In this document: positions 1 to 64,000 of the stretch, in pieces
Position numbering within the stretch: position 1 is the stretch's first letter
Layout of the letters: every line of letters begins with the position of its first letter
Source of the DNA: Ruditapes philippinarum
Lineage: Eukaryota
NCBI RefSeq assembly: GCF_026571515.1
Contig: NW_026866443.1
Coordinates: 1 to 64,000, forward strand
Length of the DNA stretch: 64,000 nucleotides
Direction: 5' to 3'
Program-made: the position numbers and the translations under genes
Notes under the pieces: model-generated
Database searches by the model: none
Told to the model about the DNA's origin: nothing
The model's input: only the letters and a program-made list of their open reading frames with translations

Positions 1-1500
1 TTTTTTTTGGCCAGATTTTGATATTGTTTTCATATAAAATCGGAAATAAAAAAAAAAATTAAATTTTTAATATTTTTGACTGTGAATTATGTGAAATTGG
101 ATAGAATAACAACCTAAAATAATTATAATTAGAAATCAAGTTGGTAAACGTTCTTTATATTTTCACAAATGTTTGGATTCGTATCAAGATAATCATTATT
201 AAATACTATTTTAATGTCCCATTTTATATAAAAAAAATCTAACAGGTTTTCTTAGCCACCCTCTGCTAATGTGATGTAAAGGAACAAGTAAAAAAAAAAA
301 AAAAAAAAAAAACAGAAATCGAATTTATTAATCTTAAACACACTGAACATCTCAAATGTTGTTGTACATCTTTTAATATAAACAAAACTATTCATCAGTT
401 AAGAAAACTTCATGATAGTACATGCTGAATAGCGAATAGTTCAGTGCACGGTTTTGCTGGTGTAACATTCATTCTTACACTCCACGTGATTTTGTCACTA
501 TAGACAAAAAAGGAAAAACCAGATTAAACTGCCATTTTACATTTGAAAAAATTAACCGCTCAGGCCTACAGCTTTAGTGGTCAATTCATACGCATCAAAA
601 CTCCAAACCGGTGTTAAATAGCCGATAAACACCGCTAAGACCGAAATTATATCTTAAATTGTCAATCCCGTGTTTTGAAGAAAAAAAAATGTCCCGTAGA
701 CTGGCGCATATTCCAAAGAAATTGATGCAGAAATGAAATCCTTAGGCTATTTTTTTTCTAATCCAGCATTCTATTTGTCTTGACAATGATGTCGAAAATA
801 GCGTCAAGTTCATGTGGTATTGCTACACTGAATATGAAGCAACTTTGTTTATAATTCAGTGCCAATATTGTTGAAGCTTAAACATTCGTATCTTTCTGCA
901 TGCTGCTTTACGGCCTAAGGGAACTAAAGTTGGTTGAATATTTAATCACCTTCATTTGGGTTTAAATTAAGCTACATTTTAAAATTACTTTGGTATGCAT
1001 ATATCCATTGGGGTCAATATTGAGGCACTTTGGTAAAAGAAAAATATCACTTCCGTAGCTATTTTGTTCGAATACAAAGCAATCTTTAAGAAATGTCTTG
1101 CTTCTATCGTTTTACAATTTGTCCAGTTCGTATATCTGTGTGCATAAGGTAAATATCTAGCTTTTGGGGCTATATGGCCATAAAAGCTTTAAGGTATTGG
1201 ATGCCTAATGTAGAATCTCCTTTTTGAAGAGTATTCATTTTCACTGATGGCAAAGAGTTTTGATAGGGCGTGGGTTCAAACCCCAGAGAATGCATATTTT
1301 TCTCATTTTTTTTCTCTTTTTCTTCTTCTTTTTGTTTGGTCAGATTTTGATTTTGTTTTCATATAAAATCTGAAATAAAGAAAAAAATAAATTTTTAATA
1401 TTTTTACTGTGAATTATGTGAAATTGGATAGAGTAACAACCTAAAATAATTATAATTTGAAATCGGCATGGTAAACGTTCTTTATATTTTCACAAATGTT
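1..1500 (+). repeat. Two direct copies of a ~170-bp repeat (1-173 and ~1331-1500)
   Basis: Near-identical CAGATTTTGAT...TTTCACAAATGTT. The second copy is preceded by a B-box-like GGTTCAAACC at ~1273. Confidence 0.7.
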
Positions 1501-3838
1501 CTACAGAAAATGAAAGCATAGTCTTTGTTGTTGTTGTATCAAACTGATGCAAAGTTAACTTCAATTGTCAATATTTCAAACAAGATGGTAAACTTTTGCA
1601 TTTTTTTCTATTTTTGTCAAAGGTGATATCAAACTTAGATAAAATCATCATATAATAAGATCCTCTCGGAGTTATGACCTCTTCGGTGCCGGATGTTGTG
1701 TGTTATAGGGATATGCGTTCATTACATGCCGCCCTTGTTGATTTTGTTTTTCATATTTTTAAATTTTACTTGCATCCAACAAGCTGCTGGATTAAAAAAA
1801 GTCAAAAATTCATCAATGATTACTGTACATTTATATTATGATGTTTAAATGTTGTTTTTTTAGCAATCAGTGAAATCCTCGTAAGTTTTGTGAAAAGATC
1901 ACATTGACCTTTATTGTTAATATGGTTTTTGACCAATAATTTGACAACAAATTGGTCCTTAGCCCTAATACTTCATAGAAAATTTCGCGGCATCAAAGAC
2001 CACAATGACGTTTGATGCCAAGAGGGTTTCCGACTAAAAACTCGACAATCCACAAACCGTTTGCCCTAAACTTTTATAGGAACATTGTACATGGGTAGTT
2101 CATGACCCCTTTTGATACGTGTTCGCGGGTTAAAAGGTCGGATTATCGTGACTGTATGCCAAAACAGTTTCCATGGTAATAGGTCTGTTAATATTTCTTT
2201 TTTAAATTCATGTTTACTTAGCCACCACTTTTACTTCGAAAAAGTAGAGGTATATTGTTTTGCGGCATGATGTCCGTCTGATGTCGATCCGTTTGATTAG
2301 TTTAACCATTCTACATTGTTTCCCAACTATGGAAAACAAAATCAGCAAAAAGAGGCGGCATTCAACGGACGCATCATTAAATACAGTACAACTATTAAGA
2401 AGCCCAGCAGGACACCAAACAGGACCAGTAACATCTATGTAATTTGTCAACATCTAGTTAGTTTTAGTTACCTTAAAAGTACATAAATGTACTTTAGTCA
2501 CTATCATTGAAGTCCCTGTGATCTTCATCTATTTGCATGTTAAAGAAGGTTAATAATGGCTGAATATACTTTGATATATTCTAAATATGATGAACAGAAA
2601 ACTAGACACATATGCAACAGAAGTTGTTTACGAGACATGTCAATATGGTGACAGTTTTCAAGGTAAAATAAAGTGAAACTTAAACATCAGTATTTGTCTC
2701 CATGTTGATTTATCGGCAAATAATTACAAAATATATTTTTATGTTAGGATAATTATCTCTCATTTATATATCATTATTTTATTATTTTCAGTTCTGGTCA
2801 ATATTAAGTCACTTTGATCTATATTTTAAAGATAGTTTGGTATGCATATATCTTTTTTAGTGTATATACAACCACTTTTGTAAAAAAAAAACACCAAAAA
2901 AACCCAATCACTTTGAACTTCTCGTAGCTATTCTGCCAAATACAAAGCAAATGATATAAGTAATGACTTGGTTTCATTATTTTACAGTTAGCCCATTTTG
3001 TATTACAGAGTCCATAAAGTAAATATCTAACTTTTAAGACTATGCGGCCAAAACAAGTTTAAAACATTTAGTCCAATAATCGAGTATCACTTCGGTCAGA
3101 TTTTTTGTCATGACTGTCATGCTTGTCATCAATAAAATAGAGGAAAACTGACTCCTGAAGAACGCTTAAAATGACATTATTGAAAATGTTGCAGTCTCAT
3201 TTTATTTGAGCCTGTTTATAGATGGTACTGGTAATTGTAAGTTACCGTTCTCGCCCTCTAGTACCGGTCGAAGCAGCATTCAACATATAAGAATATCCGC
3301 AGATGTGTACATTCGGCTGTATGTACTTTGATTTGTTCTAAATATGCAAACATTTCGACGCAACAGATGTTGTTTTTGAGACACCTCAGTATGATGATAG
3401 ATTTAAAGGTAAAATAATATTAAATATCAGTTTATGTATGCATGCTACTGTTTAAATGTAAACCTGAATACTTATATTGATCTGTCTCAAATATAGGACG
3501 CAGACAACATGATAGACACTTTAAGTCAACGTTAGTTGTTGACGAGCTTCATGGCCTCTTTTTGCAAGACGATATATGTTATGCATATTTTGTACATAAA
3601 AATCTGGATGAAGTGTTTACACATTGAATAAAAGGTATAATAATAACCGGTATGTTTCAAAAGTATCTTCTATAGTTTCGAATACATGTAATATAATGTT
3701 TATATATTCAAAAATATCTAAATAATGAATTGAGGATAAAATTTATAAATGGGAAGAAAGCATTACCTTATGTAGAGGTACTTAATTGTCAAAGGCATCC
3801 ATCAAATGTTACATTTCTTGTGTGTTATCAATTGTTGT

Positions 3839-4089
3839 GTCAAGTGCTGTGTGGCAGCTGTAAAAAGTTGCCCCGTACTTCCCTTCAGTGTTGTTATATT
3901 TTTCTGGTCCTTCGGGATCATTGATGCCAGCACTATTAGGTGTTGAGAATTGAGTACCGCTCAAGCGTGAGGGATGTTGCACACATTCATTATCCCTCAT
4001 GTACAGACTCAATCAAACCGAGTCTGCAATTCTCTTGTAATTTTGTTGTGATTAATGCTTCCGAGGGATCACTTTGTTTCCAGATTTTT
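3839..4089 (+). repeat. Dispersed repeat (also 13843-14109; degenerate tandem copies at 60776-61270)
   Basis: Near-identical to 13843-14109. Absent from the paralogous sites at ~18385 and ~33085, so it is an insertion. Confidence 0.85.
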
Positions 4090-5517
4090 ATGAAAGCCAC
4101 TTTTTATTTGGGAATACTCTTACCAGAATATGACATTTGCAGTAGTGTCTTTAGTTAAACACTTCAGGTAATTCAAATGACCTTTCACTAACTGGCAATG
4201 TTATATGAGACAAGCATACTGCTTAAGCCATCAAAGAAAAATAATAATTAAAAGTCTATAAGGAAAGATCATGTAGATGACTGATAGCATTGTGTGCAAA
4301 AGTCATAATGACCAGGACAGGAAAACAAGTTTCATTTATTACATTTTGTTCATTATAACATTATGTGTAATACTTTGAGTCAAAATAGAGCTAGACGCAA
4401 ATAGGTTTTCATTATTTCAATACAAAATAAAAAACTTTTGTATCATAAACTAATATAATTCTTCAGCTACAGCAAAAGAACAAAACAGTTTTGTGTTATC
4501 ATCTCCAAACAATATAGAAATTCAGTTCGATAATGCGTTGAATAAAGATAGATATATCAGTAAAGTAAGTAAATCGTATTTAATTTTTTTATCGAGAAAT
4601 GTAATTGTCTTATAATTGGTTCACAATGTACGCTGTCCAAGATCAAGACTTGTTGATTTGATATTAATTTTTTATAACCCAGATGTCATACAAACCTTTC
4701 TATTAGAAATTAGAAGTAATTCATTATAATAATAGTATCATCAAATAGTATCAATGTATTCAAAATAAAAGAAATTGTCATTAAGGGACTATAAGACATA
4801 AATAACATTAATCAAATGTTGAATAAAACATGGTGTGAATTAACTATTATTAAGATATGTTTATTTTCTGAGGTATGGAGAGTTAAAATGTACTAAGTAT
4901 AAGGTTCAATCAATCAAACCCCTTCATATACCCAACCCCCAATAAAAATATATATTTATATATATAGAGAGACATAGAAACCCATCCCACACCCACCCAC
5001 CCCCCCCCCCAAAAAAAAAAAAAAAAAACAAGAAAAGAAAAAAAACATAGACACACATACAAAACAGTAACAACACTAATTGACTTATGAATACCATAAG
5101 ACATATGTTCATGATCAAATTTCGTGACCTTGACAAAATAAATAAATAATAATCACAATAAAAATACATTTGTAATACATGTTAAGTTCAGAAAACAATA
5201 CAGAAATTTATCTTATAAACATTTAATACGCTAAATATCTTAAATGAACATGTCCATCTTGCAGTCTGGACAAAATTATTTACCATGTAATAAACATTTT
5301 TTAAACTGACTAAATATCGGACAATATAGACCTTGGTCATATGTAACATATTATTGTCGGTGTATTGTTTTTCATTATTTACCAGAGCAACCTTGTTGTC
5401 TTTAAATTGGTTTATAATATTATCATAAAGTGTGTCATATGCTAAAACGAGACATCTTGTTTTGATATTATATTTACTATCATTCAGATGTCACTCAAAT
5501 TTAATTTCAGAAATAGG

Positions 5518-5550
5518 TATAAAAACAGCTTTTTTCAAGATATATTTATT
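5518..5550 (+). promoter_or_regulatory. Core promoter of copy 1 (TATA + Inr-like)
   Basis: TATAAAA at 5518; A of TTATT at 5548, exactly 30 nt downstream; same spacing in all three copies. Confidence 0.6.
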
Positions 5551-5582
5551 ACAGAAGAGTTGTCTTCTAAATAACTACAACT

Positions 5583-6551
5583 ATGGGCTACAAACTTGTA
5601 TGTGTAATTCTCGGAATATGCTTCATAGCATCTGTATTCAAGTTGGAAGCGGGTGAGTTGTTTATTTGGTACTTATTATAACAAACATCATGTTTAAATC
5701 AAAACAATTTTCATAAATAATGTCATTTAATCATTGGTTTAATGTTTTTATTATTTTTTATTCATTAAACGATCTAAAGATGCTTGAAAATTAATACTTT
5801 ATTTCAAATGTTAATCCAAGGGATTGTAGCCTTGCAATTCATATTCTTACAAAAATACCAAAACATTTAAAAACCTCTTGCGGTCTTATATACCAGCAGC
5901 TTGATATTAAAACATTTGCACTTTGGCTTCAAATTAGGGGGAAATGAAATTCTTTAATTTATTAATAATATTATAAAGAGTGCATAAAATTTCGGGTGCC
6001 GAAATACAGATTTTAAGGGCTTTGAAGTCGACTTAAGTATTTATATCATTTTGTTATCTAACAAACTTCTTAATCATCATGCATGCAATTGTGTATCTGT
6101 AAATACAACATCTTCATTAAATACTAACAAAAGCGAATTTGCAAATTTTCAAGACTATATATTAAGGCTTTGTAGTTATATATTTATAACTCTTTTACAT
6201 ACAAAATAATTTCCTTTTCTCAAAAGTTATTTAGTTATTTTTTATCCATGAACGTTCGAAATTCTCTCCCCCCACCCCTTTTTCCCTTTCTCAACAGGGG
6301 TGTTGCTGAAAATAAATGTTAACCAATAAGTTTATTAACTGCTGTATATCTAAGTAACATATCTCTCATTAACTCAAATATTATGGCCATTGTTGATAAT
6401 CAACACTGAAAGTTTTGTATTCTTAGCCGCCGAAAAAAAGAAAGCCAACTTCCAAGAACCTGCCTTAGCCCCAGAGACATTTGCTCCCGAGGAATTTGCC
6501 GAGGAAGAGCGATTACAAAAAGAGAAAGATGCTAAACGACTGAGAAAATAA
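5583..6551 (+). CDS. Small secreted peptide precursor, copy 1 (64 aa; coding exons 5583-5652 and 6427-6551; non-coding exon from 6865)
   Basis: Exon 1 reads MGYKLVCVILGICFIASVFKLEA+G then GTGAGT donor (phase 1). Acceptor TTCTTAG at 6426. Exon 2 reads AAEKKKANFQEPALAPETFAPEEFAEEERLQKEKDAKRLRK*. Donor GTAATC at 6556, pyrimidine-rich acceptor at 6864, AATAAA at 6964. The same structure occurs in two paralogs. Confidence 0.8.
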
Positions 6552-7149
6552 CAAAGTAATCATTTGTCGAGTGCTTGTATTAGAATATTTTTATTCTGTT
6601 TATCCATGAACGTTTATAAAAATCCAGAATAGTAGAATAATGTCTAATGGTGTTTGTCCGTTAAGGAAAATGGTTCTTATTGAAATATGTAAACTTTTCT
6701 GTTTCGTTTCTGAAATAAAAGGAAATATTGCTAAGATTCAGTTGGTTGTATAATTCGTACACTACATTAATGTTTTTTTTTATATCCAATTGCTTTGATT
6801 AATGTCTAATTTCAGTTTTTTCAATTTCATTTCATAAATTACTTTTAATTCTTTTCCTTTTCAGACAGACGAAGCGCATGAAAATGAAGTGGAAAGCATA
6901 TTGAAAATTAGAAATGTACAACAATTTTGCTTGAAGTAATGAATAATATCATATGCCGAGTTTAATAAACCATTATCTGCAAATATTATGTCTTATTCTT
7001 ATTTGATTTTAAACACATTTATCTGTTTAATGTTAAATGAATCAAACATACTTTTATCAATGTTCACATCTGCTGCCAATACAGTTATAGCTAAATCACA
7101 ATTAAACATTACCAAACATCTTGTTTGAATCATATGATAAAACAGACTA

Positions 7150-7281
7150 TGGTTCTACTCAGGTGCCTGTTCGTGCCTGAAATAATGCACGGAAGGGCAC
7201 CTGAGGTCTTCCTCCACCAGTAAAGCTGGAACGTCGCCGAATGACCTATTCTGTGTCGGTGTGACTTAAAACAAAAAAAAA
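7150..7281 (+). mobile_element. 3' part of a tRNA-derived SINE
   Basis: CTACTCAGGTGCC...GGTCTTCCTCCACCAGTAAAGCTG matches the reverse complement of 35094-35170; ends in an A-rich tail. Confidence 0.85.
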
Positions 7282-9249
7282 ACCACAAATAAAACAGACT
7301 AATTCAAATGGTAAAAAGCCAGACAAGCAGGTATATTAATGGTATGTTACCAGGTTCTTCACGGTTGTTGTTGTGTTAAAATATTAGTTTACAAACCATA
7401 TGCTTGGCATATTGTCGTCTGCTAAAAATGTTTTAATTTCATAAAAACGTTCCCTCCAATAAAAGAGATTCCCGCCGCCCTTATGTTCACTCCCGGTTAT
7501 TGTTTTTCTTGTCTTCTGGGTGCCCTGCTGTGGTAGCTCGGGTGTATCGGGGGCTGCGTCCTGTGAACGTTGCCGTTGCCATGTTGAACTTTTATATCGT
7601 GTTTTTTTAACTAGCTTAGTACCTGACAAGATGCTGTGGTGCCCGGCTTCCTTTCTGGTAGCAAGTTTCATGGAAAGGCTTTCTGCTGGGAAGGAATTAG
7701 AAATTTGATCCCGAAGACCCGCATAACACTAATGGGCTGTTCCAGTAGATACACACAAAATGAAATCTATATGACGGGCACTTTTTTATCCTGTGTATCA
7801 ATTCTGTTGCTATTATACAATAGCTTTTAGTAGAAAAGTGAGCAATCTGTCGTTATGTCTTTGTTTCATTGTCTTTAACTTTCAAGGTGTAATTCTCACT
7901 TTCAATTTTCAAAAACAATACTTTTACCCATACTTTATCTTTATTTTTCGTGTAAATTTAAAGATAAAATATGCTCATCTTTGGATAATTTTTTTTTCAG
8001 AAATATATTAAAATCTAAACATAACCGCCAGTATTTATGACACAATATTGTGTGTAGGATTTAAAGCAAAAAATATCTACTTTGAGTTAAGCCAAAACTT
8101 GTTTATTTTATATTTACATAATGACTGTGTAGCAACTGTCAATATTTTCAAATATTATCTTTGAGCTTAGTATATCATTAAACACCAATTGTTAAAAAAT
8201 ATTAATAAAAAATAATACCAAACACAAATTTTTTTTCTTCCTATAAAACATTAAAACAAAAAAAGGGGTTTTTGTTCTTTGCTTTTTGATTTTTGGGATG
8301 TCTCCCAAAATTCCCAAAGTGGATTTCCCGATCGATGTAATACTTTTTAAATTCGGCACGGAAAAAGACTGATCGGGGAAAAAAACCCCAGTCCCTGTAA
8401 AATCAATTTTCCCAAAAACCGGAAAATAAAACAATTATATTTTAAAGACAAATATTTAAACAAATTTATGTCGTTTTTACTTTTTAATTAAATAATGCCC
8501 TTTGTAATTTTTATGGCAATATTAAAAATAATTTGGTATGTCATATTTTAAAAAGCTATTTTTTAAAAATTAACACGTCCCATTTCTTTTAACTAAAGGG
8601 CTGGTTTTAGCCGCCCCGGCTTTTCGTACTATATATTTATTTTCTTATCGGGACAATAAATAATTAATTAAATTATTGATTTTATTTGGCATTTTTTTTA
8701 TAATATTATTGGCTTAAGGTTTTCATCTGTACTTATAATGTTAGAGTCATGTAACACATGCAAAATGGCATTTGTCAATAAAGCATGCATGTCACTACCT
8801 TTGTATATGTATATTGAAGTGACATAAGTTGTTATCGAGGCTTTCAATATGTTGCTGGTTTTCCTAGAAGTAACAAAAATAATATTCGAACATATGTTGA
8901 CATACATATAATAATACATAAAACATATAATAATAAATGAGTGTACTGCTTTGAAACGTTTAACTCAACAGCAATGTTAATAAAAACAAATATCAAGCTA
9001 TAGATTCACACATAAATTTACAAATTGCGCTTTCAATCTTAATCAATACAATAGAACATTTGAAGTCACAACCTCTTCTTTTAACTTCTTAACTCAATTT
9101 TCACGATATCACGATATTTTATACGTAAAGTAACTGATTTGGTTCCTTCAAAATACTAAAAAATATTGTACAATGTAATATCCCTAAATTTCTGTAGTAT
9201 CACTAGTATAATCTACCCGGCATTTCAGTTAAAAAATCCTCCAGATACA

Positions 9250-9560
9250 CAATAAATATATCATAATGGTGTCCTAACCCTACATTGAAGTTCCATATTG
9301 ATTCTTTCGCTACATGCATTCCAATAGCCTCCGGCAATTACATGTAAATTCTGACTTATTCAAGTTGAAGTACTTCTTCTTTCCATACACCACCAATATT
9401 GAGGATCAAACTTCCAGAGCAAGTCGTTAACCTGCCTGCTATTGAATCCTTCAAACAGTTTCTGTGCTTCCTAAGCTCCAATCAGTTTTTTTACCGTGTA
9501 CAGCACAATTGTTCTACACTCTCGAGATCTTTTATCATGTTACTCCCTTTCACTTGTGGT
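9250..9560 (+). mobile_element. Degenerate 3' end of a CR1/L2-type LINE
   Basis: Reads YFFFPYTT..LPEQVVNLPAIESFK (with a frameshift), resembling the SFFPRT..WN.LP..VV....F-K C-terminus of CR1-group ORF2. Confidence 0.5.
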
Positions 9561-11185
9561 ATTGCTTATTAAAACTAATTGAGTTTTCACAACCATTACT
9601 GTGAAAGAGCAATAATTAAAGAGCAAATAAATAAATACAGACACAAATTTTACGATTTTCAAAATAACTTATAGCGCAGCGAGTAAAAATCATTTTTGCA
9701 TGCTTTATTGAATATACCTTGTATATAGCAAATAAAAATGTTTTTCATGGTTAACATGATTATAAATAGAGAACATAAAGCATGTTGCTTGGCATTTGCA
9801 AAAAATATTTTTTAAAAAAAAGCTTTAAACTGAATTTACTTGAAACTGGTGCCACAATTGACAAATGAAGCAAACGGTAAAATGTACGCCAAAAAATGAT
9901 AACAATATAAAATATGTTAAGAGGATTTTTAAGTTTTCAGTACTCCAAGTTGATGGAAACCTTACTTTTTAATCATGCCATAGATCAGAAAATGCAAAAA
10001 ACAACGAAATAGTAACTAAGTTAGGTTTTACACAGACTATTTCCAAGGTTTTACAAGTGTTTGATCAACTGGCTCATATTCTAAAGAAGATCCACCATTC
10101 TGTGAAAAATTATATTTCCCCCCGTAGACTGGCACATATCCCAAAGAAATTGATGCAGAAATAAAGCACTAGCATTTAGACACATTTGTCATGATAAAGT
10201 TACTTATAGCCCATGTTATCAACTTATAGCTTTACATTTTATGACCTCCCTTATCAATAGCTATGTAATTTAATAAACATTTTAGATTACTAAGAAATAC
10301 TTTAGTAACTATTAAGTCACTTTACATCTGTTTGCAAATACAAAACGTTTGATATTGACAAAGTCGTATTTAAGATATTACGTGCTTGTTGGACCACTTG
10401 TTGGAGACAAAAAAAAACAGAAGTTGTATATGAAGGCCGCGATATTGTGACAGTTTTTTCTAAGTGAAATAAGGTGAACATTAAACATCAGTATCTATCT
10501 GCATGTTCATATATTGATCTCAAACACATATTTGATCTAGATGTTAGGACAAGTATATCATACACATACATTTCTCTTTAACCATTTTAATCTATTATTT
10601 ACTTTGGTATCTAGTCTAGAAAAAATAATTTGGTACACACTTATCATCTCTGATCACTTTGTCAACGCCTATATATTTTGTCATTATGTTGCCGTTTAGT
10701 AGACATAAAATACATGTACTTTAATCAACCTAGATGAAGCCACTATGATCTTCATCTATTAGCAAGTTCGAGAAGGTAAATATTGACAAGGCTGTGTGTA
10801 CTTTGATATACATGTATTCTTAAAAGGGCACAAAAGACAAATAAAAGGACACTATCATGCAACAGAAGTTGTTTACGCGACATGTCAAAATGGTGACAAT
10901 TTTTAAGGTAAAATAAGATGAACCTTAACCATCAGTATCTTTCTGCATGTTGATTTACGACCTAAACGAACTAAATTTAGTTGAATATTTAATCAATTTC
11001 CAATTTCAGTTGGGGTTTAAATTAAGGTACTTTGATATACATATTAAGATTACTTTGGTATGCATATATTTTTTCTGTCAATATAAAGCCATTTAGGTAA
11101 GAGAAAATAATCACTTTAAACTTCCCGTAGCTATTTTGTTCGAAGACAAAGGATCGTTAAGACATGTCTTGGCTAAACGAACTAA

Positions 11186-14100
11186 AGGGCTTGGTACGGT
11201 TTGGGTCAATTTTGGCCCATCGGCAAAAAATATTCAAAATTTGATATATCAAAATTTAACTATATTTAAAACAAATGCAGCAAGATTGAGTCAGATATCT
11301 GTTTAGACAAAAAAGTTATAATAAATCAAAACAACCTATTAAGAAAATAAAAATACTACAGTTTGACGTCATCAACGTCACGTATTATTTTGAGCGCATC
11401 GCTTCGAGTAATTAAAAATATAATGACGCATATGTATTTTCTGATTTTTTTATCGTGTAATGCAAAAGAGTTGGTGATACATTTGATGTACATTTCTACC
11501 GTTCAATTACGATACGCAGACATAAATAATTAGTCACTGTGAAGTACATTAAAACAGACGAAAAGGAAGACATATACAACAGCCTTTATTTATATAATTT
11601 ACTTACCCTATTTATGAAGTGTAGGGCCTATTCAGTTACTGCTATTTTATAAAATACACAATTACTTTAACAAGTTCATAGCTAAATTTTCGGCACTGAA
11701 CCTTCTTCAGTTTTAAAAGGGCTAACCACCGAAATCTATGTACGAAAACCACCGAAATCTATGTACGAAAAAGGCACATATTCGTAATATTACCGCTATG
11801 ACAATATTTTTTTATTCAGTGGTTTTATGTTATAACCTATTTAGTAAAGTTCAGAACTTATATGTATGCACATGTTTGACTATCATTATCATTATTACAT
11901 CATCATTATTATTATTTTTATGATATTGATCTTTCACATAATCTGTAAGATGTATGCCTCGGTTACTTGACCTACCGGAATTGCCCGAATTACCGGAATC
12001 CGCGGGGACTTTACTAGAATCGACCTGTAATTTTGTTATTAATGAATTTTTAAAGAATAATTTGGCTTTTTTATAAGATATAAACATTATAAATGATATG
12101 TCAAAAGATTTTGTGATTAAAAAATAGATCTAAGATCGGAGAGTTACTGCCATACTGCCGGATTCGTCGAGGGACTGTGATTTGGTTATTTATGCATTTT
12201 AATAATATTTGTTTTGCCAGGTTTTTATAAAACTTAAACGTTATAATTGGTCTCCAAAGAAAAAGTGAAAAAAATATCGCTTTTAATTAACATTAACAGT
12301 GAAAATATTTAAAATCGGCGGAAACGGATAAACTGCCGGAATCGGCGAATCATTACCAAAATCGGCCTGTAGTTTGCTTATTTATGAATTTTTAACCAAT
12401 TTTCTTGCATCTTAAATTAAATAGAAAACGATATCAATGATATGTAAAACGATTTTTGTAAATAAAATCACTATTGATTAATAAAACAAGATATTTTAAT
12501 ATCAGCAGGTTACTGCCATACTGTCGGAAGGTTTACCGGAATCAGCCTAAAATTTGGTCTTTTTTGCACTTTTTAACGTTTGTTTTGCTTTTTTATTAAA
12601 TATAAACATTATCTATCATATTCAAAATAAGAATTTTGCAATTCACTTTTGATAAATAAAACAATCGAGTTACTGTCATACTGCCGAAAAAGTCGAATGA
12701 TTAACCTATTTTGAATTCCTGCCAAAACGTCATTACATTCACAGACGCTTGGGGGTCAGATCCTGCCCCCCCCCCCCAACGTGATACGTCCCTGTAAACA
12801 CTCTACCAAAACTATTTTAATATTTAAACACGAATGGGACATCTGCTACAACGATACAATTGGTTTTCAAACATTTTTTACATATCTGAAAAAATTACCT
12901 TTTAACCATCAAGTATACTTTATTGAGACTTGATGGTATACGGAATTTTTTCATATATGTAAAAAATGTTTGAAAACCATTTGTATCGTTGTATTAGATG
13001 TCCATTCGTGTTTAAATATTAAAATAGTTTTTGGTAGAGTGTTTACAGGGGCGTATCACGTTGGGGGGCAGGATCTGACCCCAAGCGTCTGTGATTACAT
13101 TAAAAAGGGAGATCACTTGGAAAACCACGTTCGTTGATTAATTAATGTCTATGTACTCGGTATATAGATTTTGTCATGTCTTTAATATTCCACGGGATGC
13201 AATACAGCTTGAATTAATTTTATACGAAACAAATAATTTTGAATTTTCCAAAACTTGAATACTGGATAGTTTCGTGTTTCATATGATATTTGTCGGCGAT
13301 CACCGCGGAGAACCTACTTTTAATATTTTAAGATGACGTTTAAAAACATAATTGAATTAATGAAATGAAATATTAAATAAAAAATAATACGTAGGAAAAG
13401 AAGGAAAACACATGTACACACACAAAAAGTCGGCATTGTTTAGTCGAAGTTTTTTGGGTTTTTTTTAGTATCTTTCAAAAACAGATCATCATTATAATAC
13501 GATGATGCAGATGCTAAAATGTTTATATTCTGTTAAAAAACTAAAATACAAACAGAACATGTAACTAGATTTAGTAAAAGATTTTTTTCTGTTACGGATT
13601 TCTTTCTCTTGCAGGGTATATATGCACGATTAATTTAAACTACCGTAGTCATTAAAACTAGTAGTTTGTTTTCATATAAAAATATTTTCAACTTGCTTAC
13701 ATGTAGAATACTGTTTTAATTGAAAAAAGAATAGGAAAAGGCAGTGATCAATCAACATAAACTTTCTTCCGGATAATTTACACTAGTATTTATCTTTCCT
13801 GTAAATGGATAATACCACATATTCCATTGTCAGACTTTGAAGGTGTCAAGTGCTGTGTGGCAGCTGTAAAAAAGTTGCCCCGTACTTCACTTCAGTGTTG
13901 TTATAATTTTCTGGTCCTTCGGGATCATTGTTGCCAGCACTATTAAGTGTTGAGAATTGAGTACCGCTCAAGCCGGTGCTAGGGGGCGTGAGGGATGTTG
14001 CACCTATTCATTATCCTCATGTACAGACTCAATCAAACCGAGTCTGCAATTCTTATGTAATTTTGTTGTGATTAATGCTTCCGAGGGGTCACTTTGTCTC

Positions 14101-15701
14101 CAGATTTTTGAATATTTAGATTACATATCTAACAACATAAAACATAAAATAGGTTTGAATTCCTTTTCCATTTATGATGTAAGAATACACATGAACACGT
14201 AAAAACAGTGCATAAAATTTCTTAGCTTTTTCAATGACATATACCATTGGTGCAACAATATTACTGTAATAAAATGAAAAATTATTTGCATATCAGGTAC
14301 AAAATTAACTCCGAAAGTTTCTTTATTTTCCCAGGGTTTTGTTTCAAAACAAGTTATGGATCGCGTAAAATATAGGTACAGTTGCCACAAAAAAGCTTTT
14401 TGAGGCTATATTCGCTCATAATTTTTCGTTTTTCATATTGTAATTGTAAATTCATATTATTTACCGGTGGGCCACAAAGTTTGAAATTCCTTATTTTACA
14501 AGGTAAGTATGCAAAAAACACATACATGCCATAATTTCAAGACTGATTTCTAGGACACTTTAAAAAATGTTTCTAAAATTAACAGAGCAGTATGTTGTAA
14601 CTTTACAGTAAAGCATGCGCTGTGCTTTGTCACTGTGGTAGCGTAAGGTATTCAGCATACCTATTTTTTTTATACCTGACCAATGTTTCATCTGACAAAT
14701 TAAAGAAAAAAAAATGTTAAACAGTGGCATAAAGTTTTTGAAGCAAGAGAGACTCGTATGTTAAAAATAATGCACAAAATTTCGACACTTCCAAGATAAT
14801 TGCAAGCATGCAAACATTTGAAGAACCTGTAAAATTATTTTATTGCAAATGATTAAAACAAAACCGCAACTAATGATCTATATTCAGAATTTTTTGACAA
14901 GATTTAATTTCACATCACCCTTCTAAATAAACTTTTGCTGGAGACAAGTGATTGACCCGTGCTAGAGATCATTTGGTGCGCTAAATGTGTCAATCATCAT
15001 TAAAGGGCGGTTGTATCAAAACTTCAAAAGTCTTTGCGGACGTGCGTACGTGACAAACTTCTAGGTAAATGTAGGCGGAGTCATCTATGCAGACATATGT
15101 TGACACACTTGCCCAGCAAACCAATATTTTAATTTTACGAGAAAGGTCACACATATTTATCAATCAGTGGATTAGTGTCAACATTTTTTGTGTATTACTA
15201 AATTTAATGTGTGTGGAAAATATATCTGATATAAATGTCTTAGAATAATTAACATGCAAATATTATTGCCTCTCCTACAACCAATATATACTCGATTACG
15301 CCCCTTACCAATCCGTCGCCATTTGCCAGTTATGTAAACAGCAGACTGACGGAGTGTAAACTTTGGGTAATTAACAGAAGTGCGCAAGCAGTAACCGCAA
15401 AATAGTAGGTGATAATTTAAAGCTAATATATTATGGTAATATAAAATGTAAAAACCTAAGCGGTTAAAAAATGCGTTAACCTGATATTTGTAGAATAACA
15501 CCAAAACTTTACCCATTTTAGCGAATTTTGTCCGAAATAGAGGACAAATGACGTCATCAACGTTGCCGCGATACAAAGGAACGTCAGTTTTTACTTGCAT
15601 ATATGTTGCTTTGTTAATTGACATGAAATGATTCATTTATATTCAATATTTAATTTCCTTAAAATTTTGGGCCAAAATCGACACAAAACGTACCTAGCCC
15701 C
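11186..15701. mobile_element. 4.5-kb non-autonomous TIR DNA transposon (Kolobok-like ends) with nested insertions
   Basis: Left end AGGGCTTGGTACGGTTTGGGTCAATTTTGGCCC; reverse complement of right end GGGGCTAGGTACGTTTTGTGTCGATTTTGGCCC. It splits AACGAACTAAA/TTTAGTTGAATATTTAATC, which is intact at 10965-10994. No transposase ORF seen. Confidence 0.75.
12740..13093. mobile_element. Fold-back MITE with 8-bp TSD ATTACATT (hAT- or P-like)
   Basis: ~160-bp arms CACAGACGCTTGGGG...CCCCAAGCGTCTGTG; TSD at 12732-12739 and 13094-13101. Confidence 0.9.
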
Positions 15702-17531
15702 TTTAGTTGAATATTTAATCTTTGGTGACAGCATACAATGGAAGACTTTTGTTTCTTGAATGTTTAAAAATTTATGAGTTTCCCGCTTCTGTTTTTCCCC
15801 CCTGAGAAATATATTTCTTTATTTTATTTAGCCATTCTAAAAAAGAATAAACACTTTTTCTGTAAAAGATATGAAAACAAGTTCAAGGAGGCATGGACAG
15901 TAGCTTGGGGATCTTCCAGTCCCTTATGAACGGGGTTGTCCCAAAACCCCAAATGCAAAATTTTTTTAAATTTTGGCGTTCTTTTAAAGGTTCTGTTTTT
16001 CCCTTTTTTTAAATTCAAATATGTGGTATTGCTTTAAAAAAACTAAAAAAGTTTTCAAATTTATTACTGTTGGAAAAAGTATGATTAAAGGAAACAAAAA
16101 AATTTCAAAATTTTATACACCCAAATTTTTCGATTTTCAAAAAAAAATTATAAACGGGAGCGATGAAACTTCCCTTTTTGCATTTTTTGAATATATCTTG
16201 TATAGCAAATAAAATGTTTTTCATGGTTAACATGATTATAAAAAGAGAACAGAAAGCATGTTGCTTGGCATGTGCAAAAACAATTTTTAAAAAGCTTTAA
16301 ATTGTAGTCCGAATTCTGTACTGGTGCCACAATTGACACATGGAGTAAACGGTAAGGTGTACGCCAAAAATGATTTTGTCTTCAGTACTCCTAGTTGATG
16401 CAAATCTGACTTTTTAATCATGTCATAGATTAGCTAAAGCATGAAAACGAAATAGCAGGTAACTGAAGTTAGCTCTTACACAGACTATTTCCAAGGTTTT
16501 ACAAAGTGTTTGATAAATTGGTACATATTCTATAGAAGATCCACAATTCTTTGAAAAATTATAGACTGAAATATAGTACTTAGGCTATCTATTTTTCGAA
16601 TCGAACATTTATTGTCTTGGCAATGATGTCGAAAATAGCATCACGGTCACATGGTATTGCTTCACTGAATATCAAGCAGCTTTGTACATAATTCAGTGCC
16701 TTGAACCTACACTTAAACACAATTGTCATGATATAGTTACTTATAGCCCATTTTGACAAATTATCTCTTTACATTTTGTGACCTTCCCTATCAATAGCTA
16801 TGTAATTTAATAAACATTTTGGCTTACCAAGAAGTACTTTACTTACTATTAAGTCACTTTGATTTACATCTGTTCGCAAGTACAAACAGTTTGATAATGA
16901 CAAGGTCGTATTTTGAAATATATCATGCTTGTTGGACCACTTGTTGGACACAAAAAAAGGCAACAGAAGTTGTACATGAAGGCCACAATATGATGACAGT
17001 TTATTTTAGTGAAATAAGATTAATCTTAAACATCAGTATCTCTCTGCATGCTCATATATTGATCTAAAACACATTTTTGATCTAGATGTTAGGACAAGTT
17101 TATCATACACATCCATTACTAGTTAATCATTTTTATCTATTATTTACTTTTTGGTATATAGTCTATAAAAATAATTTGGTACACACTTATCATCTCTGGT
17201 CACTTTGTCAACGTCTATATATTTTGTCAATATGTAGAAATAATAATAAAATACATGTACTTTAATCACCTTGAATGAAGCCAATATGATCCTCATCTAT
17301 TAGCAAGTTCGAGAAGGTAAATATTGACAAGTCTGTGTGTACTTGGATTTATTCTAAATAGGATACAAAGACAACTAGAAGGACACTATCACGCAACAGA
17401 AGTTGTTAACGAGATATGCCAATATGCTGACAGATTTCATCTTTTTTTAGGATGTAAAGCTATAACAACTTTAAAACATCTAGTCAAATTTAGTCCATCA
17501 TAAATAACTGTGGTCAGATAATTTGTTATGG

Positions 17532-17788
17532 TACGGTCATACTTGTCAGCTACGATGGTGAAAAATCGAAATAACGAAACCGCGATGGTAAAAGGTCGAA
17601 GGTACTGAGGTGAAAAAAATATATATATCAATTTTTTTATCATCGTGGTTTCGTTATTTCGTACTTTTGAATCTTCATCATCCTACTTCCGACTTTCCAC
17701 CATCGAGGTTTTATTGTTTCGACTTTCCATCATCGTGTTTTCGTTGTTTGTGTTATGCGTGTCACGACGTCCTAACGGGACACGGTAT
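17532..17788. mobile_element. Degenerate palindromic MITE with CGATGGTGAAAA/TTTCACCATCG subrepeats (also ~32229-32485, partial ~25677-25775)
   Basis: Inverted arrays of short subrepeats; TACGG...CCGT-like ends in the 32229 copy. Confidence 0.6.
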
Positions 17789-19449
17789 TAACGCAACAGA
17801 AGTTGTTTATGAAACTTCTCAATATAGTGACAGATTTCAAGGTAAAATTATATTACATTTTAAGTGCATGTTACAATATCGACCTCTTATTAAATGTAGA
17901 AACTAGATGCATGAAACGTTTTATTACATAATAACATTAATTAGTTTTAATTACTTTTTCATCTTATTATCAATATTAATCCATATTCAACCACTTTAAA
18001 TTTAATCTACACCAAGTTACTTTGGTATACTTACATCTATATCTATTCAAGCAAGTTCAAGAAGTTTAATAATTATATTGATCTATCCGAAATATTGGAC
18101 GCAGAAAACATGATTTACTCTTACGGCAGTGTAAGTTGTTGACGAGCTTCAGCAAAGCAAAATATGTTGTTTATATGATGCACATGTTAACACATCTAAC
18201 AAAATGTATAATTATAACTTGCATACTTCAAGATGAGTATCGTCTATATGTTATGTAATATGATGTTTATATATCCAAGAATTTTAAAAAATGAGTTGAG
18301 GATAAAAATATTATTTATAAATGCGACGAAAGCATAACCTAATGCGAACGTCCATCTAATGTTACAGTTCTTGTGTGTTATCAATTAATTTATGAAAGCC
18401 ACTTTTTATTTAGGATTACTTTGACCAGAATATGATATTTGCCACAGTAGTTCAACAATTTAGGTAACTCAAACGATCTTTCACTTGCTAGCAATGTTAT
18501 GTGAAGCAAACACAACACCAAAGTTATTACAGAAAATTAATATTTTAAAGTCTATTAGGAAAGATCATATAGATAACTAAAAACATCTGATTCTAGAATG
18601 CCCTGTGCTAAAGTCTTGTAACCTGTAACTGTCTAAGTTAAATAGCTAACTTGTACTTCTTTATAATTCCAATAACCATCATTCTTTTAACTAATTTAAA
18701 TATCAGAAGAAAAACTTAAATTGAGCATTCATAAGTAAAAGGTACATTCAGAGATGACGATGACTTGACTTAATTCTGATAAAATAGCCTGGCAAGTCTG
18801 CGGTGATATTGTCAAGTATACATTCAAAGGGTTAATTAACAAATTTGCTTATAGTTGTTTATGTCTACAAACATTTGTATTTGCATTCCAACCATTATTA
18901 TCAATACATTATTTTCTTGAGATTGTGTGTTAAAAGTCATAACGACTAGGACACAACAAATAACTTTCAATTATTACATTTTGTTCAAAACATGATGTTT
19001 GAAAATGTTAATGAAAAATACCTGAATTCAAATTGCTTTGCAACATTGCTTCAATACAAAAACAACATATTTTCTCGGGCAACGTAATTGTCTTTAAAAT
19101 GGTTCTCAATGTACGCTGTCTAAGAACGAGACCTTTTTATGTAAACTTCAATTTTTTTAAATTCAGATGCCATTCAAAACCATTTTTTAGAAATAAAAAG
19201 TAAATAATTCATTATAGTGTCATCAAAAAAATACAATTCAAATAATCATAATTCAAAATACAAAAGAAAATTCATATACTAGTATTGGGACTATGATACA
19301 CAAATAACATATATGTAACTATAAAATGTTGAATAACACAAGGTGTATTTTAACTATTACTAAGATGTGTTTATATTCTAAGCAATGGAGAATAATGAAC
19401 TACTATAAATTTAATCAATCAAACCCCTCTATATCCCCGCAAACAAAAA

Positions 19450-19900
19450 TATTCTTGTAAAAAATCCGAAAGAGCTAAAGCTAAGATATTTTGCATGAAA
19501 CATGGATGTCTACCATGTTTCTTGAAATAAAACCACAAGGATAAAATTTTGCCCCACCTAAGGGGGATCATTGATTTTCCTTATATGTATATAGTAAACA
19601 CTTAAAAATCTTCTTGTGACAATCCAAAAGCACTATTATATTTGATATTATATGTGGATAAAAAACTTCTTCTAGTAGATGTTTATCAAGTTTGTTTAAA
19701 TAAAAGACCTAGGGTCAAAATTGCCCCCGCCCCTGGTGGTCATTGATTTTCCGGTCATATACATGTATATAGTAAAAACGTAAAAAATCTTTTTGTGAAA
19801 ATGCAAAAAAAACTAGAGAGATATTTGGCATACAATTAGAAAACAACAACATCGAAACAATTTCTAAACCGCTTGTTCAATTTTGATATAATATTTGACA
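19450..19900 (-). repeat. Remnant of the ~150-bp HINE-internal tandem repeat (also ~25820-26280)
   Basis: Reverse complement of the AAAATCAATGACCCCCGGGGCGGGGCCAATTTTGACCC units at 61900-64000. Confidence 0.75.
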
Positions 19901-19914
19901 ACGTACAAAAATAA

Positions 19915-20740
19915 ATAAATAATAATTCTAACACTATCGGATTTTTTTCTATATAAACAAAGAAGGTCCGAAGCGTGCATTATTCTACAACAATGCACTC
20001 GCCGTTCTTATTACCTCCCTGTGTATTTTCACATTGAGGGCGCCATTTTGTTTAAAAAATCTGATAAATAAAAACATTTTTTGTCGAATTTTGTTGTGAA
20101 AGCTATCTAGAATGAAAGAAAACGGTCTAACTAAGAAAATGAATCCGAACACCAATATCTTTAATTCAGTCGTTAACGCTGTACAGACGTTTAAAGTGTT
20201 GTTTACGTGACGTCACAATGTAGCGCCAAACAGCACGTGCAAAACAATCAAATCAAGTACGCTATTTTAGTGTCGCAAACGAGTTAAGTTTTACATTTAT
20301 TTCACATATAATGATTTGTATTTCCCTTGAAAAATTAAAGAGTGAAATAAAGTAAACAAACAAAGATTTATCAACGTTATCAAAATGCCTTATTCTCTAA
20401 AGTTTCTACACATTGTAGATTTAACGACATTTTTTTTTTCAACCCACTGGAACAGCCTTTAAAGAACGTTTCTATTGGAAACTCTGAGGCCAAAACAAAT
20501 TTAACCACCAAACATAAAGTCCAACTTTATAATAATAATTATATTTTTTCTTGACGTGTTAGAATGGAAATAGATATTAATTCTTCGTGCATTATTGTAT
20601 AATAATGCACGTTTTTCGTTCAAATGCTTTGTAATTAATCACTCAGGCCTATCGGCCTTCGTGATTATATTACTACGCATTTGAACTCAAACCGTGCATT
20701 ATTCTACAACAATGCACTCAGAATTGATATCTATTTCCTA
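19915..20740. mobile_element. ~830-bp insertion ending in a ~175-bp palindrome
   Basis: Absent from the paralogous site at ~26295. 20565-20738 is GGAAATAGATATTAATTCT...AGAATTGATATCTATTTCC with nested GTGCATT..AATGCAC hairpins; a related core lies at 550-612. Confidence 0.7.
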
Positions 20741-21302
20741 AATAAAATGCTTCTTAAAATAGCAAAATAATATTTTGTTCCCTGTTTAAGTACATTAAAT
20801 AACATAGACATTCTATGTTACAACACTTTTTTTGGTGATCAACCATATGATAATGGAACCAATATAATCTTTCTGTAAGATATTTCATAAGATATAGATT
20901 TATACCCTTTAATAAGAGTCAAATTATTGTTTTTTAGTTACAGTCTTTTACATTTTAAAGAATATTACGAATAAGCGTGCCAATGCGCTCATTTAAAAGA
21001 CTGGGCCAAATTATGGAAAAAGTAGGCAATCTAATAATTTCGATGTCCGTCGTATGCAATTGCAGATTTGAGCTATCTTCAAATTATATTGTAAAACTCA
21101 CATATACTTTAAGTTGGTAAATATGATGTGACAGTTGGTACATTGTTTTATAATTTTCCGGAGCATTATTATTGTCTTTTAATTGGTTTATGATTATGAA
21201 ATATGCAATATGCACATGCACTGTCCTTGAACAAGACATTATATTTATATATTATTTGTACTATGCCTCAGATGTCACTCAAATTTAATTGTCAGAAATT
21301 GG

Positions 21303-21336
21303 TATAAATACAGCAACTTTTGAGATATATTCATTA
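21303..21336 (+). promoter_or_regulatory. Core promoter of copy 2 (TATA + Inr)
   Basis: TATAAATA at 21303; TCATT initiator-like motif with A at 21333 (+30). Confidence 0.65.
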
Positions 21337-21367
21337 CAGAAGAGAAATCTTCTAAATAACTACAAAA

Positions 21368-22241
21368 ATGGGCTGCAAACTTGTATGTGTGATTCTCGGA
21401 ATATGCTTAATAGCAACTGTCTTCGAGTTGGAAGCGGGTGAGTTGTTTATTTGGTAATTATTTTAATACAATCATGATTAAATCACAACAATTTTCATTA
21501 ATAATGTCATTTAATGATTGATTAAATGTTTAATCATTTTGATTCATTAAATTGTCTAAAGATGCATGAAAATTAAAGCTTTATTTCGTTTCACAATTCA
21601 AATGTTAATCCAAGTGATTGTATTTTGGCAAGTCATATTCTTATTTGTACAAAAATTAAACATTTAAAATTCGTCCTGGCTTATCTGCCAGCAACCTAAT
21701 TTTAAAACATTTGCACGTTTGATTTATATTTGAGGAAAAAGAAGGATCTCTTTAGTTTACAAATAAAAATTTAAGAGTACATAAAAGTTGGTTGTATTTA
21801 TAATATTTCGGGTGTCGAAATACATATTTAAATTGGCTTTAAAGTCAGATTAATTATCTATATATTTTATAATTAAACCTTTAAACTGTTTCATCATGTA
21901 GTTGTGTATTTGCATATTCAGCATCTTTGAAGATTACTTAATGACCATTGCTGAAATTCCACACTGATTATTTTACATTCTTAGCTTCCTTAGAGAAAGC
22001 CAAGCCCAGCCATCCTGCCTTAGCACAAAAGGAGAAAGCCAAAGCCCAAGAGAAAGCTTCCTCTGCTGCTGCGCCATGAGCTTCCGAGATTGAAAGCATC
22101 TCAACAATGAATGAAACCCTCTCAACAGGGAATGAAACACTCAGCTCCATCAATGTAGCCTTCCCAACAGGAAATGAAACACTCTCGACAGGGAATAAAA
22201 CCATCTCGAAATAAGACGAACATGAACGACAGAAAGAATAA
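21368..22241 (+). pseudogene. Small secreted peptide precursor, copy 2, with in-frame stops (truncated 54-aa product or pseudogene)
   Basis: Exon 1 21368-21437 reads MGCKLVCVILGICLIATVFELEA+G|GTGAGT. Exon 2 from 21985 reads ASLEKAKPSHPALAQKEKAKAQEKASSAAAP*(TGA 22077)ASEIESISTMNETLSTGNETLSSINVAFPTGNETLSTGNKTISK*(TAA 22212)DEHERQKE*(family stop 22239). Last exon from 22562, AATAAA at 22650. Confidence 0.7.
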
Positions 22242-22716
22242 CAAAGTAATCATTTGTTGTGTGCTTTTATTTGAAACATTATTCATTCCGTTTATCCTTT
22301 AACGTTTATTATGTTCTAAAATAGTAGAATAATGTCTGAATGTGTTCGCCCGTTAAGGAAAATGATTCCTATTGACATATGTAAACTGTTCTGTTTCGTT
22401 TCTAAAATAAAAAAAGAAACTGCTAAGATTAAGTTTTTATATACCTCATACATGACAGTAATGTTCTTTTATATACAATGGCGTTGATTAATCTTAGTAT
22501 TTTCAGTTGTGTTTTTATAGTTTCATATCAGAAATTACTTTCAATTCTTTTGCTGTTTCAGACAGACAAATCGAATGAAAAAGAAACAGAATGCGTATTG
22601 TAAATGAAAAATGGACAATAGCTTTGCTTGAAAATCATATGCTGAGTTAAATAAACAATTATATCCGCAATTATTATGTCTTATTCTTATTTTATTTGAA
22701 AAACATTCTTATAAAT

Positions 22717-23154
22717 ACAGTAGAATCCCTACTTAAGACCATCCCGGAATTAGGGAAGACAATTTCTAAAGAACGGACTATTCTAATCTTTATTTCAATG
22801 GCCACATGATCAAGAATTAAGAACACCCCGCTTACCACTTTCAAGACCACCATATTCAGTCCCAGTTCTTTTTTTCAATATTTTCAAAATTGATCATAAT
22901 AATTTTTTATTTGAAATGTGAAATAAGTACATCAGATAATAATTAATATTGAAATCAAACCCAAGGGAATTTAATATTAAATTTCAACGAGAATATGTTG
23001 TCCTCACATCAGTTTAAATATTATAATATACTTTAATTTTGTATTTGCCTGTTTAAATACAAGCAATGATAAGAATATCCACAAATGAGACCACCCGCCA
23101 TAAATACCCCTTTGATCCAGCCCGGTGGTGGTCTTTATTGAGGGTTTTTACTTA
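22717..23154. mobile_element. Degenerate Tc1/mariner-like MITE (TA-CAGTAGAATCCC end, AAGACCA subrepeats); partial copy at 28308-28555
   Basis: TA+CAGT terminus, repeated AAGACCA motifs and a degenerate inverted end GGTCTT..GAGGGTTTTTACT. Absent downstream of gene copy 1. Confidence 0.55.
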
Positions 23155-26100
23155 AGAAAACTAATTTTCACAACAGTTGTCAGTACAATTATAGTAAGAC
23201 CACATTACCAAACAACAACAAGTTTTTAAATATTTGAATCACATGATAAAGCAGAATAATCCAAACGGTAAAAAGCCAGCTAGCATGTAAAATGATATAA
23301 TCTTTCAAGGTTCTTCACTGGGTTTTTTTAAAACCACCAGTTTACAAAACATATGCTTGGCAGATTGTCGTCTGCTATAAATTGTTTAATTGCATAAAAT
23401 GTTCTCTCGCAGTAAAAGAGGGTTTTCTGTCAAATAGCTTAGTACCCGACAAGATGCTGTGGTGATCAGCTTCCTTTCTGGTAGCAAGTTGTTTAGAAAA
23501 GCTATCGAATTGGGAGGAACACCAATTTTGGCACCGAAGGCACATATAATACAATGGGACTGTTCAGATACAGACAAAAATTTGTATGACGGGCACCTTT
23601 TGATAATGTGTACCACTTTTGTTGTCATTATGCCATAGCATTAAGTAGGAATGTCAGCGATCTGTCGTTATGTCTTTGTAACATTGCTATAAATGTTATG
23701 GTGTATTTCTCTTTTAAATTGCCAATCCATCATTTGTCTTTACTTTTCGTTTAAATGTAAATTAAAAGTACACAATCTGTTACAAAATTTGATTCTTGAT
23801 ACACTAGCAAAATTGCAAATGATTAACGATTCTTAATTATCATTACCTACAAGATTATTTTCTTCACAGACTAGTATACAACATTTAAAACAACAAAAGT
23901 TTGTTAAATCGTTTTTTATTTTGGGAGTATGCGTAATTGCAAGTGTATTTAAGATGAAGCACATTATGTCTTTGTCGATATATTTTATCTCGACGCGGCA
24001 AAGACTACTCAGATTATGTAGTAGTATATGTAGTATAATATGAAGGGTATGTAGGTCACTTTAAAACTCAATTACTAATTAAGTTAACAAGTTGCATAGA
24101 GTACCCTTTCGCTAACTACTAGGCTGGTATACCCGTCCCACTAACAGTACAATTTATTTGCTTATCGAGATAACAAAATTTTGTTTCGCATTTTGATAAT
24201 AGTCATGGCTTTAAGTTGTTGTCTATACATTTATGTTAAAGTGAGGTAATGCTAGACACGCCAGAATGGCGTTTGTCAATAAAACATGTATGGGTAACAT
24301 ATGGCCACTACCTTTGTACATGTATATTGAAGTGACATAAGTTAACGAGACTTTTCAGTACATTACAAGTTTCCTAGAATAATTAAAAGATATTCGAACG
24401 TATGTTCACAAACATAAAACAACCATATTTATATTATGTTATAAGTATATTGCTTTGCAAAGTGTTACTCAACAGATAAGGTATTAAAACCATAGATTCA
24501 CATATAAATTTACAAAATGTACTTTTGATTTTAATCTATACACATGAAAACATATATCTAAACATATTGTATGATGTCCTGTGAAGTCAAAACAACTTCT
24601 TCTCGCTTCTTAACGCTATTATTCACGCTATTTTTATTATTAAGTAACTGATTTGGCCCCATCAAAATACTAAAACAAATTGTACAAGGTTAATACCTAT
24701 TTATTCACTTTGATTTACATCTGTTTGCAAGTACAAGAAGTTTAATAATGACAAGGCTCTATTTTAAGATATTAAATGATTGTTGGACAACTTGTTGGAC
24801 ACAAAAAGACATCAATGTCTCAATATGATGACAGTTTTCAAAGTGAAATAAGGTGAACTTTAAAACATCAGTAAATTTGTGCATGTTCATGTATTGATCT
24901 AAAACACAGGTTTAATATAGATGTTAATTAATACAATTTTATCATGCATATCCATTTCTATTTAATCATTTTTATCTATTATTTACTTTTTGGTATCTAG
25001 TCTAGAAAAAATAATTTGGTACACACTTATCATCTCTGATCACTTTGTCAACGCCTATATATTTTGTCATTATGTTGCCGTTTAGTAGACATAAAATACA
25101 TGTACTTTAATCAACCTAAATGAAGCCACTATGATCTTCATCTATTAGCAAGTTCGAGAAGGTAAATATTGACAAGGCTGTGTGTACTTTGATATACATG
25201 TATTCTTAAAAGGGCACAAAGACAAATAAAAGGACACTATCATGCAACAGAAGTTGTTTACGCGACATGTCAAAATGGTGACAATTTTCAAGGTAAAATA
25301 AGATGAACCTTAAACATCAGTATCTTTCTGCATGTTGATTTACGACCTAAACGAACTAAATTTAGATGAATATTTAATCACTTTCAGTTGGGGTTTAAAT
25401 TAAGCTACATTGATATACATATTAAAATTACTTTGGTATGCATATATATTTCTGTCAATATAAAGCCATTTTCCCGTAGCTATTGTGTTCGAAGACAAAT
25501 CATCGTTAAGACATGTCTTGCTTCTCTTATTTTACAAAAGTTCAGGTCGTGTTATAGAATCCATAAGGTACATATCTATTTTTAGGATGTAAAGCCATAA
25601 CAACTTTAAAACATCTAATCAAATCTGGTATTGGTACCACATAAATAACTTCGGTCAGATATTTTTTTGTTATGGTACAGCAATACGACGAAATAACGAA
25701 ACTGCAATGGTAAAAGGTCGAAAGTACTTTGTTGAAAACACGAAATTATTTCGTTATTCCGTATTTTTGACTTTTTGAACTTAAGATTTAATCAATCAAA
25801 CCCCTCTATAGCCCCGCAAAAAATCTTCTTGTAAAAAAACTCGAAAGAGCTAAAGCTAAGATATTTGGCATGAAACATGGATGTCAACCATTTTTCTTGA
25901 AATAAAACCCCTAGGTTCAAAATTGGCCCGCCCAAGGGGGTCATTGATTTTCCTTATATGTATATAGAAAACACTTAAAAAATTTCTTGTGACAATCCAA
26001 AGGCACTAATATATTTAATATTTGGCATGAAACACCTTCTAGTGGATGTTTATCAAGTTTGTTTAAATAAAAGCCCTAGGGCCAAAATTGTCCCCGCCCC

Positions 26101-26874
26101 AGGTGGTCATTGGTTTTCCGATCATATACATGTATATTGTAAAAACTTAAAAAATCTTTTCGTGAAAATACAAAAGAACTAGAGAGATGTTTTGCATAAA
26201 ATTAGAAAACAACAACATCTGAACAACACCTAAACCACTGATTCAATTTTAAAATTATTTTTCACAAAAACTTCCTTTGTGATAACGTACAAAAATAAAA
26301 TAAGACCCTTCTTAAAATATCAAAATAATTTTTTGTTCCGGAACATTTTATTCTGTTTAAGTACATTATTCATGTGTATTAGATAACATAGACATTATAT
26401 GTAACAACACTTTTTGGGTAATTAACAATATAGTAAGGGAAACAATATGAATTTTCTGTAAAAATATTTCATAAGATATAGATGTATACCCTTTAACAAG
26501 AGTCAAATTAGTCCATTGTAGTTTCAGTCTTTTACATTTTAAAGAACATTACGAATAATCGCGCCAATGCGCTCATTTAAAAGACAGAGAGTCAAATTAT
26601 GGAAAAAAAATTCGATGTCCTTCGTATGCAATTGCAGATTTGAGCTATCTTTAAGTTATAAATTAAAACACATATGTACTTTAAGCTGGTGATTATGATG
26701 TGACAGTTGGTACATTGTTTCATAACTTTCCGGATCATTGTTATTGTCTTTTAATTGGTTTATGATGATGAAATATGCAATATGCACATGCACTGTCCTA
26801 GAACAAGACATCGTATTTTTATATTATTTGTACTTTGCTTCAGATGTCACTCAAATTTAATTGTCCGAAACTTG

Positions 26875-26907
26875 TATAAATACAGCGACTTTTAAGATAT
26901 ATTTATT
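26875..26907 (+). promoter_or_regulatory. Core promoter of copy 3 (TATA + Inr-like)
   Basis: TATAAATA at 26875; TTATT with A at 26905 (+30). Confidence 0.6.
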
Positions 26908-26939
26908 ACAGAAGAGTTGTCTTCTAAATAACTACAACA

Positions 26940-27831
26940 ATGGGCTGCAAACTTGTATGTGTGATTCTAGGAATATGCTTCATGGCAACTGTCTTCGAGT
27001 TGGAAGCGGGTGAGTTGTTTATTTGGTATTTATTTTAATACAATCATGTTTAAATCACAACAATTTTCAATAATAATGTCATTTATTGATTGATTTAATG
27101 TTTCATTAAACGATTTGAAGATGCTTGAGAATTAAAGTTTTATTTCGTTTGACAATTCAAATGTTAATCCGAGGGAATGTATTCTGGCAAGTCATATTCT
27201 TATTTGAACAAAAACAAAACATTTAAAACTCGTCCTGGTTTATATGCCAGCAACTGAAAACATTTGCACTTTTGCTTTATATTGAGTAAAAATGGAACTC
27301 TTTAGTTTATAAATAAAATTATCAAGAGTGATAAAATTTGATTGTATTAACTGTATTGGGGGTGTCGAAATAAAGATTTTATTCGGCTTTGAAGTCGGAT
27401 TAATTATCTATACTATTTTTGTAACTTATTCTTTTAACTGTTTGATCAAGCCGTTGTGTATTTGGATATTCAACATCTTTGTAGAATAGTTAAAATGTGA
27501 ATTTGCAAACTTTTAAGACTGTACACTAACGCTTTGTAGTTTATAACTCTGTCTTCTCTTAACATGAGTTTCTCTGGAGATAAATGTTAATCATTCCGTT
27601 ATAAAGGTATCATTTAATTAACATATCTCTCTTGCACTCAAATATTAAGAACATTGCTGAAAATTCACTCTGAATATTTTTTTATTCTAAGCTTCCATAG
27701 AAGAAGCCAAGCCCAAAGAACCTGCCCCAGAGGAACTTGCTCCTGCTATTTCTCCTGCTATTGCTCCTGCTCCAGCACATGCTCCCAGGATATCTCAAAA
27801 AGAGGAGGAACATGAACGACAGAGAATATAA
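26940..27831 (+). CDS. Small secreted peptide precursor, copy 3 (~69 aa; coding exons 26940-27009 and 27692-27831; non-coding exon from 28151)
   Basis: Exon 1 reads MGCKLVCVILGICFMATVFELEA+G|GTGAGT. Exon 2 reads ASIEEAKPKEPAPEELAPAISPAIAPAPAHAPRISQKEEEHERQRI* (alternative in-frame acceptor at 27700). Donor at 27836, acceptor at 28150, AATAAA at 28239. Confidence 0.8.
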
Positions 27832-29597
27832 CAAAGTAATCATTTGTCATATGCTTTTATTAGAAACATTTTTCATTCTGTTTATCATTTACCGTTTATT
27901 ATATTCTCAAATAGTAGATAATGTCTAAAGGTGTTCGCCCGTTAAGGAAAATGGTTCTTATTGACATAATTATGTAAACTGTTCTGTTTCGTTTCAAAAG
28001 TAAAAGTTGATTCAGTTTTTTTATAACTTATACACTACAGTAATGTTCTTTTAGATCCAATGGCGTTGATTTATGTCTAATCTCAGTATTTTCAGGTGTA
28101 ATTTTATAGTTTCATTTCAGAAATAACTTTTGATTCTTTTGCTGTTTCAGACAGACGAAGTGCATGAAAAAAATGGAAGGCGTATTGCAAATGAGAAATG
28201 GACAATAGCTTTGCTTGAGAAATTTTATACTAAGTTAAAATAAACAATTATATGAGCAAATATTATGTCTTATTCATATTTGATTTAAAACACATGTTTC
28301 TTATGAATACAGTAGAATCCCTTTTTAAGACCATCCCGTTATGAAGACCATATTTAAAGAACGGACTATTTTGATCTTTATTTAAATGGTCACATGATCA
28401 AGAATCAAGACTACCCCGCTATGAAGACCATATTTAAAGAACGGACTACCTCGATCTTTATTTCAATGGTCACATGATGAAGAATTAAGACTACTACGCT
28501 TATCTACTACCAAGACCGCCAGTGTCCCAGTTCTTTCAATATTTTCAAATTTGAGCAAACTACAAATGTTTCTGAACATTTCAATACTCAAGGACATACT
28601 ATCCAGAATTTCTCTTTTATGTCTCTTGATAAAGTAAGACATCCTTGGAAAAGTCAAAAGGCAACGGGCACACAGTAGACCGAAATCGAAACTGGGGTCA
28701 AAACAAATGGATATAGATGCGTTGAAATGAAGAACAGAAGCATATCTTTATATGTCGTAAAAGCAGACTAAAGAAAAGAGATAAAACTGTATCGGTTATA
28801 TGATAGTATAATTATATCTCTAAGCTCCCTGTAAATTTCAATAAAATTCAAAGATAAAGCAGTCATATGAATCTGCTCGAGTGTCAAAATAAACAAACCA
28901 ATATGAGAAAGTCATGAATGATAATTGAAATATGATGTTTAAATGAAAAAGTTCAGTTGTCATCATTATTTCGCATTTTTGGTCCTTTATGATTCACTTC
29001 ACAATCTTTGTATGTAGATGCATTTTAGCCAACAAAAGATAGGTCCGACTTATAGAATTTTTGCCTCCCTTTCCAAATATGGCAGCCATTTTCTCGAATT
29101 TTTACAATTTTTACCTCGCTTGTCAAAAGTGATAGCCATTTTGGGGGTCAATATTCTGTATAATATATTTGACAAACTATTGAAAAAATGAACAGCTGTC
29201 AAATTATTTTGTACTATGCAGCAAAATATAAGTATAGCATCAATTTGTAAAAGATGTTTAGTAGTTGTCATGAAGATGATAGAATTATGAGAGTTTAATA
29301 TCTTAAGCACATGCTATAATGGAAATTATCCCAAAAATGGAGGCCAGGGGAGGTCATAATAGCTATGTTTGAAGCATCTATAAACCATTTTGGTAATTAT
29401 CCAACATCTAACCTGATGTATTTATATCTGTATCTTATGATGTCCCGTTGATGAAGAGTTCAAGATGTTACCTAAATCTGCGTTTAAGCAACATGTAACT
29501 GGTGAAGCTGTTGTAATGAAATCAAACTTGTGCGTGAAGCATTGATCATGTTACCATGACAATGAGCGTTTTGAAAATATTACTGTTACCAGCTCTT

Positions 29598-30090
29598 TGT
29601 CCCCTATCGGTTTAACCGGAGGGGACTTAAGGTTTACCCTCTGTAGTATGTTTGTTCCAAAAAGCTTGATCCCATGATTATGCAAAAAGTGCTGAACATA
29701 TTTTTATGAAACATGCGATATGGGTAGACGGCAATCTAGAGATTATGCACGTCTGTTTTTGTTTTCTTCCTAGTTTGAAACATTTGATTGTTATGAAAAC
29801 AAATAGACTTACAATATGGTAATTATAATACAAAAACTGGATCCCGTTATAACGCACAAAGTACTAAAAATATTTTTATGAAACTTAAAACATGAGAGAT
29901 GGCAGTCTGTAGATTATACAGATTATTTTCTTTGTTCCTATGTTGAAAAGCTTGGCTTGCTATGGCAACATGTAGACTTAAAGTATGGCAAATATAATAA
30001 CAAAATTTGTGATACCACAAAAGGTACTGACAATTTTTTATGAAACTTGAAATATTGATAGATGACAGTATGTAGATTATGCACACCATT
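29598..30090 (-). mobile_element. Degenerate HINE/Helentron-associated element remnant
   Basis: GTCCCCT..CGGTT..ACCGGAGGGGAC hairpin followed by three degenerate ~165-bp units (ATTTTTATGAAAC..GCA.TCT..AGATTAT). Confidence 0.5.
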
Positions 30091-33000
30091 TCAATTTGTA
30101 TTGAAGAGGTGTTTGAAAAATCTTGGTGTCTTATAAAGATTAATTTATTAGATATGCAGTAAATCAACAGTAATAACACAATGAATTTTGTATAGTGTGC
30201 TGACGGAAACAAAGTCTTACCATTCACGTAAAAAGGGGTCCCCTAGGGTGTAAAATCATCTTAATCAAAGAGTGTCAGTGTGTTAAAAAGCTGAATCTAT
30301 CATACTAAGATATACATTGGTTCAGGTTATTTACCTAGTATATGTGTGATTATATATATAAGTAACTAAAATAATTATCTTTGGTACAGCATACAAATGG
30401 AAGACTTCATTCTTGAATGTTAACGTTCATGAGTTCTCCGACTTTTTTCCCGCACTGAGAGCACATATATTTCTCATTGATCTCAGCCATTCTAAAAAAG
30501 AATAAAACACATTTACTGTAAAAGATATGAAGACAAGGTTCAAGGAGGCATGGACAGTAGCTTGTATCTTCCAGTACCGTTCATGAACAGGCTTAGTCAA
30601 ACCGAGCCTGCAACATTTTCAAATTTGGCGTTCATTCAGGATTCTGTTTTTATCTCTATTTTGAAGTTCACTAGTGGTATTGCTTAATAAAACTAAAAGA
30701 GTTTTCACGATCATTACTTTGAAAGAGCAAATAAATTTCTATACATACACCAATTTTACGATTTTCAAAATAACTTATAGCGCAGCGAGTGAAAATCATT
30801 TTTGCATGCTTTATTGAATATATCTTGTATAGCAAATAAAAATGTTTTTCATGGTTAACATGATTATAAAAAGAGAACAGGAAGCATGTTGCTTGGCATT
30901 TTCAAAAACAATTTTTAAAAAGCTTTGAATTGTAGTCCGAATTTTTCGACTTGCTACTGGTGCCACAATTGACACATGGAGTAAACAGTAAGGTGTACGC
31001 CAAAAATGATAACAATATGAAATATGTAAGAAGGATTTTGTCTTCAGTACTCCCAGTTGATGCAAATCTGACTTTTTAAGCATGTCTGAGCTAAAGCATG
31101 AACTAAAGCATGAAAACAAAGTAGCAGAAAACTAACGTTAGCTCTTACATAGACTATTTCCAAGGTTTAACAAAGTGTTTGATAAACTGGTACATATTCT
31201 ATAGGAGATCCACCATTCTTTGAAAAATTATATTTTCTCCCGTAGACAGGCGCACATCCCAAAGATATTGATGCAGAAATAAAGTACTTAGGCTATCTAT
31301 TTTTCGAAGCGAGCATTTATTGTCTTGGCAATGATGTCGAAAATAGCGTCACGGTCACATGGTATTGCTTCACTGAATATCAAGCAGCTTTGTACATAAT
31401 TCAGTGCCTTGAACCTATATAGTTATAGTGATATGGTTACTTATAGCCCATGTTATCAACTTATCTCTTTACATTTTATGACCTCCCCTATCAATAGCTA
31501 TGTAATTTAATAAACATTTTAGCTTACTAAGAAATACTTTAGTAACTATTAAGTCACTTTACATCTGTTTGCAAATACAAAACGTTTGATATTGACAAAG
31601 TCGTATTTAAGATATTACGTGCTTGTTGGACCACTTGTTGGAGACAAAAAAGAAACAGAAGTTGTATATGAAGGCCGCGATATTGTGACAGTTTTTTCTA
31701 AGTGAAATAAGGTGAACATTAAACATCAGTATCTATCTGCATGTTCATATATTGATCTCAAACACATATTTGATCTAGATGTTAGGACAAGTATATCATA
31801 CACATACATTTCTCTTTAACCATTTTAATCTATTATTTACTTTTGGTATCTAGTCTAGAAAAAATAATTTGGTACACACTTATCATCTCTGGACACTTTG
31901 TCAACGTCTATATATTTTGTCATTATGTTGTAGAAATAATAATAAAATACATGTAATTTAATCATCTTAAATGAAGCCACTATGAACTTCATCTATTAGC
32001 AAGTTCGAGAAGGTAAATATTGACAAGGCTGTTTGTACTTTTATTTATTCTAAATAGGATACAAAGACAACTAGAAGGACACTATCACGCAACAGAAGTT
32101 GTTTACGAGATATGCCAATATGCTGACAGATTTCATCTTTTTTTAGGATGTAAAGCTATAACAACTTTAAAACATCTAGTCAAATTTAGTCCATCATAAA
32201 TAACTGTGGTCAGATAATTTTGTTATGGTACGGTCATACTTGTCAGCTGCGATGGTGAAAATCGAAATAACGAAACCTCGATGGTAAAAGGTCGAAGGTA
32301 CTGAGGTGAAAACAAAAAAAAAATTATTTTTTTATCATCGTGGTTTCGTTATTCCGTACTTTTGACTTTTCATCATCCTACCTCCGACTTTTCACCATCG
32401 AGGTTTTATTGTTTCGACTTTCCACCATCGTGTTCTCGTTGTTTAGAGTTATGCGTGTCATGACGCTCTAACGGGACACCGTTATAACGCAACAGAAGTT
32501 GTTTATGAAACTTCTCAATATAGTGACAGATTTAAAGGTAAAATAATATTACATTATCAGTGCATGTTATAATATCGACCTCTTATTAAATGTTAAACTG
32601 GATGCATAAAACGTTTTATTACATAATAACATAAATTAGTTATAACTACTTTTTCATCTTATTATCAATATTTATCCATATTCAACCACTTAAAACTTAA
32701 TCTACACCAAGTTACTTTGGTAAACTTAACATGTACATGTATATCTATATCTATTCAAGCAAGTCTAAGAAGTTCAATAATTATATTGATCTATCCCAAA
32801 TATTGGACGCAGAAAACATGATTTACTCGTTAAGGCAACTTAAGTTGTTTACGAGCTTCATGCTGTCTGTTTGCAAAACAAAATATGTTGTTTATATTTT
32901 GCACATGTTAACACATCGAACAAAAGGTATAACTATAACTTGCATGCTTCAGGATGAGTATCGTCTATATGTTATGTAATATGATGTATATCAAAGAATG

Positions 33001-33218
33001 TTTAAAAACTGAGTTGAGGATAAAGATATTAATTATAAATGCAACGAAAGCATAACCTAATGTTACAGTTCTTGTGTGTTATCAATTTATTTATGAAAGC
33101 CACTTTTTAGGATAACTTTGACCAGAATATATTTTCAGCAGTAGTTGAACAATTTATATACCTCAAGCGATCTTTCACTTGCTAGCAATGCTAAGTGAAA
33201 CAAGCACAACACCTAACT

Positions 33219-34195
33219 CACGGTGCATATCCATATCGGTACCCTCTTTGCGAAATCTGCTGAAACGGTACCCTCTTTGCACATGCACAGGCCACTCTCT
33301 GCTAAAAACAAACAAGCGATGGAATACAATACAGTAAAATTTCAATATAATAAGGAAAGAAGGTATGACACGTGGAAAAGATGTATACCACGGAACACTA
33401 GAATGTATTATCTATGTGCTGATTTGTCATGTTCCCGTTTTTCATGTACTACAAATTCACAATAAGCTACAAAAAATGTCTTGCTTCGGGCTACCTCTCT
33501 TCATTTGAATTTTTATATCACAGGTACCCTCTCATTTTTTACACATTGGTACCCTCAAGGCACGGCATATGCTTTTATTTGCGTTAATCGTTAGGTATGT
33601 AATATTTCTTTATTTATGTAAATATTACATACTTAACGATTAACGCAAATAAAAGCCGATGTCGAGCATTGAGTATACCTACTCGTATTTGTTTAAAAAT
33701 GAGAGGGTACTTGTGATATAAAAATTCAAATGAAGAGTGGTAGCCCGTGCCGCTGCAAAACTGAAAGTAGGGTGTTTTTATGAATTTTACCATTATTTTT
33801 GACAATGTACTGCCATTTGTCCGAAGATGATATGTAAATGAACATACTAAATATGTATGATTCATATATAATCAAGTCACAGGTTCATTTCAGCCCGAAA
33901 AGTATGTCGAGGTGATGGGCGAGGTAACACATGTTGATTTTTGGTAGCTTATTGTGAAGTTGCAGTACATGAAAAACGGGCACATGACAAATCAGCACAT
34001 AGATAAAACATTCTAGTGTTCCGTGGTATACATCTTTTCCACGTGTCATACCTCCTTTCCTTATTACAATGAATTTTTACTGGCTTATTATCCATCGCTG
34101 GTTTGTTTTGAGCAGAGAATGACCTGTGCATGTACAAAGAGGGTACCGTTTCAGCACATTTCGCAAAGAGGGTACCGATATGGATATGCACCGTG
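33219..34195. mobile_element. 977-bp fold-back element with CACGGTG termini and 5-bp TSD TAACT (Transib-like MITE)
   Basis: ~250-bp TIRs plus an inner inverted pair (~33487-33607 / ~33620-33747). TSD at 33214-33218 and 34196-34200; empty paralogous site at ~18515-18532. Confidence 0.88.
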
Positions 34196-35093
34196 TAACT
34201 CATTACAGAAAATTAATATTTGAAAGTCTATTAGGAAATATCATGAAGATAACTAAAAGCATCTGATTCTAGAATGCTCTGTGATAATGTCTTCTAACCT
34301 GTCACTGCGTAAGTTAAATAGCTGACTTATATTTCTTTATAATTTCCAATGACCGTCATTTTTTTAACTAACTTAAATATCAGAAAAAAAACTTAAATTG
34401 AGAATTCATTGGTAAAAGGTACGTTCAGAGTTGACTGATGACCTTTCGCTTACTACTAGGCTGGTATACCTGTCCAACTGACAGTTCAATTTATTTGCTT
34501 ATAGGGACAATAAGTTATTGTCTAAATTAATGATTTTCTTTGGCATTCTTTAAGTTGTTATCTATACTTCTTATATTAGAGTGAGGTCATGTTAGACACG
34601 TCAAAGTGACAGTTGTCAATAGAGCATGTATGACTTACATACTAGTCACTACCTTTGTACATGTTTATTAAAATTTCATAAGTTTACGAGAATTTTCGAT
34701 ATGTTGCTGGTTTCCTATGTTCACAAACATAAAACACAAGAAGCTGAGATACTTGGTGTCTAGTGTAGAAGCAAATTGTTTACAAAGGCTATTCGAAGGT
34801 ATTTTGTAACAAGACCGAACAGACCACAGTCCATACAAGACAGTTGCAGACAAAATAAAAATTAAATTACTGTTACGTTTTTTATCATAACACGTACGTG
34901 ATTGATGAATCACTTGTTATAATATTTCTGTGTTACTTTACTAAAGCATTAAGTGTATACGTCAGTGAGACACTGTGACAGTATCTATACTTATATCATG
35001 TAATTTCATTTTCAATGGTAATAAAAGTTTACCTGTACTATGTCTTTTTTCGTTTTGATGTTAGCTTAAAATACATTATATGTTACCATATTA

Positions 35094-35307
35094 CAGCTTT
35101 ACTGGTGGAGGAAGACCTCAGATGCCCTTCCGTGCATTATTTCAGGCACGAACGGGCACCTGAGTAGAGCCACCGCCGTTCCGTAAGCTATCTGGATAGC
35201 TTCCTCACATGAAAGAATCCAAAGTCCCTGTCGGGATTCAAACCCAAAGCGGTGAGGGGCAAGTGGTTTGAAGTCAACGACCTTAACCACTCTGCCGCGG
35301 ACGCCCC
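35094..35307 (-). mobile_element. tRNA-derived SINE, 3'-truncated
   Basis: Minus strand reads GGGGCGTCCGCGGCAGAGTGGTTAAGG (A box)...GGGTTTGAATCCC (B box), then a body shared with 7150-7230. Confidence 0.88.
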
Positions 35308-37061
35308 TGTCTATGTCATTACACTTATCTCGACATTATTATTTGTCAATTAAATGACGACTACAAGTTTCCATTTTTTTTACCTATTATCCTTAAAAAA
35401 GGCATATAAATAACGTATATAAATAAATTCTTCCTATATTTTATTTTGGTTTTAAGTATTCTTCCTCATTAAAAGTTCAATTTGCCTCAGAAATCCATAT
35501 TTTTTAATACTTTATAAATGTGAAACATGTGTTTAATAATTTTTATATTTAGAGCATGCAAGATATTAACAAATAACGAACGTAGCGCATAATGTGTAGA
35601 AATATGTCATGAAGGTATCAAAATGTAAAAAAGTAGTATTTTGATTTTAATATGAAATACTCATTTGCTATAAGTTTACTAAATGTAAACACAGCAAAAG
35701 ATAGCTAAGCTACGTGGAAAATGAGTATTTTGTAAGAAAAAAGGTTTTTGAGAAATAAAACTGATAGCATTTTTGTGACATAATGGTCCTTTAACGTGTG
35801 TTGTTAACAAAAAAAAAAATGTTACTCATTTTTCATTATACATGTCATTGTGAATTTTACTGCAAGTTAAAGTGAAGTCATGTCAGTCATGCAAAGGTGC
35901 CATATTTCAGTAAAACATGCATACAATGTGGCTTGCAAAATATCATGTGTACTCAAGTGACATAAGTTGTTTACGAGGCTTTTCTATATGTTGCTGATTT
36001 CCTAGAAATAACAAAAATGAAAATCGAACAAATGTTTATGAACACATAATAATTACATAAAACAAATATCCTTACCTGCGCGCTTATGAGTGAATTGATT
36101 TTAAAATAGTTTATTAACAGCAAAATTAGTATATTCTAAGATCATGATACAGATTTGCATATAGGTACTTAAACATAAACAGATATATTTGTAATTTAAT
36201 TTAAGTCCATACACGTGCAAAAATATCGTCGTAGTTATACTAAAGTTTGCAAAAGCTTTGATAAAATTTGATCATCTATGTGAGACTATATACATATGAA
36301 TGTATAAGAAAAAACAAAAAGTATCTTTAAAAAAGAATCATAATAATTATGATGTTGAGTCTAGTATTGCATTTAATGTTTAAATTTTGAAATTATAAAA
36401 TCATATGCAGATGTTGGCAAATACAAAGAATTTTTATAGAAAAGAAGTTTTAAGTCTGAAATAAATCCTTTAAATGTAAAGAAGAAGTAAATAAGAACTA
36501 CAAACAAAACAATTTCTTTCGTACTCAATTTTTTCGTCTCAGATCATTTTTACCGTCATGTATTTCTTTTTTTCTACTATCGTGAATGTCATTTTAGCTC
36601 AAAGAAAAACATTTAAGGTATTGAAGTTTGTTCCAATAGAATTTTAGATTAAAAGTTTATAAATAAAAACGTTTTGTTAGTACGAAATACCGGATTAACA
36701 GATTTGCAACACCTTTGGAAATAAGTGAAATAGACCTAAAATCCGAAAAAAGAACCGAAAGAGAGGCTTCTTATCTTAAACAAACCATTCAATCTTTAGC
36801 GGTTAAATAAATACTTCATAAATATGTAAATTCATTAAAATTATAAACATTGTATATTACTGATAATACCAGATAAGTTCGTTTTCTTATGTGTGTTTCG
36901 CTATTTTCATGCGCATGAGTAAACGGGAAAGTGGTCGAAGTTGAAAGCGGTGATTGTTACTAATGTTTGACAATTTGACAAAATCAATATCTCAATAGTT
37001 AAAACAGCGTAAAATAATTTGCATGATGGATGGCATTAAGAATTTATAATAATTTAAAGCA

Positions 37062-38219
37062 ATGACATTACTGTTTGGATTAACACTTATATTAGTCTGT
37101 CTTCATATTGCCTATATTATTAGAGCAACTCTTCATGATTCATTTGCATCTTCTTGCAGTGATATTAACCGTGCCTTTGATATATCGATAGCTACCTCAA
37201 GTAACGATTTATACTATCTGTGTTACCATCAACGCGTTATAATGCTGTCTGGTGATGTCGAATCTAACCCAGGGCCTATAAATGATATGTCGCCATCACA
37301 TTGTGGCCCTCCACATCCTGGTTTTTTCCATAGTCCTGGGCATTTTGCTAACCAAGATACGCAGTATATTGTGCATTCCATGGCAGAATACAATAATCAA
37401 ATGTTTGATGCCATTTCCCAAGTTAAACATGAAGTTAGTGCTGTTAGGTCAGACATGAAAAGTATGAGACATGAGCTTCGTGAAATTAGTACGAAGGTGG
37501 CGTCTATTGAAACTAAACAACATTCCTTAGACAATAATATACAAGAGTTAAATTGCAACTTTGAGAATCTTGACGCCAGACAGGAGAACATGCGCGATGA
37601 ACTTGAAGGAATGGCCATTCATTTGGATCGAAATAGTACTGATGTATGCTCTTTGGATAAGCGTATTTATATGTTAGAATTAAATACGGAAAATGTTCAA
37701 AACAACTTAAGAGTATTTGGTTTACCTGATAATGAAGAGGAACTTCCGGATAGTACGAAAAGCAAGTACGTGAGTGAAATACATAGTATTGTGTTCCCTG
37801 GCGAGGAGTTTAATGATAATAGTATACAGGATATTAGACGGATTGGTAAATTTGATGCAAGGAAACCTCGAATGGTGATCATAAAATTTAGTTGTAATCA
37901 AATAAAGAGTAAAATTTTCTCTTGTAGAAGTGAACTGAGAAAAAAAGGTATTAGGGTATCTAGTGATTTAACGCGTTACCAAAGGCAACAACTCAAACAG
38001 TTAAGTGATAAAGGCATTGTTGGCTATTTTAAGAATGGCATTCTGTATCAGCGGGAAATGAATCCTTCAAGTTCATCACGCAAATACGCAATAGGACGGC
38101 GACAAGGCAATCGACCTATGGAGGGCGTACACACGTCAATTGGGGATGCATCTTCCGTTGACAATGGACCTTCTGGCGAGAATGTTGGCTTTCCAATAAA
38201 CACTAGCCAGGTACACTAG
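37062..38219 (+). CDS. LINE ORF1p: hydrophobic leader, 2A-like motif, coiled coil, L1-type RRM/CTD-like region
   Basis: 385-aa ORF with MLSGDVESNPGP, a heptad-rich segment, and NNLRVFGLPD..EE, RRIGK...PR.VIIKF and GIRVSSDLT motifs typical of L1-like ORF1. Confidence 0.88.
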   Translation: MTLLFGLTLILVCLHIAYIIRATLHDSFASSCSDINRAFDISIATSSNDLYYLCYHQRVIMLSGDVESNPGPINDMSPSHCGPPHPGFFHSPGHFANQDTQYIVHSMAEYNNQMFDAISQVKHEVSAVRSDMKSMRHELREISTKVASIETKQHSLDNNIQELNCNFENLDARQENMRDELEGMAIHLDRNSTDVCSLDKRIYMLELNTENVQNNLRVFGLPDNEEELPDSTKSKYVSEIHSIVFPGEEFNDNSIQDIRRIGKFDARKPRMVIIKFSCNQIKSKIFSCRSELRKKGIRVSSDLTRYQRQQLKQLSDKGIVGYFKNGILYQREMNPSSSSRKYAIGRRQGNRPMEGVHTSIGDASSVDNGPSGENVGFPINTSQVH

Positions 38220-38253
38220 GGATCCGGTCAAGGCCCTAAAATACTGTGACATT

Positions 38254-41200
38254 TTGTTCCTAACATGGAATATTGGTGGAAATATTAACATTATCAAACG
38301 TAAAGATATTATTGAATATTTATCAAAATTTGACATTATAACACTTGTTGAAACTTGGCTATGTGATACGTTGCATATTCCAGATTTATCTCCATTGTAT
38401 GTTACATATGATTGTTTTGCCAGAAAATCCTCTAGCCATGGTAGAAACATGGGTGGAGTCATAGCTTTCATTAAACATAAGTTAATTGGGTTTTTTTACA
38501 GAATAGAAGAAAATTTTAATCATGGTGTTGTTTTTAAGATAAGTCATAATCTTTTTCATACTTCTAAAGATATTCTTTTTTTAGCCTTATATATTCCGCC
38601 GGACGGATCACCGGTGTATAATAATGAGCATAATAAAGGAATAGATATAATTGAAAATATATTAAATGTTTACTATTATAATACAGTTGACCAAGTTATA
38701 GTTGGTGATCTAAATGCCCGAACTGCATGTGAAAGGGAAATCCTTAGTGTAAATAAAAATATTCCTCTCTTTAGAGAATATGATGAAATTTTTGAAGACG
38801 TTAACATACCTATAAGGAAATCATGTGACACATTAATTAATCGTTTTGGAAAACAACTCATTGAGCTATGTAAATGTTTTTCATTGTGTATATTAAACGG
38901 ACGTATAGGTGTTGATAGTGACCACGGTCATTTCACATTTATTAGTCACTTAGGAAAAAGTGTTATTGATTATGCTATATGCAACTTGAATATTTTTCAT
39001 TTAGTTAAAGATTTAATTGTTGATGATTTAGCAGAGTGTGAACACTTTCCCATCATAGTTAAATTTCAAGGTATAAATAATGACATTACAGGAAGTAATA
39101 CTGATGAGAAAAATATATCAGTTAAGCGAGTCTATTGCTTTAATGATGATAATATTTCGCACTACCAGAAAATGCTTTCTAATAACATAGAAGAAGGCAA
39201 TTTTAAAAGTATTGACACAATGATTGGAAATGTTAATTGTCCTATTAATGATATTGTTGTTGAATTTGAAAATACTTTAATTGATTGTAGTAGTGATTTT
39301 TGTAGATCTTCATATAATAGGAAACACAAAATCAATAAAACGTGGTTTGATATTGAATGTAAAAAATTAAAGGCAAGAGTTGCATTTACTCTAAGAAACT
39401 TTAGGTTAACTAAGTCTTTAAGTGATCTGAACCAATATATAGCAATTAAGAAAATATATAAAAATGCATGTAAATCTAAAAAAGAGTTACATAGGGATAA
39501 ATCTATTCGCAAGTTGGCAGATGTGTCAGGTGATTCGCAGTTATTCTGGAAGACGCTTAAAACCATGTCACAGTCAAATGTTGATTATAATACATCACAT
39601 ATTTCTACTGAACAATGGTTTAACCACTTTAATGAGCCATTTAATGATAATTGTATCAATGAGTCAGATTGTACTCAACCATTACTTAATGATGACATTT
39701 GTACAATCAGTGATTTGGAGTCGTCTATCCTTAATATGGAAATTACAGATGATGATATTTTAGATGCATTAAAATCATTAAATACAAATAAGGCAAGTGC
39801 AGGGAATCTAACTGCCAATCACTTGAAACATGGTTCAATGTATATATTATCATATATCAGAAAGCTTTTTAATAGAATTTTTTCATCTGGAGAATTCCCA
39901 GAACAGTGGACTACTACTTTATTGATACCTATTCATAAAAAAGGACCTAAAGATGATCCTGATAATTTTAGAGGTATATGTTTAATTGATGTTTTTAGTA
40001 AGCTTTATATCTATATTGTTAATAAACGCCTTACTTTTTACTGTAACATTTTTAACAAAATCACAGAGGCACAATCTGGCTTTAGAGCAGAATACTCAAC
40101 CATAGACAATGCATTCATACTAAATGCTTTAAAGTGACATTATGCCCATCCAAGGGTATGAAGTGAGTGAACGGGTGAATATCAAAATAAGTTTTTGTTT
40201 TGCCATAATTCCTTTTTATTTAATAATTAAAAATCTTAGGCAGATATATAATTTTATTCAAAACATTTTCCAATATCAGCTGTTGGTCAAACACCATTTT
40301 GAAAGCTAATCTTTTAAATATAAAGTTAATTCAGCTCAACTTGACTATAAAAATATGAGCATAATGTCACTTTAATATCAAAATATTTATGCAAAAAGGG
40401 AGGCAAGTTATATTTAGTTTTTGTCGATTTTAAAAAATAGATAGAGTTGTTCGTAATAAATTATATTTGTCATTAATGAATAGATGTATTAAAGGAAAAC
40501 TTTTTAATGCTATTAAAGCAATATATGTTTCTGTTAAAACCAGAGTTAGAAATGGAAAAGAATTAAGTGATTTTATTAATTGTCCAGTCGGATTAAGACA
40601 AGGATGCAATTTGAGTCCTGTTTTGTTTAGTCTTTTATAAATGAATTGTATGATTATTTTGAACAAAATGGAATGAGGGGAATACAACTCTTACCAGATA
40701 TTGTAGAAATATTCATGTTGTTATTTGCTGATGATGTAGCGCTTACTTCTGACACCGTAGTTGGTCTGCAATCACAACTTAATTTGTTACATTAATATTG
40801 TCAAATTTGGAAATTGTCTGTTAATGTAATTAAAACAAAAATTGTTGTGTTTAAAAATGGTGGACACTTGTCAAAGTACGAAAAATGGTTTTATAATAAT
40901 GAACCTGTTCAAACTGTAAATGGTTTTACTTATGTCGGAGTTTACTTTTCTTCAACATTGTCCATGCATAAAATGTCAGAATTTATGGCTATTAAAGGGA
41001 AACGAGTACTGATTTCACTTTTGACTTCACTATATGATTTGATGCCAGTAAAAAAGGATTGTTACTTTAAAATATTTGATGAGAAAGTTGTTCCAATTCT
41101 CTTATATGGGTCAGAAATCTGGGGTTTGCAAAAATCATAAATGTCTAGAACAAATTCATAATTATGCATGTAAAAGATTTCTCTCCGTGCCACAATATGC

Positions 41201-41927
41201 TTGCAATGCAGCTGTTTTAGGTGATTGCGGTCGATTTCCAATGTTTATATTGACTTGTAAATGTGCTGTTTGTTATTGGCTTAAATTGTTAAAATTACCA
41301 AAACATAGATATGTTTATAAGTGTTATATTATGCTAAAATCATTAGATTCCATAGGACATACAAATTGGGTAACTCATTTAAGAAAAAACCTTATGTCAA
41401 ATGGTTTTTCATTTGTATGGAATGCATAATATGTTGTTAATGAAAAATCTTTTTTGTCTGAATATGTGCACTGACTTAAGGATCAATATATACAAATATG
41501 GACCAGTAAATGTTTAAATAGTCCAAAACTGATTTCTTACTCTGGGTATAAAACATCTTTTGAGTCTGAATCATATGTAAATTATCTACTTATCAGGAAA
41601 TATCGGAATGTATATAGTTGTTTTAGATGTTCTGCTCATAGTTTAGAAATTGAACGTGGGCGATATCAAAATGTTAATAGAGATGCTCGTATGTGTCCAT
41701 ATTGTAAAACAACTGTAGAGTCAGAATTTCACTTTTTGTTAATATGTCCTTTATATGATAATATAAGAACTTTGTATATTGATAAAAAATACTATGAAAT
41801 GCCAGATATGAATAAGTTTAATGCGCTTATGTCAAGTAGTAATGAAAATATTGTTAAAAATACAGCAATAATGATATTTAAAGCTTTTAAAACTAGAGAT
41901 ACATTTGTAACAAATGGGAATCTTTAA
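38254..41927 (+). pseudogene. LINE ORF2 (endonuclease-reverse transcriptase), broken by a MITE, frameshifts and stops
   Basis: APE: TWNIGG, LVETW, VGDLNAR, SVIDY, EHFP. RT: PIHKKG..DPDNFRGI, QSGFR, VFVDFKK, GLRQGCNLSP, LLFADD. C-terminal region: ILLYGSEIWG, CPYC...ESEFHFLLIC. Confidence 0.93.
40133..40371. mobile_element. 239-bp MITE with TTAA TSD (Kolobok-like) inserted in the LINE RT
   Basis: TIR AGTGACATTATGC/GCATAATGTCACT; TTAA at 40129-40132 and 40372-40375. Removing it restores NALISKYLCKKGGKLYLVFVDFKK. Confidence 0.92.
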
Positions 41928-42439
41928 TACCATGTAGAACAGATTACTTAAAATTCAATTATGTTTGTAGATTAATTGAGATTGCTTGATAATTGGAATT
42001 TTATTTGCTAAACCTAATATATGCATAGCGAATATGTCTTGTTAAAATGTGTTTATTATACCGCTCACAAAAAATGTTTATATTGTGAAATGTATATGTT
42101 GGCATGGGCTGGTGGCCTTGAAGTCAATAAAATGTTTGTTTGTTTGTTTGTTAATGTATAGGAGAAGGCATGGTAAACAGAACTTAAGTATCTGAATAAG
42201 GTTATCCTTGAGTAAAACATTTTATTCACAGAAATTTATTGAAACAAAAGATTTTTTAAATTTAAAATGTCTAATTTGAATACAAGAATTTGTAAACTGT
42301 GTATGAGTAGCTTTGTTCCCTATTACGGGTCCTTTCTCTCAAAAATTAGAAGCATGTACCATGTTTAACTAATTTTACAATGGCCAATCAGATTCCGAGA
42401 TTGCAGATTATTATTTTAAAATGACCAATGAAATGGGTG

Positions 42440-44097
42440 CTCACTGTTTCGCTCAAAATATAGTCGGTTAGAGTGACTTGTCCTGATAACATTGCAAATG
42501 GGGTAGAAGTTCAAAATAGGAATAACTGTTGCCTACAAATCGACTCGGTTTGAGTGACCTCCCCTGAAAACATTATAAATAGCGGAAGGATTTATAAAGG
42601 AGGTTACTGTTGCGCTCAAAATAAAGTCGAAGTTACCTCTCCTGATAACATTGCAAATGGGTAAGAGTTCAAATGTGAGGTAAGTGTTGCGCTACAAATC
42701 AAGTTGGTTAGAGTGACCCCGCGCCCCTTTAACAATGCAAATGGCGTAAGGGTTCAAAGGAAGGGAGGTTACTTTTGCGATCAAAATCGAGTCGGTTAAT
42801 GTGACTTCCCCTGATAACTTCGCAAATGGGGTAAAACCTCAAAAGAGCGGTTACTGTTGGGCTAAAAAAAGAGACGGTTAGATTGACTACCGTGAAGACA
42901 TTGCAAATGGGGTAAGAGTTAAAAAGGAGGTTACTATTGCGCTCAAAAAAGAAGGTTAGAGTGACCTCTCCTTTAACCATTGCATTGCATTAGAGTTCAA
43001 AGGTAACTTTTGCGCTCAAAGTAGAATCGGTTGAAGTGACTTTCCCTGATAACTTTGCAAATGGGGTAAGAGCTCAAAATGGAGGTAACTTTTGGGCTCA
43101 TATAACAGTTGGTAAGAGTGACTTCCCCTGAAAACATTGCAAATGGAGTAAGAATTCAAAAGGGAGGTTACTGTTGCGCCAAAAAAAGGTCAGAGAGACC
43201 TTTTCTTAAAACATTACAAATGGCGTTAAGTTTCATAGGGAGCTTACATTTTTTTGCTCAAAATAGTGTCGGTTAAAGTGACCACCCCTGATAACATCGC
43301 AAATGGCATAATGGTTCAAAGGGAGGTTACTTTTTCGCTCAAAATAGAGTCGGCTAAAGTAACTTCCACCGATAAGGTTGCAAATGGGCTAAGGGTTAAA
43401 AAGGGAGGTTATTGTTGCGCTCAAAAAGAGTAGGTTAGATTGACCAGCCTTATTAGATTACAAATGGCGTAATCCATAGTACATGTATTAAACAATATGA
43501 TAGAGAAATAAATAACTGATTCATAGTAAATGTATCTTTCATGCACAATCACAGAAAAAAGGGAGGTTACTTTGCGCTCAAAATAGAGTAGGTTAAACTT
43601 CCCTTGATAAATTTGCAAATGGGGTACGGATTCAAAAGGGAGGTTACTGTTGCGCTTCAAAGAGTTGGTTAGACAGACCTCCCCTTATGACATTGCAAAT
43701 GGAGAAAGGATTCAAAGGTAGGTAACTGTTGCGCCCCAATAACAGTTGATTAGAGTGACTTCCCCTGATAACATTGCAAATGGTGTAAATATTCAAAAGG
43801 GAAGTGAATATTGTGCTATAAAAAGGTCGCTTAGAGTAACCTCCCACGATAAGTTTGCAAATTGGATAAGAATTCAAAAGGGAGGTTACTGTTGCAGGCA
43901 ACACAGTGCTGGTTAGATTTACCTCCCCTTATAACGTTGCAAATGGCGTAAGGGTTCAAAGGGAGGTGGCTGTTGTGCTCAAAAAAGTTGATTAAAGTGA
44001 CCTCCCCTGATAACATCGCAAATGGCGTAAAGGTTAAAAAGGGAGGTGAATATTGCGCTATAAGGAGTCGGTTAGACTCCCTGATCATATTGCAAAA
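42440..44097 (+). repeat. ~82-bp tandem satellite, ~20 diverged units
   Basis: TTGCAAATGG recurs about every 80-84 nt; consensus ...GGGAGGTTACTGTTGCGCTCAAAATAGAGTCGGTTAGAGTGACCTCCCCTGATAACATTGCAAATGG...; interrupted at ~43472-43553. Confidence 0.92.
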
Positions 44098-44869
44098 CTT
44101 TTGTTATTCTTTATTTTAAGAACGGAAAGATTTTGCACCAAACTGTTCCGCGCCAAAACGCCTTTGATAACGTTGTCATTATATTTAAGATTTTCGACCA
44201 TGCGACCACATACATGCATCGAGGACGTGTTTGAAAGAACGTGACCGTGCAATCACATATACGCATCACATGATTCCCTTTCTCTCACGGGAAAAGGGAC
44301 AAAGAGTTGTCCGCCCCATTATTAAAAATCAGACTTAACAAAATATTCTATTTCCTTATGTTATTGATACGGCGATTAATTTTCACAGTCTTGAATTGGT
44401 TTATATACAACCATATAAACGCAAACCAGGCGGGTTATCAGTTTACGTCTTTTTAAGTCCGCTATGAAATTTTAAAAGGATAATATATAACTTCTAGGAA
44501 ACTTTTCAGTTTTTAGTTTTTTTCTACTTTTTATTCTATGTATTTTATTTAATTTTGCAAAACATGAACGTTTCAAAAACGTTTTATATGCATTAAATAT
44601 TAGAGATATATTTCACACGCTGTTTTCAATTATTTACCGGGGGGGCATTTTTGCCGATGTACTGTCAAAAAATTAATAACGATGCGAAAAAATAGGTAAG
44701 GTATCCCTAATTAATGAGCGAAGGGTTCAAACATATAAGTGCAAATCATTAAAAATTACTGTGATGTTGATTTACCAACTGAGCTTTTATACGATGGTTC
44801 ACATATTTTTTTTAAGAATTAAACTATATATAGTTGTTGACACTTTCAATCTCAGATAATATGCAGACT

Positions 44870-45027
44870 AACTCGGGGGTACTCCTGACTCCCGACAACC
44901 TTTGGAGGTCGAGGGTCGGGAGTGCAACTGGCATGGCCTGGGGCGCGCGTTGTCGCAGGAATATCATTTTGGAGCTCTAGGCCCCAGGTCATGCTCTGGT
45001 TGAGTTCGGGTCCACGATAGAGTGGGC
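44870..45027 (+). other. GC-rich multi-hairpin segment, candidate structured RNA or element terminus
   Basis: Stems 44879-44896/44908-44925, 44931-44944/44981-44994, 44870-44876/45000-45006 and 45010-45015/45022-45027. Confidence 0.45.
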
Positions 45028-47130
45028 AGAGATTATCCGTTCCGGCTGATTTTAATATTATTTGAATCTTATGTTTTATTTTATTTGGAGCTTTGAAAAA
45101 CTACTTTTTTCAAAGATTATAATAAAGGGAAATAAATAAGTTAACGTATGTTAGGAAATTTATGGTAGTTATCCTTCTTTATGAGACATGACTTTTTAAC
45201 AGCATAGCAATGCTAATGTATATGGAATTATTGTCATTTTCTTTCTTTTACAAGATTTTCTTTTTTTTTTGCATTTTTACACAACTTTAAGCTACTCTAA
45301 TAATTACATATAAAGATCCTGTGATGAGAGTTAGGAGACATGAAATGTTTTCTTCTAACGTTCTTTTTATATTATCTCATCAATTTCAAAATGTATACTA
45401 TAAATTTAATGTGAACATCTTATGTCTCCTTTTTTAATGTTTAATGATTTACAGTATGACGTGTATTTGTATGGTTATGTACGATTTCGATTTATTAATA
45501 AATGGGATTCCACATTTGGGGATCTGAAGCTGAAAAAAAATATGCAGACTTACCCTTTATTGGACATTCCCAAGTACAGTTAATACCAAATTATCATCAC
45601 AGGAAAATATGGACAATACACATTTAATTTCTTTGTTCGACTTATTCTACTTGAAAAAGAAAAGGTAATGTGATGGGCTGCAAGAAAAAAAGATTAAAAA
45701 GAAAAAAACTTTAACAGCATGCAAATATGACACTAGTAAGACTACAAATTTGCAAGTCAAACATGCTGAATTTGATCGTTACAAAAGTATGAAGTAGCCC
45801 GAAAAGTTTCGATCATGCAGTCACGCAGACCTTCATGCCACCGTATGACGTCATTTAACGAATTTCTACGCATGAAAAAATTCCCTATCAAAAGAGATAC
45901 CTTAATTTCAGCTACATCTAACCTTTTTACTGTAATTCTAACGCAAAAACGTATACAATGTTTACGTAGTGACTTTATTGTTCTTGTTTTTTTTTCTTCA
46001 GAAAATAGCTGATAAAACTCCCCCAAAACCCCCTGTGTTTATCGTAAATAATTATGTCAAAAACCAAAAACAAATTGTGAAATATGAGCACACTTAAAAA
46101 TATACTTTAGTTCATTGAAGGTCGGAAACATTAGATTTGAGCCTAATTCGAATGCTTGAACGTTCAAAATACTAATCTTACGCATAATTTGACTGACAGT
46201 GAAGCAAAATTAACATTTACTAGTAAGGCGCACGGTACAGTAAGCATTTTCTCACTTGAATAGACTCAATTCAACCGAGCCTGTCACTTACATCTATTCT
46301 TGTAAATTTCATTGCTTCCAATTGATCTTCTCGTGATTTTTTTATTTAATTATTTTGAAGCAACAAAAGTTGTTTACAAGACCTCCCAATATGTTGTCAC
46401 CGGTTTCCTAGAAGTAACAAAAAAGAAAATCGAACATATGTTTCCGAATATATAACAGTGCATAAAACAGATATATCTATCTGCGCATTTATGAATGAAT
46501 TGATATAAAAAAAGTTTTCATCAATAGGACAGTTTATATATACATAGATTTTCATAGATGTACCTACCTACACAAAAAAGACAAGACATATAATTGTGCA
46601 TATTGATTTAATCTTCACATATGGAATGAAGTTTCGAACAACTTCATATGTATATAGTAGTTCTATATTAGTAAGCAATAGCTATGTTAATATTTGCTCA
46701 AGATTGTTAGACTTTCTGTCAATGTAAGGACAATCAAATCAACAAATGAACCTTGCCTTTGTTAGATAATCTTTTTGTGTGAAACATGCTGTGTGGATAT
46801 TATGTTTTCATTTTTACAATTATACAATTTATATATTTATCAAAGATATTCTATGCTTAAAATTATTGATAATTGCTGCAAAGTCTTTTTGTAAATATAA
46901 AATAAACATGTTTTGACTTCAAACAAAGTATATATGTTTGTTTAACATCCTTCACACTTTAAGTGGACACATATAAAGAAGCATTAAAAAAACTGGCAGT
47001 TTTACTTTTTTTAAAAGGACCAGCTAATAAGGAACGCACATTTTCATACATAGACCAGCTGTATGTTATTTTATTTAAATAAGACATAATCTGTAAGAGT
47101 TTAATATATTTTAATAAATTTTTGCAAAAA

Positions 47131-49954
47131 ATGTTTTATTCAAAGGTGAGCATTTTATATATTAGGCCTGCAGCTGCCTCTACTATTTCTAAGGTGAGAC
47201 ATGGTATACATATGGTTTAACTTTCAAACTTGTTTATATAACAAGGAAAATGCTTATGAATTAGTCAGCTTAAAATTTTTTATGAAGATTATTTAGGCAT
47301 ATAAACATGCAAATTGTTAATGATAACTTTGAACAAACTTGAACATATTCAGTTAAGAATTTGAATAAAAATAATTTTCATTTTTTACCAATGTTGTTCT
47401 TATTATTTATATTTTTGCATAATTGGCAAAAAATGTTTCAAATGACTGTTTCGTTGTAATTTTGATTTGGGTAAATTTTTATTTTTCGGAACTTTCTAAA
47501 CGTTTACTTTTTATACTGCTAACAGTTTTGTCTCTGGACTAGTTTCATTTTTAAATTTTCATATCACTGCCGTCATTGTATCTATCATAATCTAATTTTA
47601 AGAACCAAGTACATATAAAATCCTCCAGTCAATCATTTTGCTAAATAAAGTGTCAAGTTTGGTCAATTATACTATGTTAATCGATGTCAGTTTGGAACAC
47701 GGTCATTGAGCATGTGCACTTTCGAAACTGATTGGGGTTAATTTTCTATTTAGCATATCTTTCAGCCTTCTTTCATGTTTTTTCCCTAAACAAATGCATG
47801 AGCATATGATCCTTTTATTTCCTATATTGAATGTTCATCAAACATAATAGCGCCCTGGCTTGATTCCAAAAAAAATTGTATGATTATTATAAACCTAATA
47901 TATTCTATTGGAAGAATAGCATTTGCATTTAAATGTTCATTTATTTTTGTTTCAACAAAAAGAATCGCATGTAAGTATATCACTTTTGCTGACTTTATAC
48001 TATATTATTAAGAAAGAAAGTAAGTGAGCTGTCGTGATGTGACATTGTCTATAATATTTCAACATGAATTTCTGTTTTTCAATAGCAATAAAAGTTTACC
48101 GGTACTTTTCCTTTTTTTCGTTTTGATGTAATCTAGAAGTACACAATCTGTTACAAAATCCGAGTTTTAATACACAACATAAACTGAAGCAATCAGTGAG
48201 CTGCCGTTATGTGATATTATCTAAAAAAATTCATCATGTATTTCTTCTTCTTTTTATCAATTTTCAAAAGCAATTATGTTTACCTGTACTCTACCATTTA
48301 TTATGTTTTTATTTTAACTTAAAGTACACATTCTTATACAAAATTTGATAAAGCATAAATGCAGGTAATTAACAAACATTAATCATTATTACCTAAACGA
48401 TTGTCATCTTCATACAACAATGAGCTGTAAATTTGTGTTTTTGATTTTAGGAGTATGCCTAATTGCAAGTGTATTTGCACTTGACCACAGTATGTATATT
48501 TGTCTATGTCATTACATTTTATCTCGACATGATAATCTTTAGGTAAAATAAAGTTTTTTTGTAATTTAAATAATATGTCAAAATTATACTCTGATGTTTT
48601 ACTTATTTTCTACTACATGTATATAATTTATTATTCTATACCTTAAATAATGATCTCTTGTATATATAAGGATAACGATTAATAGATTAAAAGATGTGCG
48701 TACACGTGTGCGCGCGTGTGTTTGTTTTAGTAATTAAGTATTTTGTATGGAAGGCAAAATACTACTTTGTTTACATTTTGCCTCTTTTAAGTTATTTCAC
48801 ATTAATTAATTTTATCCTTAGTTCATTCAAGTAACAACAGATTTTTCATGCTATAAAATCATAGACTTACATGATCTAAAACTCGTATGTGCTAATTAAA
48901 AAGGAGTAAATATTTATTCGTTTATGAAGCTTACGTGCCTTAAAAGCAACTTTTCAATAAAGTAAACAAGTTGCACAGTGTACTATTCGCTGTCTACAAG
49001 ACTGATATACCCGTCCTACTAACACTACTATTAATGTGTGAATCGGGGCAATAAAAGGTTGCATAATAAATTGTTTTCACTAGATTTTTTATTATTATTT
49101 GTGGCTTGAGAATGTTATCTTCACTTCTGTTGTTTTTGAAGCATATTTCACATGAATTTCAAGATCTATCTGTGTTATAGGTATCCTGTTATTTTTAGAA
49201 ACATTCCTAGCAAATGTCAAATGTATTGTTTATAAAGTGTTAACTAAATGTGAATCATTCTTGGCAGCAGATCGAAAAGATTATATACAAATACATTGAC
49301 ATGCACAAATAATTGTTGTGCCAATCGCTGTCAACATATAATTGATCAGACAATACTTAAATATTGACTTTATTATCTGCAAGTTAACGATTAAAGTTTT
49401 GAGGTTTTGGTTAAAGATTAAACTTTTGCTGTTTTGCTATTTTCATATACTCAATTATTTTACCAGGAAAGAACGAGAAGTTAAATCAAGCAAATGCTGG
49501 AGCATCCGGGCAACAAGCACAAGGGAACTCGTTGACGGACGACGAAAGACCTGCAAAGGGGTAAAAAAACCTTGATGAGAAAATGTAATATTAATCAAGG
49601 ATCATTTGCACGAATTTTACTGATGCATGAGTTTTGTTATGCAGAACGAATGTATGCACTTAATTCTGCTACTTTTATAGTTTAGCTATTTACTTTTGTT
49701 GTTTGTGTATTTTTTCATAAAGATTATGACAAAGGGGCTAGGAGAAAAAGTCTTAATCATAAGGAACACATGAATCATGTGTATTCGGTTAAGGTTCGAA
49801 ATAGAGACTCAGTGAATTAAAAGCCCGATGCGGTAAGGTTTTCGTTGATTTTAAGTTTTCATTGTGCAAAAATAACGATTACATACTTTTGTCATAGATG
49901 ATATTTTTATTTTTTTTCAGAAAAAAAATTTCGGATGTACAGTTTGGTGGTTGA
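47131..49954 (+). CDS. Putative 3-exon small peptide precursor (47131-47203, 49467-49560, 49921-49954); exons 2-3 duplicated at 54469-54561 and from 54922
   Basis: Purine/GC-richer 94-nt block bounded by TTTTACCAG| and |GTAAAA; acceptor T-tract-CAG at 49920; AATAAA at 50005. The first exon is a weak assignment. Confidence 0.35.
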
Positions 49955-51448
49955 TATGAGAACTTTAAATGGCACGTGTGTTCATATGAATTGTATGAAA
50001 TATGAATAAAGTATTAAGAATATAATTATAATGATTTATGTCTCATTTTATATACCATTGTATGCATGGGAATGTTTAAGACAGAGCGTATTATCGGTTC
50101 AAACCGCTTTCTGTAAAGGTTTGTGAAAAATACAGATAAGATTTAGTTCCGTATTAAGCAATAACAGGGTGAAACAAATCCATTACATCATAAAACAATG
50201 ATTTTGAAACATGTAATATTATGTTTTTAATATTAACATTTGGAGCTCTGGAAATGAAATCGAGACTATAAAGGTATCAAAAAATCGACCATGCCATACC
50301 GGCCTCTCGTGGCCGTTGTCAGATGGTAAGATCTTGGCACCGTTTATTGTTGTGAAGAAGAATCTAAAATAAATGCAATTGCTAAACTGCATAAAAATGA
50401 GATGAAAGGTGATTAATGCAATGGCTAATCTGCAACTGAATTAAACAAACGGTAATGAAACGGATGGCTCCGGACAATGGTGTTTTTTATGAAAATTCTA
50501 AGACTTTATAAACTATAGACTACATTCAAAAAGAACAAATCATCTATCAAAATTAGGCCATGACATCCGGGCCTTTTGCTGCTGTTTTCCTTGGGTAGAA
50601 GCTTCGCGATATATATATTGTTTTAGAGAGAAAAGAAATAAATCTAATGCAAAAGGCTAATCTGCAATTAAATCAGACGAAAAGTATCCTAAGAGTTGGC
50701 TCCAGAAAATAGTGTTTTTCAAAAGAAAAATAATTTACATTTTATATGCAGAAGGAACGCAAATGTGATACAATAATTTTCTTTACATTTATCGTACAAT
50801 TATATTCGTTATGATTTATTGAGAAAAAAGAAACAGTTGGATACATCAATTTTTATGAACTTGTTTACTGAATATATATTAGTTTTTTTAGATGATAGAT
50901 AAAATGTCTATGTTTTTATTATTCAATGGGATATCAATCAACATTTATCAACATTTATCTTTACATACCTCGGCGACAATGTTATTTTGATTAATTGTTG
51001 GTTGATTGTACAACAAGCAGACGACAAAATCAACAATATCAATAGATGAATTAGAAAATAACATTTGTAATATTACTTTACTATTATACAGTCAGAGATA
51101 TGCTTAAAAAATAAATATAACAGACACTCGGAATGATAACTGAATTTCCAACCCTCTACCGGATAGTACTTTTCGTGCCCCATGTATCGCAATATTCAGA
51201 TAGGATAAGAAAAGTAAAAGTTCGTGCATCGAACTTTTTGTGGCAAAAAGTTCATGTTTCTATTGTGTTTTGATTGTAAGCTTCGCTAAAAATTGTTAGA
51301 TTTTTGTCCGTGAAATGGTCGGAATATAGTATCGTTTTAAACAGGATTCTAAAAGCCACAGTGTACAATTTTGTTTTTATCATCGTTCACTTTCGTAATG
51401 GAACAAAAACACACTTTTAGTCAGAATTGTACGAAAGCTTTATGTTGT

Positions 51449-51695
51449 TCAGAAATTGTAACTGTAGGTCTGTTCTTGTCGTTCATTTGCATAAACTTCC
51501 AAGTCTCGTAGTTCTATCCCACACTTTGTCTGTTCATCATAACCACTAACAATGCCCTCTATGTCTGCATTTTTAAAGACCGATCGCTGGTAAACGTTTA
51601 ATTCATTTACATTATCAGAGTTTTGTTCCCTGTGTTCTTCAACTGTATCACAAACAGTTACTATCGCATGTGTGGTATTTCGGTCACGTACGGTG
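51449..51695 (-). pseudogene. Duplicated 3' fragment of the GPCR (cytoplasmic tail only)
   Basis: TVRDRNTTHAIVTVCDTVEE...QTYSYNF* matches the last 81 aa of the 56422-57591 ORF; similarity stops at 51695. Confidence 0.92.
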
Positions 51696-54600
51696 ATTCG
51701 CAGCATGTCATATTAATGAATGTAAACCGGAAAGCAGTTTTGCTGTACATGAATTCGAAAGCTACATTTATTGTACAATAATATTCGCTATGATTTATTG
51801 AGAAAAAAGGAAAAAGTTGGATACATATATTTTTATTTGCATGTTTACTGAATATACATAAGTTTATTTAGATGATAAATAAATTGTCTATGTTTTTATA
51901 ATTCAATGGATATAATAATCAACATTTATCAACATTTATCCAGGGATCTTTCCTTCTCCAGATTTTTTACATAAGTTGCTTACAAGACCCCCAAATATGT
52001 TGTCAGCGGTTTCCTAGAAGTAACAAAAAAATAAAATCGAACATATGTTTGCGAACATATAACAGTGCATTATATAAAACAGATATAATTATTTGCGCAT
52101 GTATGAATGAATTAATATAAAAATGTTTTGATCAATAGGACAGTTGATATATACACAGATTTTTATAGATGTACCTACTTACACAAAAAAGGCATATTGT
52201 GCATATAGATCTGATCTACACATGTGGAATTATGTGTCGAACAATTTCCTATGTATTTTGTAGTATATATTATTAAGCAATAGCTATGTTATTATTTGTT
52301 CAAGATTGTTAGACTTTCTGTCAATGTTAGTACAATTAAATCAACAGGCAATATCATAACAATCAAGAAATATAAAAACGGATATGCCTGGCCTTTGTAA
52401 ACTTGTTAGATCATCTTTTTGTGAAACTTGCTGTGTGGATTTTTTGTTTTCATCTATACAATGATATAATTTATATACTTATTACAGTATTTATTAAAGA
52501 TATACTGCTAAAATGCTCAGATTTGTTATTTAAAAATATTCATAATTGCTACACAGTATTTTTGTAAATATAAAAAAAAACATGTTTTGAATTCACACAA
52601 AGTACATATGCTTGGTAAAATCCTTCACACTTTAATTGGACACATATAAAATAGCCTTAATTATACTATGTTAATCGACGTCAGTTTGGAACACGGTCAT
52701 TGCGCATGTGCGCTTTCGAAACTGATTGGTGTAATTTTCTATTTAGCATATAGCTTTCAGCCATCTTTCATGTTTTTCCCTGAACAAATGCATGAGCATA
52801 TGATCCTTTTATTTCCTATATTGAATGTTCATCAAACATAATAGCGCCCTGGCTTGATTCCAAAAAGAATTGTATGATTATTATAAACCTAATATATTCT
52901 ATTGGAAGAATAGCATTTGCATTTAAATGTTCATTTATTTTTGTTTCAACAAAAAGAATCGCATGTAAGTATATCACTTTTGCTGACTTTATACTATATT
53001 ATTAAGAAAGAAAGTAAGTGAGCTGTCGTGATGTGACATTGTCTATAATATTTCAAAATGTATTTCTGTTTTTCAATAGCAATACGAGTTTAACGGTACT
53101 TTTTCTTTCTTTTTTCGTTTTGATGCAATCTTAAAGTACACAATCTGTTACAAAATCCGATGTTTAAAACACAAGTAAAATAAACTGAAGCAATCAGTGA
53201 GCTGCCGTTATGTCATTGTGATATTATCTAAAAAATTATCATGTGTTTCTTCTTCTTTTTTTAATTTTCAAAAGCAATTATGTTTACCTGTACTCTACCA
53301 TTTATTAGGTTTTTATTTTAACTTAAAGTACACATTCTGATACAAAATTTAATAAAGTATAAATGCAGGTAATTAACAAACATTTATCATTATTACCTAA
53401 ACTATTGTCATCTTCATACAACAATGAGCTGTAAATTTGTGTTTTTGAGTTTTAGGAGTATGGCTTATTGGAAGTGTATTTGCACTTGACCACAGTATGT
53501 ATATTTGTCAATGTCATTACATTTTATCTCGACATGATAATCTTTAGGTAAAATACAGTTTTATTATCATTTTCAATAATATGTCAAAATTATACTCTGA
53601 TGTTTTACTTATTTTCTACTATATTATTTATTTCATTCTATATCTTAAATAATGATCTATTGTATATATAAGGATAACGATTAATAGATTAAATGATGTG
53701 CGTACCCGTGTGCGCGCGTGTATTTGTTTTAGTAATTTAGTATTTTGTATGGAAGGCAAAATACTACTTTGTTTACATTTTGCCTCTTTTAAGTTATTTC
53801 ACATTAATTAATTTTATCCTTAGTTCATTCAAGTAACAAAAGATTTTTCATGCTATAAAACCATAGACTTACATGATCTAAAACTCGTATGTGCTAATTA
53901 AAAAGGAGTAAATATTTATTCGTTTATGAAGCTTACGTGCCTTAAAAGCAACTTTTCAATAAAGTAAACAAGTTGCACAGTGTACTATTCGCTGTCTACA
54001 AGACTGATATACCCGTCCTACTAACACTACTATTAATGTGTGAATCGGGGCAATAAAAGGTTGCATAATAAATTGTTTTCACTAGATTTTTTATTATTAT
54101 TTGTGGCTTGAGAATGTTATCTTCACTTCTGTTGTTTTTGAAGCATATTTCACATGAATTTCAAGATCTATCTGTGTTATAGGTATCCTGTTATTTTTAG
54201 AAACATTCCTAGCAAATGTCAAATGTATTGTTTATAAAGTGTTAACTAAATGTGAATCATTCTTGGCAGCAGATCGAAAAGATTATATACAAATACATTG
54301 ACATGTACAAATAATTGTTGTGCCACTCGCTGTCAACATATAATTGATCAGACAATAGATAAATATTGACTTTATTATCTGCAAGTTAAGGATTAAAGTT
54401 TTGAGGTTTTGGTTAAAGATTAAACTTTTGCTGTTTTGCTATTTTCATATACTCAATTATTTTACCAGGAAAGAACGAGAAGTTAAATCAAGCAAATGCT
54501 GGAGCATCCGGGCAACAAGCACAAGGGAACTCGTTGACGGACGACGAAAGACCTGCAAAGGGGTAAAAAACCTTGATGAGAAAATGTAATATTAATCAAG

Positions 54601-56421
54601 GATCATTTGCACGAATTTTACTGATGCATGAGTTTTGTTATGCAGAACAAATGTATGCACTTAATTCTGCTACTTTTATAGTTTAGCTATTTACTTTTGT
54701 TGTTTGTGTATTTTTTCATAAAGATTATGACAAAGGGGCTAGGAGAAAAAGTCTTAATCATAAGGAACACATGAATCATGTGTATTCGGTTAAGGTTCGA
54801 AATAGAGACTCAGTGAATTAAAAGCCCGATGCGGTAAGGTTTTCGTTGATTTTAAGTTTTCATTATGCAAAAATAATGATTACATACTTTTGTCATAGAT
54901 AATATTTTTATATTTTTTCAGAAAAAAAATTCGGATGTACAGTTTGGTGGTTGATATGAGAACTTTAAATGACACGTGTGTTCATATGAATTGTATGAAA
55001 TTTGAATAAAGTATTAAGACTATAATTATAATGATTTATGTCTCATTTTTATATACCATTGTATGCAGGGGAATGTTTAAGACAGAGCGTATTATCGGTT
55101 CAAACCTCTTTTTGTAAAGGTTTGTGAAAAATACAGACAAGATTTAGTTCCGTTTTAAGCAATAACAGGGTGAAATAAATCCATTACATCATAAAACAAT
55201 GATTTTGAAACATGTAATATTACGTTTTTAATATTAACATTTGGAGCTCTGGAAATGAAATCGAGACTATAAAGGTATCAAAAAATCATGCCATACCGGC
55301 CTCTCGTGGCCGTTGTCAGATGGTAAGATCTTGGCACCGTTTATTGTTGTGAAGAAGAATCTAAAATACATGCAATTGCTAAACTGCATGATGATGAAAG
55401 GTGTTAAATGCAATGGCTAATATGCAACTGAATTAAACAAACGGTAATGACACGGATGGCTCCGGACAATGGTGTTTTTTATGAAAATTCTAAGACTTTA
55501 TAAACTATAGACTACATTCAAAAAGAACAAATCATCTATCAAAATTAGGCCATGACATCCGGGCCTTTTGCTGCTGTTTTCCTTGGGTAGAAGCTTCGCG
55601 ATATATATATTGTTTTAGAGAGAAAAGAAATAAATCTAATGCAAAAGGCTAATCTGCAATTAAATCAGACGAAAAGTATCCTAAGAGTTGGCTCCAGAAA
55701 ATAGTGTTTTTCAAAAGAAAAATAATTTACATTTTATATGCAGAAGGAACGCAAATGTGATACAATAATTTTCTTTACATTTATTGTACAATTATATTCG
55801 TTATGATTTATTGAGAAAAAAGAAACAGTTGGATACATCAATTTTTATGAACTTGTTTACTGAATATATATTAGTTTTTTTAGATGATAGATAAAATGTC
55901 TATGTTTTTATTATTCAATGGGATAACAATCAACATTTATCAACATTTATCTTTACATACCTCGGCGACAATGTTATTTTGATTAATTGTTGGTTGATTG
56001 TACAACAAGCAGACGACAAAATCAACAATATCAATAGATGAATTAGAAAATAACATTTGTAATATTACTTTACTATTATACAGTCAGAGATATGCTTAAA
56101 AAATAAATATAACAGTCACTCGGAATGATAACTGAAATTCCAACCCTCTACTTTTCGTGCCCCATTTATCGCAATATTCAGATAGGATAAGAAAAGTAAA
56201 ACTTCGTGCATCGAACTTTTTGTGGCAGAAATTTCATGTTTCTATTGTGCTTTGATTGTAAGCTTCGCTAAAAATTGTTAGATTTTTGTCCGTGAAATGG
56301 TCGGAATATAGTATCGTTTTAAACAGGATTCTAAAAGCCAATTTTGTTTTTATCATCGTTCACTTTTGTAATAGAACAAAAACACACTTTGAGTCAGAAT
56401 TATACGAAAGCTTTATGTTGT

Positions 56422-57591
56422 TCAGAAATTGTAACTGTAGGTCTGTTCTTGTCGTTCATTTGCATAAACTTTCAAGTCTCGTAGTTCTATCCCACACTTT
56501 GTCTGTTCATCAAAATCACTTACAGCGCCCTCTATGTCTGCATTTTTAAAGACCGATCGCTGGTAAACGTTTAATTCATTTACATTATCAGAGTTTTGTT
56601 CCCTGTGTTCTTCAACTGTATCACAAATAGTTACTATCGCATGAGTGGTATTTCGGTCACGTACGGTGGAGCTTAAACTTGTTCGACTCCCTAAAAGACC
56701 TGTAAATAACTCTTTCAAATCTGTTCTAAAAAACTTGCCAAATATGCAATACACGATACAGTTGAATACACTGTTTAGAAAGTAACTTATAACCATTAAG
56801 TATACTGCAATATCGGATAATTCATTAAACATTTCTTCACTTATATTTATTATAAGGATAGAGTATGGCATGGTTGAAATACAATGTAACAAACTTACAC
56901 TTATGACAACTTTTGTTATGTTCCTAAGATGTCTTTGATTCGTCGAGTTTTGAAACGCTCTCCCTTTGCGCTTAAATACCTTTATCCATGTTATACAGTT
57001 ACTCGTTGATAAAAGTACGAGAGGAATTAGAAATGTAAATAGTCCATATGAAATCAAAACCATGTGATAATATGAATTTGGTAGTTCGAAAGCTTCGGAA
57101 CTGTTACCTTGAGTTATTTGTGTACACAATGTTTCAGGAGAAAATAGTTCAAAACAGTTCAGTGCGAATGAAAAAAGAACGATAAGGCATAATATCAAAT
57201 AAGACCGTCTTTCTACACTGATCTTATTCACCCGAATAGGAAAACATACACATAACGTCCGTTCAATTGCAATTGCAACCGTTATCCAGGCAGTCAGCTG
57301 AGGCAAAAATAGGTCTAAGAATAGCAGGAGCTTACATACTATAAAACTGGTTCTTAGTATATCAATGTTGGACTCGTACAACGCGTGTACCGTCCCAAGC
57401 ACCATCAATAACACCAAGTCGTTGAGAGCTAAACTCCACATATATCTGCGACAGCTTGCTGTACAGCTTCTTTTACCATATCTCCATACAATCATAGAAA
57501 TGATATTTCCAAAAGCACCAAAAACGATAATTATTATCAATAAAATAATTTTAAATTCAGACATTCTAGCAAATGTTTGTTTTTTCTTCAA
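56422..57591 (-). CDS. Class A (rhodopsin-like) GPCR with uninterrupted 7TM ORF; FMRFamide/peptide-receptor-like orphan
   Basis: Seven hydrophobic segments with TM1 GN, TM2 LAxxD, TM3 C..AIER..VCFP, TM5 FLIP, TM6 CxxxxPY and TM7 NSVFNCIVY plus helix-8 FR. The listed start is TTG; first in-frame ATG is 57564. Confidence 0.93.
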   Translation of the reverse strand: MKKKQTFARMSEFKIILLIIIIVFGAFGNIISMIVWRYGKRSCTASCRRYMWSLALNDLVLLMVLGTVHALYESNIDILRTSFIVCKLLLFLDLFLPQLTAWITVAIAIERTLCVCFPIRVNKISVERRSYLILCLIVLFSFALNCFELFSPETLCTQITQGNSSEAFELPNSYYHMVLISYGLFTFLIPLVLLSTSNCITWIKVFKRKGRAFQNSTNQRHLRNITKVVISVSLLHCISTMPYSILIINISEEMFNELSDIAVYLMVISYFLNSVFNCIVYCIFGKFFRTDLKELFTGLLGSRTSLSSTVRDRNTTHAIVTICDTVEEHREQNSDNVNELNVYQRSVFKNADIEGAVSDFDEQTKCGIELRDLKVYANERQEQTYSYNF

Positions 57592-57868
57592 TAAATTTGA
57601 CTTGGAATCGTTATTGTGAAATATTTCCAGAATCCCTATATGTCATTTGTATGCAAATAGTTCCTTACTTTGCAATCCCTGAAAGCTGTTTGAGCTCCGT
57701 CATTTATTTAAGTATCCACCAAGTAACAACCATTAATCATAATATACATGCACATCAAATATTCATACAGTGCCATCAAATAAATTGCATTCTTTAATTC
57801 ATGACATGCACGAGTGATTCTATTCAATGAAATATTCATTATTTCGACTGAACAAAAACATAAAAAAA

Positions 57869-57871
<3 letters not shown>

Positions 57872-57921
<50 letters not shown>
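57872..57921. repeat. (AT)n microsatellite
   Basis: About 25 perfect AT units upstream of the GPCR. Confidence 0.98.
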
Positions 57922-57925
<4 letters not shown>

Positions 57926-58716
57926 AATTATTTACTAATTGGAAATTCCAATAATTTTTCGTGCACATTTAGGGTGCGCTATAAAGTCAGTTTCATGTTT
58001 AGTTTAAATAATATTTTGTTTATAAACATTACATTTACATGATTATTGACAAAAAATAAATTGTATGGATTAAGTAGTAAGCTTGAAAAGCTTTTTAAAG
58101 AACTCTCTCCGTTTCATGTTTGTTAAGAGCTGTAAGATATGTGTCCTGTCCGTGCTCTGCCTTGCGCCCTGTCCTATTTTCGTTTGGGGTCCTCCTGGGC
58201 TCCTTGCCGCGGTTCCTTTTACTGGGTCGTGTGGGAGTTGCGTTCATTGAACGCCGCCCTTCCGTGTTGATCTTGTTTATCACTTTTTTTTTGTTCCAAT
58301 TAGATGTAGATCCCGGTGAATTTCTTAGTATGTTCCAAAACCATTTGCTTTAGGCTACGAATTTTAATGGGAAACATGTATGATAATTGATAAAAGAACT
58401 GGTATCAAAACTATCAAAGTTAAATATATCTTAAAGCAAATTGCGACCTTATTTTCTGTTGTTGTTGTTAAGTGGATTAGAACGGCCGCCCAACTATATC
58501 CGATGAAGTACCAGCTTATACGGTCTATTTTATGCAATCACTTAAATGGAGTTCAATAATCTTTGACAAACGTGTGGGCGAAAAACAGTCAATTCATCAT
58601 TGGTCTTTGATATTTATAAATTATATTGGTTGCATACAAGATAGAAATTATATGAAAACATAATCAAAATTCCGCATATCTGCCCACAAGCCACTTATTG
58701 AAATAGGAGACATACA

Positions 58717-59741
58717 AACAAGAGCTGTCACAGGAGACAGCGAAGCTCGACTAATAAAATACTGGACGCAGTAAGGAGGACAAAACTATGAAAGAAAAAT
58801 CAATTATGTATAATTATGTATTAAGTTATAGTAAAAAATAATATTTGTTAACATAAATTCCAAGATCAAGGGGAATAATTCTAGAAATAGTCATGTTAGA
58901 GTTATGGACCTTGTCACACAACATTTGTGTAATGATAAGAAATATATATTTGAAGTTTGAAGTAGATACCTTAAAAAGTAAAGAAGTTATTATATTTCTT
59001 AAAGAAAATCCTAAGTTCAAAGAGAGATAAATCTGTAAATATTGCTTCAAGAGTTATGAACATTGTCACATAAAATGTAATTGATGATAAGGAATAAGTA
59101 TTTGAAGTTTGAGGTAGATACCTATAAAAATAAAAAAGTTATAATAAAAAATAACATTTTTCTAGTAAAAAAATCTAAGTTTATTGGGAGATAATTCTTG
59201 CAATATTGGTGCTAGAGTTATGAACCTTGTCACATAAGATGTGGATGATGATAACGTAAATATATTTGAAGTATGAGGTTGATCCCTTAAGAAATAAAGA
59301 AGAAACAGTAAGAAATAGTACTTTTTGAGGAAAATTTCAAGGGGAGATAAATCTGAAAATATTGGTGCTAGAGTTATGAACCTTGTCACATAAGATGGTG
59401 ATGATTATAAGGTACATATATTTGAAGTATGAGGTTGATCCCTTAAGAAATAAAGAAGTAACATTAAAAAATAGTATTTTTTAAGGAAAATTCTAAGTTC
59501 AACGGGAGATAAATCTGAAAATATTGGTGCTAGAGTTATGAACATTGTCACATAAGATGTGGTTGATGATAAGGAACATATATTTGAAGTTTGAAGTTGA
59601 TACCTTAAGAAATGACAAAGTTATAGTGGAAAATATTTTACTGCACCAAAACTTTAATCTGAAATCTGGACGCGGACGCGGACGCCGACGCCGGGGCGAG
59701 TAGGACAGCTCTCCATATACTTCGTATAGTCGAGCTAAAAA
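58717..59741 (+). mobile_element. HINE/pearl-like non-autonomous element with internal ~160-bp tandem repeats
   Basis: 5' AACAAGAGCTGTC..GACAGC..GCTCGACTA; repeated GAGTTATGAACCTTGTCACA units; GGACGC microsatellite; 3' hairpin then TAGTCGAGCTAAAA, inverted to the 5' subterminal motif. Confidence 0.85.
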
Positions 59742-61865
59742 TTGCATGATCAGTGGCGTTTTAAGTCCTGTATCAAGAACCCAGTTGAATGACTTTTTGA
59801 TTGTGTGTCCAAGATGAAGAGTGCTTGGAAAAGAAAAATAAAGGCCCTTAGAGATATTTAAATCTATACTAAATTTTAAATAAAAAGCGAAGCTAAATTA
59901 TCTTTTGAAGTGTTTGTATTTTTAAACAAGATATAGAGTGCTTTGAAAAAAAGCTTTTTAAAGGGATAATTAATTGGTTCTATACAAAATTCTAACAAAA
60001 AAATATAGCTAGATTATTTTTAAAGCGTTTTTATTTTGCTAATGAAGAGAACATGTCTGAATGAGATACTATTTATAAAACAATTTAGTAATTAGTGCAA
60101 CCTATTTTTCCTACTACCATAAGACATTCCAGGAAATAGTATACATAGTTATATTTTCCCATTACATGTCTAATCTCATTTCATAATTGTATTGTATGTT
60201 TTTTTTTCTATGAGCATTGAACAATATTGGTTTATTTGGTATAAAAGTGCTTGTATTGATTAAAACACCTCAAGTTTTGAAATTGATTACTGCTATAGAA
60301 GCAGCTGTAGGTACAACTAATGTTGCGGTCGTCAATATGGTTTTCAAACTGACTTATCATTAGCGAGTGCTTATTATATATCCAAAGGTTATGAAACATT
60401 TTACTGTACAATACGGGAATATATTTGGACGAGTACACATCTAGAGAAATCATATTGGACGAGCCGCGAGGCTAGTCTAATATAATTTCTAAAGCTATGT
60501 ACGAATTCAAATAGATAACAATTATAATAAGTTTGAGAAGAAGCAAATCTTGCCAAAAGACAATGAAATGATATGTGGCTCTTTCAATAGTTGTGACAGG
60601 ACCAAATCAAAATTACATACCATGCAATTTTATCAAAAACTGTAACGATAAAAATGTACTTGTAAGGAAATCACATATATCTATGGGGGGCAGGAATGTA
60701 AACTTATTACTTTTATAATCGAACAGAGGCAATTAACTGTAAAAATTTGCCCGGTTTTTTACCTCCATCACTTTAAGTGTTGAAAATTGAGTACCGCTCC
60801 ATTCGATGTTAGGGTGCATGAGGGATGTTGCACTTTATTATCCCTAATGTACATACTCAGTCATACAGTCTGCAATTTCCATGTGATCGATTTTTGTGAT
60901 TTATTTATGGTGCTTGGGATCATTATTTCCAGCATGTTAGTGTTGAAGAATGAATACCCATCAAGCCGGTGATAGGGGCATGAGGGATGTTGCATTTTTA
61001 CATCAATTCTTCCGATGGATCGCCTCTTTTCCAACATTCTGTACTTTACAAAATTGTGCGTACTTTACATCAGTTTTGCTATATTTCCCTGCTCCTTCGG
61101 GATCACTGATTCCATCATGCAAGTGTTGAAAATTGAATACCGCTTTAGCCGGTGCTTGGGGGCATATGTGCTGTTGCACTTTTGCAGTATCTAACGAAAG
61201 TGTTGAAAATTAAATCAAACCAAGTCTGCAGTTTTCATTTAATATTATTGTTGTCATTGCTTCCGATGGATCTCTACTTTTTCAGTTTGTTTTTTTATCT
61301 GTTCATACATGTATGTGCTTTTGTTCATCGTCTTCGGAAATATTTCATGATAATTTTTCTGTTTTTACTGTGATTTTATCACATATTTGATCATATCTCA
61401 GCGGATTGTCAACGTTACCGGTTTTCACGGATAGCTAAACAGTGATTACAAGTGATTTTCTTCCAAAAAATGCATGATACACCACATGTTTTTATGCCCC
61501 AACCACTTAAGGGTAGAGGGAGTCATGTAAAATTTCCTTTGTTATACGTCACTAGACAGTGGAGTGTGGGGGCATCCATGTCCTATGGACACATTTCTAT
61601 TCTGGTGTGAAAGAATATATATGTATGCCTCCTTTTTGTAAAGTTCTTAGTATAAAAAGTTATGTGATTTTAATTGTACACATGTCACTGTGATTCATCA
61701 AAAGCTTTATAAGCATTGAGCAATAAATATACGTATATTAGTGTATTATTGATGATGTCCGATAAATCCATCAGTATTGTTGGCACCATTATTCTCTAGG
61801 ACTATTGCACAAACAATAAACTACATGATCTGGCTAGGCAAATAAAAAGCTAAAAGATTAATCTA

Positions 61866-62676
61866 ACAAGAGGGCCATGATGGCCCTAAAATCGCTCACC
61901 TGTATAAAGGCCCCTGGGCCAAGGCCAATTTTAAACCAAGCGCTTTTATTTGAACAAACTTGGTAGACACTCAGAAGAAGATATTTCTTGATAAGTATCT
62001 AAACTTTAGCTCTTTTGGGTTTTTATAAATAGATTTTTTAGCTTTTACAATACACAAACAAGGAAAATCAATGACACCCGGGGCGGAGCTAATTTTAACC
62101 CAAGGGCCCTTATTTGAACAAACTTGGTAGACACCCATTAGAAAATGTTTCATGCTAAATTTCTTGTCTCTAGCTCTTTGGGGTTTTTAAAAGTTTTTAC
62201 TATATACATATAAAGGGGAAAACAATGACCTCCTGGGGCGGGGCCAATTTTTACCCCAGGGCTTTTATTTGAACAAACTTGGTTAGATTTTTCAAGTTTT
62301 TACTATATACAAATAAGGAAAATCAATGACCCCCGGGGCGGAGCCAATTTTGTCCCGAGGGCATTAATTTGAACAAACTTGGTAGACACTGACAAGATAA
62401 TGTTTCGTGCCAAATATTTAAGCTCTAGCTCTTTTGGTTTTCTAAAAGAAGATATTTTAATTTTTTTTTCTTTCGGTTGCCATGGCAACCACAGTTCTGC
62501 TTGGAATTAAATTCTTTGAACAACTTTTAAAGTTGACTACCAAAGGAACATTCCTGTAAAGTTTGGATGAAATTGGCTTAGCGGTTTATGAGGAGATGTC
62601 GATTAAAGTAAAAGTTTACGGACGGACGCCCACAAAAGCTCACCATGTCACTTTGTGACAGGTGAGCTAAAAAAAC
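61866..62676 (+). mobile_element. HINE/pearl-like element, second family
   Basis: 5' AACAAGAGGGCCATGATGGCCCT..GCTCACCTG; internal tandem units; GACG repeats; 3' TGTCAC-TTT-GTGACA hairpin and CAGGTGAGCTAAAAA. Confidence 0.85.
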
Positions 62677-63349
62677 ACACCAGAAAACATAGGGGTAGTG
62701 GGGAGAAAATATCTGATTTTTTAATGCATTGGCATAAGTCTGTTCAAAATATAGGAACAAAAGTACAACATCTCTCACATCCCCATGAAACGGCTTAAGC
62801 AGTGCTTAACATTAAAAAAAGGATGATATCATCCCTAAGGCCCAGAAAAAATATAACAACAACCAGATGAGTTACATTATAAGTTATATTTTATGATTTA
62901 ATAAATATTTCTTCTATACAAATAGAATAAATATAATATCTTATGTACATCTATACATGTTAATAACACAAAATAATAAAGTACAAAAACAGATATTCTT
63001 CAACTTGAGTTCTTGTTGTTTTTCTTTTCTTCTTTGTTAACATGTCTTTAATTAATCTGCAAAAACTTGGTTATATCTACATTGAATTTGGAACAATCCA
63101 TTTAAAGTCTGAGGGATTTCAATATCAAAGTACAAAAATTGAGCTATAGATTGTAAAGTGCCTGGTCAGACTTCAGGATGTGGAGGTGACCTGGCTCCAT
63201 ACTGGTGGCAAAGTCTAATTACTTTAAGACCCAGCAAGTTATGGGCTAAGTGGCGGTCTGCAGGGGAGGGAAAATCTGTATTGCTTGAGTTGTTCCACAG
63301 CCTGTTTGGACAAGTGAAAATATACTATAAACAAGATTGCATTTGAGAA

Positions 63350-64000
63350 AAATGCTATGCCACCGCATTAATACCTAAGCTCTAGGCCTTTTGGGCATTT
63401 ACAAGAAGGTATTTTAAGTTTTTGAAGCCTTGTACCTTGTACCTACAGACAATAAGATTTTTTTATTTTTTACTATATGTATATATTGAAAATCAATGAC
63501 CCCCGGGGCGGGGGCAATTTTGACCCCAGGGCTATAATTTGAACAATCTTGCTAGAGGTTCACTACACAATGTTTCATGCAAAATATCTAACCTCTAGCA
63601 TTTGTCAATTGCTAGAAGAAATTTTTTTAAAGTTTTTACTATATACATATAACGAAAACCAATGACCCCCGGGGCAGGGCCGATTTTGACCCCAGGGCTA
63701 TAATTTGAACAATCTGGGTAGAGGTCTACAACACAATGCCTTATGCTCTAGGCCTTTTGGGTCTTTACAAGTAGGTATTTAAAGTTTTAACTATATGTAC
63801 ATATAGTGAAAATCAATGACCCCGGGGCGGGGCCGATTTTGACCCTAGGGCTATAATTTGAACAATCTTGGTAGAGGTCTACCAGGCAATGCCTTATGCA
63901 AAATATCTAAGCTCTAGGCTATTTGGGTCTTTACAATAAGGTATTTTAAGTTTTTACTATATGTACATATAGTGAAAATCAATGACCCGGGGCAGGGCCG
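63350..64000 (+). repeat. ~150-165-bp tandem repeat of the same family, running off the window
   Basis: AATGACCCC(C)GGGGC.GGG..ATTTTGACCC.AGGGCTATAATTTGAACAATCT at ~63496, 63661, 63815, 63981. Confidence 0.9.

Follow-up and report, generated by a model that had tools for sequence, protein, structure and literature searches.

Bivalves have no adaptive immunity and appear to depend on secreted peptides, in sets that are large, lineage-specific and variable between individuals. Most of these peptides escape standard annotation, because their ORFs are very small, interrupted by introns and without homologues. Conotoxin superfamilies combine a conserved signal with a hypervariable mature peptide, varied cysteine frameworks and tandem duplication. 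The MgCRP-I family of Mytilus has a pre-pro region that is conserved and a mature part that is hypervariable, and it includes pseudogenes and Cys-free members (Gerdol et al. 2015, PMC4558851). Linear Cys-free peptides, the myticalins and modiocalins, have been described as well (Leoni et al. 2017, PMC5577615). The locus compared here with these systems lies in a 64,000-nt stretch of clam DNA (the window) and holds three paralogues on the forward strand, with ATG codons at 5583, 21368 and 26940 (genes 1, 2 and 3, respectively).

Gene architecture and the gene 1 transcript

Genes 1-3 are paralogues in tandem, each a small gene of three exons driven by a TATA box. The leader pattern has three matches in the window, versus none expected in shuffled sequence, and the only copies of this type (A type) in the whole genome are these three and one haplotig. 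In each gene a TATAAA(A/T)A box precedes the ATG by 65 nt (TATAAAAA at 5518-5525 in gene 1, TATAAATA at 21303-21310 and 26875-26882 in genes 2 and 3, respectively). A phase-1 G/GTGAGT donor follows the leader (after 5652, 21437 and 27009), exon 2 begins at its acceptor (6427, 21985 and 27692), and a second donor, AAAG/GTAATC, lies 4 nt past the shared TAA, ending exon 2 at 6555, 22245 and 27835. All three genes have a single coding exon 2, an intron within the 3'UTR and a last exon with AATAAA (beginning at 6865, 22562 and 28151, with the signal at 6965, 22650 and 28239). The coding lengths of exon 2 are 125, 257 and 140 nt, with all differences being multiples of 3, and its products lack Cys and are rich in Ala, Pro, Glu and Lys.

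Gene 1 is expressed as a spliced, polyadenylated mRNA of ~350 nt, with a 29-nt 5'UTR and a 64-codon ORF. The 371-nt RNA-Seq contig from run X11 (k-mer depth 52.8) corresponds to 5554-5651, 6426-6555 and 6865-6983 without a mismatch; it starts at 5554, 36 nt after the TATA box, and ends in a loose run of 24 A behind 6983. Both joints are of the GT..AG type (the joint 5651/6426 is read with the cut at +1), and the identical two joints are seen in run X1 from a second study. Exon 1 (5554-5652; X11, X1) holds the 5'UTR and the leader MGYKLVCVILGICFIASVFKLEA, plus one base, the first of codon 24. Exon 2 (6427-6555), also covered by RNA, encodes the 41-aa Cys-free peptide AAEKKKANFQEP...DAKRLRK and closes with the TAA at 6549-6551, so that the intron splits the 3'UTR 4 nt after the stop. 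Exon 3 (6865-6983; X11) is 3'UTR only, with AATAAA at 6965-6970 and poly(A) after 6983. For the stretch 5500-7000, 14 RNA-like runs drawn from 8 studies contain 0.14-0.22 of its words, approximately its exon share, whereas two deep RNA runs (X22, X24) show no expression of the gene.

For gene 2, exon 1 is predicted at 21339-21437 (start by homology with gene 1; leader MGCKLVCVILGICLIATVFELEA, phase-1 donor), exon 2 at 21985-22245 and the 3'UTR exon 3 at 22562-22668 (end by homology). The corresponding exons of gene 3 are predicted at 26911-27009 (start by homology; leader MGCKLVCVILGICFMATVFELEA, phase-1 donor), 27692-27835 and 28151-28257 (3'UTR, end by homology; AATAAA at 28239-28244). The predicted exon 2 of gene 3 encodes a 46-aa Cys-free, Pro/Ala-rich peptide, ASIEEAKPKEP...EHERQRI, up to the TAA at 27829-27831. 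A sequence-only reading of the window had proposed three colinear three-exon genes at these places, and the architecture is kept in 3/3 copies: the upstream TATA box, the 23-aa leader, the phase-1 donor, the Cys-free exon 2 and the AATAAA-bearing last exon were all recovered, and spliced gene 1 RNA uses exactly the predicted junctions 5652/6427 and 6555/6865. The common stop position, also proposed, holds for genes 1 and 3 but not for gene 2.

Divergence of the mature-peptide exon

Exon 2 of gene 2 is 261 nt long, not ~130, and contains an in-frame TGA at 22077 and a TAA at 22212 ahead of the shared TAA at 22239-22241. The codon at 22077 is polymorphic, being TGA on the window allele and TGG on the 96%-identical haplotig C14575. 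The window allele gives a 54-aa precursor, while the haplotig allele has a 75-aa exon-2 ORF with four N-x-S/T sequons. Four of the five allelic differences in this exon alter the protein (non-synonymous or nonsense).

Identities of genes 1-3, calculated by region over aligned columns, are 81-92% for the promoter, 90-96% for exon 1, 83-86% for intron 1, 84-89% for intron 2 and 81-86% for exon 3, versus 72-76% for exon 2, whose middle is effectively unalignable (19-26% with gaps counted). The introns therefore align more easily than the middle of exon 2, as the sequence-only reading had it, and its view of rapid evolution agrees with exon 2 having diverged more than either intron. The per-exon comparison which it had suggested gave dN/dS values of 0.34-0.56 for exon 1, and for the last 11 codons of exon 2 pN (0.24-0.45) exceeded pS (0.17-0.20), with tiny counts. 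Besides substitutions, the middle of exon 2 varies because of copy-specific in-frame tandem repeats in genes 2 and 3: a 21-nt (7-codon) repeat of 5.6 copies with NETLSTG units (22091-22207), and a 12-nt repeat of 2.9 copies (27737-27771), respectively, both on the forward strand. Much of the exon-2 variability is thus in-frame repeat expansion and not substitution alone, which makes the locus a concrete case of a hypervariable mature exon built in both ways.

A proposed wider leader-exon family

A leader profile search of the genome returned ~14 leader exons, namely genes 1-3 and 11 further loci, with E values from 4e-12 to 1e-4. Every inspected match opens with ATG and closes with a phase-1 GT donor. 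Genes 1-3 and the 11 further loci conform to the consensus M-x-x-K-(L/F)-x-x-x-(I/V)-(L/F)-G-x-C-(L/F)-I-A... with that donor. At six of the loci a phase-1 acceptor is followed by an ORF predicted to encode a peptide of 6-8 Cys, six of them invariant (C-x-C-x5-C-x(n)-C-x6-CC), and a GT stands within 1-4 nt of the predicted stop (TAAG/GTGACG). A K-R site precedes four of the five C-type candidate peptides. The GT after the stop, as the donor of a 3'UTR intron, is proven by RNA only in gene 1; at the sequence level it is conserved in genes 2 and 3 as well as at the Cys-rich loci. The A-type genes are tied to the Cys-rich ones by the 22-23-aa leader (50-70% identity), the intron phase and the layout; exon 2 of the two kinds shows no significant similarity in any frame. 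The A-type TATA box is absent from the C-type genes, which may have an extra 5' exon.

Further members lie in the window, all on the forward strand. The fourth leader exon, of B type (MSCKFVFLILGVCLIASVFALDH, 48420-48489; E = 2.9e-11 with a 12-leader profile), ends in the phase-1 donor A/GTATGT. Its candidate exon 2 (RKNEKLNQANAGASGQQAQGNSLTDDERPAKG, then a stop; 49467-49565) is conserved in the twin unit and occurs also in unit C7586b, with an in-frame 6-nt deletion, and is missing from unit C7586a. The twin of the leader (53424-53494) is located within a 5-kb tandem duplicate and has a 1-nt insertion which shifts the frame into a stop, and it is therefore a probable pseudogene or assembly error. 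A relic leader exon (..ILGVCVIASVFKMKH, 23912-23962), with neither ATG nor GT donor, is also found on haplotig C14575. The ~14 leader loci, the two additional leader exons and the relic in the window, and the polymorphic premature stop of gene 2 go beyond the sequence-only reading.

Judging from the predicted ORFs, these loci appear to form a ~14-gene family with a common signal-peptide exon, some members of which seem to encode Cys-rich peptides. The family, which the same reading took as lineage-specific and did not recognise, is apparently undescribed: the gene products have no Pfam match, no homologues were found among 5.8 billion proteins, no fold match was found for the peptides, and no literature containing the leader strings was found. 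The leader profile had no match among 1.84 billion representatives either, 23 positions being too short for significance in such a set. The leader exon with its phase-1 donor can serve as a search key, which yielded the ~14 members, candidate 6-Cys peptides included.

Predicted products and comparison with known systems

The leader consists of MG(Y/C)K, 15 uncharged residues (Kyte-Doolittle mean 2.8-3.1) and KLEA or ELEA. Inspected for a short, positively charged n-region, an uncharged hydrophobic h-region (7-15 residues) and, at -3/-1, residues that are small and uncharged, it shows the n/h/c layout of a signal peptide, with K4, a hydrophobic h-region and small residues at -1; the sites IAS/V and LEA/A fit the -3/-1 rule. 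From this layout, the products of genes 1-3 are probably secreted. The 23-aa leader would be a cleaved signal peptide, and a Cys-free, charged and probably disordered peptide of 31-75 aa would be exported into the secretory pathway. Since the net charges are -0.2, +2.9 and -3.0, i.e. between -3 and +3, these are not classical cationic antimicrobial peptides. Of the roles considered, a tissue- or condition-specific extracellular effector (host defence or mucosal) would be the likeliest, judged by bivalve families with a comparable design, and is put forward only tentatively.

The same genes could be a decaying offshoot, namely Cys-less derivatives of a Cys-rich peptide family, in which an intact promoter still transcribes a functionless peptide and exon 2 drifts with slippage repeats. 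The two early stops of gene 2, one of them polymorphic, and its mostly protein-altering allelic differences suggest decay, as do a pN that equals or exceeds pS where the end of exon 2 can be aligned, the low-complexity repeats and low-complexity, non-cationic peptides, and the frameshifted twin and relic leader in the window; mussel CRP-I likewise has Cys-free 'like' sequences and pseudogenes. We still consider decay unlikely, as in genes 1 and 3 many indels have left the frame open between the phase-1 acceptor and the same stop, every length difference is a multiple of 3, the start codon, its Kozak-like context and the four splice sites are intact in 3/3 copies, and the gene 1 mRNA is well covered in X11 and present in the runs of 8 studies. 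A structural extracellular material (a matrix, mucus, adhesive or shell-associated component) would agree with the Cys-free, Pro/Ala-rich, repetitive and charged composition, the four sequons of the long gene 2 allele and the confinement of expression to some libraries. This appears improbable for products so short by the standard of matrix proteins, which carry no Gly/Tyr/DOPA-type or acidic Asp-rich motif and whose candidate relatives, small and Cys-rich, follow K-R sites in a toxin- or AMP-like layout.

That the transcript is a non-coding RNA, or encodes a micro-protein anchored in the membrane by its hydrophobic N-terminus, is very unlikely. The ORF is short (64 codons), its coding status has no homologue or domain behind it, and the h-region, with 15 residues, lies at the upper end of the length range in signal peptides; against this, the leader also precedes candidate 6-Cys ORFs, and disulfide-rich peptides of that kind are normally secreted. 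The frame is kept across paralogues, no Rfam family matches, and the stop 4 nt before the last intron would be expected of a translated ORF that escapes nonsense-mediated decay. As to the origin of the Cys-free Ala/Pro-rich peptides, overprinting, in which an ancestral Cys-rich exon 2 underwent a frameshift, has little probability in our estimate. Read from one base further on, TGC and TGT codons become GCN (Ala), exon 2 in the -1 frame contains 4, 5 and 7 Cys in the three genes, and the -1 frame of gene 2 ends in ...FLCCCAMSFRD, compared with ...LVCCCHERFTQ of the paralogue on contig C1007, each followed by a stop; a codon-shuffle control for the -1-frame Cys gave p = 0.15, 0.09 and 0.037 in three non-independent genes. 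If overprinting were true, the intron right after the stop would expose premature stops in the slippage-prone exon to nonsense-mediated decay.

We favor as likely the reading in which genes 1-3 form the Cys-free branch within a superfamily of secreted peptides restricted to clams, defined by the leader exon, the phase-1 intron, a single mature-peptide exon and a GT almost directly after the stop. Its mature exon would diversify via slippage and indels and via substitutions that are weakly constrained or positively selected, with the signal exon under mild purifying selection, and the family would grow by segmental tandem duplication; the duplicated units are collinear over 2-5.5 kb. Gene 1 provides an RNA-backed gene model for one such bivalve family outside mussels. 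If bioactive, the peptides of the cluster would offer new templates for peptides with antimicrobial or signalling activity; otherwise, the cluster would be a clean example of Cys-rich effector families shedding their fold.

In conotoxins, as here, a conserved signal defines the superfamily and the mature peptide varies, but there is no homology, no venom apparatus in a bivalve and no separate pro-region exon, and genes 1-3 are Cys-free. The myticalins, also linear and Cys-free, share a conserved signal with a central region that is hypervariable, a three-exon gene, pseudogenes that bear nonsense changes, and variation between individuals. They differ in being strongly cationic and rich in Pro, Arg and Tyr, and in having K-R followed by an anionic C-terminal extension; the peptides of genes 1-3 have a small net charge and no such layout of K-R and acidic tail. 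Their signal (MKGxxLLLLTIxxALCMIxECEG) is unrelated to the clam leader MG(Y/C)KLVCVILGIC..., and their exon 1 is 5'UTR only, with a phase-1 intron in the C-terminal extension, while the clam exon 1 holds both 5'UTR and leader.

In respect to CRP-I, no sequence similarity was detected by the leader-profile search, whose 23 positions are too short for significance. The CRP-I gene has four exons, in which a phase-1 intron splits the signal after ~17 aa and a pro-region exon is followed by a phase-2 intron (PMC4558851), while the clam genes have three, with the whole 22-23-aa leader in exon 1, the mature peptide directly next and a 3'UTR last exon. The Cys array is C-C-CC-C-C in CRP-I, C-C-C-C-CC in the Cys-rich clam relatives and absent from genes 1-3, and CRP-I is confined to Mytiloida, whereas the host here is a clam. 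Both are nevertheless multigene, taxonomically restricted bivalve families of short secreted (here, by inference) peptides, with a conserved signal region, a hypervariable mature region in one exon and a phase-1 intron at the signal region; in both, K-R stands before the Cys-rich part (in the clam, among the Cys-rich relatives), pseudogenes occur, and there are members without any cysteines (MgCRP-I 23 in the mussel). Genes 1-3 are thus a real, lineage-restricted peptide family, whose secretion and function we infer, with the same design as mussel CRP-I or the myticalins.

Architecture of the three paralogues and transcription of gene 1

The sequence-only reading described three colinear three-exon genes with a common leader, TATA box, donor and AATAAA, and this is borne out by reading and alignment of the three stretches. 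The pattern coding for the leader (the 23-aa hydrophobic stretch of exon 1) has three matches, all on the + strand (ATG at 5583, 21368 and 26940 for genes 1, 2 and 3, respectively), against 0 expected from shuffles. In each gene, as read and aligned, a TATAAA(A/T)A box lies 65 nt upstream of the ATG, the leader follows the consensus MG(Y/C)KLVCVILGIC(F/L)(I/M)A(S/T)VF(K/E)LEA, and exon 1 ends in a phase-1 donor (G^GTGAGT). Intron 1 (547–774 nt) leads to a single coding exon 2, in which 4 nt separate the TAA from the donor AAAG^GTAATC; intron 2 measures 309–316 nt and the last exon carries AATAAA. The shared stop position proposed for all three copies holds for genes 1 and 3; in gene 2 it is preceded by an in-frame TGA (22077) and TAA (22212). 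DNA searches of the whole assembly (1.4 Gb, 15,874 contigs, the window being C14930:1–64000) return genes 1–3 and one partial haplotig only.

Of the words sampled from 5500–7000, a share of 0.14–0.22 is present in RNA-like runs from 8 studies, which is approximately the fraction of this stretch made up by the three exons of gene 1. Reads of four runs were mapped against 5300–7300, the region of gene 1. Run X11, a true RNA-Seq run with the label 'mollusc metagenome', yields a single 371-nt contig (depth 52.8, 0 mismatches) composed of the pieces 5554–5651, 6426–6555 and 6865–6983, followed by 24 A. Both joints are of the GT..AG type, the first being equivalent to 5652/6427, and both are also present in X1, a run from a separate study; the junctions 5652/6427 and 6555/6865 anticipated for gene 1 are thus correct. 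The transcript starts ~30 nt downstream of the TATA box and poly(A) is added 13 nt past the AATAAA. Expression of gene 1 is essentially zero in X22 and X24 (deep raw-read RNA runs), and therefore depends on tissue or condition. No paralogue letters from gene 2 or 3 reads are seen in exon 1 of gene 1 (88% likeness), which is not evidence against expression of these copies, as contigs drop rare variants. Genes 1–3 are a real, expressed family of small peptides, the RNA basis being gene 1.

Within the mapped region, a SINE-like element with an A-rich tail (7150–7272) is covered on both strands, in the thousands, in 4/4 RNA runs, and its many variants and loose ends indicate a very abundant dispersed repeat. 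It has no Rfam match, and Rfam gives zero matches over 5300–7600.

Divergence of exon 2 and the predicted peptides

Over aligned columns, the identity among genes 1–3 is 90–96% for exon 1, 81–92% for the promoter and 83–89% for the introns, whereas exon 2, the mature-peptide exon, reaches 72–76% and its middle is unalignable. The exon-2 coding lengths (125, 257 and 140 nt for genes 1, 2 and 3, respectively) differ by multiples of 3. The unalignable middle consists largely of copy-specific in-frame repeats, according to Tandem Repeats Finder: a 21-nt unit repeated 5.6 times in gene 2 (the NETLSTG part) and a 12-nt unit repeated 2.9 times in gene 3, with zero tandem repeats in exon 2 of gene 1. 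By the Nei-Gojobori method, the leader shows dN/dS of 0.34–0.56, and the final 11 exon-2 codons have pN of 0.24–0.45 vs pS of 0.17–0.20, numbers too small for a significance test. On the identity, repeat and substitution figures, the hypervariability of exon 2 is real, and introns align better than its middle does, as had been proposed. The variation comes from slippage and from indels, together with substitutions that are either weakly constrained or positively selected. A frameshift origin of exon 2 was considered and is not significant.

The gene 1 precursor comprises 64 aa, with a post-leader peptide of 41 aa and net charge of ~0, and the predicted precursor of gene 3 comprises 69 aa, of which a Pro/Ala-rich part of 46 aa carries a charge of −3. 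In the case of gene 2 (exon 2 of 261 nt), TGA 22077 and TAA 22212 stand in frame ahead of the shared TAA at 22239, and the window allele gives a predicted precursor of 54 aa. Contig C14575 is a haplotig of 21756–25262 (96% identical) with TGG in place of TGA 22077, so that the ORF continues to TAA 22212; its exon-2 peptide has 75 aa with 4 N-x-S/T sequons, and 4/5 of the allelic differences in exon 2 are protein-changing. As anticipated, the mature peptides are Cys-free, with zero cysteines in any peptide of genes 1–3. The composition of the leader, on inspection, shows the n/h/c layout typical of a signal peptide, and we infer that the peptides are probably secreted. The joined ORFs served for length and composition only, while the homology and fold searches were done exon by exon. 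The haplotig also carries a 3.8-kb insertion (547–4384 of C14575) in intron 2 of gene 2, the 3'UTR intron; this insertion is absent from the window allele, a structural polymorphism within gene 2.

Related leader exons and neighboring elements

Searches of the genome, first using the 23-aa leader and later profiles built from 6 and 12 leaders, gave ~14 leader exons genome-wide at E of 1e-4 or better; those inspected all start with ATG and close with a phase-1 GT donor whose position is constant. Within the window, the leader profile locates an intact B-type leader, of another group, at 48420–48489, its twin with a 1-nt insertion at 53424–53494, and a relic without ATG or donor at 23912–23962. 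The B-type exons lie in a 5-kb tandem duplication (47779–51665 and 52773–56638, 96–99% identical), to which an array of related units on contig C7586 shows 80–88% identity. A second candidate for the B-type exon 2, at 50503, was discarded because, relative to the paralogue C7586a, it carries indels of lengths not divisible by 3.

Six other leaders (contigs C2777, C7871, C8023, C4276, C8747 and C1007) are followed by a phase-1 acceptor and an ORF of 40–47 codons with six invariant cysteines, C-x-C-x5-C-x(n)-C-x6-CC. A K-R site lies near the N-terminus in 4/5 of the C-type ORFs, and GT follows 1–4 nt past the stop of the Cys-rich ORFs; these gene models are ORF predictions. The C-terminal tails are alike, with CCKSQERQK and CCCHERFTQ before the stop in Cys-rich ORFs vs EEHERQRI and DEHERQKE. 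Taken over its full length, exon 2 of the Cys-rich type is not significantly similar to that of the Cys-free type in any frame, so it is the leader, the intron phase and the layout that connect the two types. By these sequence features, genes 1–3 form the putative Cys-free branch of a leader-exon superfamily. The C-type genes are without the TATA box of genes 1–3 (A-type) and may possess an extra 5' exon; for the C7543 gene, exon 2 was searched for and not found. Intron 1 of the Cys-rich gene on C1007 holds a MITE-like fold-back element with long inverted repeats (5150–5700).

Downstream of genes 1–3, and collinear with them, the window contains repeat blocks at 9549–11094, 15710–18519, 24697–25471 and 30370–33213, and the units of genes 1 and 3 match over ~5.5 kb. 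The block near 16–18 kb has no adjoining gene and may mark a lost copy. On the - strand, an intronless ORF at 56422–57591 encodes a rhodopsin-type GPCR of 389 aa (7tm_1, E = 1.4e-19), the C-terminal tail of which is copied by an 85-aa ORF in the neighboring duplicate unit (51449–51706, - strand). A LINE-like element occupies 37062–40137 (+), with a coiled-coil ORF1 and, downstream of it, an ORF encoding an endonuclease/exonuclease/phosphatase domain.

Homologue searches and comparison with known systems

Pfam assigns no family to the four exon-2 peptides, and the sole match in the protein search with exon 2 of gene 1 is P0001, a 53-aa genomic read-through ORF. No protein homologue was found for the Cys-rich exon of C1007 or for the alignment of six Cys-rich exons. 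The leader profile has zero matches at E 0.001 or better among 1.84 billion representatives, where 23 positions are expected to give little power. The ESM Atlas gives no usable match, and the AlphaFold2 model of a Cys-rich paralogue (pLDDT 68) has zero Foldseek matches in the PDB below E = 7. Myticin (Pfam PF10690) is unmatched in the genome, and likewise in the control genomes, so that this result carries no information. The four leader strings are absent from published papers in the literature search, and a search for papers on Manila clam and Cys-rich antimicrobial peptides gave no described family fitting genes 1–3. The family, which the sequence-only reading did not recognize, is apparently undescribed so far. 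Its interpretation as a lineage-specific family of secreted peptides is supported by the gene 1 RNA, the exon divergence, the signal-like leader and the lack of homologues; its function is one that we infer.

Among described systems, the nearest are mussel CRP-I, which combines a conserved pre-pro region with a Cys-rich mature exon that is hypervariable and includes pseudogenes as well as members without any cysteine (PMC4558851), and the myticalins, which are linear and whose signal is conserved (PMC5577615). The toxin superfamilies of cone snails are analogous. The features that define CRP-I and the myticalins, namely the cysteine array, the charge, the consensus of the signal and the layout of the exons, are not those of genes 1–3. 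Genes 1–3 operate in a similar way yet belong to neither family, and add a new member to an established type of bivalve gene family in which a conserved signal is joined to a variable mature peptide.

Follow-up and report, generated by a model that had tools for sequence, protein, structure and literature searches.

The window, by which we mean the whole 64,000-nt stretch of DNA analysed, contains at 37062..38219 an open LINE frame of 385 residues that reads from a methionine into a hydrophobic stretch and then into a 2A (StopGo)-like sequence, which raises the question of what peptide such an element would release and where that peptide would go. Features given below lie on the + strand unless stated otherwise. 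The initial annotation read the frame as an intact ORF1 starting at 37062, with a signal-like N-terminal leader that ribosomal skipping would release as a 71-aa peptide, possibly a secreted or membrane micropeptide, in an element whose ORF2 is dead. The motif on which that reading was built is real. With D at codon 65 and G-P at codons 71-72, the core DVESNPG-P occupies 37254-37277 within a 2A-like sequence at 37218..37277; a six-frame search of the window yields no other D(V/I)ExNPGP, 100 dinucleotide shuffles produced none, and D-x-E-x-NPGP is invariant at the protein level in 13 of 13 families of relatives. The hydrophobic stretch is equally clear at residues 2-20 of the window's frame (37065..37121; mean Kyte-Doolittle [KD] hydropathy 2.41), and the proposed check across family copies found leader and motif conserved and in frame in all 13 families.

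The position of the start is another matter. A search of the 1.4-Gb host genome gave 109 matches, and in five of six sister copies (~92% identity) the alignment to the window starts at exactly 37053; the sixth is itself cut shorter. Upstream of this point, ~280-540 nt are common to four sisters and missing from the window, whose own 700 nt upstream of the LINE match none of the four. Each of these four carries an MGV(D/N)-type start at the equivalent place. In G000:C5853 the ORF1 frame is open for 42 codons upstream of the window's Met, up to an MGV(N/D)-type ATG, and in the other three it is interrupted by frameshifts between that start and the window's Met. A 1397-nt contig from run X1, with 20 differences from the window, likewise runs 56 nt past 37053 into family sequence. 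From the sister alignments, the G000:C5853 frame and the X1 contig it follows that the window copy is 5′-truncated 9 nt before an internal ATG. Met37062 is internal, at about residue 43 of the family ORF1; the copy has also lost its 5′ UTR; and the family leader, summing the 42 upstream codons and the window's 71, is 113 aa long (111-135 aa in relatives) rather than 71.

The whole element, at 37053..42152, is a dead, 5′-truncated, RTEX-like copy lying inside another repeat. Its 3′ end consists of AATAAA at 42126-42131 followed by five TGTT units at 42133-42152, and this simple-repeat tail, together with APE and RT in ORF2 and the 5′ truncation, marks it as an APE-type LINE. The empty site was also seen: in reads and in a contig the left flank at 36928-37035 continues directly into the right flank at 42174-42176, so that the flanks at ~36600-37052 and 42153-42300 are halves of one host repeat. 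No target-site duplication of at least 6 nt was found at the LINE ends, a 4-nt TAAT match being too short to count. Elsewhere in the window we observed a tandem array just right of the LINE (42443-44076; 81-bp unit, ~20 copies, 66% matches), a 148-bp match (87%) at 58142-58288 to the flank upstream of sister L007, which is probably an unrelated repeat, and two short ORFs on opposite strands (33283-33465, +; 33949-34203, -) whose translations are almost identical, suggesting an inverted repeat of ~180 bp.

The ORF2 remnant (38220..41927) retains APE, RT and a C-terminal Cys/His motif and is dead, as the initial annotation had it, with eight lesions by our reading: four frameshifts, three stops and one 247-bp inverted-repeat insertion. 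The passage from ORF1 into ORF2 is itself broken by a 2-nt loss near 38241, where sister L042 and contigs of runs X1 and X4 are in frame. The insertion (40129..40375) is a non-autonomous DNA element present in high copy, and its inverted ends span 21 nt that include TTAA; it is flanked by TTAA and has inner termini AG...CT, by which rule we take it to be Kolobok-like. Read depth over it is ~300 per direction, against mostly <20 elsewhere in the LINE, and some reads skip it.

That this locus itself makes a 71-aa, signal-peptide-led micropeptide, secreted or membrane-bound, from an intact ORF1 is highly improbable. If Met37062 is taken as the start, the stretch does look like a signal peptide at the head of a frame that stays open for 385 codons, and the equivalent ATG is kept in most sisters of the window copy. 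However, ORF1 is cut short at its 5′ end, no Met ahead of the helix is conserved in the other families, and the context of the upstream ATG is strong. The contrast that made ORF1 look preserved, zero lesions in its 1155 bp versus eight in the remaining 3.7 kb, is not significant (p ~0.11 by hand calculation). Domestication of the window's ORF1 was considered and rejected on the same lesion distribution and the missing 5′ end. The locus is an ordinary dead copy, and a functional product from it is probably not to be expected.

What the leader looks like when intact can be seen in the relatives. Among 40 loci fetched from the match list, mostly picked for long open frames, 16 loci representing 13 families have an unbroken leader of 111-135 aa from start to 2A, while four rows (three distinct copies) of the window's own family have the correct start and are broken before the 2A. 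All 16 share one layout, MG(I/V)DxxxYRxRxG followed by a basic segment, a 19-residue hydrophobic helix, an acidic or neutral spacer and the 2A, with SDIH usually present between basic segment and helix. The helix starts at residues 41-49 (KD 1.96-2.98) and is separated from the skip site by 49-74 residues, with a net charge of +4 to +9 before it and of -6 to 0 after it, and the start ATG always has a purine at -3 and G at +4. The hydrophobic stretch of the window corresponds to about residues 44-62 of this full leader. Only 25-41% identical to the leader of locus L059, the 13 family leaders have M1, G2, D4, Y8, R9, R11, G13 and D-E-NPGP invariant, and the codons of both end motifs vary synonymously among families, which argues that selection acts on the leader peptide. 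N-myristoylation was rejected as a role for Gly2, which is invariant in the 13 families but missing from many wider matches.

At E<=0.001 a leader profile search gave 524 cluster representatives. Both motifs are present in 110 of the 164 proteins examined; KD>=1.6 is reached by 93 of these 110, a fraction biased upward by the hydrophobic columns included in the search profile, against 0 of 56 equal-length ORF1-body controls. The N side is more positive than the C side in 100 of the 110; some profile matches have the N-terminal motif without a separate helix. Lineage members are present in Mactra, and RTE-X expansion has been described in bivalves, which makes a bivalve host probable.

A simple hydropathy and charge scan thus describes a single 19-aa helix with a positive N side, as in a type II signal-anchor, and the L059 structure model places a helix at the predicted anchor position. 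A cleavable signal peptide would have its hydrophobic core within ~30 residues of the true N-terminus; here the helix lies mid-leader, after the basic segment, so an uncleaved type II signal-anchor fits better than a secreted peptide. The leader is likely a membrane-anchored protein of this predicted type, and the alternative offered at the outset, a secreted or membrane micropeptide, probably holds in its membrane-targeted half and loses its secreted half, along with the idea of an N-terminal signal.

The same kind of leader also occurs directly before the endonuclease in single-ORF elements, in the host genome and elsewhere. The RTs of these leader-bearing single-ORF elements form a separate group in the RT tree, in which 26 of 51 RT matches were kept and labels are partly family-assigned. 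The leader behaves like a portable module in that it also stands at the head of single-ORF elements from a distant RT group. Ten weak leader matches fetched from the host genome comprised five copies of one single-ORF LINE family, two ORF1-type copies, one locus with two leader fragments and two loci without the motif; no DNA transposon or immune gene was headed by the leader among these ten.

Such mobility invites the thought that the released leader is a membrane protein working in trans, in vesicle loading, cell-to-cell transfer or host modulation, a role comparable to that of an envelope or glyco-Gag accessory. The conserved cytosolic N-terminal motif and the topology would suit such a protein, as would its occurrence in distant single-ORF elements, and membrane roles have been proposed for other ORF1ps (PMC3905857). 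The 50-70-aa predicted luminal part, however, is unconserved in sequence and length and of low confidence in the L059 model; Pfam gave no match for eight leaders (or for one ORF1 body searched with them), and the ESM Atlas gave no usable match for the one leader searched. We consider an activity in trans distinctly unlikely.

Several further arrangements of the leader were observed. The five single-ORF copies L133-L137 (G000 C622, C8989, C13471, C5584 and C3593) belong to a young family with the leader directly before the endonuclease; all five have no in-frame ATG at the leader start and an ATC/ATT-type Ile before GND, and their leader start is possibly non-AUG or upstream. L138 (G000:C3696:6000-15999) carries two leader-2A fragments separated by ~3.5 kb; a stop follows each of them after only 16 codons. 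Tandem leader/2A matches, or a 2A before long unidentified ORFs, were seen in P0156, P0192, P0224, P0234, P0262, L083 and L086.

Whether the leader is in fact separated from ORF1p depends on the 2A. The window has the complete core preceded by hydrophobic residues (VIML at -13 to -10) in the tract at about -19 to -10 that is expected to be helical, and the L059 model places a helix at residues 107-120 in this tract, at low confidence. PMC13405545 gives data on 12 tested peptides whose 11-residue core is identical to that of the window; in this set, to which the window's own peptide does not belong, five skip with continuation, five show fall-off only and two do not skip; the supplement of that work classes one lineage-like 2A peptide as skipping. 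Release of the leader from ORF1p by 2A skipping is a prediction from sequence: the site and layout on which the initial annotation based a split between leader and cytosolic ORF1p are conserved, and it is the size of the product and its signal-peptide nature that have changed.

The same body of work allows a different emphasis, in which the leader serves chiefly as a throttle on expression or as a signal for dual targeting. Fall-off or failure at the 2A would lower cytosolic ORF1p, and the unskipped product would be a type II membrane ORF1p of the ER or be degraded, making ER docking a disposal route and not an assembly site. Of the tested ORF1p-linked 2A peptides, 70% reduced protein abundance (PMC13405545, section 14), 2A signal sequences of sea urchins divide products between cytosol and secretion in the cases described in PMC4981915, and in HeLa cells an upstream type II anchor can inhibit the 2A, with the fusion entering the ER uncleaved. 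A throttle would leave the invariant N-terminal motif unexplained, and the window 2A has only two leucines at positions -19 to -10, which falls in the range that PMC13405545 ties, in its data on this tract, to skipping and not to reduction. We regard this possibility as somewhat unlikely; it would replace only the membrane-insertion and release steps of the mechanism we propose below and is compatible with readthrough.

Downstream of the 2A, the predicted mature ORF1p (37275..38216, from the Pro) gives only weak coiled-coil matches in Pfam. The structure model of the L059 protein is more informative: after the 2A it consists of coiled coil, RRM and CTD, the organization of L1-type ORF1p, and its top 11 PDB matches are human L1 ORF1p (best E 8.9e-7). 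The window protein aligns to the L059-type ORF1p, on which basis the fold is transferred, and by this modeling the protein after the 2A is an L1-type ORF1p. In the intact relatives L032 and L059, Pfam finds RVT_1 and Exo_endo_phos in ORF2. By eye, and not by computation, the RT is nearer RTEX-2_NV than the Proto2 and RTE-1 entries compared, and on this visual comparison we call the lineage RTEX-like. A search for RT homologues (proteins of 631-2011 aa) returned no clade names; in the tree of the 26 kept matches, which has no named references, one 16-row lineage with support 99/97 includes the window's family.

How ORF2 is expressed in this lineage is suggested by the junction. Of 41 stretches examined, 32 have a recognizable APE start motif; two of these are distant LINEs, probably L1/Tx1-type, with their own Met. 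TAG is the last in-frame stop before the APE motif in 27 of the remaining 30, the other three being degraded copies (the window, L041 and L061) with TAA or a frameshift there. The TAG directly ends an ORF1 frame of 240+ codons in 19 of the 27 loci, the others being broken upstream, and L032, L059 and L062 have full ORF2s of 1149-1156 codons behind it. In a set of 23 junctions, comprising one locus per family and five metagenome loci, the stop is UAG in 23/23, with A at -1 and G at +4 each in 19/23. An in-frame UAG followed by G (GAU/GGV/GUA) is thus present, as in the UAG-GAU/GGV that PMC13517186, in its treatment of stop contexts, gives as type III readthrough context. Two of the 23 junctions come without the leader and without the full motif described next, and so the in-frame UAG extends more widely than the leader lineage. 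L051 and L053 are related LINEs without leader or 2A that have an in-frame TAG at the junction and a different downstream sequence.

In the 21 leader-bearing families the UAG is followed at +10 to +18 by GGYCRARGY, and in the window the ORF1 UAG and the conserved GR-N4-GGYCRARGY-CC motif, a candidate readthrough signal, lie at 38217..38236. Synonymous positions in this element are constrained across the 21 families: GGY in 21/21 (p 4e-5), CGA in 6/6 (p 3e-6) and GGC in 10/12 (p 8e-7), where p-values are calculated against the elements' own codon usage, as if related families were independent. Only 1 of the 21 families has an in-frame ATG ahead of the first APE motif. No stable local RNA fold was found over the 90 nt after the UAG (mean folding z +0.34); a 3-bp hairpin with a CRAR loop is possible in 19-21 of the 21 families, and no compensatory double change was seen in it. 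Type III readthrough usually needs RNA structure, according to the sections of PMC13517186 that deal with it. A UAG at 23/23 junctions and a nucleotide-constrained GGYCRARGY in 21 families together point to programmed readthrough, and ORF2 is likely made by occasional readthrough of the ORF1 UAG.

An alternative is that splicing into the AG-G at the stop, or reinitiation at a non-AUG codon, gives access to ORF2 and that GGYCRARGY serves either process. TAG-G would suit a 3′ splice site, the motif is constrained at the RNA level with no clear structure, and reinitiation is described for SART1 in the introduction of PMC3708506. But a splice site would hardly explain TAG at 23/23 junctions with no CAG, no upstream pyrimidine tract and A at -1 in 19/23; the TAG directly closes long ORF1 frames; and neither splicing nor reinitiation needs ORF1 and ORF2 to lie in one frame. 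We therefore consider this alternative unlikely. Two runs labeled RNA-Seq, X23 and X24, have no bearing on splicing: no joint into the ORF2 start is among the joints listed, at a depth there of ~3-5. In these runs 96% and ~70%, respectively, of the placed reads run into unrelated sequence, and many loose read ends lie at GATC. Because the reads resemble chromatin-ligation libraries, which both runs likely are under a wrong label, we take them as DNA evidence only.

Returning to readthrough as the preferred route to ORF2, these observations lead us to lean, with little better than even confidence, toward a LINE lineage with an ER-inserting leader, predicted 2A release and ORF2 expression by UAG readthrough, of which the window holds a dead, 5′-clipped copy. 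Translation would begin at the conserved MG(I/V)D ATG, and the hydrophobic helix (about residues 41-67), following the basic segment, would engage SRP/Sec61 before the 2A is decoded. The 49-74 residues between helix and skip site exceed the 30-40 held by the ribosome exit tunnel, so the helix should have cleared the tunnel by then. StopGo would then make the leader a separate small membrane protein of type II and release Pro-ORF1p into the cytosol from the ER-docked ribosome, with fall-off rationing output; in yeast, translocation of the upstream protein while the downstream one is cytosolic has been demonstrated (PMC2978324). Finally, a minority of ribosomes would pass the UAG, aided by the GGYCRARGY RNA element, to give an ORF1p-ORF2p fusion resembling retroviral Gag-Pol. 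The likely purpose would be to assemble the RNP in cis on mRNA bound to the ER, where ORF1p would outnumber ORF2p.

The broader form of this proposal is that a widespread invertebrate lineage runs its whole program from one mRNA in the manner of an RNA virus, through two recoding events: StopGo release of a conserved membrane leader of no known family that docks its translation on the ER, and a new 9-nt GGYCRARGY signal for UAG readthrough to a Gag-Pol-like ORF1p-ORF2p fusion, the leader being a portable module found also in unrelated single-ORF LINEs; this we hold tentatively, as falling a little short of an even chance. The lineage lends itself to a clean test of how LINEs translate ORF2 and of where they assemble their RNP. 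A working readthrough motif would be a compact readthrough signal without an evident pseudoknot, and a working anchor would provide a defined mechanism linking non-LTR retrotransposition to the ER. The locus itself offers a caution, in that 5′ truncation can make an internal transmembrane helix resemble a signal peptide.

Ty1 provides a functional analogy for the ER-docked part of the mechanism, although it is an LTR element and the lineage here is a LINE; we know of no 2A-released anchor in Ty1. As presented in the parts of PMC3945221 on SRP targeting of Ty1 RNA to the ER, co-translational docking there nucleates RNP assembly. Membrane targeting coupled to StopGo is likewise found in the 2A signal sequences of sea-urchin NLRs (Roulston et al. 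2016, PMC4981915); in the cases described there the 2A itself is the N-terminal signal, whereas here helix and 2A are separate elements, 49-74 residues apart, in a retrotransposon. Gammaretrovirus gag-pol, the type III case set out in PMC13517186, likewise has a structural ORF and an RT ORF in one frame across one stop; that readthrough is described as structure-aided, whereas no evident pseudoknot and no stable local hairpin are seen here and a short conserved GGYCRARGY element is found instead. Readthrough has been suggested for Paramecium LINE Group 3 in the passages of PMC5405496 on that group; the present case differs in being an animal RTEX-like lineage with StopGo on the same mRNA.

With respect to 2As in LINEs, the 2026 preprint PMC13405545 (bioRxiv 10.64898/2026.06.17.732966) reports, in its account of ticks and one mollusc, a 2A before LINE-1-type ORF1p that likewise lies directly before coiled coil-RRM-CTD. 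The leaders that it gives in full for Elysia and ticks are 54-79 aa long, against 111-135 aa and a separate signal-anchor-like helix here; its sea-slug entry Elysia GFS00708.1, classed as skipping, has a similar N-terminal motif and no separate helix. The lineage here, unlike those examples as presented, has ORF2 after an in-frame UAG, and the preprint's passages on ORF1p-linked 2As do not describe the upstream peptide. The APE-type elements of Odon et al. 2013 (PMC3708506) likewise carry GD(V/I)ExNPGP near the N-terminus, with active molluscan CR1 examples, but the 2As described there belong to the ORF2 of Rex1, Crack, L2, CR1 and Ingi elements. The sole ORF1 case among them, L2A-1_NVe, is inactive, and RTEX is absent from the clades listed; the paper also warns that 5′ truncation creates false start methionines. 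The portions of the RTEX and animal LINE literature consulted (including PMC10294476, PMC5753468, PMC11203168, PMC12338488 and PMC12846837) contain no membrane leader or UAG readthrough, and a literature search to which Repbase Reports and several supplements were outside scope found no account of the membrane leader, the UAG-GGYCRARGY junction or both recodings in one element. A 2A in LINE ORF2, a 2A before L1-type ORF1p, 2A signal sequences and a suggested readthrough in Paramecium LINEs are already known, and to this known LINE recoding the lineage adds two putative signals that are directly testable.
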